Source: Macrostomum lignano
Taxonomy: Eukaryota
DNA length: 44,499 nucleotides
Reading direction: 5' to 3'
Assembly: GCA_002269645.1 (NCBI GenBank)
Contig: NIVC01004485.1
Location: forward strand, 1 to 44,499
In this document: positions 1-44,499 of the stretch, piece by piece
Layout of the letters: the number at the start of each line of letters is the position of its first letter
Numbering within the stretch: the stretch's first letter is position 1
Notes under the pieces: model-generated
Told to the model about the DNA's origin: nothing
The model's input: only the letters and a program-made list of their open reading frames with translations
Database searches by the model: none
Program-made: the position numbers and the translations under genes

Positions 1-2
1 CA

Positions 3-463
3 GCTGGTGGAGTAGCAGGTGGGGCGGCTGGAATTGCAAAAGCAGTAAACGACAAAAAAGCTGCGGATGAAAAAGCCAAACGAGAGGCTGAATTCCAAAG
101 ACAGCAAATAACTCAGGATGCTCAATTTAAACAAAAACTGATTGATACTATTAATAGTAGTTCGGCAACAGCAGAACAAAAAGAAATGCAGAAGCTAAAT
201 TAGCGGCTGGAAAGGGTTTAATCTTACAAGGAACGACCCACGGAAGCGGGGTTGTAGCAGATAAATTACACGAATTCGGACAAACTTTGGAAAAAACCGG
301 CAAAAAAGCTAAAGGATTTTTTGATAATATCGGAGCCAATTTTAGGCCAGCTGTTCAGAAGATTTTTAATAAATTAGGAAAAGATTTTAACATAATTGAA
401 AAGCACGACGGAAGCGGCTTATATCTTGAAATGAGACCAAAAGCGGGATCTGGAATTTTTTAA
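3..463 (+). pseudogene. C-terminal part of a Polinton virion/core-type protein with the AGGAAGIAKAVN motif (5'-truncated by the window edge; frameshift at the A-run near 181)
   Basis: Frame 3 reads AGGVAGGAAGIAKAVNDKKAADEKAKREAEFQRQQ... After a 1-nt shift it continues RNAEAKLAAGKGLILQGTTHGSGVVADKLHEFGQ...HDGSGLYLEMRPKAGSGIF* (TAA 461-463). From memory, the motif recurs in invertebrate Polinton proteins. Not in the ORF track. Confidence 0.7.
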
Positions 464-550
464 ATGCAAACGTTTCAGGCAGCGGGCTAATTTTACCAAA
501 AGCGCAACTCGAGTAGGGTAGTAAATATTGTATAAATTTTATTCTATAAA

Positions 551-3500
551 ATGGAACAAAGACTGACCCCAGATCAGATTCGACAACTTCTTGCAAACGA
601 GCGCGAACAGTTCAATCGATTACAAAGACAGGTTGAACAAATTGAACAGCGCCAAAGACAGCACCGTCGGCAAAGAGCAAGACAAAGACAAAGAGAGAGA
701 CAAAGAGAAAGAGAAATACAAGAACAACAAATAAAAGCATTAGCAAATGATATAAGGGCAGAATATGAAATGAAACGATTAATAGAAAAGGCCGAATATG
801 AAAAAAGAATAGCAGAGCTAGAAAAAAATCAAAAGAAAACCCAACGTCGGAAAACAAACATTAAATCGTCTGAACAACCACTAGAAGAATTTATTCGAGT
901 ATATAGGTTTGAACCAATGCAGAATGTCTTAGACTTTATTGAAACACAACTTTCAAACGGATATAGTGTTGAAATTACTAACGCGAGAGTACAATATTTT
1001 TATAACAAAACCGGCGATGATCGGGAAGAAATTAATCAATACTTAGCAACATTTTATAATATAAGTCAGTTTCAAGCTTGGTTTAAACATTTGGTAGAAA
1101 ACTATGATATGAATCTAAGCGTGTTTTCTGGAAGACTTAAAATGACACCAAACGTCATTACGATTAAACACGAAAGGTCAAAGCAAGGTATGGGCACAAA
1201 CGTCATGTGTGAAATTGCAGAGTATCAGGATGAGTATTGTTTCATACCTAGTGATGGTAATTGCTTCTATAAGTGTGTTAAATTTATTTATGGTGATAAC
1301 ACACCGTCTAAAGAAGAATATGGCGCTTGGTTGTACAACTCAAGAACTCAAAGAGGCATAATGACAAATTCAAGAATTGGAAAATTCAATGAGCATTTTA
1401 ATTTGAACATAGGTTTATGTATAACCCTAATAATCGGGGAATAGAACCAAAGTCACAAAGAGGCATCCACCACGATTGGTTATTAATAAATTACTACCAC
1501 GCAGCTGATTATCATATTGGACATTATTGCCTCATATCCAATAAACAACGAGGAATTGGTCTTGATTGGATAAAAGAGAATTATAAAGTAGTATTTAAAA
1601 ACCCAAAATCGGATAGTGTGCAAGAGATAAAAATGTTTAATACTCCGACAAATCCAAATAAATCAAACGTATACATATTTGATTTTGAAACATATTTAAA
1701 CGATAATCAACAAGCATGTCCGTATGCTGTTGGTCTTTTAAACTATAATGACTTTTCTAATAATTGTAACGAAAGCCCAGAGTCGATAAAGAAATTAACT
1801 AAGATCTTGATTTCAGATCGCGGATGTGATTTCAAAACAGACGGAACAAAAACGGACTGCGTTAGAAAAATGTTTAAATACCTTGGTTCAGTTAAGTCAA
1901 AAAAGATTGTTTTGATCGCCCATAACTCATCCCGCTTTGATTCTTATATACCACTATTTTGCAACATAAAACCAATTAAAATTCTTAAAACCCCCAGAGG
2001 AATATTATCAATAACTTTTGTTAATGATTATATGTCAAAAGAGGTATCAGCGTTTATAAACAAAGATAAAAAGAAGAAACATAAGGATTCAAAACAAACC
2101 ATTACGATGCTTTGTTCATATCAACACGCCTCAATGAGTTTAAAAAAGTTTTGTTCGTCAATGACAATTAGAGAGGATTTGCGCAAGACATCAATGGTGC
2201 ATGACATTACTGAGGACGATTATCTAGAACGGATTGATGAATGGTATGAATATTTACAATTTGATCTTATTTCTTTGTGTGCTTGTATTCATAAGTATAA
2301 CGAAATCGCATATGCAATTGGAGGCATGACAATGTTTGATACTCTTACATGTTCAAGTTTAACATTAAAATGTTGGTTTAAAGATTTTGTTAGAGTGGAA
2401 GACAAAATGAAAGAATACCTAAAGACAAAAGAAAAAACCAACTATATTAAGAAAGTCGAACAAATAATTTCTCCATTGAAAATAGAAGATTATTTTGACT
2501 TGTCTAAGCTTGAAAAAACGAAATATCAAACATTATTAAGAAAAGAATTTTCTGTTTACTCTCATATTGACCCCTATATAAGAAGATTTATGCGGGAGGC
2601 AGTCAAAGGAGGCAGAGTATTTGCACTAATAAATAAATACGAAAGCGAATGTTTTCAAACAATTGTAGACGTTGTAAAAGACCACTTAAAAACACCAACA
2701 GCCGACCCATGCGAGGTTATATCAACTTATCTCAAAAGCGATATGGAAGAAAAAAAGAAAATTGCAATTAAATTAAAAAACGAATTGGGTACTGTATCTG
2801 ATTGTTTAATGAACTTTGATGGGGTGTCATTGTACCCATCCGCCATGTCTGATAAAGATAGTGAATACCCAAGAGCAGAAAGTGGTAGGGTGTTTGATAT
2901 AAGCGAGGAAAAATATTTTTTGTCACAGTTTAATTCCCAAACGTTTCGACCAAAAACAGCGATTTTAAAGATTATGTATGAAAATCCTAACACCGTTTTT
3001 CTTCAGCATCTCCCATCTAAGGACAAAGAGAAATTTTATAATCCGGAGACAAAAGCAAACGAAACAAAAACATTAAATAGGTTCAGAAACGGAAAGGTAA
3101 TCGACACCCTTTGCTCGGTAGACATACAAGAAATCGTAAGAATGGGTGGTAAAATATTAAAGATATATAGTGGAATTGTATATGAGAAAAATTACGATTT
3201 CTCTCCGTTTCAGAATTATATTACAAATCTTTTTGAAATGAGAAAAAATGAGAAAAGTATTTAAAAAAGAAAATAATGAGGCGGGTTCTGAATTGATAAA
3301 AACACTATTAAATTCATTATATGGTAAAACAGTTCAAAGAGACATTACTTTCACAACACATCTCTGGAATTTGAATACATTAAAAAATGAATACGACGAC
3401 ACAATCAAGTCATATGAGAAAATATGTGACGACTTATTTTATGTAGAAAAAAAGAAAGACACGCAAGAATATATAGAAGACGACGACAATCCAACAACCG

Positions 3501-4144
3501 GACTTTGTTCTGCTCAATTAGGCATATTTATTTTAGCTCATTCAAGAAGAATTATGAATAATTTTATCACATCAATCGACGGATCAAAGAATCCAGAAAT
3601 TTATTACGGAGACACCGATTCATTATATATACATAAAAAACATTGGGATACATTAAATAAAAATGGGCACGTCGGAAATAATTTAAGTCAAGGAAAAAAC
3701 GATTATGGAGAGGGCGGAATTATATTCGGATATTTTATCGCTCCTAAAATTAAATATTGTCTTTTGTTGAAAGACGGTTTTATATTGGAAGAGAAAAAAA
3801 CATTTAAAGGTTGTGCAAACGATAGGGTTAATTTTGCATCGTTTAAAACTTTATATGATGGTCAATCAATAAAAGTAAATAATAACGCCCCATGGAAACG
3901 ATCGTTTGAAGGTGGTATAACAATTGGTCAAGGTTTTATATCAAAAACATATACACCATCAATTAATACTTATAAAAGAGAAAAACCGGATAAAAAAGGA
4001 ATTATGAAACCATTCTTTAAAAATTATTTTGATGACAAACCGGAACATGAACATACAATTGAATATTATAACAGCTTACTTTTTGATGTTGATTATAATT
4101 GTTTTGAGTTTGATATTGATGAACTAGCACTTATAAAAAACTAA
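551..4144 (+). pseudogene. polB: Protein-primed family B DNA polymerase (pPolB) with N-terminal coiled-coil/terminal-protein region and OTU-like protease domain, split into three ORFs (551-1444, 1417-3264, 3248-4144)
   Basis: ExoI YIFDFETY, ExoII AHNSSRFDSY, ExoIII YLQFD, (R)EAVKGGRV, motif A FDGVSLYPSAM, motif B KTLLNSLYGK, motif C YGDTDSLYI, APKIKY. Breaks: a -1 shift near 1415 and a tandem 10-bp duplication AATGAGAAAA (3237-3246/3247-3256). Repaired length is about 1190 aa. Confidence 0.97.
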
Positions 4145-4410
4145 AGCATGTAATTCCTTAAGTAGAATATCCATTTCCATTTCATATTTTATAGAACACC
4201 AATTATCTTCGCAATCGTCAGGATAACTTAAACACTCTTTTACTTTTTTCGAAGTATTTTTATTCGTCTAACAAGACGATCTATCTCATTTTCAATAACG
4301 GTTTCAGCATAAGCAATTGCGGCTTTTATAAAAGTTCTCTTTTTTCTAATTCATATCGAATCGGAAACATATCATCGTAAAGATACGCGAACTTCGTTCG
4401 GTCTCCATAA
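4142..4410 (-). pseudogene. Small degraded hypothetical ORF
   Basis: Piecewise minus-strand translation gives ...AYLYDDMFPIRYELEK / FIKAAIAYAETVIENEIDRLVRRIKNTSKKVKECLSYPDDCEDNWCSIKYEMEMDILLKELHAL*, which needs a frameshift. No recognisable motif. Confidence 0.35.
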
Positions 4411-4520
4411 TCACTATATTTCTGTTCGTTAATTATATTTAATTTTTTATTAATATCATTCATTTCTTTATTGTGAGTGCACAGAAGGTTTTTTACGCTC
4501 GCCATTTTCTTATAAAAAAT

Positions 4521-4844
4521 TTAGTCTTCCTCCCAAACAGCAGCCAATTTTACAGTCCTGTCAACCTTTTTGTTTATTGCTTGTCTTTGTTTAAATTGCA
4601 AACCATCCGTTGGTGAGTATTTCATAATAAAAGTTTTAGGTTTATTTATAACAATCGTTGGGAATTCTTTAACCTCATCGCCGCTTAAGCATAGTATTGT
4701 TCCACCGTTTAGTTGTAAAAATATCGATTGAATTCCGATAAATTTAACCTGTCTTAAACATATTATATCATACTCCTTCGGCACCAGAGAATTGGTGGTT
4801 AGAAAATTAATTTTATTAGAATCGGTTTTGAACCAGGTTTCCAT
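4521..4844 (-). CDS. Hypothetical viral protein (107 aa)
   Basis: Intact ORF with the element's TAAAAATG start context; no recognised motif. Confidence 0.6.
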   Translation of the reverse strand: METWFKTDSNKINFLTTNSLVPKEYDIICLRQVKFIGIQSIFLQLNGGTILCLSGDEVKEFPTIVINKPKTFIMKYSPTDGLQFKQRQAINKKVDRTVKLAAVWEED

Positions 4845-4870
4845 TTTTATTCTAAAAAAATAATAAAATA

Positions 4871-5411
4871 ATGAAACACAGATATGAATGTAATAAATGT
4901 AATATTACTATGCAAAGAGGACAAACAGCAAATTGAGATATATATCACATGTGTTATTCATGCGCTAAGATATATCAATTTGAAAAAAACAAAAAAGATT
5001 GAAAACTCATATTACTATTTCAAAAACACAATTATAAGAAATTTATCATGTGACATTTCACACCCATCCCTTCAAATGCCAGACGGCACACAAATTAATG
5101 CCATCCCCGGAAATAATGTTTATTTATATAATAACTTTTTTCATTTAAATAAAGGAAAAGGATTAAGTTCGAAAGACTCCGAGAGGATTTTAACTCTGGT
5201 TGGATATTATTTCAATTTTCTTATGAGAGAGAACACAAAACATATAAGGATCAGAAATATCCCAAGTGAAATGTTATTGAAAAAGTCATTGGTATTTTTA
5301 TGTATTGATAAAAAATTTGAACCTCGAATCAAAAGGCAATTACCATTGTGGGAAGAATATATAACTTATGTATTAAAAAAGTTACTGATGGGTCTACATA
5401 GAATTTCTTAA
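4871..5411 (+). CDS. Hypothetical viral protein, possibly with an N-terminal CxxC...CxxC zinc ribbon (disrupted)
   Basis: The track ORF is 4884-5411. An alternative frame from ATG 4871 reads MKHRYECNKCNITMQRGQTAN*DIYHMCYSCAKIYQFEKNKK and could join the main frame at the A-run near 4985-4997. Confidence 0.45.
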
Positions 5412-5425
5412 ACTCTCTAAATTAA

Positions 5426-5740
5426 TTATTTCCACACTTTTAATACTAAATGGAGCACCATATAAAACAAATTCTTCTTGCATATATTGTGGCAGGTTTT
5501 TTGGGGAATACCAACCAACCCCCTAACATAATTTTTAATAATATATACACCAAAAAAGTAGCATGGATAAGAACCATCCAACATCTGCGTATATATATTT
5601 ATACCATCTACCGAAGCCATTTTAAAAAGGATTTTATCCTCTACATTTAATTCTTCTTTCGTTACGTAAAAGGTTACATCTTTGGTAGACGGGCAGGAGT
5701 TCGCATCCAAAATAACTTTATGTATTATTCCTTGATCCAT
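5426..5740 (-). CDS. Hypothetical viral protein (104 aa)
   Basis: Intact ORF with CTAAAAAATG start context; no recognised motif. Confidence 0.55.
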   Translation of the reverse strand: MDQGIIHKVILDANSCPSTKDVTFYVTKEELNVEDKILFKMASVDGINIYTQMLDGSYPCYFFGVYIIKNYVRGLVGIPQKTCHNICKKNLFYMVLHLVLKVWK

Positions 5741-5764
5741 TTTTTAGAATATATTTTTAATAAA

Positions 5765-6447
5765 TTACACAACCTGAAGTTCTATCGTGCTACCTGACCG
5801 TGGGCTTTGTACACCATCAGCTATAACCTCAGGCTGGTACTCCATCGTTCCGAAGGAACGCGGACTTTGTCCGATCGTTTCTATAGGTGGAGGGTTCGGT
5901 TTGTCAAGTCTTAATTCTTTCAATTCCATATCGGTAAAAGCTTCAATATCTAAAATTCGATTTCTATCTTTTAAATATTTATCATATAACTCAACCGCGG
6001 TTGTTAACTCATATATTGTAATCTCTCCATCATCTAATATTTTTTGCACATATAAATATAACTGATTTTTATATTGTTTAGCAACATCTCTTAGTGATTT
6101 ATATTTATCCTTTCTTTTTTAAGATATAGTTTAATTGCCAAAAGAATTGATAAGTTTCTTATTAATTCAAAACCTGATATTGAACCAATTGAAATACCTA
6201 AAAATAATTGAGATAAATTAATAGTTGGAATCGATTGCAAAATACCCAAAACGATTACACATAACATTGATAAACTTCCAAAACCAATATTGAAAAAATC
6301 CATATTCCTGATATGGTTTGAAAGCTTTCTTAATTTTTTATTATATAAATCATAATCATAATTTATTCGATCGACATTACTTAACATGCGTCCTTTACGT
6401 TGGTTAAATAGATCGCGCTCTTTTCTGTCCGCTTCAGACACCGACAT
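5765..6447 (-). pseudogene. Two-transmembrane-helix Polinton accessory protein, frameshifted (track ORFs 6091-6447 and 5765-6049 joined)
   Basis: Hydrophobic pair FFNIGFGSLSMLCVIVLGIL / LFLGISIGSISGFELIRNLSILLAI. The downstream ORF's frame is open upstream (KDKYKSLRDVAKQYKNQLYLYVQKILDDGEIT) as far as the A-run near 6110-6120. Confidence 0.6.
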
Positions 6448-6763
6448 TTTTGTCTATTTTTAATAACACCAAAATGAATTCCCCACGCTCCTTAGGAATC
6501 TGTCCAGCGCTCAATAAGTATTGGATTGGAGTTATTCTTTCTTTTTTCTCCCATTTAAATCCAATCTTCCAAAACTCTTGTAATATAATATGGTTTTTTA
6601 ATAATTTAATTAACTCCTGAAGTTTCTTATTGTCTTGAACATTCACTCCGCTAAATAAAATTTTGGTATGAGATCTAAAAGTTTTTATATTTGATTCTTG
6701 TTTAGGAATCGGAATAATAATATTATTACCTTGCCGCATTGATGGAGTTCTGCTAAAAGCCAT
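6434..6763 (-). CDS. Hypothetical viral protein (109 aa)
   Basis: Intact ORF with TATAAAATG start context; overlaps the start of the next gene. Confidence 0.6.
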   Translation of the reverse strand: MAFSRTPSMRQGNNIIIPIPKQESNIKTFRSHTKILFSGVNVQDNKKLQELIKLLKNHIILQEFWKIGFKWEKKERITPIQYLLSAGQIPKERGEFILVLLKIDKNVGV

Positions 6764-6813
6764 TTTATATAGAAATATTTTAGACTAACTTATCGCCCCG
6801 TAGGGTCGCAGCT

Positions 6814-8807
6814 TTAGCTGATAGCTACCGGCGGCCTTTCCAAATAAGGAGTAGATGGAAAAGTATAACCAAATGATGTACTACCACAAACTATTGCTCC
6901 ACGAATAAAATGCGCCGCATCCGCTCCTCCGGTTCGAGCACCAAACCCCATAAGCGTTCCGGATTTATCTAGATCTCCCCAAGTGCCACTATCATACGTA
7001 AAAACATTTTGCCCAATTAGTGTCAAAGAATCTCCAGCAACATTGTATGAGCTTAACTGATACCAAACTCTTTGATTAAGAATATTAATTTCAAAAAGAT
7101 GCCAATTGCCATTATCAATATTGGCATAGGTTACAGTTTGGTCGGCGTCATTTAGAACGTCATTGCGGACGGTTGCTCCGTCAGCTTTTTTATTACTCCA
7201 AAGCAAGCCGAATCTGTCATGCCATTCACTAGCAAACACTATTAAGCCGGCGTCGGTTGTTAAATCAGATCCATATTCCGTTGTTGGTCGTTGGTGGCAG
7301 TAAGCATAAAACCAAACGGCGTCTGCACCAGCTCCACCACCCGCAGCATTAGCAACTCGGAAATAGAAGGAGACAGAAACATTACGGAAATGGGTGAAAT
7401 TAAATTGTAACGCTCCATTGAGTCCAGCGCATTCGTCAGTAATTCTTGCGCCGTTTTGATAATCAATATAAATCGCATTTCCAACCATAGACCCAGTTGG
7501 AAAAATATCGCCAGCAGTTGTTGGGTTTTGATAGCCATTCCAATTACATATTACTGGCTCATATAAAGCGGCATCAATTGCCGGAATACCATCCAATTTA
7601 ATTTTATCATTAAAAGACATTCTACCGTCCGCCGTTTGTGTTACAACCGTATCGACATAACCTTTAGTCACAACAGATGTGTTATCGTTTATAGTAGATA
7701 TATTAGTAATTGTATTACCACCCATATCAATAGACTGATTTACTGCTCCTAAATTCAAATCAATAACGGTAAAAGTCTGCCTGTAAATCTGAAATGTTGA
7801 TAAGCCTGGATTGGTTGAACCCGATGTTGATGTAAGACAAAACAATTTGAAATATGAATATTCTTTATCAAAATTTTGTGTGACATTAAATGTTTGGGTT
7901 GAATTATTTAACTCCGCCGAACTCGCCGCCGGAATCAAAACATCATAACTTGTATTGTCATTACTTCCTTCAAATCGCCATGAAGCAGGGTGCTCGGTTG
8001 AGGGCGACGGTCTACCACGCAAATCAATTTTATAACACATTATCGCGGATGGACATTGGACTTGAATCCAGTAATCTGTTTGTGTTGCATTAGTTGCCCA
8101 ATCCGTTGCGTCGTCCCCATCAAAAGCTTTCCAACTTGCAAAGCTGGTTGTATTAAATGCCGAGCTTGCTGTGATCGCAAAACCGTTTCCACTCCAAGCA
8201 GCCATTGTTGGTACATGACCGGTTTGAACGGTTTGGAACCTATCTTGTTTTGGGGTTCCGCTCCCGACTATATTATCAACCTCGGTTTTGGTATAAGAAT
8301 CCGCGACATTTCGTTTCAAATTTAAGGAGTTATCTATTTGAGTTTGACTATAGGAATCGCTTATATCTCTTTTTAAATTTAACGAATTATCAACCTCGGT
8401 TTTGGTATAAGAATCGGTTATATCTCTTTTTAAATTTAATGAATTATCAATTTCCGTTTTGGTATATGAATCTGCCACATTCCGTTTTAAATTAAGTTCG
8501 AAATCAACTTCGGCTTGACTATAAGAATCTAATATATTACGTTTTAAATTTAATGAATTATCTATTTCCGTCTTGCTATATGAATCCGCAGTATTGCGTT
8601 TTAAATTTAATGAATTATCGATTTGAGTTTTGGTATAGGAATCTGCAACATTCCGTTTTAAATTTAATTTAGTATCGATTTCACTTTTTTATAACCTTCG
8701 TCTTTATTTATATATCGGTTGTCTCCAAATGTAACACTTATTCCACTCGATTCTCCGCCGCCAGTTCTTGAAGTTCCGTTCCATGAGGGTGTTCCACTAA
8801 ATAACAT
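6814..8807 (-). CDS. Putative receptor-binding fibre/spike: 19-aa repeat shaft, discoidin (F5/8 type C)-like domain, stalk motif and C-terminal ConA/L-type-lectin-like domain; one frameshift near 8685
   Basis: The likely start is ATG at 8807 (MLFSGTPSW...), with one A lost in the run at ~8685-8690. Then come 8 x DSYTKTEIDNSLNLKRN repeats; WKAFDGDDATDW...YWIQVQ...WRFEGSND (discoidin-like); MGGNTITNI...TKGYVD (fibre stalk motif); and GADAVWF...WHLFEI...GFGARTGGADAAHFI (legume-lectin-like). Confidence 0.75.
8270..8700 (-). repeat. 57-bp coding tandem repeat (about 8 copies) encoding the fibre shaft
   Basis: The units ADSYTKTEIDNSLNLKRDI / TDSYTKTEVDNSLNLKRDI / SDSYSQTQIDNSLNLKRNV etc. differ largely by synonymous or conservative changes. 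Confidence 0.9.
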
Positions 8808-8830
8808 TTTTAGAGTCCATTTTTACCATA

Positions 8831-9263
8831 TTAAAATGAATCCAATATGTTTTTAAAATCCTCTGGAGTTTCTTTCGAGTTACGAATTTTATATAAAAAA
8901 TACAACGCCGCCTGTCCACAATAACTTTTATCAAAGGTTTGAAACTGTTCGTGATAATCTCCACATAATCGATTTTTAGTATTTAAATTTGTCTTTTATT
9001 TCATGCAACGGGGGTAGGCCAAATGAATCAAAAAAATAAACGAGTTTGGGTTTTGAATAAACTGCTGACCAATGTACACCATTTTCTTTGGTTGTTTCAA
9101 TATTGACAATGAAAGATCCATATCGTGGTAAGTCTTTTATCTCATCGCGCATAACACATCTGAATGGTTTTATTTTTAATTGCCGCGCCCAGTTTGTCAA
9201 TTCAATATTACTTGTTGTGTCCGTTCCATATCTTTGTTTGAACTGATTCCAACTCATAGTCAT
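8831..9263 (-). pseudogene. Adenain-like (adenovirus-type) cysteine maturation protease, frameshifted near 8980
   Basis: Catalytic His in NGVHWSAVY and Asp in YFFDSFG (track ORF 8976-9263). The missing Gln/Cys part lies in the next frame: RLCGDYHEQFQTFDKSYCGQAALYFL...ILDSF* (stop 8831-8833). Confidence 0.9.
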
Positions 9264-9264
9264 T

Positions 9265-9474
9265 TTATGTTCCTGAAAAACTCTTTGTTTTTGTTAGTTT
9301 CTCGGACAAAGTCCGCGACACTACGTGGCGACTATCCGCGGGTTTTAATAGTTCCTGTCTTGTTTTTTCGGCTTGTAGATGTTTCAATTTTGTTAATTCG
9401 ATTTCATAATTATCTTTTGCTTTTTGAACTTTTACCATTTGATTTTTTATCATACCTTCGGTACTATTACCCAT
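9265..9474 (-). CDS. Small coiled-coil hypothetical protein (69 aa)
   Basis: Intact ORF packed between penton and protease, with CTAAAAATG start; its stop TAA forms part of the protease start motif. Confidence 0.6.
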   Translation of the reverse strand: MGNSTEGMIKNQMVKVQKAKDNYEIELTKLKHLQAEKTRQELLKPADSRHVVSRTLSEKLTKTKSFSGT

Positions 9475-9484
9475 TTTTAGAATA

Positions 9485-10270
9485 TTAAACCTGTTTTATT
9501 CTTAAAATTATTGTTATTGCTTGTCCGCCAAAACTAATAAGTCGATCCGAATCATCTACAACTCTTATATAAATTGATTGTAAATTATATTGATTTAGTG
9601 GATAATAAATTGGGGTTTGAGGTGCAACTATCATTTTATCCCCAATTGGCACAGCTAAAAATGGAATTGAATAAATAATTCCGCGCTGAACCAAGAATCC
9701 GTTATCATCTGTTATATAACCACCATTTGAAATATCGGTTGTAATATTAATTGTGTTGACTCCGCCTTCAATATTTCCCACGGTATCGCCCGTGGTTGAT
9801 GTGGTAACGATTCGGGAATTAAATCCTAATATGGTTCTAAGTGAATTGGCAATTGTAAAATCAACCTGATATCCGGCTGCTAACGTAAGTGTGAATCTGC
9901 CTGATGGTAAATCAACTCCTATAACAATCGCGTCTGCTACCCAATCACCATTATCTGTTAACTCAGCTTGTATTACGGTATTCAAATCAGTATAGTTATA
10001 TGCGCCCGGTGTTATAGTAATGGTTGTCCAATTTGCTCCTGAATCTTTAGAATATCTAAATTGATTATTTGTTGCATTAATCAATTGAGGCATGTTAAAA
10101 ACTGAAAACATTATTAAACCAATTTCATAACTTAATGTCTGATCAAGAGTTAGTGGGTTACGTAATTGAATCCTTTGCTCGCTGCTTGTCATTACAAATT
10201 GTAAAGTCGTACTAAATCTTGCGTTGGTTCTATCAACCACTTGTTTTATTGTATCGAGGTTCACTGCCAT
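9485..10270 (-). CDS. Minor capsid protein (penton, single jelly-roll)
   Basis: Likely start MAVNLD at 10270. Beta-rich, with the Polinton penton pattern NATNNQFRY...ITITPGAY...LGF...IYIRVVDDSDRLISFGGQAITIILRIK. Confidence 0.85.
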   Translation of the reverse strand: MAVNLDTIKQVVDRTNARFSTTLQFVMTSSEQRIQLRNPLTLDQTLSYEIGLIMFSVFNMPQLINATNNQFRYSKDSGANWTTITITPGAYNYTDLNTVIQAELTDNGDWVADAIVIGVDLPSGRFTLTLAAGYQVDFTIANSLRTILGFNSRIVTTSTTGDTVGNIEGGVNTINITTDISNGGYITDDNGFLVQRGIIYSIPFLAVPIGDKMIVAPQTPIYYPLNQYNLQSIYIRVVDDSDRLISFGGQAITIILRIKQV

Positions 10271-10304
10271 TTTTATAGTGTGAATTAGTACCAAAGTCCG
10301 ACCA

Positions 10305-10779
10305 TTACTCCTCGTCCTCTTCCTCTTCCTCTTCCTCGTGTATCAAATTTTGTAAGATTCTATTTCTCCTTTCTAACCTAGTGTTGATATAAATATGTTT
10401 GTATTGGTTGTCATCCCAAATTTTTTTACACATGCTTTTGAATGGTTTTGGATCTAAACCAGGGTTAAATCTCACGTGTATATTTTTTAAATCATAGTTA
10501 TCTAGATCAAACATTACACAACAGCTAGCATTCTTTTTTATAATTGAATCTAATTCTCTAAAGGATTGAGTAAGATAAAATGCCCCAATTCCATCTCCTC
10601 TGCCGCTAACAAAAATTTCTTTTTGCAACTCTTGATCACCATCATAAATACAATCATCAAATACAATTAATGTTTTATCGTCTTTTGGGATTTTATCATA
10701 GGTTAATCTGTTTGATATTTGGATCGTTGGGGAGTTGTTGTCGACGTTTTCTGGATTCTGCGCAGTTTCTCTACATAAA
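10305..10779 (-). pseudogene. A32/FtsK-like genome-packaging ATPase, C-terminal part
   Basis: Reads LCRETAQ...KTLIVFDDC (Walker B)...SGRGDGIGAFYLTQS (A32 motif C) and ends in an acidic tail. Joins 15993-16288 in frame once the retrotransposon is removed. Confidence 0.93.
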
Positions 10780-10783
10780 CCCT

Positions 10784-10957
10784 TATGGGTATTTTGTTGT
10801 ACTTTTTATTTGCAACTCAGTTTGTCATAAATTACCATAGACTAATTTCCTTTTACAGTTCTTTCTCGCAGTTAAGTTTCTCGCCCCAAGCCCTCTCGTC
10901 TTTAACTCATAAAATATATTGCAATTCGAATCTAAGTCAAGTTGTAGTTTCACTACA
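10784..10957 (+). repeat. 5' LTR (174 bp)
   Basis: TATGGGTATT...TTTCACTACA; matches 15819-15992. It starts TA rather than the canonical TG. Confidence 0.95.
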
Positions 10958-10960
10958 AAT

Positions 10961-10976
10961 TGGTCCGGTGAGGCGG
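10961..10976 (+). promoter_or_regulatory. Primer-binding site
   Basis: TGGTCCGGTGAGGCGG lies 3 nt after the LTR. TGG-T-CC fits a tRNA with an A discriminator and a C1:G72 pair (tRNA-Tyr-like), but the primer identity is uncertain. Confidence 0.65.
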
Positions 10977-11022
10977 CGAAAGATATTACTCGCATACTCA
11001 ATACTCACAGAAGACAAATCCA

Positions 11023-11928
11023 ATGACGGACAGTGCAAGCAACAATTCCGCTCCTACACCACCTACAACCACGCAAGCCGCACCAAGTTCGGCCGCACCA
11101 GTGGTTACAACTGCAGTAGGAAACGCCGCCGACACCGCTATAGTCTCCCTGGCCCACCTGAAGCTGCCAATCTTCTATCGCAACAACCCGGAAGCATGGT
11201 TCCTCACGCTGGAGGCCCAGTTTATGCTCAACAGGGTGACCAACGAGACCGCCAAATTTTACCACCTAGTCTCTCATCTACCGGAGGATATCGCGGCTCT
11301 GCACTTGTCCGCTCAGACTCCAAAACAGTACGAACAACTGAAATCAGCGATTACATCGACTCTGCAAAAGTCCAAGCAGGAGAAGGTTTCGGAAGTATTG
11401 CAAGTCTCGGACCTCGGAGGAGACAAGCCATCAATCTTCATGCGCAAACTCCGGAGCAAGATGGAGCAGTGCCAGATACAGCCCGACGAGGATCTCCTCA
11501 AGGCCACTCTGATGCGCTGTCTTCCACAGGACCTTCGTATCGCACTGTCGGGATTCCAACAGCAGTCATCCCAGCAAATTTCCGAGATTGCTGACTCGAT
11601 GTTGGTCGTCAGAGGCCTTAGCTCTCCACCGCCAGCGACAGTTTGCCCAATTCAGCAGGCCGGTGCAGATCGGACACCCCAACAGCGCTTTGAGCAAGCT
11701 CCACACCGACAAGCACCTGGTAAGCCCACTGGAACAGACCCATTTAAGCCTGGCCAACGCCCCGTCGTTTGCCGCTCACACCTCTACTATGGCCGCCGTG
11801 CTCGGTCGTGTCGCCCCTGGTGCCAGTTTCCCAAGGACAGCTCGCGTCTGATCCGAGTGCTGCATCCCAATGAAAAAACGCCATCTCAGTCGCGTTCATC
11901 ATCACCTTCTCGACAGCCGGAAAACTAA
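11023..11928 (+). CDS. gag: Gag (301 aa)
   Basis: [16 protein letters not shown]-terminal motif and C-terminal [18 protein letters not shown] (CHCC) motif. Confidence 0.93.
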
Positions 11929-14900
11929 ATCGCACTGCGACCGAGGTCGCGGTGCGCAGTGCCGAGATACCATCGACCACCTGTTTGGAGTTAGATGTTA
12001 AAATCAACAATACCTACAGCAAGTTTCTTGTGGATACCGGAGCCTCGGTTTCCATTGTTCCACCTCACCTCGTTAACGCACTCGTTCAAGATACAAACGT
12101 TCGTTTAATTACTGCTACCGGAGCCGCCATACCAGTTCGCGGGTCGGTCCTACTGGATGTCTCAATCCGCGGTTTGCGTCGCGCCTTCCAGTGGACCTTC
12201 CTCGTGGCGTCAGTGGTGAAACCCATAATTGGTTACGATTTCTTGGCTCACCATGGGTTAGTTGTCGATTGTCAGCGCAAACACGTTCGAGACTCAGAAA
12301 CAGGACTGTCTACTGTTACCTTGTCAATTTCAAATGTTCATTGTGGCCCATTCACTGTGTCGGTAGAACTGCCACCCAACCTGGATTCTCGGACGAGTAC
12401 GCTGTTGACAAAGTTTGCAGATTGTTTTTCTTTCGTTGAAGGCGGAGCCCTTCCGCCAGCTTCAGAGGTCAAGCATGACACTGTTCACCGGCTAGACACT
12501 GGTAGTGGACAACCAATTCACTTGCGACCCCGGCAACTGCACCCTGCAAAACTACAGGCTGCAAAGCAGGAGTTTCAGCAGCTAATCGATGCTGGCTACC
12601 TCAGACCTTCCTCAAGCGCTTGGGCGTCACCCCTCCACATGGCACCCAAGGGAGCTGGCTGGCGTCCGTGCGGTGACTATCGCGAATTGAACAAACGAAC
12701 AAAGCCGGACAACTATCCGGTTCCACACATTCAAACATTCACTCGGTACCTACACGGAAGCACTGTGTTTTCAAAGTTAGACCTTGTTCGCGCCTTTCAT
12801 CAAATTCCAGTCGCCGAAGAGGATATTTGCAAAACCGCTATCACCACACCGTTTGGATTGTTCGAGTACACACGCATGCCCTTCGGCCTGAGGAATGCAG
12901 CACAAACATTTCAACGCTTCATCGACTCTGTTTTTCACGGACTGTCATTCGTCATCTCTTACATCGATGATGTCCTGATATTCTCAAAGACTCGTGAGGA
13001 CCACTACTCGCATTTGGAACAAGTTTTGGACCGCCTAAGAACACACGGCCTACAGGTTCATTTGAAGAAGTGCGAATTCTTTCAGTCCGAGGTAGATTTC
13101 CTTGGCCATCGCGTGACTCCTGAAGGAATAAAACCTCTCCAGAAGAAGATCCAAATAATCACTGACTGGCCGACACCCACGGATTCGAATGCACTTCGGC
13201 GCTTCCTCGGTGTCGTCGGTTTCTACCGTCGATTCGTTCCCAACTTTGCCGACTGCATCTGTCCGCTGCAAGACCTACTCACTGCATCACTACAGTCAGC
13301 AGGAAACTTCCAATGGACAGAGCAGCATCAGAAATCTTTCGAAAACATCAAACAAGCTCTCTCAGAGAGACTACTGCTGCATCATCCGGACCCCAACTGT
13401 ACTGCGTACCACCTGTACACTGATGCCTCAGCCGACTGTGTTGGTGCCGTTCTGCATCAAACCTCTTCAACCGGAACGTCACCTCTTGGCATGTTCAGCA
13501 AGAAGTTGTCGTCATCTCAAAGGATGTACAGCACGTTCGACCGAGAACTACTCGCGGCGTACCTGGCAGTGTTGCACTTCCGCAGCCTCATTGAAGGACT
13601 GAGCGTGACCTTGTTCACCGATCATAAACCACTAGCTCAGGCCTTCCACGCCAATCGCACCACTACGTCAGATCGCAATCAGCGCTACTTGACCGTCTTG
13701 TCCGAGTACGTGGCAGATGTCCAGTACATTCGCGGTGCAGACAACGTAATAGCTGATGCCCTTTCTCGACTGCCTGACTTCCCAGTGAATGATCACGTGT
13801 CCAACATCGCAACAGTCGCTGTAGTCGCTGCCCCATCAAGCCAATTCCCTGTTGATCTGCCCAGTATCGCTGAAGCACAACGACCGGAGTCGTTCTCAGC
13901 TGCACCAAATATTCGATCGTATTCTCTGGACAAAGACGTCGTCGTTTGGTGTGAGACGTCAACGCCGTATCCTCGCCCGATCATTCCGCCATCCCTCCGC
14001 GACGCCGTGATTGCTTCCTTCCATCGACTTGGTCATTTCGGCTACCGTAAAACAGCAAAACTCATCACAGAACGTTACTTTTGGCCCGGAATGCGCAAGT
14101 CCATCAAGACCTACTGCTGGAACTGCCAGGACTGCCAACGGAGTAAAGTCACTCGCCACACTGTCTCCCCGCAACAGGCCTTCGCATTACCATCAAATCG
14201 CTTTGAGGCGGTACACATCGATATTGTGGGACCACTTCCACCAGCTAATGCTACCACCTTTGGCCACCAGTCTGCTCGCTACCTTCTCACGATGGTCGAC
14301 CGCTCGACTGGCTGGCTAGAAGCTACACCACTGGAATCAATAACCGCGGAAGTAGTCGCCCATGCATTCGTCTCGTCTTGGGTCTCGCGCTACGGAGTGC
14401 CACTGTATGTAATCACTGATCGGGGGCGCCAGTTCGAATCAGAATTCTTTCACTCGGTCTCGTCATCAATTGGTTTTCATCGATTACGCACAACGGCCTA
14501 CCACCCTCAAACCAATGGCAGGGTCGAGCGAGCCCATCGCACCCTGAAGACGATGCTACGTGCTCGAGGCAATGACTGGCTGACAGACCTACCTGTGGCT
14601 CTCCTCGCGATGCACGTCGCACCTGACGACCAAGGAATATCACCGTTCACCAGGGTTACGGGCGAGCTTCCGATGGTTCCGCGCATTCTAACTTCTGAAC
14701 CACTCGCCCCAACGGACATTCGGACACGGCTGCAGGAACTGCTGACAGAGTTACCGAGTCCACACGCGAAGACGCACGAACCACGGAGCTACGTACCCAA
14801 GGACCTGGAAATGGCTGAATTCGTCTGGGTTCGGGTCGATCGCGTGCGGTCGCCGCTCGAGGCGCCGTACTCAGGGCCGTATCGCGTGAAACAGCGAACT

Positions 14901-15068
14901 GACAAGTTCTTCGTTATTTTCCTACCGTCAGGCAACACCGAATCTGTCTCTATCGATCGCCTCAAGCCGGCGCGACTTTCGCTTCCGAAGTCGGCTGTTC
15001 AAGTCGGCTGGCAGGGTCGAGCGAGCCCATCGCACCCTGAAGACGATGCTACGTGCTCGAGGCAATGA
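11919..15068 (+). CDS. pol: Pol polyprotein (protease, RT, RNase H, integrase), probably reached by a -1 frameshift; C-terminus altered by an internal duplication
   Basis: [10 protein letters not shown]; RT YIDDVLI; RH YTDAS...DRELLA...TDHKPL; IN zinc finger H-H-C-C, HIDIVG / ITDRGRQFE / VERAHR, and GPY motif. The frame is open from 11919 ([14 protein letters not shown]...). Confidence 0.96.
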
Positions 15069-15494
15069 CTGGCTGACAGACCTACCTGTGGCTCTCCTCG
15101 CGATGCACGTCGCACCTGACGACCAAGGAATATCACCGTTCACCAGGGTTACGGGCGAGCTTCCGATGGTTCCGCGCATTCTAACTTCTGAACCACTCGC
15201 CCCAACGGACATTCGGACACGGCTGCAGGAACTGCTGACAGAGTTACCGAGTCCACACGCGAAGACGCACGAACCACGGAGCTACGTACCCAAGGACCTG
15301 GAAATGGCTGAATTCGTCTGGGTTCGGGTCGATCGCGTGCGGTCGCCGCTCGAGGCGCCGTACTCAGGGCCGTATCGCGTGAAACAGCGAACTGACAAGT
15401 TCTTCGTTATTTTCCTACCGTCAGGCAACACCGAATCTGTCTCTATCGATCGCCTCAAGCCGGCGCGACTTTCGCTTCCGAAGTCGGCTGTTCA
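14516..15494 (+). repeat. Tandem duplication (493-bp period) of the integrase 3' region
   Basis: 14516-15001 is repeated at 15009-15494 with a 7-bp linker AGTCGGC. Track ORF 15046-15624 is the second copy plus the original C-terminal tail. Confidence 0.93.
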
Positions 15495-15804
15495 GCCGGC
15501 CGCGAACTCGCTGCCGGAAAAAGCCGCCAAACCAAAGGAACCGGTGGACTCATCACCTCCTAGAGCGACCTCTAGCGGCCGCCGAGTCCAATTCCGACGC
15601 CATAATGATTACATTTATTATTAACCTTGTAATGTATAACGTCTACTGACTGCTGTTCCAATGTTCTCAATATTTCTCAATGTTCAACCCTTCATATAAA
15701 ATTTAGCTCGTATTTCAACTGTATAACCGCTTCGTTTCAATAATTTAAGCCATTCCACCATTTTATAATTCAGTTACAGTCTCTTTTCCCCGTGCTCCGC
15801 AATT

Positions 15805-15815
15805 GGAGGGGGGAG
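15805..15815 (+). promoter_or_regulatory. Polypurine tract
   Basis: GGAGGGGGGAG just upstream of the 3' LTR. Confidence 0.85.
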
Positions 15816-15818
15816 TCG

Positions 15819-15992
15819 TATGGGTATTTTGTTGTACTTTTTATTTGCAACTCAGTTTGTCATAAATTACCATAGACTAATTTCCTTTTACAGTTCTTTC
15901 TCGCAGTTAAGTTTCTCGCCCCAAGCCCTCTCGTCTTTAACTCATAAAATATATTGCAATTCGAATCTAAGTCAAGTTGTAGTTTCACTACA
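15819..15992 (+). repeat. 3' LTR (174 bp)
   Basis: Appears identical to 10784-10957; followed by the TSD CCCT. Confidence 0.95.
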
Positions 15993-16288
15993 CCCTCAAT
16001 GTCAGAAAGTTTGAATTTTGGTTCATCGTCGTCCTCATATTGCTCATATGCTCTTAACATTCTAAATAAAATATCTTTTTTTAGTTTGTTTTTTAATCCA
16101 TGTTTAAGAAATTCATAATATTTTATTCTAGGTCTATTTGTATATATTATTAAATTATTATAATCTAACATTCCATTGGTTGTTAATAAATCATAAACAA
16201 AGTGTGTTTTTCCTTTACCTGATCCTCCAACAACTAAACAAAGAAAAGGGTCGTTGGGAAATATTTTATTATGTTTTGGCTTTACCAT
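15993..16288 (-). pseudogene. A32/FtsK-like packaging ATPase, N-terminal part
   Basis: Walker A CLVVGGSGKGKT. Excising the retrotransposon and one CCCT restores LSDIEG|LCRET and a 256-aa ORF. Confidence 0.93.
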
Positions 16289-16308
16289 TTTTTAAGGAAA
16301 TAAATTAA

Positions 16309-17790
16309 CTAACTTTTTCCTATGGGGGCGTCCTGAACAACGGTGCCGTCGGCTTTAGCAATCGCCATATACTCCTCTAGAAACAATGCGTGGGCGTCTA
16401 CTGCCTGATTTCCAGTTTTATTAATCTCCAACATATAATTCAAACCAATATTTGCTACATTTGCTTTCTGTGCGGTTAGATCAAAAACAACCACGGGGTG
16501 AATGTTTAGAAACTCTGTGGGAGTATATTGAGGAATGGCGTAGGCTTCGTTTTTGACGTAATCCTGATAATATTTTATAAAATCATTAACATCATTATTT
16601 CCAACATTTAGATTAAGGGGGTTTTTAACAGGATAATATTGATCATCAACCTGCAGTCGGATGTTCTGAAGATTAAATGTGTTAATCGCCGAAAGCGCGT
16701 TGTCACTTGCGGTGGCTGCTTGAGCTGCTACATCACCAGATTGAAGCCAATATAAATCACCGTTTCCTCTTTTGCTAGTTCTGTTTGGTATTTTAAACCA
16801 AATAAAAATATACCTCACCCGACGTTTTGTTTGTATGATTTGCCACTGGAATGAATCCTGATTGTTATTAATGGTTCGCATAAAGTGGCGGCGATTCAAA
16901 TAAAATATATCCTGGTCTAACATTATCTGATCATCAATATGTTTTAAAAGCGGAGCAGTTACCTCGATAGTTGGCACAACTAATTTAATCGAAACAATTC
17001 GAACTGCAATATCGGTTGAGGTTGAACTTCCAAAAAGTATCCTGGGCTGATATCCACCAGATATTTGCAGTTGTACCCCAAATTTTAATCCCTTCCATAC
17101 CCGATTTGGTGAGAAAAACCCAAATAGTGGAAAGATTGAAAAGTCTTCCTCATAAGCGGTTGCTGTGGTTAAAACCGCGACTGGGAATTTATTCCGACGG
17201 TCTATAAAACCAGTGTTTATATTTTTGGTGTTGGTTAGATCCGTTACAACCGGAACTATATTATTATTTAAATAATTAATAAGAGCTGCGGTGTCTGCGC
17301 CAGCTGCTGGTGTTATTTGGGGAAAAATCCATGGTCTACCATCTCCCTTATCAGGCATCCATCCAACGTTATCACCAACCTGTTTTGATAAATATGTATA
17401 ATTTAAATGTTTCAAAACTCCATTAATCTCTGCTGGGTTTGTAGCCGTCTCAACCTCGGCTCCGTTAATGGTTAGTTGTGCTTGGGAAAAACATTTATAA
17501 AACCAATCATTTTCTATAATAATGCCAGCGCGATCAGCGATATCGGGGGCTGTAAGGGCTGTTCCATCGTTTCTGGTATACAACCACCTAACTCGGAAAA
17601 ACGCATTTTTCATATCCAATATGCTGCTGGTTGCACCAATGTCAAAAGTTACTGTTCCCGTTGTAAAGTTATTTGAATTATCGCTTGTTGGTTGGGTGTA
17701 ATTTAAATCTCTTGATCTGACCTCATTGATATACTGTCGTTGTTTTTTGAAATGAAATTTATCACTCCAAATGGTTTTTGTCTCGGCCAT
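16309..17790 (-). CDS. Major capsid protein (double jelly-roll, Polinton PY/hexon-like), 493 aa, intact
   Basis: Size, beta-rich pattern (VTFDI...LDMKNAFFRVR...ENDWFYKCFSQAQLTINGAEVE...) and position beside the ATPase and penton. Confidence 0.88.
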   Translation of the reverse strand: MAETKTIWSDKFHFKKQRQYINEVRSRDLNYTQPTSDNSNNFTTGTVTFDIGATSSILDMKNAFFRVRWLYTRNDGTALTAPDIADRAGIIIENDWFYKCFSQAQLTINGAEVETATNPAEINGVLKHLNYTYLSKQVGDNVGWMPDKGDGRPWIFPQITPAAGADTAALINYLNNNIVPVVTDLTNTKNINTGFIDRRNKFPVAVLTTATAYEEDFSIFPLFGFFSPNRVWKGLKFGVQLQISGGYQPRILFGSSTSTDIAVRIVSIKLVVPTIEVTAPLLKHIDDQIMLDQDIFYLNRRHFMRTINNNQDSFQWQIIQTKRRVRYIFIWFKIPNRTSKRGNGDLYWLQSGDVAAQAATASDNALSAINTFNLQNIRLQVDDQYYPVKNPLNLNVGNNDVNDFIKYYQDYVKNEAYAIPQYTPTEFLNIHPVVVFDLTAQKANVANIGLNYMLEINKTGNQAVDAHALFLEEYMAIAKADGTVVQDAPIGKS

Positions 17791-17824
17791 TTTTATAGGT
17801 TAAAAAAGTTTTTTATGTTAAAAA

Positions 17825-18508
17825 ATGAGTCAGTTTATGGACGTTGATGGAGAGTTGGCGATTTATAAAGAGAAGCAAAGATATTCTGATTTTGTTAGAG
17901 ATTTACAAAAAAGAAAGCTAGGAATACAGTTAGCTGGCGAAAAATTTGCTGCTCCTTTTGTTAATCCTATTACGGGGAAAATTAGTGAATTAACAAAAAC
18001 TGATAAAGACCTTCTTGAAAAAATAGCAAAGAATACGGAGCCAAAAGAGGAAGATATTGTGGAGGATGAGCCGCCTACTTATGATGAGGCACGGGCTGTT
18101 TTGAGAGTTGCAGAGATTAGAGCTGCGGAACGTGGTGGTGATATTGAGCGATTTCAAAGAGGTGCGCCAGCGAGTGTTGCTGTTATAAATTTAGGGAATG
18201 ATAATTATCGGGTTGGTACTAGGGTTACAAAAAGTCGGGATGATTTATATATAGAGTTGGGTGGAGCATTTAATATTGTTACAAACCCTAGTGTAAAGTT
18301 TAATCCTGATTTATATACTCGGGACGAATTAATAAGTGCTAAAATTTTTTATGATGATTTGGGTGAAAGTGCTGTTAAAAGAACTAGATTGTATAAGCAT
18401 ATTGTTGATTCCATAAATAATAAAAGGGCTGTTGGGCAAGGATTAAAGACTCCGCGAAAACTTGTTTTAGCCGCTGCCAAAGCTGCCGGACATACTGGAA
18501 TTAATTAA
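17825..18508 (+). CDS. Polinton conserved hypothetical, possible core protein (227 aa)
   Basis: Intact ORF with TAAAAAATG start; N-terminal helix with FAAPFVNPI and a basic tail after AVGQGL. Confidence 0.7.
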   Translation: MSQFMDVDGELAIYKEKQRYSDFVRDLQKRKLGIQLAGEKFAAPFVNPITGKISELTKTDKDLLEKIAKNTEPKEEDIVEDEPPTYDEARAVLRVAEIRAAERGGDIERFQRGAPASVAVINLGNDNYRVGTRVTKSRDDLYIELGGAFNIVTNPSVKFNPDLYTRDELISAKIFYDDLGESAVKRTRLYKHIVDSINNKRAVGQGLKTPRKLVLAAAKAAGHTGIN

Positions 18509-18532
18509 TTTGTTAAATTTGTTTTTTATAAA

Positions 18533-19085
18533 ATGGATATAGCAATAAAAAGACACCTTTGTAAACCCATTTGTGAAAAGATTGGATCAGATAGAATACT
18601 AAATAAAATATTTCAAGATGATTTAATAATTGCAAACCGTATTAAAACTATTCAAATGAGGCTTGGATCTCTTTATGAATTATTAGCTATTGAATATTTT
18701 GGTTTTGAAAAAATAAATAGAATTGATTTAATTCATACTAAAAGAAAAGTTGCGTTAGAGTTAAAATCGTCTGATAATACAGATCAGATAATATATTAGT
18801 CTGATAATATCGAGTCGATTTAGAAATATTCAGAAGTTATTAGAATTTAGATATGTCAATCCCGAATTTGATTTATATTATATTTGCATTAATAACACCA
18901 CTAAAAATCCTGTACATAAAGTATTTGATAATGGTGTTACTCTGTTAACTGGGGAATTTGCTTTAAAATTTTTATATGGTGATCAATATTTGGAAATAAT
19001 TAAACTCATTGAAAATTGTTTTTTAGACATTAAAAATGAACCAAACAACGTTCGCGATCCGAAGGAACGACCAACTTGTGTATGA
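18533..19085 (+). pseudogene. PD-(D/E)xK restriction-endonuclease-like protein (Eco47II-like), disrupted near 18790
   Basis: QMRLGSLYE...RIDL...VALELKSSDNTD, then after a TCTGATAATA micro-duplication it continues SRFRNIQKLLEFRYVNPEFDLYYICIN...LLTGEFALKFLYG...CV* (TGA 19083-19085). Confidence 0.6.
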
Positions 19086-20648
19086 AGGTGGCTTGTTGGA
19101 TGTTCAAAAAGGATTAACAAGCTTACCAAGCGTTTTTACTAGTGGGAAGTATACAAATGAATTACACATTCCAGGGTACTCGTTTGCAGGTTATCCGTGG
19201 CCTGAGTGAGGAAGTCAATGTCCTTGCTAGTCACTATTAGTGGCGACATCTTCAAATTGCGTGAAACCCGTCATACAGCTTCAAGTCCACTTCAATTGAG
19301 AAATCTTTTGAAGGAACAGAGGTAACTCCTCTTCCCAAAGGTAACAAGCTTGAAGACAAGGTGGCAATGCGCAGCCAAGCTCCTAAGTCCGTCCGGTGGC
19401 CGATATGGAGAAGGTTCAGAGAGCAGACGGAGATGGGTGGTAATTTAGCCGTTTAAGGTGTGCTCCAGCCTCTATCGAAAGATTGGGGGTAAACTACCCG
19501 GGACAAGATTGGATTTGAGATTAAATCCAGATGGAACTCCAAAAGCAGATTCAATTTCCATTAACGGAATTGATTGGTTAGCATATTATCATGACTTAGC
19601 ATACAGAGATGCTGATAAGAACTCTCCTGAGGAAGCATTAAGATTAAAGCATGAAGCCGATAGAAAAATGATTGAAGGATTAGATAATCTGCAAGAATTG
19701 TCGGTTGGCCAAAGATTAACTCGGTGGATGGTTAAAAAGATTTTGCAGTCTAAAGTTAAATTTGGTTTGGGAATTAATTATAATCAACATGGAAATAATT
19801 GTGTTGAGTGTTTGCTATTAAGTGGTGGTGGGTTAAGTTCTGATGAGGCAAAGATTCTTCACAAAGAATACCGAAAACCGAAATTTTACAGAAAGATCAT
19901 GAACTTTAAAAAGAATGAAATTTGGTATGCTGATTTAATGGCTATGCCGTCCGATCGGGGATATAAATATATTTTAACTATATTAGATGGTTTTACTCGA
20001 TATGCGTGGGCTGTTCCTTTGAAGTCCAAAAAAGGAGACGAGGTTGCTTCTGCTTTTAGAAGTATTGGAGAAAAAAGTGAACGTTTATGTGTTGATGAAG
20101 GAAAGGAATTTTATAATCCACATATGTATAAATTATATCATTTTGAAAAAGGAAAAGAAAGGAAAAAGGACGCTAATGGGGAGTATATTAATAAGATTTA
20201 TTCTATTTATGGCGAAAGCAAAAACGCTTTAATAGAAAGATTTAATCGAACTTTAGGTAAGAAATTGTGGTTTGAGTTTAGGCTTAATGGTAACCAAAAA
20301 TGGGTAAAGATATTATTAGACGTAGTGAAAGATTATAATAATTCATTTCATTCGGCTATAAATATGACTCCGCAACAAGCTTATAACAATCCTGAAAAAG
20401 TTAAAGTTACTTTTGGAGAATTTGAAAAAAAGAAAAATAAACCTTTTAAAGTTGGTGATTCTGTTTATATCTATAAATGGAAAGATAAGTTTGAAAAGGG
20501 AAGAAAAGGATATTAGAAAATAAGTGAGAAATTTTCTGTTAGTAAAGTTTTAAATACAAATCCTACAACCTATATCATTGCTGATAAAGATGGTGAAGAA
20601 ATATTGGGTTCGTTTTATGAAAGCCAATTACTTAAGGCAACAAGGTAG
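19036..20648 (+). pseudogene. Parvovirus-type phospholipase A2 domain fused to a Polinton RVE (DDE) integrase; split by a 305-bp insertion and a TAG
   Basis: ATG 19036 gives ...ELHIPGYSFAG|PGTRLDLRL...YYHDLAY...HEAD (PLA2 Ca-loop and HD). Integrase motifs WYADL, LCVDEGKEF, IERFNRTL. The TAG at 20514-20516 sits at a conserved Trp and the frame continues KISEKF...PTTYII.D..GEEILGSFYESQLLK to 20648. Repaired length is about 435 aa. Confidence 0.92.
19191..19495. other. Unclassified 305-bp insertion
   Basis: More GC-rich than its flanks; splits the Gly codon of FAG|PGT; removing it restores the frame. No TSD or TIR evident. Confidence 0.8.
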
Positions 20649-20795
20649 TAATTTTTTTATAACAAACAAAAGTAATATTATTACTATTGTAGCTACTAAT
20701 ATCATTATTGACATTTGTTCAACTGTTACCAAACTTAAATTTTCATGAAGTTCTTTAACTGGAACTTTGCCAATGTAGGAATAATTTATGTTCAT
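20628..20795 (-). CDS. Small single-TM hypothetical protein
   Basis: Probable start MNINYSY (CTAAAAAAATG); hydrophobic MSIMILVATIVIILLLFVI followed by KK. Confidence 0.55.
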   Translation of the reverse strand: MNINYSYIGKVPVKELHENLSLVTVEQMSIMILVATIVIILLLFVIKKLLPCCLK

Positions 20796-20811
20796 TTTTT
20801 TAGTTATATTT

Positions 20812-21111
20812 TTACAGATTATCTGAATCACTAGTTTCATAAGAACTATTTGTTGATTCGGAATCTGTTGACCTAACCTCCCAATCCTCGGAATTTAAAT
20901 AATCTCCAAGTTGAAATATTAACTCACCCTCTTGTTCTAAATCATACAAACCATCTAACTCTAAAGGATAAAGTTTTAGTTCGTGCTTGTCGTCGTATTT
21001 TAAATAAACTTCCTCAATTATTCCATTCAATATGTGCTGTTTTATTATCTCTGCATTTTTAGCAACGGTCTCAAAAGTATCACTTACTGAAAAGTTGTAA
21101 ACTCGGTTCAT
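20812..21111 (-). CDS. Small acidic hypothetical protein (99 aa)
   Basis: Intact ORF with CTAAAAATG start; last gene before the terminal non-coding region. Confidence 0.6.
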   Translation of the reverse strand: MNRVYNFSVSDTFETVAKNAEIIKQHILNGIIEEVYLKYDDKHELKLYPLELDGLYDLEQEGELIFQLGDYLNSEDWEVRSTDSESTNSSYETSDSDNL

Positions 21112-21124
21112 TTTTAGTAACAGA

Positions 21125-21448
21125 AAAAGACCCTTCGCGCCTACGGCGCGGGCGACGGGTTTGTGTGTGTTTGTGTGTGTTTGGATGCTTTTTGAATACG
21201 ATACAAAATTGCCAGCAAACTAAAGCGAACGACGAGAGCGAATTCTCAGTATTCAAAGAGAATTGATCATTATCAAGTTGAAATGAAGTGTGTTTGAGCG
21301 GAATGAAGCGAGGATGAGCGGAGCGAGTTGAGCGGAGTGAAGACGAGCGATAATGGAGTGAAAAACGATTCATTTCAACTTGATAATGATCAATTCTCTT
21401 TGAATACTGAGAACGGTTTGCTGGCAATTTTGTATCGTATCTACTACT
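21125..21448. repeat. Right terminal non-coding region (probable TIR) containing an internal inverted repeat
   Basis: Perfect arms 21196-21220/21416-21440 (25 bp) and 21243-21287/21369-21413 (45 bp); ends in CTACTACT. TIR status is inferred because the left end is not visible. Confidence 0.8.
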
Positions 21449-22699
21449 GTTGCGTGAGGCACCGAAGCCGACAGCTGACGGCCGGAGCTGCGGCAACTGC
21501 GGCTCAGCGGCGTGTGATAGATACAATAAATGCATATAGCATGCACGATAAGCAATTATTTAGGCCCTAGACAAACCTACTTGGAGCGTTCGGAGATTTT
21601 AAAAATATTGGCCCTAATCGCCTATCGCCGGTCGGCGAGTCCTACCAGTCTTTCTCCAATAGCCGCAGGTACAGTACAAGAAAAGAAAGAGCACAGGGGA
21701 AGACGAACCGAATGGATTTAGAGAGTGATAATCCTAGCAAGAATGACTAATTTTGATTAACTTGACGATTTAATTAGATTTAATAAAGTTACAAGATTCA
21801 ATGCGATTCGCGGCGCAGATGATTTGAACGAACAATAATAACGATACAACGATTAGTAATAATTAATTACGCAATTGGCAAGCGGATCTCAGCTGAGGAA
21901 GAAGAGGAACCGAACACGGGACCACGGAGAAGACTCCTAACCCCTGGCCTAAACCAGAACCTACATTCAAACGAGAGCCCTGCCGAATTGACCGTTCAAC
22001 GGAGCACTGACTAAATTCTATCAGCGCTGCCCTTCAGTGTGACACTGAGGCCCTCTGGGTCGAGGCCACGTACTTGGTCAAATCCGACAGTCTCTACCTA
22101 GACCGCGCTTAATAGCGACGACTTCAGACAAAAATTTGCCGTAGACGTTACGCTACAAGACTGAAGCGGTCGGGCAGGGAGCAAAACACGGACCCGGGTG
22201 ACGAACTCAAAAACAAAAACCAAAACCAAACCAAAACCAAAAACAAGGCAAAACGGCCGGGAAGCTGGAACAAAACCAAAGCCGGGGAAAGAAGGGAAAA
22301 ACAGAAGTGAGATCCGACCGCCAAACACACTTTCATATATAGTCAGAGTCAAACCCCTCAAACCCCCCCCCCTCAAGCCGGGTGGTGGTCGTCTGGCCGG
22401 CCGCTCGCTAAGCTGAATTGCACTGTGCCCGCGGCGCCGGGTAGACTTGGATTTTGCCACGTGCCAGGGTCCAGGCCGGTTCTGATTGGCTGGCCGCGCA
22501 AAGCTGGGGTTCGCAGAAAAACTCAACCCTCCGCTGAGTCACAGTTGGCGTCTGACTTCTAGCCTGTTTACGCAAAATTGATTCTAACTAACAAGAAAAA
22601 AGTACATTGAAAACGCGTGACTATTTTGAAGCAAAATAATAATTAACAATATAAAAACTAATACAATCAATTATCTAACAGAATACAACGCAAAAGATG

Positions 22700-23720
22700 C
22701 TCACACTACAGGCGCATTCGGTGGACAAACCTGCCCAGCAAAAGGGCAGAAGTGCAAGTCCTGCGGCCTGACCTCGGTGCAGCTCAAAGACAAGGTAGTG
22801 CCTTGTGTCAACATCAGCGGGGTCAAGACCTGATCTGACATTCTGGGATGTTGACCTCATGGATCAGCTGGGACTCCGGATCGTCACTGCAGACGGCGAG
22901 CGAGTGCAGACAGTCGGCACGAGAGCCCTGCCTGACTGGATTCCAGGCCGGTTCGACCAACTGACTCAGCTCAGGGACTCGGACACATCAAAGTCTTCCA
23001 GCACAGGCCGCGAGTCAACCCCGCGGTGCAACCGACAGCTCAACAGTTGCGCAGCGTACCGCTCAGCCTAAGGGATTCTGTTCAAAAGGAAATCGACCAG
23101 GCATCATCGAGGAGGTCGACGCCTCGAACTGCTGGTCAAACCTAGCCGTTGGTGCCAAATGGCTGGATTCGGATCTGCAACAACCTGAGAGGCCCAAACT
23201 AAAACATCATGCCGGACAGATACCCACTACCGACCTTTGATGAGGAGCTCTCCGCCGAGTTCGCAGGGTCGCGATGCTTCTCCAAGTTGAACCTGAACTC
23301 GTCGTGCCTGCAACTGGAGCTGGCCGAGGACTGCAGAAATCTGACGACGTTCGTGATATAGCGAGGCCTACACGCTCGTATCGATATCGGAGGGTGTCTT
23401 TCGGCCTGAGTAGTGCAACATCCACGTTCCAGAAAACGATGGCCAAGATCTTCAGTGGCATCAAGAGCGCAGTGCACTTTATTGAGGACATCGTGGTGCA
23501 CGCGGCATCAAGGGCACACGACAAGCGCCTGTTCAAGGTGCTGCAAGCTTTGATTACGCACAACGTGGCCATCAACACGGCCAAGTGCGCCTGGCGCCAG
23601 GACAAGGTCAACTTGCAAGGCTATGAGCTGAGCGCCTCCAGAGTCCACCCGTCGCACGTCCAAGCTATCAAGGTGCAGCCGCCAACGAGCGCCAAGGAAG
23701 TGCTGCTGTGTGTGGCCAGT
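22700..23720 (+). pseudogene. Decayed Ty3/gypsy pol fragment (reverse transcriptase)
   Basis: Broken translation ...GIIEEVD...FSKLNL...LQLELAEDCRNLTTF...YRYRRVSFGLSSATSTFQKTM...VHFIEDIVV...NTAKC; the YxDD motif has decayed to FIED and there are several frameshifts. Confidence 0.8.
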
Positions 23721-26241
23721 GTTAGTTGTTTAGTTTGGACAAATAAACCAAAAACAGCTCAATCAATGGGCTTCTTGTTAATTACTTTAGCAGCTTCCAG
23801 CACGTACAGATCGTCTCACCTGCTCCTGGCGGTGAACTGCAGCATAGCCGCATATCCGATAAAACGACGCCACGACAGTTTTTTCGGTTGGCTTCGCCTT
23901 CAACTGTTGCTGCTGTTGACTCGGTACTTGGTTGGCTCGGTTTTTGTTGGCTTCAACTGTTGTTGTTGACTCAGTGCCGTCGGTGCCATGAAGCGGGTGC
24001 TTACTGCATAAATCAGTGCGGCTAATGGGAGCAGCAAAACCAAATTAGCAAGCGATCTGGGCGATCTGGGCTGCATGACGGGGCCGTGCAGTAAAGATGA
24101 AAATAAATGCTGGTCGCAGAAACAGTTCTGTGGAAGCAGCAGAAACAGAGCAGACGAAGTTGATCTCAGTTGGCACAGACTCAGATTTGGGCCAGAGAAG
24201 ACGTGAATACGCTGTAGGTTTGCAACTATTTTGCTTAGGTACGAGCATAGTTATTATGCAGTTCGGAGCTCAGTGCCCATTTCGCATAGTGCCGACTGCA
24301 GTAGGAGCGGGAGGGCTTGCGGCCTGCACCTCAATCGCAGCGCCTATTCAAATATTCCAGAACCGCTTCAGGCCAGGAAGAATTAGACTGGATTAAATTA
24401 GCCGGGAAATTCGCGGGGCTAAAAGCTAGAGTTTAAGAGACAAATGGGATTGAGGAGATAGCGCACGGATCGATCACCTTAATCAAATCGTCAACAGTGG
24501 AGTAATATTGAAAATTGTACGTCTCTGTTTTCTTTTAACATCGGCGAACTCCAAGTCGTGGTTTCACAGTGGCTTACAACTGAAGACCGCCTATGGCTAA
24601 CTTTATTACTTACTGACTTAAAGAATTTGAGAGAATCTTCAGAGCGGGCTCTGAAAGCAGGAATGCGCTCAGGGCTTAAATTCGGTATATTTTTAGTTTT
24701 CCTACAGTTTGTCTGCCGCCACTGAGGTGGGGAACCGCTTACCTAACGACAGCAAGGTTTGCACAATTAGCGCATGCAATTAAAACAGCACTAGACATGC
24801 CCGTTACTTCGGGGGTGAGGGCTAGACGTTTAGGCTTAGCGGATTTGTTCTGGTTGCGTTAGAGCATATGGGGGGGCTCAGTTCTTTTACTGTTCCCTAT
24901 GCGGGCCGGCCCACGCATCCACCCCTCGGTTGCCAAGCCATGTCGGGGTTGGGCATCGGTCCCGGGCCTGCCCGCGGCTCCTCCACAGGAGCGGCCTCCG
25001 CACCGGGCTCATTTGGAATTCTCCGACCGGCCGTCTCCGCCTGTCAACCGTCTGGGTCAAATTGCTGCCTCGCCTTTGATGTCTGGCTGAAATGGATGGG
25101 AGCCGGAGTGTTTTTGCTGTGCAGCCAATAGAATAAGCTATACGATTATTTTAAGTTTGTCATGGACGCTGACTTCAGTTGGTATTATTGTTGCACAATT
25201 GTTGCACGATAACTCTGTTACCTACCGGCGCTCGCCAGACAGTCGCTCTTAGACGCACTGGGACCGATGATCATTATCTATTGTCTCAGGAATGCATATT
25301 TACTCTGAGTAGCCTTAAATAATATTATCATTACAAAGCGTTAAACAATGAGCGTACAGCATGGGACACGTTCTGTTTAACTGCTTGTGCTGCTCAGGGC
25401 TTAGCAATGCTTGAGCAATGCGCAACATGTGCCCGAGTCAGACCCAGCAGCTGCTAGAGAATTGTTTGCACTTTCATCGAGTCGTACAAGCCAAATCGGT
25501 GAGCGCATTCTGCATAATAATTGCAGAGAAAACTACAGAGCACTGTCTCAGCCTCATTCTGACTGAGATAATCTGCAAACTGTCTGCATGGGATAAGCAC
25601 TTTTATAATCATATCTCATTAACAGACAGACTAGGCTCGTAATTTGAATTAGTCAAAAAATCATAGCAGCCTTGAAACTCTAAGCGAGATCCTAAGCGAG
25701 CTTTATAAAATTGACGTCACCCGACAGGAAGAAGCCGACTTATATAAATCAGACTTATTGTGCTTTTTGTACGCACGCGAAGGTGTATTCAGCACGCCAG
25801 TGAAGTATGAGACAGACCAGGCCTATGGGCTACGGTCTGCGATGCTTCACGCCTGCCCCTATCTTCAGCAGGTCAAGGCTGGAGGGAGGTCTGCACCCGC
25901 TATTTGCCGCTGGCAGCCGCAGACCCCCCCTCACGCTGTTTTGCAAGTCGACCGAGGGGTACTCGTCCCCGCGTGTGTTCAAGGCAGACCCTAAGGCTGC
26001 TGGACTGACTGGGCTCCGACGCTGGCGACCCATCCAGTGGCTTCGGCCGAACTTGGGTATGCGGATCTGGCTTGCCAGCCTGCAGGCCGTGGTACTGCTT
26101 AACGTACCCCCTAATGCTTAAGGTGTTTGACCGTGCCAATGGGCTGGAAGGCCGGGGGGTTGTCCGGTCGCTAGCGGTCCTTTTCTTTTTCTTCTTTCCT
26201 CTTTCTTTTGTGACTCAGCTCACTCCTTCCCGCTTTCAGCT

Positions 26242-27060
26242 ATGGCGTCATCCGCCTCTTTCAACCCCGCTGAAGCAGGGGCCCCGGCAACTCCGTCCGG
26301 TGACATGCCCGCACGCGCAACCGGGCCCTCCGCTGAAGCCCGACGCGCCCGCAACCAACGCCGCAACGAGCGGCGACGGCGACTGCGGGATACTGCGGGC
26401 CGGCCACCGGCGGAGGGAGAACCTAGGGAGGGCGAGGCCGCTGTTGGGCCGAAAGGAGCCACAGCAACCCCTGCCCCCAGGATACAACCCCCGCTGGGGA
26501 GCCACCAAGTAAACCTGCCACAAGCGCGGCCGGGCCTTCGGGAACCGCCGCCACTAACTAGGCCTCAAAGGTCAAGCTCCAACCGGCGGTCATCGTCTTC
26601 GGGGAAGAGCAAGACCTCACGGCCGACAAGCTCGACAGTGCCTGGCGCACTATTGATGCTGCGCTCATCGACCAGCTCCTGGCGGGCCGCCCTGTGAGCG
26701 TGGTCAAGTCTGCCAAGACCGACGGCTGCATCTTCATCTGGTCCAGCTCGGAGGAGAGCAGCCGCAGTCTACGCGAGCTTCTGCCAAAGCTGAACTGGCC
26801 CAAGAAGCTCGGCAAGCTCGTCTTCGCCAGCGAGGGCGAGCGACAAAAGACCCAGCGCTTTCGCGTCTGGATCCCGGCCGGCAATGCCATTAAGTCCGGA
26901 GATCAGCTTAGGCAAATATTGCTAAAGCTGCACCCTGACCTTGAGGTCAACGGAAGGAGAAGGGGGCTACGGTGATCCTAGGGCTCTCTGATGACTGGGC
27001 TAAGCGCTTGCCACCTAAGTCCACAATTCATATTGGTCTGACTCAGCTGACCATCCTCAT
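26242..27060 (+). pseudogene. ORF1 (gag-like, DUF4780-like), frameshifted and truncated
   Basis: Basic low-complexity N-terminus (RRARNQRRNERRRR), then ...GCIFIWSSSEES...LNWPKKLGKL...FRVWIPAG...LKLHPDL, the pattern I associate with LOA-clade ORF1. Confidence 0.6.
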
Positions 27061-27074
27061 AGGGCCATAGGGCC

Positions 27075-28138
27075 ATGGCTAAGCGCAAGCTTCTGCCCCA
27101 CGCCGACCTCTGCCTCAAGGACTTGAGAGACAGCGGCGGGCTCCACGTCCTATCTGACGGCGAACCCCGCACTCTCAACCTCTTTCAGCGCTACAAGGTC
27201 ACCATCCCCTCTAGGGATGCTGCCAATGACCACTGGAATTTCCAGGAGGTCCATTGCTACACGGACGGATCCATCAAAGACGGTCGCGCCGGATTTGGGG
27301 TCTGCATCATCATCAACGGCCGCGTAATTGCCACGGATGCCCAGCACACTGGTAGACTCTCCACAGTCTTCCAGAACGAAGTCCTTGCCATCAGCTCTTG
27401 CGCTGCAGAGCTGAACGCCAAGGGTACGAGAGGAAAGACTATTGTCATCCACTCCGACAGCCAAGCGGCCTTACAGGCCCTTTGCCACACCACAACGAAC
27501 TCCCGGACAGTCGCCGACTGCGCCCGGCAGCTCAACCTCCTGGCCAGTAGCAATACTGTCAGGCTGAAGTGGATCCCAGGGCACGCAGGGTTTCCGGGGA
27601 ACGAGCTGGCAGACACCCTCGCCAAGAGGGGCGGCTCTGGCTCTTTTTTCGGCCCTGCCCCCTGGTCCCTATGCCCTTGACAGTCATCAATCGTCAGATC
27701 GACGACTGGGCTGACTCCCTCCACAGGGACAGATGGGCGGACACCCAAAACTGCCGGCAATCTCGTGCCGCGGTTCCTTGCCCGTCTCGCAGGCTCAGAA
27801 ACATCCTTCTGAACCAGAATCGGAAGGATATTCGAGCCCTTGTCATGACCCTTACCGGCCATGGCTACCTCGCCAGGCACTGCTTCCTCCGAGGTGACCT
27901 CGAGAGCGAGCCTTGCCCCTTTTGCGAGTACGACAATGAAGATGCTCAGCACTTTGTTTGTCACTGCCCTTTCTTTAACAGAGACCGGCTACGCTTCCTC
28001 GGGCCGAACCCGTCCATCGACGAGGTCTGCCAGCCCGACAGCATCTCACAGCTCATCCAGTTCCTTCGGGCGACTAGACGAGCCAGTTTCTTCCCAACGG
28101 AAGATCACGCTGCAGGACGGACCGGCGGACCACCCTGA
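27075..28138 (+). pseudogene. ORF2 C-terminus: RNase H plus CCHC zinc knuckle (frameshift near 27660)
   Basis: YTDGS, TVFQNEV, HSDSQAAL, WIPGH...GNELADTLA; then LTGHGYL...CPFCEYDNEDAQHFVCHC. Confidence 0.92.
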
Positions 28139-28823
28139 CCGGCCCCACGCCTCTGCCTGTCTGCGGGCCTTCAGGGGCTAGCGGAATGGGCGACCCTCGC
28201 CTTCCCGCTGTGTCTACGGAACGGACCACCCTGCAGCTAAGTCAAGCTAAGTCAAAGTGCTTTTTGTACTATTAACTTTTGTCTGCGATTTACAGCGCAC
28301 AATTGTACTTTAAGAACTAAGACACTGATAGCTGGACCACAAGAATTTCCGGACTTCATTGATACTAAGGCTGAGTCTTCGACAAGCTGTGATAAAGCTG
28401 ACTGAACAGAGTACATCCGAGTGTGAGAATTGGATTAGAGAAGAATGATAGGCATATTTTTAGTTTCTAATGTCCCCATAGCCACTAGAGCACGCTATTG
28501 AATTAGGCATATTGCATTTATATTTTTCATTGTTGATGCTGGCTGCAATTTATTTAGGAATATTTGGCAACAGTTTTCATTTTGAGGATCTGGGTGGTGA
28601 TCAATTTCAGTGAATAGGCAGTGAATTTAAGTGGGATCGCGAGGTTCTTTGAGTACTCGTAAAAACAAGCGATGATGGCGAGTAGCAGGTTGAGTCCGGG
28701 TGTCAGGTGAACAATTTAGAGGATCCGGCAGCGGGTTGTAGCCGGCTGAAATAAAAATGGATCGGGACTGGACCTGCCCTGTTGTCAGCAGTTCCCCTCC
28801 AGCAGAAGTGCACCAGCTGGCAG

Positions 28824-31800
28824 CTACGGTGCATCATCAAGACGGAGCAGAAGCAGCCGGGTCCACCACGCCGCCGCAGCCGCAGCCGCCACAAGAGCAG
28901 CGCTGCCCCCCAGCCGCCCTGCGTGGTCGTCGTCGCTGCGGCCGCGCCCCTTGTTGCTGTTGCCATCGGGAGGGACGAGGCTCTGGCCGACGCGCCAGCT
29001 GATTGGCCCGCCGCCCGCCTTCTCCTCGTGCTGGTGGAACTTGAAGTTGCCGCGACCCTTGTACCAGCCCGTCGCTTTGTCAAAGTTCTTCTTGTCAGGA
29101 ATTGATACTGCGGATGGTTTGACAGTTTAGGAGTGGCCTGCATGGTCTTTCAGATGTTGTGAGGGCTTTAAATAGTACAGTACTGGCTTCAGCAGCCAAT
29201 GACACAAAGATTTGCAATTCGCGCAAAAGTTAATAAGATAGGCTGCGCCGGAATCCCTCCGCACAAAATCCAGACAGAAATCCCCGCGTTTAAGAAGGAA
29301 ATTCGTCAGGCAAAACTTCAGTACTGGCATCGTGACAGACGCAGTGGCCAAAGCATGCATGATAGACACTCGGACAGACACAGTGGCCACAAGCATGCAT
29401 GACAGACACTCGGACAGACACAGTGGCCACAAGCATGCATGACAGACACTCGGACAGACAGTGGCCACAAGCATGCATGACAGACACTCGGGCGGACGCA
29501 GTGGCAAAATAGCCGACAGGCAGATGTCCAGCCACTCACAATGGCAACTAAAGCCGGTAGGCAGTTCAAAGCGCAGCTCTTTGCCTTTTCTTTCGCACTT
29601 GGTGTTGCCAAGTGATCCGTGCTGGTAACCTTTGGGGCAGTCCGCTTTCAGCTCTTCGCCACTCCCGACTCCCGCTCCTGGAGTGGTGCCCAAAAGCACA
29701 GCGGAAATATTCGGGGGGCTCCGGCAGTAAGCAAATGAATCTGCGGGAGGGGACAGTCGCCACAGGTTAGTCGGTGCAGCTGCGGCTGGTGAGGTGCCAA
29801 AGGCTGAATACAGTTGGCAGATTTGAATACCTGCAGACTATGTCTAAATCTACCAGATAAATCAAGATTTTATATAACAAGCACCTTTGCGCACCTTTCT
29901 TAGGGTCGCTCTTTATGTGGCTTTTTTCGGATTTTAGCATGAATTTCAGTCCCTTGTCGATTGCTGTGCAGTAATCAGGATGCTGCTTGATCGCCAAGCA
30001 GGCAACGGATTCTGAAAAAGACAACAGCGAGGCGAGTCTGCAAGAATGACACGACAGACACATGACAGACACATGACAGACACATGACAGACACACGACA
30101 GACACATGACAGACACACGACAGACACACGACAGACACATGACAGACACATGACAGACACACGACAGACACACGACAGACACATGACAGACACATGACAG
30201 ACACATGACAGACACATGACAGACACATGACAGACACATGACAGACACATGACAGACACATGACAGACACATGACAGACACACGACAGACACATGACAGA
30301 CACGTGACAGACACATGTCAGACACGTGACAGACACATGACAGACACGTGACAGACACCAGACAGACACGTGACAGACACCAGAGTGAGCGGCTCAAGAA
30401 GCCCTCGGCTGCCTTACCCGCATCGGACAGCTTCTTCCCGCTGATTCTCAGCTCCTTCGAGGTTGCGGCGCCCTTCGCCGGAGCTGTCGGTGCGGCGGTT
30501 ATCGTCGAGGCGGCGGTGTCGATGATTTTCTTCTCGTCGAACGGCACAAACAAGCTGTCGGTGTCCGGTACGCGGAACTTCTCGCACTTGGCACCCAGGT
30601 AAGCCAGGACGGAGCTGCTGCCTGCCACTTCGCCGAGCAGCCCGCCAGACACATTGGCGCCCGCGCTGGCGCTGAACATGGCACTGATGAACTCCCTGCC
30701 GATACGCGGCAGCATCACGGTGATGCCCAGCTCATCCTTTTTGTACGTCAGGTGGAAGCTCTCGACAACCAGCTTGTCTTGGAATTCGGTATACCTATCG
30801 CTGATGGAGACGTAGCCAAAGTTCCTTCTGCGGTTGTCCTTCGCGATTTTTTCTGTATTTTTTCGGCTGGTGTCGCTGACGAGCACGTGGTAATCGAACT
30901 CGAGCTCGGACACCACAACCTGAAAGCGAAGATTCGGCAGCCCTTTAGTCTCAAAGGCGAGTCCCGCGATGAAAGCACTGGAGATTCTGGCCGCGCTTGA
31001 AGACTTTTTGCCAACTTTTTTGTTGGAAGACGTCGGGAATCCCGTCCGAGCCTGGACTTTAAAGCTGGAAGTCTTGATCAGCCAGAAGGTGCCGTGCTTG
31101 CTGCACATGAATGCATTAGGAGCCGCCTTGCCGGATGGGAACGGCCTGGCGATGAAGTTGCCAAGGAGGAAGGCGGAGTTCAGCGCGTTTCTTGGCGGCT
31201 GCAGCTTGGGCGAGGGCCGCGCCTTGTGGTAGAAAGCGCTGCAGCCGCCGCCCTTCCACCACAGGCAGCAGTAGCGGTAGGGCAGCAGGTCCCAGTACCA
31301 GTGCGACAGGTGCGGCACCTGGCCAACCAGGTAATAGTCGGTCCAGCGAGTGTCCACACCGGATGGATGCGAGCGGTAGGCGGTGCTGCCGTGCAACATG
31401 AATACGTCAGAGTCTTCAAATTCCTTAAACAGGAACACATTTTTGGCCTTTATGCCGTAGCAGCATTCCGCGGTTGGGGCGGCGTGCAAATCTCTGCGGG
31501 AATGCCGCGCTGGCTGCATGAGAAAAGCAGATTCAGCTCACGAGAGGCATGAGAAAAGCAGATTCAGCTCACGAGAGGCATGAGAAAAGCAGATTCAGCT
31601 CACGAGAGGCATGAGAAAAGCAGATTCAGCTCACGAGAGGCATGAGAAAAGCAGATTCAGCTCACGAGAGGCATGAGAAAAGCAGATTCAGCTCACGAGA
31701 GGCATGGGAAACGCAGATTCAGCCCACATGAGGCATGAGAAACGTAGATTCAGCACACGAGAGGCACGAGAAACGCAGATTCAGTTCACCAGAGGCATGA

Positions 31801-34800
31801 GAAACGCAGATTCAGTTCACGAAAGGCAGGAGAAACGCAGATTCAGTTCACGAAAGGCATCAGAAACACAGATTCAGTTCACATGAGGCTGTTTCATTCA
31901 CAGAATGCTCACTGAGCTCCTCTGCGACAAAAAATCTGATTCGAATTGGCTTTTGTTTCGTGCTGCTCTACCTGTGAATTTGAGCAAGTAGACTTGAGAG
32001 CAAAGGAATTTCCAACAATCGAATACATGTGCGGCTATGGCAAAAACATTCGGACACGGGCAGTACTCTCTCAATCTTTCTCGGCGCTAAAATTTCATTA
32101 TCCCCTCAAGTGACAACTGGACCACGGAAATGCTTCACGGATGGCTCCTTCAAAAGCGGAACTTCCGGTTTTGGAGTCTGCATCATTTTCGTGAGGCTGC
32201 TATCCACGCTCAACACATCAGAGGACTTTATGGTGTCTTCCAGAAAAAGGCCTCGCCGCACCCTGTCAGGCTGCCTTGCAGGCCCCGAGTCAAACCTCTG
32301 CGAACTACCGGACTGCTTGCAACGATTTTTAATATGCGGAGAAAATTTAATAAACATTACTATGCATAAGTAGTCTGATAAAAAGTTATAGGACAAAAAT
32401 ATTTTAAGCTTGATTCCTTCGCTTGTATAAGAATATGGAAAACACGCCCTAGCTAATGCTGGCACCCATCTACAGCTGGGTGAACTGAAGCAATGAACTT
32501 TATGTGACTGAACGAGGTTGATGTCGAATTGATAAAAACGGTTTACAGACTTATTCGAATAAAATTTTGGAACTTTTAGGACGGCGACGGTGAGACAGAG
32601 AGCCAACGGCGAGATCCACAACCTCAGAGAGCAGGGGTTTAATGGTGAGCCGGTGTGACCAAGCACCCCAGAGAGCAGGGGGTTAATGGTGAGCCGGTGT
32701 GACCAAGCACCCCAGAGAGCAGGGGGTTAATGGTGAGCCGGTGTGACCAAGCACCCCAGAGAGCATTTCATCATAGCAGCTGGATCTCACTATAAACAGC
32801 GTGCGTCCGAGCATTGTTTGAGCATCAGACTCGATTCATGACAGACGCTGCTCACAATGGTCCTTGGCAGTGGGTCAGCTGTATTTCTACATCATTTTTA
32901 TTTTAGCGCCACAGCAAAACCATTTGTGCTCACCCGTCAATGTGGCTGGCCACTGGTGTGCTCAGGTAGCATTTCTGACTGGGTTGGACGGTTTGGGCGC
33001 CGGCGACCGTATTGAATTTTATGATATTCTCATTCTTCTGATAGCTGAAGTCCACAGCGCTGGCTTCAGCGTATTCTTTCAGCGGGTGACAGGCCAGTGA
33101 GAGAACGGCCTGCCGGACCTTCTTGTCCTCATTGTGGAACCAGTTCTGGCAGTGGGCCTGCGCCCAGGTATCGATTTTATTGTCTTTGTAGTATTGATTC
33201 ACGAACCAGCCCAGTGGGATGATGGGTGAGTAGCTCCTGCCAAGGGCGGCGGGGGGTTCTCAGCAATTGGAGCGCTTGCTAGGAAATGATGCGATTTTGT
33301 TTGATCGTTATTTAATGCTCAACAGTTCCGAATCGCTTCGAATCGAAAATTTCCTTAGCTGGAAGAACCAGTCTTATGAAATACCTGCAAAGTGACTAAG
33401 GATATTGGAGGTAAAGTCATTGAGGACATTGGAGGCGATCGGGGCGAATTCACTGAGAACATGGAGTGAAGTCAATGAGGACATGAGGTGAAGTCTCTGA
33501 GGACATGAGACAAAGTCACTGAGGACACGAGGCAAAGTCACTGAGGACATGGGGTGAAGTCACTGAGGACATGAGGCAAAGTCACAGAGGACATGGGGTG
33601 AAGTCACTGAGGACATTAGGCAAAGTCACTGAGGACATGGGGTTGAAGTCACAGAGGACATAGGGTGAAGTCACTGAGGACATAGGGTGAAGTCACTGAG
33701 GACATGGGTTGAAGTCACTGAGGACATGAAGCAAAGTCACTGAGGACAATAAGGCAAAGACACTGAGGACATGGGGTGAAGTCACTGAGGACATGAGGCA
33801 AAGTCACTGAGGACATGAGGCAAAGTCACTGAGGACATGAGGCAAAGTCAATAAGGCAAAGTCACTGAGGACATGGGGTGAAGTCACTGAGGACATGAGG
33901 CAAAGTCACTGAGGACATGGGGTGAAGTCACTGAGGACATGAGGCAAAGTCACAGAGGACATGGGGTGAAGTCACTGAGGACATGAGGCAAAGTCACTGA
34001 GGACATGGGGTTGAAGTCACAGAGGACATAGGGTGAAGTCACTGAGGACATAGGGTGAAGTCACTGAGGACATGGGTTGAAGTCACTGAGGACATGAAGC
34101 AAAGTCACTGAGGACAATAAGGCAAAGTCACTGAGGACATGGGGTGAAGTCACTGAGGACATGAGGCAAAGTCACTGAGGACATGAGGCAAAGTCAATAA
34201 GGCAAAGTCACTGAGGACATGGGGTGAAGTCACTGAGGACATGAGGCAAAGTCACTGAGGACATGGGGTGAAGTCACTGAGGACATGAGGCAAAGTCACT
34301 GAGGACATGGGGTGAAGTCACTGAGGACATGAGGCAAAGTCACTGAGGACATGGGTTGAAGTCACTGAGGACATGGGGTGAAGTCACTGGGGACATGAGG
34401 CAAAGTCACTGAGGACATGAGGCAAAGTCACTGAGAGCACGAGGCAAAGTCACTGAGGACATGGGGTGAAGTCACTGAGGACATGAGGCAAAGTCACTGA
34501 GGACATGGGTTGAAGTCACTGAGGACATGGGGTGAAGTCACTGGGGACATGAGGCAAAGTCACTGAGGACATGAGGCAAAGTCACTGAGGACATGAGGCA
34601 AAGTCACTGAGGACATGGGGTGAAGTCACTGAGGACATGAGGCAAAGTCACTGAGGACATGAGGCAAAGTCACTGAGGACATGGGGTGAAGTCACTGAGG
34701 ACATGAGGCAAAGTCACAGAGGACATGGGGTGAAGTCACTGAGGACATGAGGCAAAGTCACTGAGGACATGGGGTTGAAGTCACAGAGGACATGGGGTGA

Positions 34801-36454
34801 AGTCACTGAGGACATGAGGCAAAGTCACTGAGGACATGGGGTTGAAGTCACAGAGGACATAGGGTGAAGTCACTGAGGACATAGGGTGAAGTCACTGAGG
34901 ACATGGGTTGAAGTCACTGAGGACATGAAGCAAAGTCACTGAGGACAATAAGGCAAAGTCACTGAGGACATGGGGTGAAGTCACTGAGGACATGAGGCAA
35001 AGTCACTGAGGACATGAGGCAAAGTCACTGAGGACATGAGGCAAAGTCAATAAGGCAAAGTCACTGAGGACATGGGGTGAAGTCACTGAGGACATGAGGC
35101 AAAGTCACTGAGGACATGAGGCAAAGTCAATAAGGCAAAGTCACTGAGGACATGGGGTGAAGTCACTGAGGACATGAGGCAAAGTCACTGAGTCACCAAG
35201 ACAGCTGTTGAAGTCGACAATGAGTTTTTAAAAGAGGCGTCGCTTCCATAAAACTCAGAGTTCCGTTGAGTCAGCCAGAATACGAGCTATGGTTTTGCTG
35301 CAAACTGTGCCTCTTATTTGAGTCTGCAAAGAAAATGGATAAATCCAACTGAGCTGTGGACCCGTGTTGCTATTGAAGACAAATTAGGACACCATGAATT
35401 CGTTAACAATTGCTGGTATTGTCCTGGGCCTTGGGGGTCGCTGCAAGAGCCAAGCGCTACTAAAAGTAAAATTACTTTCTACTTTTCAAGTTTAATTTCG
35501 TAGTTTAGCTGATTTAACTGCACTTTGAGAAACAAATGCCCGATGTGGCGGATTTCAAATCAGCTGGCCATAAAAATGACTCACCTCTTTTTCGAGTTGT
35601 CGCACTTCAACTCCAGGTAGCCCATGTGGTAGAGCTCACAGGTGTTCCCCGCAGGTACGCTGCGGCACTTGAAATTGAAACCGAGAATGTTCCTCTTGCC
35701 CACCTTTGAGTTCACTTGGAACGAGTGAGCAGCCAGCACTACGAACGGGCTCTGAAGCGGTGCACAGCAAGAGAGAGAGACTGAACTGCACGGCCACCCC
35801 AGCCTCCCCAGCTCCCAAACCCGAATCGAATTCGGCGCTTTCGGCTCACCTCGGTCTTGGAAATGGTGGTCTTGCCGCTCTCGGTGTAGCCAAGCAGCGT
35901 CATGGTGCACGCGCCATAGAAAACGCTGACGTCGAACTTTACCTGCATTGGCGATTGAGGGCAGTCGGTGGGTTTTAGCAATGCAACAGATGGCAGTTCG
36001 GTGGGTTTTAGCAATGCAACAGATGGCAGTTCGGTGGGTTTTAGCAATGCAACAGATGGCAGTTCGGTGGGTTTTAGCAATGCAACAGATGGCAGTTCGG
36101 TGGGTTTTAGCAATGCAACAGATGGCAGTTCGGTGGGTTTTAGCAATGCAACAGATGGCAGTTCGGTGGGTTTTAGCAATGCAACAGAGGCAGTTTTTGT
36201 AGCTGCTATTGCAGTTGCTGTTTCGGTTTCACAGGCAAAAACCTATGCTTGCAACTGGGTTTTGGCGAATGAATTATTCTAGCTTCATGCTGTTGTAAAC
36301 TGAAGTCGGGGAATTTTTCACCGATATAAGCTTTTGATCCTGATTTTTCACCCCAATGCTCCCATCAGGTGCTCACGTTGAGGTCCTTCGGATTCAGCTT
36401 ATCCCATTCCAGCGGCTTCTCGAGCTCCAACTGATGAGTTGACGACGACGAACC
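28824..36454 (-). CDS. Host multi-exon SUSD2/Mesh/MUC4-like gene (AMOP, degenerate VWD, Sushi, hydrophobic C-terminal tail); 5' exons not resolved
   Basis: GT-AG exons with consistent phases: 36454-36377, 35942-35850, 35751-35585, 33236-32934, 31493-30418, 30011-29895, 29740-29540, 29107-28824. The translation has LEWDKL...LLGYTE, PLGWF...WAQAHCQNW, AECCY, VPHLSHWYWDLLPYRYCCLWW...RPS...PPR (AMOP), FKVQAR...GLLG (VWD-like) and CRSPPN...CPKGY...KC...SC (Sushi, flanked by phase-1 introns). There is a possible AATAAA at 28549-28554 on the minus strand. Confidence 0.85.
29340..29505. repeat. Intronic minisatellite, ~40-bp unit, ~4 copies
   Basis: GACAGACACTCGGACAGACACAGTGGCCACAAGCATGCAT repeated. 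Confidence 0.85.
30048..30380. repeat. Intronic minisatellite, 11-bp unit, ~30 copies
   Basis: (GACAGACACAT/C)n; source of the Cys-rich artefact ORFs. Confidence 0.95.
31516..31885. repeat. Intronic minisatellite, 31-bp unit, ~12 copies
   Basis: GCATGAGAAAAGCAGATTCAGCTCACGAGAG; homogeneous on the left and diverging to the right. Confidence 0.95.
32095..32275 (+). pseudogene. Short decayed RNase H fragment related to the LOA-like element
   Basis: CFTDGSFKSGTSGFGVCIIF...HAQHIRGLYGVFQ versus CYTDGSIKDGRAGFGVCIII...DAQHTGRLSTVFQ at ~27255-27375. Confidence 0.7.
32625..32765. repeat. Minisatellite, 44-bp unit, 3 copies
   Basis: CAGAGAGCAGGGGGTTAATGGTGAGCCGGTGTGACCAAGCACCC repeated. Confidence 0.9.
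33410..35192. repeat. Intronic satellite, 22-bp unit, ~80 copies, two main variants
   Basis: GTCACTGAGGACAT followed by GAGGCAAA or GGGGTGAA; degenerate at the left edge. Confidence 0.97.
35961..36190. repeat. Intronic minisatellite, 33-bp unit, ~7 copies
   Basis: GGCAGTTCGGTGGGTTTTAGCAATGCAACAGAT repeated. Confidence 0.95.
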
Positions 36455-36639
36455 CTGAAAATTGAAAAAGTCGCCCGGATTCACTGCGAATGGAGGGTTG
36501 GGGAGCAGAGCAGGTTGTAGAAATTTCTTTGCAAATAAGCGCGTGCTATTTATGCTACTGTAAACGGTAGGGTTTTTTAGGCAAAAAGTTGCTGATGCAC
36601 TAATTTATTAACAAGTGCAGCTTTGTACTGCCTAACTGT

Positions 36640-36915
36640 GGATCTTCCGGATGGCACCGGGGGCCGCGCGGCGCAACTGCACCACCAACGCGCCTTTCTG
36701 CCCCCACCTGTCTGGTTCGTTCATGCAACCCGTTGCACCGTCGGCGACTCCAGCTGGCAGGCCACTTCATCCGTACCGAGTCGTACTGCCCACAGACGGT
36801 GCAGGAGGTGCTGCTGCCGACGCTGCAGGCTCGACGCTTCTTCGACTGCCTGCTGGCAGACGCCGGCGCCCCGAATTCTGTCCGCGGAGCGGCCTTGTTT
36901 GCGCTCAGGCGCTGA
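36640..36915 (+). pseudogene. 3' fragment of an RTE-like non-LTR retrotransposon ORF
   Basis: RRRLQLAGHFIRTESYCPQTVQEVLL...RRFFDCLLADAG resembles the post-RT tail of RTE-type elements. Confidence 0.55.
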
Positions 36916-37084
36916 GGTCTGGGACGCTGTTAACATTATGATATCTCTTGATCTTTGCTGGCACCGACAGCGTATTTTGCTTGTTGTTTTCGAATTTAAA
37001 TCTTTACAAAAATTACGACCGTATGCCTTCACAAACCTACATTTACTAAAATATTTATTTTTTTATCAATCAATACAAGTCAAT

Positions 37085-37262
37085 TCAGCCCAGCATTCTC
37101 TGACACCCAGTGCTCAGCTGCAGAACTCAGCCCAGCATTCTCTGACACCCAGTGCTCAGCTGCAGAACTCAGCCCAGCATTCTCTGACACCCAGTGCTCA
37201 GCTGCAGAACTCAGCCCAGCATTCTCTGACACCCAGTGCTCAGCTGCAGAACTCACCCCAGT
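37085..37262. repeat. Minisatellite, 42-bp unit, ~4 copies
   Basis: CAGCCCAGCATTCTCTGACACCCAGTGCTCAGCTGCAGAACT repeated. Confidence 0.93.
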
Positions 37263-39190
37263 GTTTCGCACTAGCCGCAGCGCGGCAGGAGGTCACTGCC
37301 AGACTGGCTGTCCAGAAGATTCGCAAGACCAGCAGCATGGCTTCGGCTTCGGGGCTGAATAATTGACAAAATTGATTTAATCCGGTCCAAATGTTTTTTT
37401 GTGAGACAGACTGGACCAGTGGTGACAACGCAGTGACTGCAGCACCGTCTGTAAAGTGGGGCGGCCACTGCTGGCCATAGACAAACCCAATTAAGTAGTA
37501 TGAAACGATTGCCCCAGACAAACATGTACTTTAGCAGTGGCATTTACAGAAGTTTTGCTCTTAGACAAATGCTTATATTATATACGAGTATTAAGCTGAG
37601 GTGAGCTGTGTCCTCTTGAGCCAAAGTCCCTGTTATAAGTTTGCGAGTTCGATTTCGCGAGCGGTAACTTTAATTTAGAGTTGGTGCAAGAAAAATGGCC
37701 TGGATCTTGTCGTGCATCTCACACCAATACGAGTAAAAGCCCCAGCTGCCTCGCCAAATGCAGCAAAAGACAGATAGATTCTTTCAGGGCGCAACATTTT
37801 TCGTATAAATCACAATAATTAGGCTGAGTCTCGAGTCAGTATTTTTCCTTGCTTTCACTTGTAAGTCTCTGAAGATCCGGTCCGTCCAAGCGACCTGTGG
37901 CGTCGGAGACTCCAGCCGGCAGGCACTTCATCTGCGCCGATCTGTGCTCCGCAGGCAGGCACCCTACCGGTTGAAAACGACAGGTGCGCAGTCCGCGTTT
38001 CATCGGCTGTCTGCTGGCTGACGCCGTCGCCCCTGGATTCTGTCGATGGCGCGGCCCCATTATTCCTTCGCCTTGGAGCGCGACCGTGCGCTGCTCTTCT
38101 TTGGGGACCGCTGTGACAGCTAGAATGTTAGAGCTTTGAGCAGTAGAGCTCGCTCCAGTGAGAGAGTCCCCAAAAAGTCAGGAACTCAGGCTGCCTTGTA
38201 CTTTTGCATCTCGAACTCTGCACTTCCGAAACTTTTCGTTAAAGCCAGAAGCAAAAATTAGAACTGTTAATTTTTTTTCAAATAAGCGTCGCTAATCTTA
38301 GTGCAGCACATGCGACCGTACAAATGTCCCTGGGCAGTCAGCAAAAAAGTTTCCATGCTCCTCCTGCTGTTACGCCCACTGCACCCATCCTGGCTCCTGA
38401 TTGCAAAGTGCAGCAGACAGACGGCGGCCATCAAGACTGGCTGCAGCCAAGGACTTGCAAGTCTGCACTGCACTGGGGGCTGCGCGGGGTCTGACGGGCT
38501 CCGGAGTTGCCCGCTGCTGAATTGCACACTGAGTCCTAGAAGCGGGTCACAAGCCTAGAATTTGCTTGATTGATGTGCTATACTTCTCAGTAGATATATC
38601 TCACTCTCTTGAGCAATGCAGACTGGCTAAATACTCACTACGCGAAGTCCAGCTTCAGTTTCAGCATCAGCACGAGCTCTGTAAGCAACTGATACACACA
38701 GAACTGGTTATGAACCTATCAAACTGCTATCGAATTTTATGAGCTTGCTAATTAGATTTTTTGATTTGGTAGCAGTATGCAGGGATTTTGCTAAGACTAG
38801 CTTTCAAAGCAGCCAAAGCCCCTGACTGAGCCGCAATGCCCTGATCTGTGAACACTCTGCAGGGAAAACTCAATATGGGACAGCTCCCGATTCCAAAGTT
38901 GGAGTAGCAATCGCCGGGTAATTTAGGGGAACGCGGATAGCTGAGCAGTTGGCAACGAGCTGATCGGCAAGACTTGCGGACATGGGGAAGCCGAGCAAAT
39001 TCAGTCATGGTCATCCATCAAACAGTGCCAGAGCCCGGAGTCCCCGCTGCTCCGCCCCGGCCTGCCTGATAAACGAACATGATTTGGGGGAAAAGAAATG
39101 GAAGGGAAATTGATTTGGGGTTGCGGAGCCGCTGGCCGTCTCGCCCTCCAGCTGATCCCCTCAGCCTCTCCCCTGATCGCTGGAGCGCAG

Positions 39191-39285
39191 GACGGCTGAA
39201 ACTCGCGAGATGCAGCCGGACGGCCGAAACTCGCGAGATGCAGCCGGACGGCCGAAACTCGCGAGATGCAGCCGGACGGCCGGAG
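39191..39285. repeat. Minisatellite, 28-bp unit, 3 copies
   Basis: GACGGCCGAAACTCGCGAGATGCAGCCG repeated. Confidence 0.88.
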
Positions 39286-39555
39286 CGGCTTCTGCAGGCC
39301 TGCGGGGCTCCCAGAGAGAGGCGAGCATCAATTGAAATGCGAGGCGCTCAGCCGGCCGTGTCGCAAAGGGGCTCCTAACCGAGCAAATATCTGCCAACCA
39401 TCCTAGAAAAGTCCATGCGCATTAACAAGAAAATTTGAGTCGCAAAAGAATTGAGTAGCAGAAAAGCACGCTATTTTAAGGGATATAGGAAACATCACTT
39501 TATATTGATTGATGGCCTTCGGTCTTTAAGCGGAAAATCGCGTGTTTACAGGAAA

Positions 39556-39925
39556 ACAGTGCAGAGTAATGCATGCACCTGCAGTCAGTGCAGAGTACTG
39601 CATGCACCTGCAGTCAGTGCAGAGTAATGCATGCACCTGCAGTCAGTGCAGAGTACTGCATGCACCTGCAGTCAGTGCAGAGTAATGCATGCACCTGCAG
39701 TCAGTGCAGAGTAATGCATGCACCTGCAGTCAGTGCAGAGTAATGCATGCACCTGCAGTCAGTGCAGAGTAATGCATGCACCTGCAGTCAGTGCAGAGTA
39801 CTGCATGCACCTGCAGTCAGTGCAGAGTAATGCATGCACCTGCAGTCAGTGCAGAGTAATGCATGCACCTGCAGTCAGTGCAGAACAATGCATGCACCTG
39901 CAGTCAGCGCAGAGTAATGCATGTA
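39556..39925. repeat. Minisatellite, 29-bp unit, ~12-13 copies
   Basis: CAGTGCAGAGTAATGCATGCACCTGCAGT repeated. Confidence 0.95.
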
Positions 39926-40485
39926 TCATTTGTTTTTTCAATAGGCCAGTAAGCTATCTAAAGAATCTTGATTTTAAATCAAACGGATCAAGCGAAATTG
40001 GTATTTGGATTTTAGCGTTTTTACAAGTCATTTTTGTAATTGTACAATTGGGACTTTTACACCATGCATAAAATATTTGCTTGGCATGACCAAGGAAGAG
40101 ATTTGCTTCAAATCGCTCTGCACAGGACAAAAACAGGCTGACACGGGACAGGCTGAGCCATAAACTTCTAATTGCTGCTTTCTGAGCTTCTCTGCTTTTT
40201 ACTGCCAAAGCCAGGCAGTTTAAGCTGAGCAATTCGGCCAACCTGTGTGTGGCGGCCCGCATGTCCCCGCCTAATGATCGGCCTCTTTTACAGCCTGCGT
40301 CTCAGGTTCCGGGCTCGACCCGTAATCCGGGATTAGCGAGAATCATGCAGTCCGTCCTGTGTGCGGTGCAGACAGCACGGACGGCAAGGACCACGCACTG
40401 AGCTCCAGCCATGCAGTTCTGTCTGTGTTCTTGACCGACTAAAACCAACAATTACTTTCACAATAATCTACTAAAGCTTTTTACA

Positions 40486-40645
40486 GCACAGAGCTGCTAC
40501 CCAATCACAGCAGGTTGACCACATGGAGCACAGAGCTGCTACCCAATCACAGCAGGTTGACCACATGGAGCACAGAGCTGCTACCCAATCACAGCAGGTT
40601 GACCACATGGAGCACAGAGCTGCTACCCAATCACAGCAGGTTGAC
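40486..40645. repeat. Minisatellite, 42-bp unit, ~3.5 copies
   Basis: CACAGAGCTGCTACCCAATCACAGCAGGTTGACCACATGGAG repeated. Confidence 0.9.
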
Positions 40646-40967
40646 CTGGAGCTCAGCTAATTTGCTACTCGCAACTACCCTGAGAGGTGACAAAAGCTTT
40701 AAGCAGCCCACGCCTCTTCGTGCCAGCTGCGGCAAGCTCTGCTGGACTTTGCAGTGTTTCCAGGAGAATGCAAGAGCTGATATTGGAAACTTGAAAGTGC
40801 ATGTCTTAAACATTGGCTACTAGGGAAGTGCATTAAATTTCAAATTTACAAGGGCTAACTTGAAAAAATCTATCAATATGTTTAGACAGTTTATGGTAAA
40901 CAATGTACTCAGTTTTGAACCTGGGGTCTGAGGAATCCATGAACCCGCCTGACAAGTCTTCACAAAC

Positions 40968-41473
40968 TTAGCAACATTTCCAAGTTTTTGCACGCAAGGA
41001 TCCAGAAACTGCAGTCACACCTTCGTATCCGTCCGCACTGCGACCCGCTTGCTGATGGCGCCGGTTTCCCAGGAGGCCAGCTGCCGTCTCCGGCTGCTCC
41101 GCCCGTCTTCGGCTGCAGCTTCCACCACACAGCAGCCCTCTAGCAACTAACAAGTAAGTGGGATTTGACACCAGATAGATGAATATGTTCATTGACGAGT
41201 CAAGCGTGATGAGGAAGTTGGACCACCTGGACAGGGTCACCTCCGCCTCGGCGGGCAGCGCCCGGAAGGCGAACAGCAGCTTGGAGAAGAAGGCCGGCAT
41301 CTCAAGGACAAAGAAGGTCAGCGCCAGGGTGACGATCAGCTTGTCTGTGCCCGCCCGACGGCGCCGCAGGTTACGCGACTCGCGAATCGCCGCCGCTCCC
41401 ACAGCACCTGTGATGGAGAAAGGATGCAATGCAATGCACTGTGTCTGCCTGTCTGCCTGCCTGCCTGCCTGCC

Positions 41474-41572
<99 letters not shown>

Positions 41573-43732
41573 AATTTTGTTATTAGAAAACAATTCAGTT
41601 AATTCTGTTTCAGAAAAAGTTGACAAAGACAGCCTTGAATGGTTCCCCCAAAATCTTTACAATATGGTAACACGCAAGTCCCAATCGAACTCAGCACTCA
41701 GTTCAGCGCTGCTCAAAGGAAAAAAATGTCTGTAGAAGAAAAACAGGATCGAAAAATTGCTTGTACCGATGTTGCTCTCATCTCACATAAATCCCCGACA
41801 AACTCAAAGCAGCTCTCATCTCACAGAAATCCCCGACAGACTCAAAGCAGCTCTCATCTCCTCACCCGCAGCACGCGAGCGCTGCAGACGGTCACCACAA
41901 GGACGGGGCCGCCGGACTGCAGCAGGAACAGGCAGGCGGACAGGTACAGCAGCTGGTACAGCCGGCTGTGGAACACGGGACCAAAAGGCACCGGTCCGGA
42001 CAGAACGAAGCGGCGCTGCTCACCAGGCAGCTGGCACACCAACTCCTGGGCCTGGCGAATGGCAAGGATTTCATCGGTTGAGTCTGGCGTTCTGCCACAC
42101 TGTGCCCGATCTTTGTTTTCTACAACCCTACAGTCCCTCTCATCCTCATTGCAGCACGCCTGGCCCTCTTACTGCAAGTAGCCTCTTTAACTCTCATCCT
42201 GCTCCCCTACTGCAAACTCTCCCCTCTCATCCTGATCCCCACTGCAAACTCTCCCCTCTCATCCTGATCCCCACTGCAAACTCTCCCCTCTCATCCTGAT
42301 CCCCACTGCAAAATCTCCTCTCTCATCCTGATCCCCACTACAAACTCTCCCCTCTTATCCTGATCCCCACTGCAAACTCTCCCCTCTCATCCTGATCCCC
42401 ACTGCAAACTCTCCCCTCTCATCCTGATCCCCACTAGAAACTTTTTCCACTCATCCACACCCCCTCTATCCGCACCCTACTCAACATACACTGTACTCAC
42501 CTCTATCCGCACCCTACTCAACATACTCACCTCTATCCGCACCCTACTCAACATACTCACCTCTATCCGCACCCTACTCAACATACTCACCTCTATCCGC
42601 ACCCTACTCAACATACCCTCCTCTACCCCACCCTGAGCATACTCTATCTACTCGCACCCTCTTCAGCACTCAAAATCTACGAGCTAACTATATCCAGCAT
42701 CCCCTGTCTGCCCCATCGCGTACCTCGAACAGCCGCGGCAGCGCGACAGCAGCGCAGGCGACGCCGCAGCCGGCCAGCGCCGGTATGCAACGCGACTTGG
42801 CCAGCAGCTTCCGGCCAACGCCGTGCCTGCAGACGGCCTCGAAGCGGTGGAAGCTCAGGCCAGCCAGGGTCCAGTTCCTGGCCAGCTGGAAGGCCACGGA
42901 GCCCTGCGGAAGGGTTCGGAGTGCCACCCGACTCCTTGAACTTCCTGATCCCCTCTACTCCCTTTAGCTTTCCATCTGATGAATGGCATTCGGCCTCTGA
43001 ATCTTCTCTACCATGGTTATACCCTCTCTGAGTATTCTCTCCAATTGAGTAACCCTCCCTGGGTATTCTCTCGAATCGAGTATTATTCGAGTTTTGAGCA
43101 TGTCATCCTGCTGCGATGCACCTCTGAACCGACTGTGACTCTCACCCTGTAGACACCCCTATACCCTCCCTACGTATTCTCTCCAAGTGAGTATACCCTC
43201 CCTGAGCATTCTCTCCAAGTGAGTATACCCTCCCTGAGCATTCTCTCCAAGTGAGTATACCCTCCCTGAGCATTCTCTCCAAGTGAGTATACCCTCCCTG
43301 AGCATTCTCTCCAAGTGAGTAATTGGGCAACGCTAAGATACCTGTCGAGTAGCAGCCGCCAGGCCCGCCAGCAGCAGCGGCAGTCCGGGTCCTGGCAGCG
43401 GCAGGTGACAGCGGACAAGTGACAGGCCTACAGCCAGGTAGAGAGCCTGGCACAACTGGAAGATGGTCTCAAACAGAGACAGGCCAGTCAGCAGCAGGCA
43501 GGCGGCGAACGGCGAAGGAGCGGTTGAGGAAGACCGCCATGGAGAGGCCATTGGCCAGCGCGTTGAACACGCAGAGCGCGGCGTTGGCGGCCTCCATTCG
43601 ATAGCCGGTGGCATCGGCAGCGGCCCCGCTGGAGTTGGTTATCAGGTCCGAAGAGTCCTGGCACATCGCCGAGTCCCACGGCAGTTGCAGCACTAGGGCG
43701 AATTGTTGGCTTGGCTGAGGCTGATCTTCCAT
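40968..43732 (-). CDS. Host class A (rhodopsin-family) GPCR, neuropeptide/FMRFamide-receptor-like; two apparent 1-nt frameshifts
   Basis: Exons 43732-43342, 42903-42724, 42051-41866 and 41407-40968 with GT-AG ends. TM1 NALANGLSMAVF, TM2 LLLTGLSLFE, TM3 SVAFQLARNWTLAGLSFHRFEAVC, TM4 ALPRLFE, TM5 YQLLYLSACLFLL, TM6 DKLIVTLALTFFVLEMP, TM7 SNFLITLDSSMNIFIY. Confidence 0.8.
41443..41572. repeat. (CTGC)n/(CTGT)n microsatellite in GPCR intron
   Basis: Direct reading of the tetranucleotide run. Confidence 0.97.
42200..42440. repeat. Minisatellite, 32-bp unit, ~7 copies
   Basis: CCCCACTGCAAACTCTCCCCTCTCATCCTGAT repeated. Confidence 0.92.
42465..42640. repeat. Minisatellite, 30-bp unit, ~5 copies
   Basis: CTCACCTCTATCCGCACCCTACTCAACATA repeated. 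Confidence 0.92.
43160..43320. repeat. Minisatellite, 32-bp unit, ~5 copies plus degenerate copies near 43015-43080
   Basis: CTCTCCAAGTGAGTATACCCTCCCTGAGCATT repeated. Confidence 0.9.
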
Positions 43733-44499
43733 GGCCGCGGAGAGGCCAGAGCTGCTTCAGTCGGGAGGGCGGTGAGCTGTGCGCTGGCAGCGGCAGCTTA
43801 GCAAAACCCGCATCAGCTCAGCCCTCATTGGCTGCATGCCGAAGTGCGAGCCAAAGCAGCCAATTCGATCTCGCGTTCCCACGAGGCAGTCCTCAATATC
43901 CTCAACATCCTCTTTGCTTCATTTTATTGCCTATGGCCAGCGTGCCTTCATCTCCGATTCCGCTAATTTATCTGCGCATGTTTCACAGCCTTCAGCTTCT
44001 CCGCTCGCAACTCTATTGGCCTCTTTACAAGCACTTTTTCACTGCCACTTTCTTGCTTGTGCTTTGTTCCAGCAGTTTTTTACAAAAGCGAGTCTCGGAT
44101 CTCTCGACATCCCTCTCAAAATCCAGTAAATCTAAAACCTTTGCTCCGCAGTCACAGCAGCTCTGTACTGAAAAATTTACTCTGTACTCTTGGTATAAAG
44201 TACAGTTACGAGCTACCAAGGGATAATTCGTGGCGTCATTAGTGTTGCGCACCTCTCAAACAAAACTCTAGTTACCAGCCCTTCAGGCTGTTGAGATGTT
44301 CAACGTAAAACAACCAAAAAATCGTCGGGATCTGGCTTGATGATTCGATAGTTATTACCGATTAAATAGTTTATTCTTGGTCCTTAACGCGAAACAGCAA
44401 CCTTGCCGAGCCATTGTGCAATGGACCGAAATTTCTGCTCGCAGAACTCAAACTTGCCTCGACTAAGAATTGACCGTTGCTGGATAGATTAACCGTGTT

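What the first reader, a model, noticed from the sequence alone, without database searches (positions are those of the whole stretch)
1..21448. Nearly complete endogenous polintovirus with an unusual accessory gene set
Seen: all six Polinton core genes plus a fibre, a REase-like gene, PLA2, a 2-TM protein and several orphans, ending at a defined terminus. The structural genes (MCP, ATPase, penton, 69-aa ORF, protease, fibre, 109-aa ORF, 2-TM) form one minus-strand cassette with gaps of only about 1-50 bp. Known: Polintons/adintoviruses carry this core and are predicted to form virions. Inferred: this is a virion-forming lineage in an invertebrate, and the combination of a lectin fibre with a REase-like nuclease may define an undescribed group.
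Basis: partly seen in the sequence, partly recalled or inferred. Interest (0 to 1): 0.8.

Follow-up and report, generated by a model that had tools for sequence, protein, structure and literature searches.

The report
Group I intron in flatworm Polinton
A decayed Polinton-type virus copy in a flatworm chromosome is an ordinary kind of element, but one of its genes is interrupted by a group I ribozyme intron, a type of RNA otherwise known mainly from microbes, organelles and viruses of microbes.

Summary
The element is real: a capsid-encoding Polinton integrated in a flatworm. A flank GPCR gene hits only Macrostomum lignano proteins. The 493-aa ORF folds as a double jelly-roll; the penton fold is untested. 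This copy is dead. It has eight lesions in seven genes, including a 5.2-kb Gypsy element inside the ATPase. The left end, second TIR and TSD lie outside the window. Lectin fibres are already described in PLVs and MELD viruses, so 'fibre plus REase' is weak ground for a new group.

The finding does not mention the real oddity. A 305-nt ORF-less group I intron (19192-19496; Rfam RF00028, 55.3 bits, above the cut-off) splits the PLA2 domain of a PLA2-integrase fusion gene exactly between two codons. Its core is intact and IC1-like, but its last base is A. Two relatives show traces of the same intron; 71 of 120 are uninterrupted. Ten literature searches found group I introns only in protist PLVs and chloroviruses, none in an animal Polinton. 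Splicing is not shown.

The parts
1..463 (+). Open-ended ORF in two frames; second piece has four G-x-G-[LIV] motifs; probable virion core (pX-like) protein
   Evidence: role inferred from recalled adenain-type cleavage motifs, no family hit
551..4144 (+). Protein-primed PolB with an N-terminal OTU-like motif; in three frames (breaks near 1402-1444 and 3242-3264)
   Evidence: OTU motif by eye only
4326..6118 (.). Five small orphan ORFs (4326-4520 -, 4521-4844 -, 4884-5411 +, 5426-5740 -, 5765-6118 -)
   Evidence: no meaningful Pfam or PHROG hits
6091..6447 (-). 118-aa ORF with one clear hydrophobic stretch (second one weak)
6434..6763 (-). 109-aa orphan ORF
6814..8807 (-). Fibre: 19-aa repeats, F5/8 type C (discoidin) domain, C-terminal head; frame break near 8690
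   Evidence: phrog_17517 tail protein E 2e-19
8831..9263 (-). Probable adenain-like cysteine protease; frame break near 8976-8995
   Evidence: motifs by eye; weak tblastn to an ORF in L001 and to L008; no Pfam or PDB hit
9265..9474 (-). 69-aa coiled-coil-like orphan ORF
9485..10270 (-). 261-aa penton candidate, intact
   Evidence: position in cassette; Atlas 0.98 to unnamed Preplasmiviricota clusters; fold not obtained
10305..16288 (-). A32/FtsK-like packaging ATPase, split into 16288-15993 and 10783-10305 by the LTR element
10784..15992 (+). Gypsy-type LTR retrotransposon: identical 174-nt LTRs, 4-bp target duplication, gag, 1064-codon pol frame, internal 493-nt exact tandem duplication
16309..17790 (-). 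Double jelly-roll major capsid protein, 493 aa, intact
17825..18508 (+). 227-aa orphan ORF, intact
18533..19085 (+). PD-(D/E)xK restriction-endonuclease-like gene; frame break at a 14-nt tandem repeat near 18792; ends 106 nt before the intron
19036..19191 (+). PLA2-integrase gene, exon 1 (N-terminal part of the PLA2 domain)
   Evidence: P0003 residues 1-32, P0006 residues 7-44 align up to 19191
19192..19496 (+). ORF-less group I intron, 305 nt, IC1-like; last base A
19497..20648 (+). PLA2-integrase gene, exon 2 (rest of PLA2, RVE integrase); premature stop at 20514-20516
20812..21111 (-). 99-aa acidic orphan ORF
21196..21448 (.). Right terminus: internal palindrome (25-nt arms 100%, 53-nt arms 94%) ending in ACTACT at 21448
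   Evidence: terminal motif of Polintons recalled, not from a call
41115..43597 (-). Host marker outside the element: multi-exon rhodopsin-type GPCR gene with GT-AG introns

Best explanation
The region is the right-hand 16 kb of a Polinton provirus (polintovirus or adintovirus type) in a Macrostomum flatworm chromosome. It is now dead, with frameshifts, a stop and a recent Gypsy insertion. Its PLA2-integrase gene carries an ORF-less IC1-like group I intron that the virus brought with it. In the working virus the intron RNA would fold into the group I ribozyme, bind guanosine at P7, cut at the U-G pair in P1 and join the exons, so the PLA2 calcium-binding loop and the full fusion protein could be made. 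Shown: the parts, the folds, the Rfam match, the helices and the exact codon-boundary insertion. Inferred: virion formation, PLA2-aided entry with a packaged integrase, and splicing in the ancestral virus. The terminal A most likely reflects decay of this copy, though a natural terminal A is not excluded. The intron is optional among relatives, so it moves between virus genomes. The leading guess for how is gene conversion started by the neighbouring free-standing nuclease (about 25%); reverse splicing is the alternative.
For: Rfam RF00028 at 55.3 bits against a cut-off of 50, E 1.6e-13, whole model matched. P1 with U-G at 19191, P2, P2.1, P3-P9, the P7 G-C guanosine site and P10 (5 of 6 pairs) can all be drawn. 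The insert falls exactly between residues 32 and 33 of P0003 and 44 and 45 of P0006, with nothing lost. It has stops in all three frames, a length not divisible by 3 and no GT-AG ends. Intron GC is 48% against 34% for the element. P0005 and P0034 begin with a peptide 9 of 13 identical to the translated 3' end of this intron, the best of about 88,900 six-frame 13-mers in the window; the next best is 7. Of 120 relatives examined (232 found), 71 are uninterrupted, 6 are intron candidates, 2 are unclear and 41 do not cover the site. Host: the only 2 hits of the flank GPCR are UniRef M. lignano proteins, 67% identical. The Gypsy insertion with a target duplication shows the element was chromosomal, and its 1064-codon open pol argues that the element's breaks are not local assembly noise.
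Against: The last intron base is A, where group I introns nearly always have G, so this copy may not splice. Splicing was not tested. The minimum-energy fold is no better than shuffles (z -0.58), and Rfam missed the intron in a 22-kb scan. The helices were drawn by hand on one sequence, with no covariation data. Intron status of relatives rests on predicted protein N-termini; four of the six candidates (P0012, P0014, P0028, P0031) are weak. Their hosts, and whether P0003 and P0006 come from DNA or spliced RNA, are unknown. The host marker lies 20 kb from the terminus across long tandem repeats, and the GPCR gene itself has a frame break. The penton and protease were not confirmed.
Confidence: 0.72

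Rival explanations
1. The virus replicates in a microbial eukaryote (food, commensal or environmental) and entered the flatworm germline by accident. The intron then belongs to the known protist-PLV pattern and never had to splice in animal cells.
For: IC1 introns are typical of microbial eukaryote rDNA (PMC3679873). PLV introns are reported from three protist hosts (PMC12220804). Discoidin fibres are common in protist PLVs. The closest relatives are unnamed records with no host.
Against: PLA2, an adenain-like protease, an OTU-type PolB and a G-x-G-L-rich ORF fit animal adintoviruses (PMC8502044). 22 of 26 MCP relatives scanned match PF21738 at E 0.01 or better; that this is the Polinton MCP family is recalled. 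The element has a clean terminus against host DNA.
Confidence: 0.17
2. The contig is chimeric or the element comes from a co-sequenced organism; it is not in the flatworm genome.
For: Long tandem arrays lie between the terminus and the GPCR gene, and an exact 493-nt duplication in the Gypsy could be an assembly fault. Such contamination is documented for adintoviruses (PMC8502044).
Against: The Gypsy element inside the Polinton has the same GC as the flank (52% and 52%). The junction falls exactly at the terminal motif.
Confidence: 0.06
3. One reading: the novelty is an undescribed virion-forming group defined by a lectin fibre plus an REase-like nuclease.
For: Both genes are present, and the MCP has only two close relatives.
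Against: Lectin and discoidin fibres are already described in PLVs and MELD viruses. No second genome with the pair was seen (0 of 27 loci). The nuclease's position beside the intron site offers a selfish-element explanation instead.
Confidence: 0.15
4. The insert is a dead passenger that landed in an already inactive provirus and never spliced.
For: Terminal A; the element has eight other lesions.
Against: P1 and P10 pair with this gene's own exon sequences. The site is the most conserved PLA2 motif. Diverged relatives (57% identity) show the same intron end at the same codon.
Confidence: 0.05

Closest known systems
Polintons/Mavericks, 'polintoviruses' (PMC4028283, passages read)
   Same: pPolB, RVE integrase, A32-type ATPase, protease candidate, double jelly-roll MCP, penton candidate one gene from the MCP, size class 15-20 kb
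   Different: Divergent MCP, PLA2 fused to the integrase, group I intron; second TIR and TSD not seen; this copy is inactivated
Adintoviruses, Alpha and Beta (PMC8502044, passages read)
   Same: Animal host, PolB with an OTU-like N-terminal motif, PLA2 domain, hexon-like MCP
   Different: PLA2 is joined to the integrase rather than to a pX-like domain (PLA2X); Alpha or Beta class not determined; the paper's one mention of 'intron' concerns a group II maturase
Group I introns in protist PLVs (PMC12220804; passages and 32 of 51 rows of Table S11 seen)
   Same: ORF-less RF00028 introns of about 300-380 nt in a protein gene of a Polinton-like element
   Different: Hosts are Rhodomonas, Paulinella and Desmodesmus; the Rhodomonas introns sit in a small gene beside the MCP. 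Here the host is a bilaterian and the gene is PLA2-integrase. That study barely sampled animals.
Nuclear IC1 introns such as Tetrahymena L1925 (PMC3679873, passages read)
   Same: P2, P2.1, extended P5 with an A-rich bulge, GAAA loop and 11-nt receptor, G-C site in P7 (subgroup features partly recalled)
   Different: Those interrupt rRNA genes of microbial eukaryotes; this one interrupts an mRNA and ends in A
[quoted passage not shown]
   Same: Group I intron in a protein gene of a eukaryotic DNA virus
   Different: Algal giant virus, subgroup IB, not integrated
Hexacoral mitochondrial ND5-717 intron (PMC6545197, passages read)
   Same: Animal group I intron ending in A; it still gives ligated exons in vivo, at low efficiency
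   Different: Mitochondrial, giant, non-bilaterian; here the terminal A may simply be decay
Collaborative homing in phages (PMC3984707, passages read)
   Same: [quoted passage not shown]
   Different: No cleavage or co-occurrence evidence here; the nuclease is only an Atlas lead and is broken in this copy

Membership tests
Polinton / polintovirus | Protein-primed family B polymerase | tested here: met
   PF03175 31.1 bits against 25.8 on one piece; phrog_1907 on two pieces; gene in three frames
Polinton / polintovirus | RVE integrase | tested here: met
   PF00665 E 9e-7, slightly below cut-off; close relatives P0005 and P0006 pass it
Polinton / polintovirus | A32/FtsK packaging ATPase | tested here: met
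   Pox_A32 is the best hit on both halves, each below cut-off; Walker A visible
Polinton / polintovirus | Adenovirus-like cysteine protease | tested here: inconclusive
   Motifs by eye; no Pfam, PHROG or PDB hit on the pieces
Polinton / polintovirus | Double jelly-roll major capsid protein | tested here: met
   pLDDT 88, pTM 0.88; Foldseek E 1e-15 to iridovirus MCP, 4e-15 to mavirus MCP
Polinton / polintovirus | Single jelly-roll penton | tested here: inconclusive
   Single-sequence model pLDDT 35; no PDB sequence hit; Atlas 0.98 to unnamed viral clusters
Polinton / polintovirus | Terminal inverted repeats at both ends and a 6-bp target duplication (recalled) | not testable with these tools
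   Left end lies outside the window; no inverted copy of the last 60 nt within it
Alpha adintovirus | PLA2X: PLA2 with a C-terminal pX-like domain | tested here: not met
   PLA2 runs into the integrase here and in many relatives; not filed as Alpha
Alpha or Beta adintovirus | PolB class and clustering of virion proteins with the Mayetiola or Terrapene types | not tested
   No reference sequences at hand
Group I intron (RF00028) | Score above the Rfam gathering threshold | tested here: met
   55.3 against 50 bits
Group I intron (RF00028) | P1 with a U-G pair at the 5' splice site; P10 with the 3' exon | tested here: met
   P1 19187-19191/19200-19204; P10 5 of 6 pairs
Group I intron (RF00028) | P3-P9 core with the G-C guanosine site in P7 | tested here: met
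   P7 19421-19425/19461-19465, all Watson-Crick
Group I intron (RF00028) | Terminal guanosine (near-universal; ND5-717 is an accepted exception) | tested here: not met
   Base 19496 is A; filed as a group I sequence, not as a splicing-competent copy
Group I intron (RF00028) | Self-splicing with exon ligation | not testable with these tools
   No RNA data or assay
Subgroup IC1 | P2, P2.1, P5abc with A-rich bulge, GAAA loop and 11-nt receptor (recalled list) | tested here: met
   All located by inspection
Subgroup IC1 | Placement by subgroup-specific models or a tree | not tested
   No subgroup models available
Collaborative homing pair | Free-standing nuclease next to an ORF-less intron | tested here: inconclusive
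   Position met (106 nt); nuclease identity is a lead only, the ten best family hits being REase clan
Collaborative homing pair | Nuclease cuts the intron-less allele near the insertion site | not testable with these tools
   Needs an assay; DNA around the relatives was unavailable

The most novel reading that the evidence does not exclude
Polintons that infect bilaterian animals carry mobile, self-splicing IC1 introns in an essential PLA2-integrase mRNA. The intron splices in flatworm nuclei, which would be an undescribed case of a group I intron in a nuclear protein-coding transcript of a bilaterian. It may tolerate a terminal A, and it may spread between virus copies with the help of the adjacent free-standing PD-(D/E)xK nuclease.
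Probability: 0.35. Interest if true: 0.85.

Novelty: new variant of a known kind. Interest (0 to 1): 0.66.

Why it matters
Reviews state that nuclear group I introns occur only in rRNA genes of microbial eukaryotes (PMC3679873) and are absent from animals apart from non-bilaterian lineages and five shark species (PMC10964413). A group I intron inside a protein gene of a virus integrated in a flatworm would show that Polintons carry ribozymes into animal germlines. It also offers a marker of Polinton activity: exon-junction reads would show transcription and ribozyme splicing in a laboratory model animal. Because Rfam missed the intron in a 22-kb scan and found it in a 400-nt scan, such introns may be overlooked in existing Polinton annotations. 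The Polinton alone is a new but ordinary, decayed member of a known kind.

Tried and rejected
Rfam scan of 1-22000: 0 hits, a false negative. Rescans of 4100-6900 and 20500-22200 found no further intron (one sub-threshold miRNA match on the terminal palindrome, taken as chance). A consensus-motif scan found P, Q, R and S in order only at 19254-19465; the motifs were recalled and tuned to this intron, so this is not independent. Free-energy folding of the intron was uninformative. A spliceosomal reading was rejected: no GT-AG ends at the exact junction. The single-sequence penton fold failed. PDB sequence searches gave nothing meaningful for the MCP profile, penton, protease piece and fibre. 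The intron had no real match among 50,697 phage records. The GTDB scan gave 27 loci with distant integrases; none had PLA2, MCP, fibre, REase or an intron by tblastn, blastn or motif scan. Cluster membership of the relatives could not be looked up, so their hosts stay unknown. Viral and metagenome contig collections and eukaryotic genomes were not searched. The tree is the quick tree (the careful search did not finish); it holds the window plus 76 of the 77 classified relatives. No complex prediction was run.


Full report
OBSERVATION. Bases 1-21448 hold an AT-rich element (34% GC without the LTR insert, against 52% for the flank). It encodes a PolB in three frames (PF03175, phrog_1907), a minus-strand cassette of MCP, ATPase, penton candidate, 69-aa ORF, protease candidate, fibre, 109-aa ORF and 118-aa ORF, and a plus-strand run of a 227-aa ORF, a nuclease-like gene and a PLA2-integrase gene. 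Cassette gaps are 20, 34, 10, 1, 23, 50 and -14 nt. The exception is the ATPase, split by a 5,209-nt Gypsy element with identical 174-nt LTRs, a 4-bp target duplication and a 1064-codon open pol frame. The element ends at 21448 after a long palindrome and is followed by GTTGCG. No inverted copy of the terminus lies in the window, so the TIR pair and TSD cannot be tested.

CAPSID GENES. With a 76-sequence alignment the 493-aa ORF folds confidently (pLDDT 88, pTM 0.88). It matches iridovirus, mavirus, Sputnik and PBCV-1 major capsid proteins (best E 1e-15) and MELD-virus and virophage models. Of 26 relatives scanned, 22 hit PF21738 at E 0.01 or better. Only two proteins are about 50% identical; apart from two short fragments, the other aligned relatives are 15-25% identical. 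The 261-aa penton candidate is unproven: the single-sequence model failed, there is no PDB hit, and the Atlas gives 0.98 to unnamed Preplasmiviricota clusters. The protease is recognised by motif only. The fibre has an F5/8 type C domain (E 5e-10). The nuclease is an Atlas lead at 0.92 to type II restriction endonuclease families.

STATE OF THIS COPY. There are eight lesions in seven genes: frame breaks in the left ORF, PolB (two), fibre, protease and nuclease, the Gypsy in the ATPase, and a premature stop in the integrase. The open Gypsy pol and MCP suggest these are real mutations rather than local assembly noise (inference). Against this, the flank GPCR also has a frame break.

HOST. A multi-exon GPCR gene at 41115-43597 gave 2 hits among 1,389 candidates, both UniRef Macrostomum lignano proteins at 67% identity; both also match its other exons. 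The host is therefore most likely a Macrostomum flatworm. The marker is 20 kb from the terminus across tandem arrays, so a mis-join is not excluded.

THE INTRON. The PLA2 motif is interrupted by 305 nt (19192-19496). Rfam found nothing in a 22-kb scan but matched the whole RF00028 model in a 401-nt scan, at 55.3 bits against a cut-off of 50, E 1.6e-13, and again in gathering mode. Uninterrupted relatives fix the boundaries: P0003 residues 1-32 end at 19191 and residue 33 starts at 19497; P0006 breaks between 44 and 45. The site is the conserved GPG loop of the PLA2 domain (its calcium-binding role is recalled). P1 has the U-G pair at the 5' site. P10 pairs with exon 2 at 5 of 6 positions, P7 is fully paired with the G-C guanosine site, and P2, P2.1, P5a-c, an A-rich bulge, a GAAA loop and an 11-nt receptor mark it as IC1-like (subgroup features partly recalled). 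The insert has stops in all three frames and no GT-AG ends, so the fusion protein needs ribozyme splicing. The last base is A, not the near-universal G. ND5-717 of hexacorals is a precedent for splicing with a terminal A, at low efficiency (PMC6545197, passages), but decay is the simpler reading here. Plain folding energy does not support structure (z -0.58), and the helices rest on one sequence.

RELATIVES. The exon-2 protein found 232 relatives; the best 120 were examined. Many carry both PF08398 and PF00665, so the fusion is a family trait. At the site, 71 are uninterrupted, 6 are intron candidates, 2 are unclear and 41 do not cover it. P0005 and P0034 begin with a peptide 9 of 13 identical to the translated 3' end of this intron, the best of about 88,900 window 13-mers. 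P0012, P0014, P0028 and P0031 have a Met just before the site, as an intron ending in TG would give; this is weaker. On a quick tree the window, P0003, P0005, P0006 and P0034 form one branch (SH-aLRT 100) with three interrupted and two uninterrupted members. The label needs 6 changes and is no more clustered than shuffles (80 of 500). P0012 and the uninterrupted P0010 are identical after the site. This patchiness fits an optional, mobile intron, but it is read from proteins only. The hosts of these records are unknown, and P0003 and P0006 could be spliced transcripts.

MECHANISM. Inferred life cycle: protein-primed replication from the terminal repeats, packaging by the ATPase into a jelly-roll capsid, protease maturation, fibre binding to glycans, PLA2-aided entry, and integration. 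In intron-bearing lineages the ribozyme must excise itself for PLA2-integrase to be made. The intron has no ORF. The nuclease-like gene ends 106 nt upstream, the layout of collaborative homing in phages, and PD-(D/E)xK is a homing-endonuclease family (PMC3984707, passages). I give this about 25%; reverse splicing or simple inheritance with loss are the alternatives.

COMPARISON WITH WHAT IS KNOWN. The core set is that of Polintons (PMC4028283, passages) and adintoviruses (PMC8502044, passages). PLA2 in Polintons is known (PMC3671162 and PMC4642659, passages; PMC11296320, passages). Discoidin and lectin fibres are known in PLVs and MELD viruses. Group I introns are known in chloroviruses (PMC7019647, passages) and in PLVs of three protists (PMC12220804, passages and part of Table S11); that study barely sampled animals. 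Reviews restrict nuclear group I introns to rDNA of microbes (PMC3679873, passages) and call them absent from animals except non-bilaterian lineages and five sharks (PMC10964413, passages; PMC9240083, passages). Ten searches showed no report of a group I intron in an animal Polinton, of Macrostomum Polintons, or of the PLA2-integrase fusion. The nematode Polinton preprint mentions group I introns only as a possible HNH source (10.1101/2023.08.22.554363, passages). The library lacks most subscription journals and Repbase, and I did not see the supplements of the adintovirus or nematode papers, so absence from print is not established.

VERDICT. The Polinton is a decayed new member of a known kind, and the fibre-plus-nuclease claim is weak. 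The group I intron is well supported as a sequence and makes this a new variant: a ribozyme intron in a protein gene of a provirus in a bilaterian genome. Whether it ever spliced in animal cells is open and directly testable. Interest 0.66.

Noticed in passing
window 10784-15992: Young Gypsy element whose identical LTRs begin TA rather than TG, with a 4-bp target duplication, and an exact 493-nt tandem duplication (14516-15494) near the integrase end; real or an assembly fault.
   Followed up: partly
window 21196-21440: Long imperfect palindrome just inside the right terminus, able to fold back as a single strand; possibly part of the replication origin.
   Followed up: no
window 226-260, 5836-5880, 6791-6820, 9301-9340, 21123-21160: Short GC-rich hairpins at several gene ends or between genes in the AT-rich element; possibly transcription or processing signals.
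   Followed up: partly
window 3235-3260 and 18769-18816: Two of the frame breaks coincide with short tandem duplications, suggesting replication slippage.
   Followed up: no
window 41115-43597: Host GPCR gene of the Srw-like type with a frame break near 43500; pseudogene or sequencing error.
   Followed up: partly
window 22799-23966 and 26562-28138, 32091-32370: Decayed retroelement pieces in the flank: an LTR-type reverse transcriptase fragment and non-LTR RNase H fragments.
   Followed up: partly
window 28827-31406 and 32933-33259: Exon-like stretches of unidentified host genes; no useful Pfam hit.
   Followed up: no
L001 4274-10945: A Polinton in a eukaryote-like contig of a bacterial MAG, with a protease-like domain fused to the integrase in one 469-aa ORF: a different fusion partner from the PLA2 seen here.
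   Followed up: no
proteins P0010 and P0012: Identical after the intron site but different before it; possibly intron-minus and intron-plus alleles of one Polinton family.
   Followed up: partly

What the first reader, a model, noticed from the sequence alone, without database searches (positions are those of the whole stretch)
6814..8807. Phage-tail-like fibre with tandem discoidin and L-type-lectin heads in an animal polintovirus
Seen: an N-terminal anchor, 8 x 19-aa YTKTE(I/V)DN repeats, a discoidin/F5-8C-like domain, a MGGNTITN...TKGYVD stalk motif and a C-terminal ConA-like domain. Known: YxKxExD repeats and the stalk motif occur in phage and protist-virus fibres, and both head folds commonly bind glycans. 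Inferred: a modular trimeric receptor-binding protein for extracellular spread via host glycans, with repeat number setting fibre length. Such fibres are poorly described for animal Polintons.
Basis: partly seen in the sequence, partly recalled or inferred. Interest (0 to 1): 0.7.

Follow-up and report, generated by a model that had tools for sequence, protein, structure and literature searches.

The report
Sugar-binding fibre of animal Polinton virus
A virus-like element (Polinton) in what is probably an invertebrate genome carries a gene, broken in this copy, for a three-stranded, phage-style fibre with two sugar-binding-type domains; it is the best candidate for how such particles would attach to their host, although similar fibres are already known from related viruses of single-celled eukaryotes.

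Summary
The domain anatomy is real, but the gene is broken in this copy. A 624-codon frame (8688-6814, minus strand) holds seven intact 19-residue repeats, an F5/8C (discoidin) domain, a phage-fibre stalk and a C-terminal head. The 39-codon start piece lies in another frame (break near 8690). The head folds as an L-type lectin (Z 21.9 to ERGIC-53). Three copies of stalk plus head are predicted to trimerise through the stalk (0.77 against best control 0.00). All four modules have their closest labelled relatives in phage, prokaryote or protist proteins; a jumbo-phage-like contig has the same linker and head (34%). The gene lies directly downstream of the protease-like and minor-capsid-like genes of a decayed Polinton with many sister copies. 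Glycan binding, presence on the virion, head swapping and repeat-number variation are not shown. Mix-and-match fibres with phage repeats, discoidin and ConA-like domains are described for protist Polinton-like viruses, and 'Fiber' is labelled on animal adintovirus maps. Verdict: a new variant of a known kind, of moderate interest.

The parts
8691..8807 (-). N-terminal piece of the fibre gene (39 codons), low-complexity and Gly/Ser-rich; presumed capsid anchor; in another frame from the rest
   Evidence: The ATG lies in a CTAAAAATG context like other genes of the element. No Pfam hit and only a PHROG hit at E 0.22. No hydrophobic signal stretch. The anchor role is inference.
8685..8690 (-). Frame break at a six-base A/T run
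   Evidence: Contigs in 3 of the 4 runs laid differ from the window at this place (table 4), so the break need not be shared by the family.
8269..8688 (-). Shaft: 7 intact 19-residue YxKxE(I/V)D repeats plus a partial unit at the break
   Evidence: Sequence match to PDB 8hqz_d 'L-shaped tail fiber assembly', E 2e-7, and to phrog_10305 tail fiber, E 1.5e-7.
7783..8235 (-). F5/8 type C (discoidin, galactose-binding-like) domain, residues about 152-302
   Evidence: Pfam PF00754 above cut-off; phrog_17517 tail protein, E 4e-19; 37-38% to both F5/8C domains of P0002, which also has a Pfam phage-fibre repeat.
7579..7770 (-). Stalk (MGGNTITN...TKGYVD, then GRMSFNDKIKLDGI); predicted trimer interface
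   Evidence: phrog_6907 E 4e-6 and three tail-fibre PHROGs E 1e-4 to 4e-3. All named trimer contacts lie in these 64 residues.
6814..7578 (-). C-terminal L-type (legume-fold) lectin head, residues about 371-606, short tail and stop codon
   Evidence: AF2 model pTM 0.74; Foldseek E 3e-11 to ERGIC-53; VIA-align Z 21.9, rmsd 3.3 A over 214 residues; GADA and GFGARTGG motifs align to the archaeal legume lectin 7elv.
8835..9293 (-). Context: maturation-protease-like gene, frame-broken near 8975
   Evidence: Frames; no Pfam hit; named from a recalled adenain-type motif and its position.
9485..10270 (-). Context: probable minor capsid (penton) gene, 261 aa
   Evidence: no significant Pfam or PHROG hit; assigned by size and position only.
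10305..16291 (-). Context: packaging ATPase in two pieces (15860-16288 and 10305-10805), split by an LTR retrotransposon at 10784-15992
   Evidence: Pox_A32 E 0.005 and 0.014, both under cut-off; identical 174-nt LTRs; RT, RNase H and integrase domains.
16309..17790 (-). Context: probable major capsid protein gene, 493 aa
   Evidence: no significant family hit; assigned by size and position only.
1417..4144 (+). [quoted passage not shown]
   Evidence: DNA_pol_B_2 E 2.5e-7, above cut-off; break.
19449..20642 (+). Context: PLA2-like stretch followed by rve integrase, with an internal stop near 20514
   Evidence: rve E 1e-6, under cut-off; Phospholip_A2_4 E 0.024, under cut-off; stop.

Best explanation
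In intact members of this Polinton family the gene encodes a homotrimeric fibre on the particle surface. Proposed steps: (1) a short N-terminal segment docks on the capsid, most likely at the penton vertex (inferred); (2) the 19-residue repeats form a thin shaft as in phage tail fibres (sequence kinship shown, structure inferred); (3) each chain carries a discoidin domain, the three chains then join in a phage-type stalk (trimer predicted), and each ends in an L-type lectin head (fold shown by model); (4) six sugar-binding-type domains per fibre attach the particle, by avidity, to glycans on host cells or mucus before uptake (inferred). The fibre is a mosaic of modules from the pool shared by phages, prokaryotes and protist viruses, not a capture of the host's ERGIC-53 (likely, not proved). 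The copy in this window is decayed and cannot make the full protein.
For: Position and strand: directly downstream of the protease-like and penton-like genes. No signal or membrane stretch (maximum 19-residue hydropathy 0.97). Repeats match a phage lateral tail fibre (8HQZ is the DT57C baseplate and LtfA is trimeric in its N-terminal part, PMC10713586 passages). Among repeats, codon position 2 is 88% alike and position 3 is 60%, as expected under protein-level constraint. Trimer: score 0.77, best of 3 controls 0.00; the mark was reached by 21 of 30 proteins solved as pairs and 0 of 23 solved as single chains; runs agree in at least 68% of contacts, partner pLDDT at least 68; named contacts lie only in the stalk. 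Head fold. Pocket-type residues among 42 head domains: Asp456 in 41, Glu488 in 42, aromatic 489 in 41, Gly587 in 41. The same linker plus head is in a gene of a 321-kb IMG/VR contig (34% over 255 columns), beside a head-decoration/virion-protein gene; a more distant head is in a gene behind a tape-measure gene. Sister copies at 85-99% cover the gene in all 4 runs laid.
Against: No binding, expression or particle data. The trimer job held three copies, unlike the two-copy calibration; the alignment was not used; the stalk resembles phage fibre stalks, so the pass may come from memory; counts on eukaryotic proteins are weaker (17 of 29; animals 7 of 16). The repeat shaft and the discoidin domain were not modelled (one search failed, pLDDT 29), and the matched repeats lie outside the N-terminal part of LtfA that was reconstructed. 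The position taken as ERGIC-53 Asn156 is Asp here (Asp in 21 of 42, Asn in 0 of 42), and the acidic metal-ligand position before it is Ser (25 of 42), so the pocket is altered and may not bind sugar in the usual way (the mapping is inferred). The two closest heads (P0046, P0047) have no known context. The capsid genes were assigned by position only. The tree held no eukaryotic L-type lectin.
Confidence: 0.65

Rival explanations
1. A capsid decoration fibre that is not needed for entry: it sits on facets or vertices and holds particles in mucus or on surfaces, or stabilises them, while another protein does the receptor binding.
For: The jumbo-phage-like gene with the same linker and head lies beside a gene whose best family is 'head decoration' (phrog_2647, E 6e-52). 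Passages read say that some adintoviruses have no discernible capsid-surface (Cah) gene (bioRxiv 2024.03.25.586562), so such parts can be optional.
Against: A long repeat shaft with terminal heads, next to the penton-like gene, is the layout of vertex fibres (established knowledge of adenovirus and PRD1; PMC12220804 passage). The labelled PHROG hits of repeats and stalk at E < 0.005 are tail-fibre families.
Confidence: 0.17
2. The fibre binds a third party, not the animal: the glycosylated surface of a large helper virus, or bacteria or algae that the animal eats. It could also be a relic from a protist-infecting ancestor.
For: All module relatives that carry a label are from phages, prokaryotes or a protist (7 of 44 hits are Streblomastix strix; Patescibacteria; loci L001-L016). 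A virophage whose tail proteins bind Synechococcus lipopolysaccharide is listed in PMC12724248 (search listing only).
Against: The element has its own polymerase and integrase and many copies in one organism's runs. No helper virus was seen. Module origin does not set the ligand.
Confidence: 0.12
3. Not a virion protein: a cargo gene built around a captured host L-type lectin (ERGIC-53/VIP36 type) that acts inside or outside host cells.
For: The best structural matches are ERGIC-53 and VIP36.
Against: Identity to ERGIC-53 is only 15-17%, while phage and prokaryote heads reach 30-39%. No signal or membrane anchor. Phage-type shaft and stalk. The head clade nests among proteins whose labelled members are prokaryotic or phage-like (support 0.99).
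Confidence: 0.06

Closest known systems
Bacteriophage-like modular fibres of protist Polinton-like viruses (PMC12220804, passages read)
   Same: Mix-and-match proteins with phage tail repeats, laminin G/ConA-like domains and discoidin (F5/8C) domains, proposed as homotrimers on the penton. One Cyanophora element has phage tail repeats fused to an H-type lectin.
   Different: There, discoidin occurs alone, in pairs or fused to patatin, and many fibres end in a Peptidase_S74 chaperone. No repeat + discoidin + stalk + L-type lectin chain is named in the passages read. Hosts are protists. No S74 domain here.
Tetraselmis Polinton-like viruses (TsV group; bioRxiv 2025.10.09.676808, passages read)
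   Same: A tail-fibre gene and an FA58C (discoidin) gene are conserved in the capsid module.
   Different: They are two separate genes; algal host; no L-type lectin head mentioned in the passages.
Alpha adintoviruses (PMC8502044; sections 7, 8, 10 and the text of Suppl. Fig. S2 read)
   Same: Animal-integrated elements with pPolB, rve integrase, FtsK-type ATPase, protease, penton, hexon and a PLA2-like gene. A 'Fiber' label stands among the gene labels of Fig. S2; 'Fiber' and 'Lectin' (galactose-binding) are defined in the Fig. 5 legend.
   Different: The paper gives no domain anatomy of the fibre. Here the PLA2-like stretch lies upstream of the integrase in one frame; OTU domain and hexon class were not tested.
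Lateral tail fibre LtfA of T5-like phage DT57C (PDB 8HQZ; PMC10713586 passages)
   Same: YxKxEVD-type repeats (E 2e-7 over 65 residues); trimeric fibre used for host-surface polysaccharide recognition.
   Different: Tailed phage; only the N-terminal part was reconstructed; no match to the heads.
L-type lectins: ERGIC-53/VIP36, legume lectins, Methanocaldococcus lectin 7elv/7exo (PMC3912170 passages)
   Same: Fold (Z 17.8-22); Asp in a GAD motif and Gly-Gly in the last loop.
   Different: 8-17% identity; Asn and metal-ligand positions appear changed; fused to a viral stalk.

Membership tests
Polinton / adintovirus | Protein-primed family B polymerase | tested here: met
   DNA_pol_B_2 30.4 bits against cut-off 25.8; gene frame-broken.
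Polinton / adintovirus | rve integrase | tested here: inconclusive
   E 1e-6 but 29.4 bits against cut-off 32.6; IS481/IS3 DDE hits; internal stop.
Polinton / adintovirus | A32/FtsK packaging ATPase | tested here: inconclusive
   Both pieces hit Pox_A32 under cut-off, E 0.005 and 0.014.
Polinton / adintovirus | Double jelly-roll major capsid and single jelly-roll penton | not tested
   No significant family hit; both fold jobs went to the fibre; assignment by size and gene order.
Polinton / adintovirus | Adenain-type maturation protease | tested here: inconclusive
   No Pfam hit for the 105-aa piece; motif recalled from memory; gene frame-broken.
Polinton / adintovirus | Terminal inverted repeats and target-site duplication | not testable with these tools
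   The left end lies outside the window and no genome is held; only a local palindrome at 21196-21440.
Alpha adintovirus | PLA2-like (PLA2X) gene; OTU domain on PolB; hexon recognisable by BLASTP | tested here: inconclusive
   Phospholip_A2_4 E 0.024, under cut-off; OTU and hexon class not tested.
F5/8 type C (discoidin) domain | Pfam PF00754 above gathering score | tested here: met
   40 bits against 28.2. Ligand not tested.
L-type (legume-fold) lectin | ConA-like beta-sandwich closest to L-type lectins | tested here: met
   Ranks 1-7 of 48,161 chains are L-type lectins, Z 17.8-21.9.
L-type (legume-fold) lectin | Sugar pocket (Asp, Asn, aromatic, Gly-Gly backbone) and Ca2+ ligands | tested here: inconclusive
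   Asp and Gly-Gly motifs align to 7elv and are conserved in 41 of 42 heads; the presumed Asn position is Asp, and no residue-level superposition was available.
L-type (legume-fold) lectin | Pfam Lectin_L-type_dom / Lectin_legB above cut-off | tested here: not met
   No Pfam family for the head; among its 38 relatives, only P0082 passes Lectin_L-type_dom.
Trimeric viral fibre | Homotrimer through a stalk | tested here: met
   Prediction only: 0.77 against best control 0.00; 21 of 30 solved pairs and 0 of 23 single chains reached the mark; may be from likeness to phage stalks.
Trimeric viral fibre | Trimeric repeat shaft; N-terminal docking on the penton; presence on particles | not tested
   The single complex job went to stalk plus head; no particle data.
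Pfam phage tail repeat families (PTR PF12789, Phage_fiber_rpt PF22337) | Profile match of the 19-residue repeats | tested here: not met
   Neither family is listed at E <= 1 for the repeat block; kinship rests on PDB and PHROG matches.

The most novel reading that the evidence does not exclude
An animal-integrated Polinton family acquired a complete phage-type receptor-binding fibre whose L-type lectin head, with its linker, came from the phage/prokaryote pool. It uses that fibre to enter animal cells through surface glycans and varies shaft length among copies. This would give a nameable attachment protein and a testable glycan receptor for a group of animal elements whose extracellular phase is mostly inferred.
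Probability: 0.35. Interest if true: 0.68.

Novelty: new variant of a known kind. Interest (0 to 1): 0.42.

Why it matters
Whether animal Polintons make infectious particles, and what they attach to, is largely open; for nematode Polintons a fusogen has been proposed and for oomycete Polintons a beta-helix fibre (bioRxiv 2023.08.22.554363 passages). A fibre with two soluble sugar-binding-type domains makes attachment directly testable by glycan array and tissue staining. It also points to exchange of attachment modules between bacterial viruses and a probable animal virus. The concept is not new: protist Polinton-like viruses already show such fibres, and this copy is dead.

Tried and rejected
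Single-sequence AlphaFold of discoidin + stalk + head failed (pLDDT 29) and was not used. No protein with the full architecture was found: 43 of 44 whole-protein hits overlap the repeats, and only P0002 showed a clear F5/8C match (lengths 343-1092, and only the 7999 best candidates scored). None of 38 head relatives shows F5/8C at E <= 0.001 (best 5 families shown per protein). The discoidin + stalk search scored 0 of 399 candidates (lengths 138-440). Longer or shorter length classes were not searched. Related elements with context were not found: viral contigs with fibre, MCP or penton gave 0 loci; metagenome contigs 0; the repeat DNA pattern 0. The 8 loci found through P0005 hold no match to the Polinton core genes, and those with recognisable genes look like tailed phages. 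GenBank phages gave 2 weak F5/8C hits. No whole genome is held. Head swapping among sister copies: no joint or loose end inside the heads among the rows shown, but 15 joints and 272 loose ends were not shown and contigs are short, so there is no verdict. Repeat-number variation: 5 of 6 listed joints inside the array have a net length that is a multiple of 57, but flanks are at most 56 letters, so misplacement of diverged units explains them equally well. The 12 listed substitutions inside the gene are mostly sites where the window differs from nearly all contigs, so they were not used for a selection test. Expression: no RNA holder listed; X12 is only guessed to be RNA. ESM Atlas: head 0.90 to a viral cluster with Lectin_leg-like in 38% of members; N-terminal half 0.90 to a 137-member F5/8C cluster labelled Preplasmiviricota from one record; both are leads only. 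P0082 found no PDB sequence match, and no paper on the Methanocaldococcus lectin was in the library. Earlier notes: nothing by sequence, place or the long word list; one search gave only phage fibres.

Full report
Observation. The minus strand has one open frame from 8688 to the stop at 6814, 624 codons (P0001). It begins inside the repeat array. The piece that starts at ATG 8807 is 39 codons long and lies in another frame; the break is at a six-base A/T run at 8685-8690. There are seven intact repeats at exact 19-residue spacing plus a partial unit at the break, and 3 of the 7 read exactly YTKTE(I/V)DN. The period is far beyond chance: lag-19 identity 0.67 against at most 0.21 in 2000 shuffles. 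Between units, codon position 2 is 88% alike and position 3 is 60%.

The four modules. Shaft: the repeats match chain 8hqz_d, 'L-shaped tail fiber assembly' (E 2e-7, the only PDB sequence match at E <= 1). 8HQZ is the baseplate of phage DT57C, whose LtfA is trimeric in the N-terminal part that was reconstructed (PMC10713586, passages). 43 of 44 whole-protein hits overlap the repeats, and 7 of the 44 are labelled Streblomastix strix, a protist reported to carry endogenous viruses (PMC10120064, passages). The Pfam phage-repeat families themselves were not hit. Middle domain: F5/8C above Pfam's cut-off, with phrog_17517 'tail protein' at E 4e-19. Stalk: 65 residues matching phrog_6907 and three tail-fibre families. 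Head: no family hit by sequence. With 25 relatives aligned (25 of the 38 hits), AlphaFold gave pTM 0.74. Ranks 1-7 among 48,161 chains are L-type lectins, led by ERGIC-53 at Z 21.9, rmsd 3.3 A over 214 residues, 15% identity (Foldseek agrees).

Is the pocket there? ERGIC-53 binds mannose through Asp121, Asn156, Phe154 and the backbone of Gly251-Leu253 (PMC3912170, passages). The profile of the head family aligns GADA to GADG, and GFGARTGG to GFTGGTGG, of the archaeal legume lectin 7elv. Among 42 head domains (44 candidates; 43 hit the profile; P0067 was dropped as too short), Asp456 is kept in 41, Glu488 in 42, an aromatic at 489 in 41 and Gly587 in 41. Against this, the position I take as Asn156 is Asp in 21 of 42 and Asn in none, and the acidic position before it is Ser in 25 of 42, including this protein. 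The mapping to ERGIC-53 numbers rests on motifs recalled from memory, not on a superposition. A conserved pocket is likely; its ligand and metal use are open.

Trimer. Three copies of stalk plus head scored 0.77, with the best of 3 controls at 0.00. The mark was reached by 21 of 30 proteins solved as pairs and 0 of 23 solved as single chains. Runs agree in at least 68% of contacts and partner pLDDT is at least 68. All named contacts lie in the 64 stalk residues; the heads are not named, which is uncertainty and not absence. The calibration used two copies, the alignment was not used, eukaryotic counts are weaker (17 of 29; animals 7 of 16), and phage stalks of this kind may be known to the model. 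The shaft and the discoidin domain were not modelled (one search failed).

Origin of the head. The closest heads are P0046 (57%) and P0047 (64%), from ENA assemblies with no context. The next most similar (30-39%) include two Patescibacteria proteins and P0057, which has an N-terminal tail-fibre PHROG match. A gene on a 321-kb IMG/VR contig (L004) has the same linker and head, 34% over 255 columns, beside a head-decoration/virion gene. A more distant head lies in a gene after a tape-measure gene (L005). In a midpoint-rooted FastTree tree, the window, P0046 and P0047 form a clade (1.0) inside a larger clade (0.99) whose labelled members are prokaryotic or phage-like; its immediate sister is unresolved (0.39). 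Most rows carry no taxon label and no eukaryotic L-type lectin was included, so the tree suggests but does not prove a phage/prokaryote source. The two heads are 42% G+C against 34% for the element, a weak hint of mosaic origin.

Context. The gene lies on the same strand as, and directly downstream of, a protease-like gene and a 261-aa probable penton gene; the ATPase and a 493-aa probable major capsid gene lie further upstream. pPolB passes Pfam's cut-off; the integrase, ATPase and PLA2-like hits are under cut-off; the capsid genes are assigned by size and order only. The copy is decayed: polymerase and protease are frame-broken, the integrase has an internal stop, and the ATPase is split by an LTR retrotransposon. 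The flank is 52% G+C and repeat-rich, with a weak Srw-type GPCR fragment (E 0.005, under cut-off), so an invertebrate host is likely but unproved. Ten runs of organism A, from 3 studies, hold at least half of the sampled words. In the 4 runs laid, 88-1117 contig pieces per run at 85-100% identity cover the fibre gene. Pieces identical to the window lie over 8114-8439 in 2 of 4 runs, and contigs in 3 of 4 runs differ from the window at the break. So this is a multicopy family, and the break need not be shared. Repeat-number variation is compatible with 5 of 6 listed joints but not shown; head swapping has no verdict.

Mechanism. Most likely (0.65) a trimeric particle fibre: N-terminal docking on the capsid (inferred), repeat shaft (kinship shown), discoidin domain (family shown), trimeric stalk (predicted), three L-type lectin heads (fold shown), and attachment to host surface or mucus glycans (inferred). 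Rivals: an optional decoration or mucus-retention fibre (0.17); a fibre for a helper virus or microbial carrier, or a relic (0.12); a non-virion cargo lectin of host origin (0.06).

Comparison with print. PMC12220804 (passages) describes modular fibres of protist Polinton-like viruses with phage tail repeats, laminin G/ConA-like and discoidin domains, and one with repeats fused to an H-type lectin. Tetraselmis elements keep a tail-fibre gene and a discoidin gene in the capsid module (bioRxiv 2025.10.09.676808, passages). The adintovirus paper (PMC8502044; passages, sections 7, 8 and 10, and the text layer of Suppl. Fig. S2) has a 'Fiber' label among animal adintovirus maps, and defines 'Fiber' and 'Lectin' in its Fig. 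5 legend, without anatomy; its slide supplements could not be read. bioRxiv 2024.03.25.586562 and 341131 (passages) discuss coiled-coil surface proteins, not lectin fibres. Searches for adintovirus + fiber (13 papers, 10 listed), polinton + fiber + discoidin (2), polinton + tail fiber + animal + receptor (5) and polintovirus + lectin (1) turned up no description of this architecture in an animal element. I read only some of those papers, and the library lacks most subscription journals. Three earlier AI notes on protist Polinton-like fibres agree that the kind is known; I did not test them.

Verdict. It is a new variant of a known kind. What is new, within these searches, is this four-module chain with an L-type lectin head of probable phage/prokaryote kinship in a multicopy element of a probable animal. 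Interest 0.42; 0.68 if host-glycan-mediated entry were shown.

Noticed in passing
window 10784-15992: Ty3/gypsy-like LTR retrotransposon with identical 174-nt LTRs inserted in the packaging ATPase gene; it carries an exact 493-bp tandem duplication at 14516-15494.
   Followed up: partly
window 9961-10023: Loose contig ends at 9961 (3 of 4 runs) and 10023 (2 of 4 runs) suggest that some sister copies have a different segment of about 60 nt inside the probable penton gene, possibly a variable surface loop (table 7).
   Followed up: no
window 5375-5913: Joints that skip 383-532 bases in all 4 runs suggest that the small ORF at 5426-5740 is absent or replaced in many sister copies (table 5).
   Followed up: no
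window 19090-19760: A G+C-richer, frame-broken stretch precedes a PLA2-like segment that runs in frame into the rve integrase ORF; it may be a decayed PLA2X-type gene or a true fusion.
   Followed up: partly
window 21196-21440: Long palindrome (arms of 53 and 25 nt) near the point where G+C rises from element-like to flank-like; candidate terminal or origin structure.
   Followed up: partly
window 551-17825: Most genes of the element start in a (T)AAAAATG context; T[AT]AAAAATG occurs 5 times in 16.0 kb of element and 0 times in 22.8 kb of flank, which differs in base composition.
   Followed up: partly
L004:9928-11553: A 321-kb viral contig has a short linker + L-type lectin gene next to a head-decoration-like gene; this head family (38 relatives) has no Pfam model of its own.
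   Followed up: partly
window 40968-41579: Fragment of a 7TM GPCR (Srw-like, E 0.005) in the repeat-rich flank.
   Followed up: no

Follow-up and report, generated by a model that had tools for sequence, protein, structure and literature searches.

Eco47II recognizes GGNCC and gives its name to a restriction endonuclease family (PF09553). The related specificities of AvaII and EcoO109I are GGWCC and RGGNCCY, respectively, and in AvaII catalysis depends on E123, D147, Q161 and K163, while G:C pairs are read by N167, T168, N170 and S171 (PMC7337904). Six families of homing endonucleases are described, of which those with a restriction fold, the I-Ssp6803I and EDxHD types, have long sites (PMC3943268, PMC3984707, PMC3424549). 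In collaborative homing, found at psbA of cyanophages, a free-standing endonuclease acts together with an intron that has no ORF (PMC3984707, PMC11296320). Reviews place nuclear group I introns in rRNA genes of microbial eukaryotes only (PMC3679873), and cite group I introns of animals solely from mitochondria of early-branching groups (PMC3984707).

Here we describe a locus in a window of 44,499 nt, by which we mean the whole stretch of Macrostomum lignano DNA that was analysed. It carries an integrated Polinton/Maverick element, recognized by PF03175 (pPolB), PF00665 (rve integrase), a weak PF04665 (A32 ATPase) match and a terminal inverted repeat (Table 1); its capsid and protease candidates are assigned by size, order and motif alone, and the contig lacks about 1.2 kb of its left end. 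Contigs C506, C952, C393 and C67, which hold copies bearing the intron described below, also carry Wnt genes, so the host is an animal. We observe at this locus a restriction fold with its motifs, the absence of a methylase and of GGNCC, a group I intron and its position in the next gene, and sisters in which the nuclease is encoded inside the intron. We consider it probable that the nuclease, likely a cutter of GGNCC, serves as the homing endonuclease of the intron in the PLA2-integrase gene. In its proposed working the system resembles a mobile group I intron of the collaborative-homing kind; it is not a type II restriction-modification system, as it has no methylase, nor, in the window's family of elements (family A), an intron-encoded nuclease.

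Table 1. Features of the Polinton and of its nuclease-intron region in the window; residue numbers follow the intact sister protein P0001.
Feature	Position	Strand	Remarks
Host Polinton, family A	1..21448	.	split pPolB, discoidin-domain protein, protease, minor/major capsid candidates, ATPase
LTR retrotransposon insert	10784..15992	+	identical 174-nt LTRs; outside the system, internal control
Polinton ORF, 227 aa	17825..18508	+	function unassigned; left border of exchangeable nuclease slot
Nuclease gene, 5' part	18533..18799	+	Eco47II/EcoO109I-like; Q41, E49, D65, E76-x-K78, N82-T83-D84; premature stop ends frame
Break region	18780..18810	+	short insertion with 10-nt repeat, frameshift, stop
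Nuclease gene, 3' part	18810..19085	+	other frame; overlaps start of next gene
PLA2-integrase exon 1	19036..19191	+	52 codons, ends ...YSFAG; last base U pairs with G of internal guide; junction fixed by intron-less alleles L025 and L036
Group I intron	19192..19496	+	305 nt, IC1-like with P5abc, no ORF; guide 19200-19204; P7 19419-19425 with 19461-19466; last base A
PLA2-integrase exon 2	19497..20516	+	starts PGTRL; PLA2 HD motif, rve integrase; early stop in window copy
Right terminal inverted repeat	21109..21448	.	339 nt, AGTAGT-type terminus

The motifs that the preliminary description had picked out (Q-x-x-LG-x-x-YE, IDL, ELKSSDNTD and SSR..N..KL) are real, although in the window copy they are divided between two frames: QMRLGSLYE, IDL and ELKSSDNTD all lie in the frame at 18533-18799, while SSRFRNIQKL and the remainder lie in the second frame, which ends with TGA at 19083-19085, and all are intact in sisters. 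The overlap with the PLA2-integrase gene is also as described, the 3'-end of the nuclease gene covering the ATG at 19036. The micro-duplication proposed at about 18770-18810 stands only in part, as a 10-nt repeat and a frameshift are present but the event is an insertion and not a clean duplication; among loci L001-L020 this insertion is common to the window and to a twin copy on contig C581 alone. Judged by its frames, the window's own nuclease copy is dead, and the protein analyses were all done on the natural intact sister P0001. Sister copies in the genome amount to at least 42 DNA matches and at least 103 protein matches. In 74 screened nuclease loci (73 from the host genome and metagenome contig L021) an uninterrupted frame with the motifs was present in 39, the other 35 being broken or partial, and intact family-A nucleases are 161–177 aa long. 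Purifying selection on the nuclease is indicated by dN/dS, the median of which is 0.24 for family-A pairs (51 of 78 with dS >0.1), 0.29 for pairs of family B, a second Polinton family in this genome (10 of 36), and 0.18 for pairs across the two families (117 of 117).

Polinton copies of the nuclease match RE_Eco47II (PF09553) alone in Pfam, at 20.6 and 23.8 bits and thus below the cut-off of 25.9, whereas the two broken pieces of the window gave no Pfam match. The Eco47II-like assignment suggested earlier nevertheless agrees with the relatives, as 27 of the 30 tested (chosen among 150 listed) match the family, 18 of the 30 above cut-off, and the nearest Atlas clusters of the nuclease are Eco47II and EcoO109I. 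The predicted structure of the intact sister (pLDDT 89), compared with 48,161 chains, has EcoO109I (1wtd) at the top with Z 9.7, an rmsd of 3.7 and 166 aligned residues, the next rows having Z of 6.4 or less; Foldseek places the DdmD nuclease domain first, followed by EcoO109I and AvaII (E 2.8e-4). A PDB sequence search with the single protein returned nothing useful, and a profile search against the PDB gave AvaII as its sole match in a weak alignment (E 0.34), which sets E123/D147/Q161/K163 of AvaII against E49/D65/E76/K78 and N167/T168/N170/S171 against N82/T83/N85/S86. D65, E76 and K78 are invariant across 18 diverse homologues, and IDL and ELK occur in 39/39 open frames, these frames having been selected on the ELKS motif. 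The predicted model thus has an EcoO109I/AvaII-like fold with its catalytic residues kept, and the D and ExK are retained in sisters, in accordance with the PD-(D/E)xK nuclease that had been proposed. With EcoO109I, AvaII and the Eco47II family the Polinton nuclease has in common the PD-(D/E)xK fold, the catalytic residues and the N-T-x-N-S loop for base reading; it differs in having no cognate methylase, in its length of about 167 aa, in its tie to a group I intron and in being part of an animal Polinton. In the predicted model there is no additional domain for binding DNA, and the protein is smaller than either EcoO109I or AvaII. From these likenesses, and from the site loss described below, we suggest that GGNCC is the likely site of cleavage.

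No methyltransferase was found in the window, as had been remarked before, nor in the left end of about 1.2 kb that is seen in the twin copy, nor near any nuclease copy, those of family B included. A genome-wide search covering the C5 family (PF00145) gave 12 matches, all on contigs other than those of the nuclease copies. The adjacent cognate methyltransferase that marks a type II restriction-modification system is hence absent. The earlier term "orphan" is right as to the methylase but misses that the nuclease has a partner, namely the group I intron that splits GGNCC in the next gene. The annotated phages searched gave no match and a first scan of viral contigs found no relative; the homologues in large viruses that had been named in the preliminary description do exist, as 65 viral-contig relatives, many of them from giant-virus bins. 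These large-virus proteins are the nearest relatives with annotated context, with 24–40% identity to the nuclease; 64 of the 65 have a C5 methylase within 520 bp, the contigs keep GGNCC (525 observed vs 859 expected), and one relative is a methylase fusion. The large-virus and chlorovirus restriction-modification pairs resemble the Polinton system as viral enzymes in a eukaryotic cell, but they have the adjacent methylase and keep their sites, whereas in the Polinton site loss and the intron would provide the protection. PacI is a bacterial restriction enzyme that is said to lack a methylase and whose own genome is without its site; it is similar to the Polinton case in these two respects but differs in its HNH fold, its 8-bp site, its bacterial origin and the lack of an intron. 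We infer that the Polinton nuclease descends from the endonuclease partner in a restriction-modification pair of a large virus, the methylase having since been lost.

Depletion of GGNCC, which had been put forward as a check, is pronounced. The window element, with the retrotransposon excluded, has 0 GGNCC in 15.9 kb where 8.4–18.7 are expected, a deficit greater than that of any other among 256 gapped patterns, and both GGWCC and GGSCC are missing; the inserted LTR retrotransposon, serving as internal control, is undepleted, with 17 sites against 17 expected. In four further copies of family A, the twin not counted, the numbers of sites are 0, 0, 1 and 0, and family B has 0 in 16.9 kb and 0 in 17.4 kb. 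Codon shuffles predict 11.4 sites in family A and 16.0 in family B against the 0 observed, none of 1000 shuffles being as low, and in the same kind of test neither the retrotransposon (13 vs 17) nor a third Polinton stretch (6 vs 11) is clearly depleted. This third stretch (L083:651-9895), which is distant and contains PLA2, integrase, protease and ATPase, has no nuclease and an ordinary GGNCC content of 7 in 9.4 kb. Four intron-less copies have 1, 1, 1 and 2 sites in 11.5–16.5 kb, the junction site included each time. Gly-Pro is likewise missing from the window ORFs (0 vs 7.7 expected in 4054 residues), while the window's host flank has 3.2 GGNCC sites per kb. The purged sequence is the core site of EcoO109I, AvaII and the Eco47II family. 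Two observations count against a simple link to the nuclease, namely that CCNGG is mildly low in family A, although normal in family B, and that copies without the nuclease are purged of GGNCC as well, which an enzyme from outside could explain. One could thus imagine that an outside GGNCC system, for example that of a helper large virus, drove the purge, and that the nuclease gene was acquired later and reads a longer junction site in the manner of a classical homing endonuclease. The frequency of methylase-paired relatives in large viruses fits such a course, and a long site would spare the host, but a protein of 167 aa with no extra domain for DNA binding is ill suited to it, the bases around the GGNCC junction vary freely among copies, and this host also carries the unpurged third Polinton stretch, so that we regard this course of events as improbable.

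The intron interrupts GGT|CC, where successive codons for Gly and Pro (GGN CCN) encode part of a loop of PLA2, and the ligated junction reads GGT CC; intron-less natural alleles fix the junction and hold the whole PF08398 domain. Rfam RF00028 scores the window intron at 55.3 bits (cut-off 50), detecting it in a query of 400 nt and missing it in one of 3.7 kb, and sisters score higher (L150 65.4, L105 88.9, L116 82.6 and L021 80.6 bits). The hallmarks of a group I intron are present, with a U-G pair at the 5' splice site, a P3-P7 core and a guanosine-site G-C pair that is invariant in 9/9 intron sequences. Helices P1-P9 and P5abc can be drawn from one of these nine aligned sequences, three rows of which are without P1-P2; in the alignment 91.8% of cells pair, and both partners vary in 32 of the 81 pairs, as against at most 10 in slid controls. 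From P5abc and the likeness to the Tetrahymena intron we take the window intron to be IC1-like. Searching the genome with a tight pattern gives 113 introns of this type (type 1). In type-1 introns P7 is unusual (GAGCA/UGCUC) and the position that is usually A306 is a G; for environmental proteins P0002 and P0177 there are signs of this P7 too, with the nuclease lying inside the intron. The last base is A instead of the usual G in 39 of 45 scored family-A type-1 introns, a figure in which some copies are counted twice and which includes the window's, and G in 23/23 family-B introns and in L021; the coral ND5-717 intron is a precedent for a terminal A (PMC6545197). A type-2 group I intron occupies the same junction in L134:1390-1714, L055, L059 and about 20 further copies, with a rebuilt P4 and a canonical P7, and its RF00028 score is 32.5, below cut-off. 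Its 3' flank differs from the usual Pro-Gly, so that splicing would change the PLA2 loop and leave it without GGNCC, the 3' splice site being uncertain, and L041:600-1426 carries an insertion of about 825 nt within P8 of a type-2 intron.

The window intron is predicted to be self-splicing. Its single-strand folding energy was no better than that of shuffles (z -0.31), and splicing is opposed by one contig that runs unspliced from the intron into exon 2; four contig-only runs of uncertain kind, too little to speak against splicing, gave no joint at the intron ends, and no holder of the intron is on record as RNA. The genome has 23 intron-less alleles, of which 21 read GGCCC and not GGTCC, which counts against homing; the GGCCC alleles may be a poorer target, or may be unable to host an intron that needs U at its splice site. 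We find it very improbable that nuclease and intron are both decaying relics, with the integrase made from an internal start without splicing. The broken window copy, the broken or partial state of nearly half of the nuclease loci, the terminal A and an ATG-started integrase frame of 282 aa within exon 2 could all be taken that way, yet the low dN/dS within each family, the compensatory pairs across intron types and PLA2 exons that remain in frame across the intron are hard to reconcile with decay. RF00028 introns in protein genes of eukaryotic dsDNA viruses are also found in protist Polinton-like viruses (PMC12220804) and chloroviruses, but those reported are of protist hosts only, lie in other genes and have no nuclease assigned (PMC12220804). 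In viral contigs L302, L303, L307, L308 and L333 several P motifs of group I introns are clustered in a few kb. Among 125 viral loci with an intron P motif we found neither the PLA2-integrase nor this nuclease, and the best intron matches in them are of about 71–74% over 150–200 nt.

The tie between nuclease and intron is seen in other copies. In family B, which has a different gene order, the nuclease is about 65% identical to that of family A and is encoded inside a related intron, in the P2.1 loop, at the same codon junction; in 33/33 family-B nuclease loci examined the gene follows exon 1 and the 5' part of the intron. Metagenome contig L021 likewise has the nuclease inside an intron at this junction, and 15 of 31 environmental homologues (examined of the 32 best matches) read on into an intron core. 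In the window's family A the nuclease is free-standing beside an ORF-less intron. In a tree of 39 proteins, rooted at the midpoint and lacking genomic context for several rows, family A is sister to family B (92/86) within an intron-encoded clade (97/85 and 96/91), and since family A is nested there, a position outside the intron is likely the derived condition. In family A the slot ahead of exon 1 is filled by the nuclease, by a zinc-finger gene of HNH-like type or by an acidic ORF. Over 75 slot loci, which were hand-picked and are partly near-duplicates, those with the nuclease have a type-1 intron in 30 cases, a type-2 intron in 7 and no intron-less case (37 loci), and those with other slot genes have an intron in 35 of 38 and are intron-less in 3; the association is not significant alone (hand-computed Fisher p about 0.12). 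Not one of the 23 alleles without an intron has the nuclease within 1.5 kb. In the 75 loci the slot gene and the intron type are freely combined, as would be expected from repeated gene conversion, and the slot has the look of a place where rival selfish nucleases replace one another. The HNH-like gene (L025:825-1394, L191:6960-7529, L134 and others) encodes 190–205 aa with an N-terminal CxxC...CxxC finger; it has no Pfam match, and its nearest named Atlas clusters are HNH at 0.87–0.89. A 155-aa acidic ORF occupies the slot in L029 and L144.

GGNCC spans the intron-less junction and is broken by the intron, which would make the empty junction the target. We therefore picture homing as follows. 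The Polintons would tolerate the enzyme through loss of every GGNCC except the site that the adjoining Gly and Pro codons impose in the PLA2 loop, and this last site would be interrupted by the intron in DNA, while splicing would restore the sequence in RNA. As the purge would leave the empty intron junction as the sole site, a 5-bp cutter could act as a single-site enzyme and hence as a homing endonuclease. When genomes with and without the intron replicate in the same cell, cutting would occur at the intron-minus junction only, and mending the break would copy the intron into it. In family A the gene has likely moved out of the intron and would act from the exchangeable slot beside it. The family-A layout is the same as in collaborative homing at cyanophage psbA (PMC3984707, PMC11296320), but the Polinton tree suggests the reverse path, from intron-encoded to free-standing, and the putative site is a short one of restriction type, for which both the small protein and the purge speak. 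I-Ssp6803I (PD-(D/E)xK) and I-Bth0305I (EDxHD) also combine a restriction fold with a group I intron and have the target at the insertion site; these belong to other families, are bacterial or from phage, and have long sites (17 bp for I-Ssp6803I, PMC3424549).

The enzyme would also cut host DNA, at about 3 sites per kb, and unpurged rivals. Expression is then likely confined to lytic replication, and it counts against our reading that a short-site cutter expressed from an integrated copy would kill the host cell. Host-DNA degradation and exclusion of competing elements, both named in the preliminary description, are plausible side effects. Integration support, the third role named there, was rejected, since nothing found supports it, an rve integrase is already present in the element and the nuclease is missing from many copies. 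The enzyme could alternatively be a weapon in the first place, shredding host chromatin and rival viruses in lytic growth, with site loss and intron as a self-immunity that replaces the methylase, and homing incidental. The short site with its frequent occurrence in the host flank would suit a weapon, a genome-wide purge implies that the enzyme meets the whole viral DNA, and in family A the gene has been kept although it lies outside the intron; degradation of host chromatin is the role ascribed to chlorovirus enzymes (PMC7019647), and an intron nuclease aids phage competition (PMC11620839). Although compatible with the reading we prefer, this priority seems to us unlikely, because the nuclease is intron-encoded in family B, in L021 and in about half of the environmental homologues examined, with family A nesting among them, and because the many family-A copies that have no nuclease suggest that it is dispensable for the spread of the element. 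Returning to homing as the main role, we propose more tentatively, as a view almost as apt to be right as wrong, that the whole is a methylase-free restriction system, in which immunity would consist of the purged genome and the self-splicing intron, the cutter would drive the intron into rival Polintons and destroy host or competitor DNA, and a ribozyme, ending in A in one family, would splice protein-coding RNA in animal nuclei.

The literature searched, mostly open-access main texts, yielded no group I intron in an animal Polinton and no Eco47II-like intron nuclease, and a term search of two animal-Polinton papers found mention of neither (PMC10748475, PMC8502044). More than 100 group I intron copies in protein genes of integrated viruses of an animal genome stand against reviews that confine such introns to rRNA genes and mitochondria. 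If our reading is correct, the system shows how a type II restriction enzyme could become a homing endonuclease without acquiring a longer site, the methylase-paired, intron-encoded and free-standing stages all being sampled. For homing, as for site loss throughout the genome, the viral genomes would have to replicate in the presence of the enzyme, an argument for a genuine replicative and competitive phase of animal Polintons. The locus also offers a very small putative enzyme of the GGNCC family and a natural candidate ribozyme with terminal A.

Several further features were observed in the window and in related contigs. The retrotransposon splits the ATPase gene and has an internal tandem duplication of 486 nt (14516-15494); the twin copy on C581 is without it, so the insertion is very recent. 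A tandem array of about 57-nt units (8272-8688) lies beside the discoidin-domain gene (6814-8205), and a long internal inverted repeat (21196-21440) lies within the terminal repeat. The host flank has an AMOP-domain ORF (29975-31519, minus strand), RNase H (27075-27680) and reverse-transcriptase remnants (23274-23969). Family-B Polintons (L177:450-2948 and L177:4571-6037) encode a primase-D5 helicase, and the N-terminal part of their PolB contains an endonuclease VII domain; a host tandem repeat (L086:6228-7220) contains GGNCC every 8 nt.

Follow-up and report, generated by a model that had tools for sequence, protein, structure and literature searches.

Kapitonov and Jurka reportedly proposed in 2006 that Polintons form a racket in which one TIR pairs with the other, and we know of no case in which the exit of a Polinton from the chromosome or its replication has been observed. 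Parvovirus termini are fold-back hairpins of 100-250 nt with bulges, and they occur in flip and flop orientations. The racket model is likewise one of TIR-TIR pairing as relayed in the accessible parts of PMC4046053 and 10.64898/2026.07.28.741278, and panhandles are without direct evidence even in adenovirus and PRD1 (PMC11886824).

Palindromes in TIRs are already known from virophages, PLVs and casposons. Halocafeteria virophages and PLV subtype 4 are small rve-integrating dsDNA viruses whose TIRs hold a palindrome next to the TSD, and a role of the hairpin in replication has been proposed; in the accessible text of this preprint (10.64898/2026.07.28.741278) the virophage and PLV palindromes are about 52 nt long, as detected under a gap limit of 10, and belong mostly to protist elements without pPolB. 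Casposons, self-synthesizing elements of prokaryotes with a Cas1 integrase, also have palindromes inside their TIRs, to which the accessible part of PMC4046053 gives one sentence without analysis. In Streptomyces telomeres (Tpg/Tap) the ~300-nt 3' strand folds on itself with sheared G·A pairs and templates terminal-protein priming; several short palindromes are bound by Tap, and the overhang results from bidirectional replication (PMC4513846, accessible part). PLV end modules have been proposed to turn over together with their genes (PMC11296320, in the text accessible). One palindrome is marked in a figure of a 2026 preprint, and the words hairpin and palindrome are absent from the adintovirus paper. 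Our search of the literature on Polinton termini, with the founding Polinton papers, Repbase and supplements outside its scope, found no covarying intra-TIR fold-back or G·A stem.

The element described here has the PolB, rve integrase, ATPase, capsid, TIRs, AG...CT ends and 6-bp TSD of a Polinton/Maverick. Unlike in the racket model, each TIR carries its own fold-back of 100-300 nt, which covaries, is swappable among sister elements and is missing from some of them. The element also differs from the Halocafeteria elements, as far as the accessible text describes these, in being an animal element with pPolB, in its arms of 80-90 nt around an insert of 65-140 nt, and in showing covariation and a predicted G·A stem. 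By analogy of function Streptomyces telomeres are the closest system, although there is no homology and no Tap-like gene was identified in the Polinton; on the Polinton side the likeness lies in sequence signatures (strand bias, G·A motifs). Parvovirus hairpins are similar as terminal fold-backs of 100-250 nt with bulges, and one of the end types described below (type C) has two small ears, but the Polinton is without flip/flop, no Rep/HUH gene was detected, and it has a protein-primed polymerase and integrase ends. We did not find the predicted G·A rod or the swapping of modules in print.

The Polinton and the fold-back at its end

AG...CT termini and a 6-bp TSD are criteria for Polintons and Mavericks. 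In the window (the whole 44.5-kb stretch of DNA that was analysed), positions 1-21448 belong to such an element, with PolB, A32-like ATPase and rve integrase domains and a likely jelly-roll capsid gene. Its protein-primed PolB, rve integrase, packaging ATPase, TIRs, AG...CT termini, TSD and size all agree with Polinton/Maverick, for which a range of 15-25 kb is given (PMC6431247). The element ends at 21448, where the initial annotation had placed the viral terminus: directly past the terminal ACTACT the flanks of sister copies differ. A whole copy of the same insertion, 17.4 kb long, is found in G000:C581. Its two TIRs are identical across 339 bp and bordered by a TSD, and a 6-bp TSD is present in 5/5 paired elements (the C581 copy and 4/4 others). 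The features of the window are:

551-4144, plus strand: protein-primed PolB region, three overlapping ORFs in the assembly (DNA_pol_B_2, E 2.5e-7, on the third ORF, 3248-4144)
11000-15800, plus strand: Gypsy-type retroelement inserted in the window copy, limits approximate (RT, RNase H and integrase domains; GC shift)
15860-16288, minus strand: A32-like packaging ATPase, apparently truncated by the retroelement insertion (Pfam Pox_A32, E 0.005, under the curated cut-off)
16309-17790, minus strand: likely double-jelly-roll major capsid protein (protein-atlas 0.98 to viral clusters)
19668-20516, plus strand: rve integrase gene, ~0.6 kb inward of the TIR (Pfam rve, E 6e-7)
21110-21448, no strand: Polinton/Maverick TIR, 339 bp (identical terminal run at both ends of the C581 insertion)
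21136-21150, plus strand: small GC hairpin, the anchor upstream of both unrelated modules, types A and B (position and sister modules)
21151-21195, plus strand: G/T-rich, C-poor spacer (21 T, 18 G, 3 C, 3 A), its length differing among copies
21196-21220, plus strand: inner arm of the outer stem, pairing with 21416-21440 (in 25 sister ends 96% of cells paired, 4/25 pairs changed on both sides)
21221-21242, plus strand: 22-nt bulge, conserved in the alignment, lost in L236
21243-21287, plus strand: inner arm of the inner stem, perfect over 45 bp in the window copy
21296-21361, plus strand: predicted non-canonical stem in the loop (score 45, 0/500 shuffles)
21369-21413, plus strand: outer arm of the inner stem
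21416-21440, plus strand: outer arm of the outer stem
21441-21448, plus strand: unpaired 3' tail, closing with the Polinton terminal repeat; last 6 nt invariant, length dependent on subfamily
21449-21454, plus strand: one 6-bp copy of the TSD (same 6-mer at both C581 ends)

The atlas clusters of the capsid candidate contain the DJR Pfams PF21738/PF16903 in 10-24% of their members, with a recognition value under the threshold of the tool and no direct Pfam match, and the candidate has a weak tblastn match to the corresponding ORF of L182, a metagenomic Polinton. An adenovirus-type protease (Peptidase_C5) was not found among the window ORFs scanned, and ~1 kb of the element falls beyond the window. 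The element also contains a 463-aa ORF (6814-8205) that includes an F5/8 type C (discoidin) domain and may encode a receptor-binding fibre. In the flank there is an AMOP domain, and a host repeat near the insertion site (21520-21745) has a contig depth far above that of the surrounding flank in all four runs.

The outer and inner stems are the two best inverted repeats in the window. Their arms are exact reverse complements over 25 bp (21196-21220 with 21416-21440) and 45 bp (21243-21287 with 21369-21413), as the initial annotation had described, and the asymmetric internal loop that it had noted (22 nt against 2 nt at 21414-21415) and the central loop of 81 nt (34 G, 26 A, 13 T, 8 C) also agree by position. 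The small GC hairpin is present as well, one base to the left of where it had been placed. Folded as DNA, 21190-21448 gives -75.8 kcal/mol (z -16.7), a value that 0/200 shuffles equal, and the opposite strand of the same segment gives -72.2 kcal/mol (z -16.0). Positions 21225-21239 of the bulge could pair as a small side arm that contains one tandem G·A, a weak signal whose score is equalled by 14/500 shuffles.

The identity of the two C581 TIRs places the same structure at the other end of the element, and the 253 terminal bases of each end are a conserved self-complementary module. Judging from the sequence, the hairpin very probably forms physically, on the strand with the 3' end. The structure had at first been called a panhandle, a term that normally stands for TIR-TIR pairing; the fold-back is real, but it is a hairpin within the TIR. 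TIR-TIR pairing (-453 kcal/mol) is far more stable than the two hairpins (-86 and -83 kcal/mol), so the hairpin would win only kinetically.

Sister ends and the predicted loop helix

A search of the genome found at least 41 full or partial matches to the end, with 79-100% identity (40 of the 238 candidates were scored), and the 30 best were retrieved for comparison. All 30 end at the element terminus and no TSD surrounds the type A module, the module type of the window, which argues against the independent MITE that the initial annotation had named as an alternative. Our alignment A3 comprises 25 distinct type A ends and leaves out identical copies, the truncated L024, ends with internal deletions (L223, L225, L226, L229, L230), the whole-arm copy L236, and L085 and L221. 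Across 51 named pairs, 95.0% of the cells are paired, versus 87.7% when shuffled and 35-43% in slid controls. Both sides have changed in 17/51 pairs, with 83 double-change cells against 24 in shuffles (0/500), counts that are inflated by relatedness and refer to a structure derived from one member. RNAalifold independently gave double changes in 22/65 pairs. Compensatory changes in sister copies, which had been proposed as a check, are therefore seen. The fold-back is missing in two lineages of the same genome.

The loop is the least variable part of the module (column variation 0.036, versus 0.15-0.16 in the inner arms; 26 rows). In most sisters the inner stem consists of two helices (14 and ~12 bp) separated by an internal loop, and the longest perfect stem, which reaches 45 bp in the window copy, is at most 27 bp in 76/83 modules. 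The features first described, a perfect stem of 45 bp and a tail of exactly 8 nt, thus hold for the window copy, but as traits of a subfamily and not of the family. L236 has an inner arm that complements its outer arm exactly over 74 bp and has lost the bulge, and in three ends of type B, a second module described below, perfect runs span 52-76 bp (L031, 55 bp; L273; L274, 76 bp). We read the long perfect stems, that of the window included, as traces of templated copying from arm to arm. Such copying implies that strands fold back or switch template in vivo. For the same reason covariation by itself is no proof of selection, since templated copying can yield compensatory changes unselected.

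Among 16 sites with the loop word that had been picked as unpaired, seven were rejected as unrelated repeats or as sites without an end (L227, L228, L231, L232, L233 twice, L234). At L019:1850-2137 (G000:C2506:77710-77997; also C2140:22655) a second type A module of another subfamily lies directly past a complete terminus, which is possibly a snapshot of the addition or replacement of an end module. L235 and L236 (G000:C1680:230136 and 247495) are inverted type A ends of different subtypes, 17.3 kb apart and with unmatched flanks, and represent a recombinant or two elements.

The purine-rich loop had been taken for an open tract of repeats. In our model it is instead a G·A-paired stem, in which 63/66 nt of 21296-21361 close in 20 steps without mismatch around a GTT tip at 21327-21329 (five tandem sheared G·A, two GGA/GGA zippers, one GAA/GATA, ten Watson-Crick and two G·T steps). 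The scorer considers a single hairpin built from Watson-Crick, G·T, tandem GA and GNA zipper steps; this grammar is post hoc and shuffles were scored identically. The window loop scores 45, and the maxima of mono-, di-, tri- and tetranucleotide shuffles are 16, 26, 33 and 33 (0/500 each). The loop of L018 scores 36 (0/500 in each shuffle class) and that of L218 27 (at most 1/500), and the opposite strand scores 0 under this grammar, partly by construction. The RNAalifold output for the loop consists of isolated symmetric pairs, and the 2x2 and 3x3 gaps between them are all GA/GA or GNA/GNA. Eight columns vary in more than 10% of rows, and five of these are among the seven middle positions of zippers (p 1.2e-4, the rows not being independent). 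The type A loop is therefore predicted to close via sheared G·A tandems and GNA zippers, with hardly any open single strand left.

Tandem G·A pairs are also found in RNA, where they are common. The guanine zipper of human satellite III and GCGNAGC mini-hairpins likewise have sheared G·A tandems and G-N-A zippers whose middle base is free, on the purine strand only, and the Polinton loop also contains a GCGNAGC. According to the accessible parts of two papers, the intercalated base of a G·A-bracketed zipper tolerates changes and the pyrimidine strand is without clear melting (PMC11014236), and GCGNAGC hairpins are much more stable in DNA than in RNA and occur at single-stranded phage origins (PMC13037366). 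Unlike those of satellite III, as far as these texts describe them, the Polinton motifs are non-repetitive, are arranged symmetrically across 66 nt and sit on top of a long Watson-Crick stem at the viral end. Long DNA helices of G·A zippers that are backed by evolutionary evidence are rare, and the type A tip would be one. Standard folding programs draw the G·A stem as an empty loop, so that elements like it may have escaped notice elsewhere. In a type A variant found on three contigs with a shared flank (L226, L229, L230), a short Watson-Crick hairpin replaces half of the G·A loop.

Exchangeable and optional end modules

We examined 60 of the 118 family-1 integrase matches, mostly picked for the absence of the type A loop word, so that the outcome is not a ratio: 54 loci end in a type B module, one in type A, and five are without a complete end. 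Type B is unrelated to type A in sequence and has the same geometry, and it is found on copies with a 93-94% identical integrase. After the same GC-hairpin anchor the type B module spans 258-308 nt, with ~80-bp arms, a stem paired through the last base in 51/51 unique modules and a loop of 80-143 nt that has a mean of 0.5 C in ~106 nt. In a further 20 stretches additional versions of the stem were seen, and two ends had a tail of 4 nt. Under the G·A grammar the loops of type B score no better than shuffles (14/39 loops tested); they have 2-6 G-runs, with G4Hunter-like maxima of 0.96-1.8. A 203-bp type B mini-element with a 6-bp TSD (L258:306-508 and L266; G000:C158 and C808) is either a solo module or an extreme internal deletion.

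On a DNA tree of the integrase, with 72 rows of which 56 are unique, the A/B label requires 11 changes versus a shuffled mean of 14. At least six changes are forced by well-supported branches, and L018 (type A) and L074 (type B) have zero-length branches. From these scattered labels it follows that modules are exchanged, or that bodies recombine beneath them. No A/B hybrid element was seen when 13 stretches were checked for the far end of type A elements, one of which had an end (type A). In every pair seen the two ends are of matching type, and panhandle-type exchange between the ends could therefore still take place.

In family 2 (integrase 59%), seven of 20 loci carry a third module, the type C hairpin of 99 nt, which is paired to, or close to, the last base and has two small ears; in four loci no terminus was found. 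The other nine form family 2b, whose body is 97-99% like that of 2a and where no terminal fold-back was found (z -1.3 and 0.3). Family 2a has a second hairpin of ~110 nt located ~190-300 nt inward of the end (region L054:402-700). Eight loci of more distant integrase families, identified by their integrase and starting with AGTAGT, have short local hairpins only (four folded, z -0.4 to -5.1), and L240/241, L246/247 and L250-257 showed no clear terminus. The module is exchangeable and optional: sisters carry unrelated sequences of the same shape, and some lineages carry none. Family 2b and the distant families speak against a universal requirement for the fold-back.

Outside this genome, a hairpin of 150 nt directly precedes ACTACT at a candidate end of the metagenomic Polinton L182 (PolB, ATPase, protease). 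This hairpin is the one fold-back at 54 TACTACT sites in 95 outside loci, which are mostly fragments without ends, most of the sites not being ends; it scores 29 against 5-11 at the other 53. With the window integrase alone as query, no viral contig matched. A 184-nt fold-back with inward terminal-repeat-like words (L115:4657-4840) lies 450 bp past a Polinton-type integrase on a viral contig, and is an end or an inserted element. The outside locus L114 was rejected as a likely inverted-duplication artefact. A 77-nt palindrome in L050 was also rejected as a fourth end type, being the start of an unrelated high-copy element inserted in that Polinton. This high-copy element (L206-L217, ~position 1503; e.g. 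G000:C1051:283327-283411) starts with an imperfect palindrome of 81 nt whose ends are similar to Polinton termini; of its 101 candidates, the 40 scored are all 99-100% identical. A near-perfect palindrome of 2.5 kb in host DNA beside a Polinton-like end (L238:1-2465) is genuine or an assembly fold-back.

The modules might also be neutral, either a captured MITE-like piece or a replication accident, whose symmetry template switching maintains and which has spread as copies recombined. The likeness of type B to a mini-element with Polinton ends, the frequent arm copying, the at least six changes of module type on the integrase tree and the lineages without a module would fit this. We nevertheless find it most unlikely, given that the module has no TSD around it and carries the element's own terminus, and that at least four unrelated sequences share the same geometry. 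In type A, moreover, the loop is the most conserved part and varies at structurally free positions, and the bulges persist though copying can erase them.

The type A tail is 8-12 nt long in 16/21 modules, the remaining five being local-alignment artefacts or degraded; it is 1 nt in L218 and 3 nt in L219, and in type B it is 0 or 4 nt. With a tail of 0-12 nt across natural variants, the proposal that the fold is designed to leave exactly CTACTACT free does not stand: the 8-nt tail is not a conserved design. Retroviral-type integrases cut the 3' strand only. The fold-back might serve as an integrase substrate, making the 3' junction double-stranded on a single strand still joined to the host, where the rve integrase would nick it and the element would be copied out without TIR pairing. 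Stems of types B and C reproduce the whole terminal duplex, its last base included, and contain the terminal repeat a second time internally, and the strand bias reported below fits cutting of the 3' strand only. The Polinton excision model also requires a paired end on single-stranded DNA (via the accessible part of PMC4046053). We consider this reading unlikely: the unpaired 8-12 nt of type A would be a poor duplex end, the solo 203-bp piece with its TSD is equally an internal deletion, and family 2b integrates without a hairpin.

The orientation of the loops is constant. The loop points the same way in at least 66 distinct type A ends, and likewise in 51/51 type B modules, whose loops are C-poor on the same strand. 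Three matches to the flipped pattern all lie at ends that also match the normal pattern, which leaves 0 true flips versus at least 66 normal ends and gives no sign of the flip/flop once suggested among copies. At the MVM left end, resolution preserves orientation, and to such resolution the flip count is blind. The count bears on a parvovirus-like self-priming, in which the snapped-back 3'-OH would prime synthesis, in type A after trimming of the tail. Types B and C do offer a fully paired 3' end with template ahead, type A has a tail of 1-12 nt there, and whole-arm copying shows that fold-back synthesis or repair occurs. The same model is proposed for the TIR palindromes of Halocafeteria virophages and PLV in the accessible text of 10.64898/2026.07.28.741278, which however ties them to non-pPolB elements. 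Self-priming is in our judgement quite unlikely here, in view of the constant loops, the protein-primed PolB, the retained terminal repeats of slide-back type and a Pfam scan with no HUH/Rep gene among 22 window ORFs.

On the strand ending 3'-ACTACT, G·T versus A·C site types number 16:4 in type A (p 0.012) and 24:13 in type B (p 0.10). Such a bias would stem from selection on pairing or from deamination of an exposed single strand, either of which indicates this strand. The same strand is the sense strand of the neighbouring integrase, and a G·T/G·U bias together with tandem G·A pairs, common in RNA, might suggest outward transcripts ending in a long hairpin that acts as a terminator, Dicer substrate or decoy. 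The region is covered by contigs of two presumed-RNA runs, which show neither strand nor level. An RNA function seems very unlikely to us, as three unrelated modules keep their stem in register with the end of the DNA, arm copying occurs at the DNA level, DNA stabilizes zipper and GCGNAGC motifs far better than RNA does (PMC13037366, accessible part) and the best Rfam match is sub-threshold (26.1 bits versus a gathering value of 79).

A proposed role in protein priming

The initial annotation had suggested that each end can fold without pairing to the other TIR and may hold an origin or packaging signal. The capacity of each end to fold by itself is upheld by the presence of the structure at both ends, the covariation, the unrelated modules of sister lineages and the lack of a MITE insertion. 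Because the fold-back is registered to the terminus in unrelated modules, biased in strand and composed of DNA-type motifs, we assign it to the 3' end of a single-stranded intermediate. The terminal hairpin is a putative self-folding 3' end that might restore a duplex origin at which terminal-protein priming could do without the other TIR, a role for and against which we see the balance as level. A single strand would be released by strand displacement or by looping-out from the provirus, and the strand ending 3'-ACTACT would fold into a rod-shaped DNA hairpin. The released 3' end would snap back at once, shielding the end and offering the polymerase a template and a non-template strand, with the tip frayed or fully paired. 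Terminal protein and the protein-primed polymerase would then start the second strand on the duplex end of the hairpin, and the other TIR, 17 kb off, would not be needed.

In phi29, according to the accessible part of PMC4150772, a duplex origin outperforms a single-stranded one, and activity rises when terminal bases are unpaired, 17-fold at 6 nt and 2.4-fold at 12. A non-template strand protruding past the template end markedly lowers activity there, and any hairpin origin has such a strand.

It could further be, though we hold this to be somewhat doubtful, that animal Polintons use interchangeable self-folding ssDNA 'telomere' modules, one of them a 250-nt rod with a selected 66-nt G·A/zipper tip, and that these modules and not TIR-TIR rackets start protein-primed replication or excision. 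One genome holds four natural end types (frayed, fully paired, short hairpin and none) on near-identical bodies, so that the question of end structure is testable with short natural substrates. If the proposal is true, end structure would be a swappable replication strategy inside one virus family.
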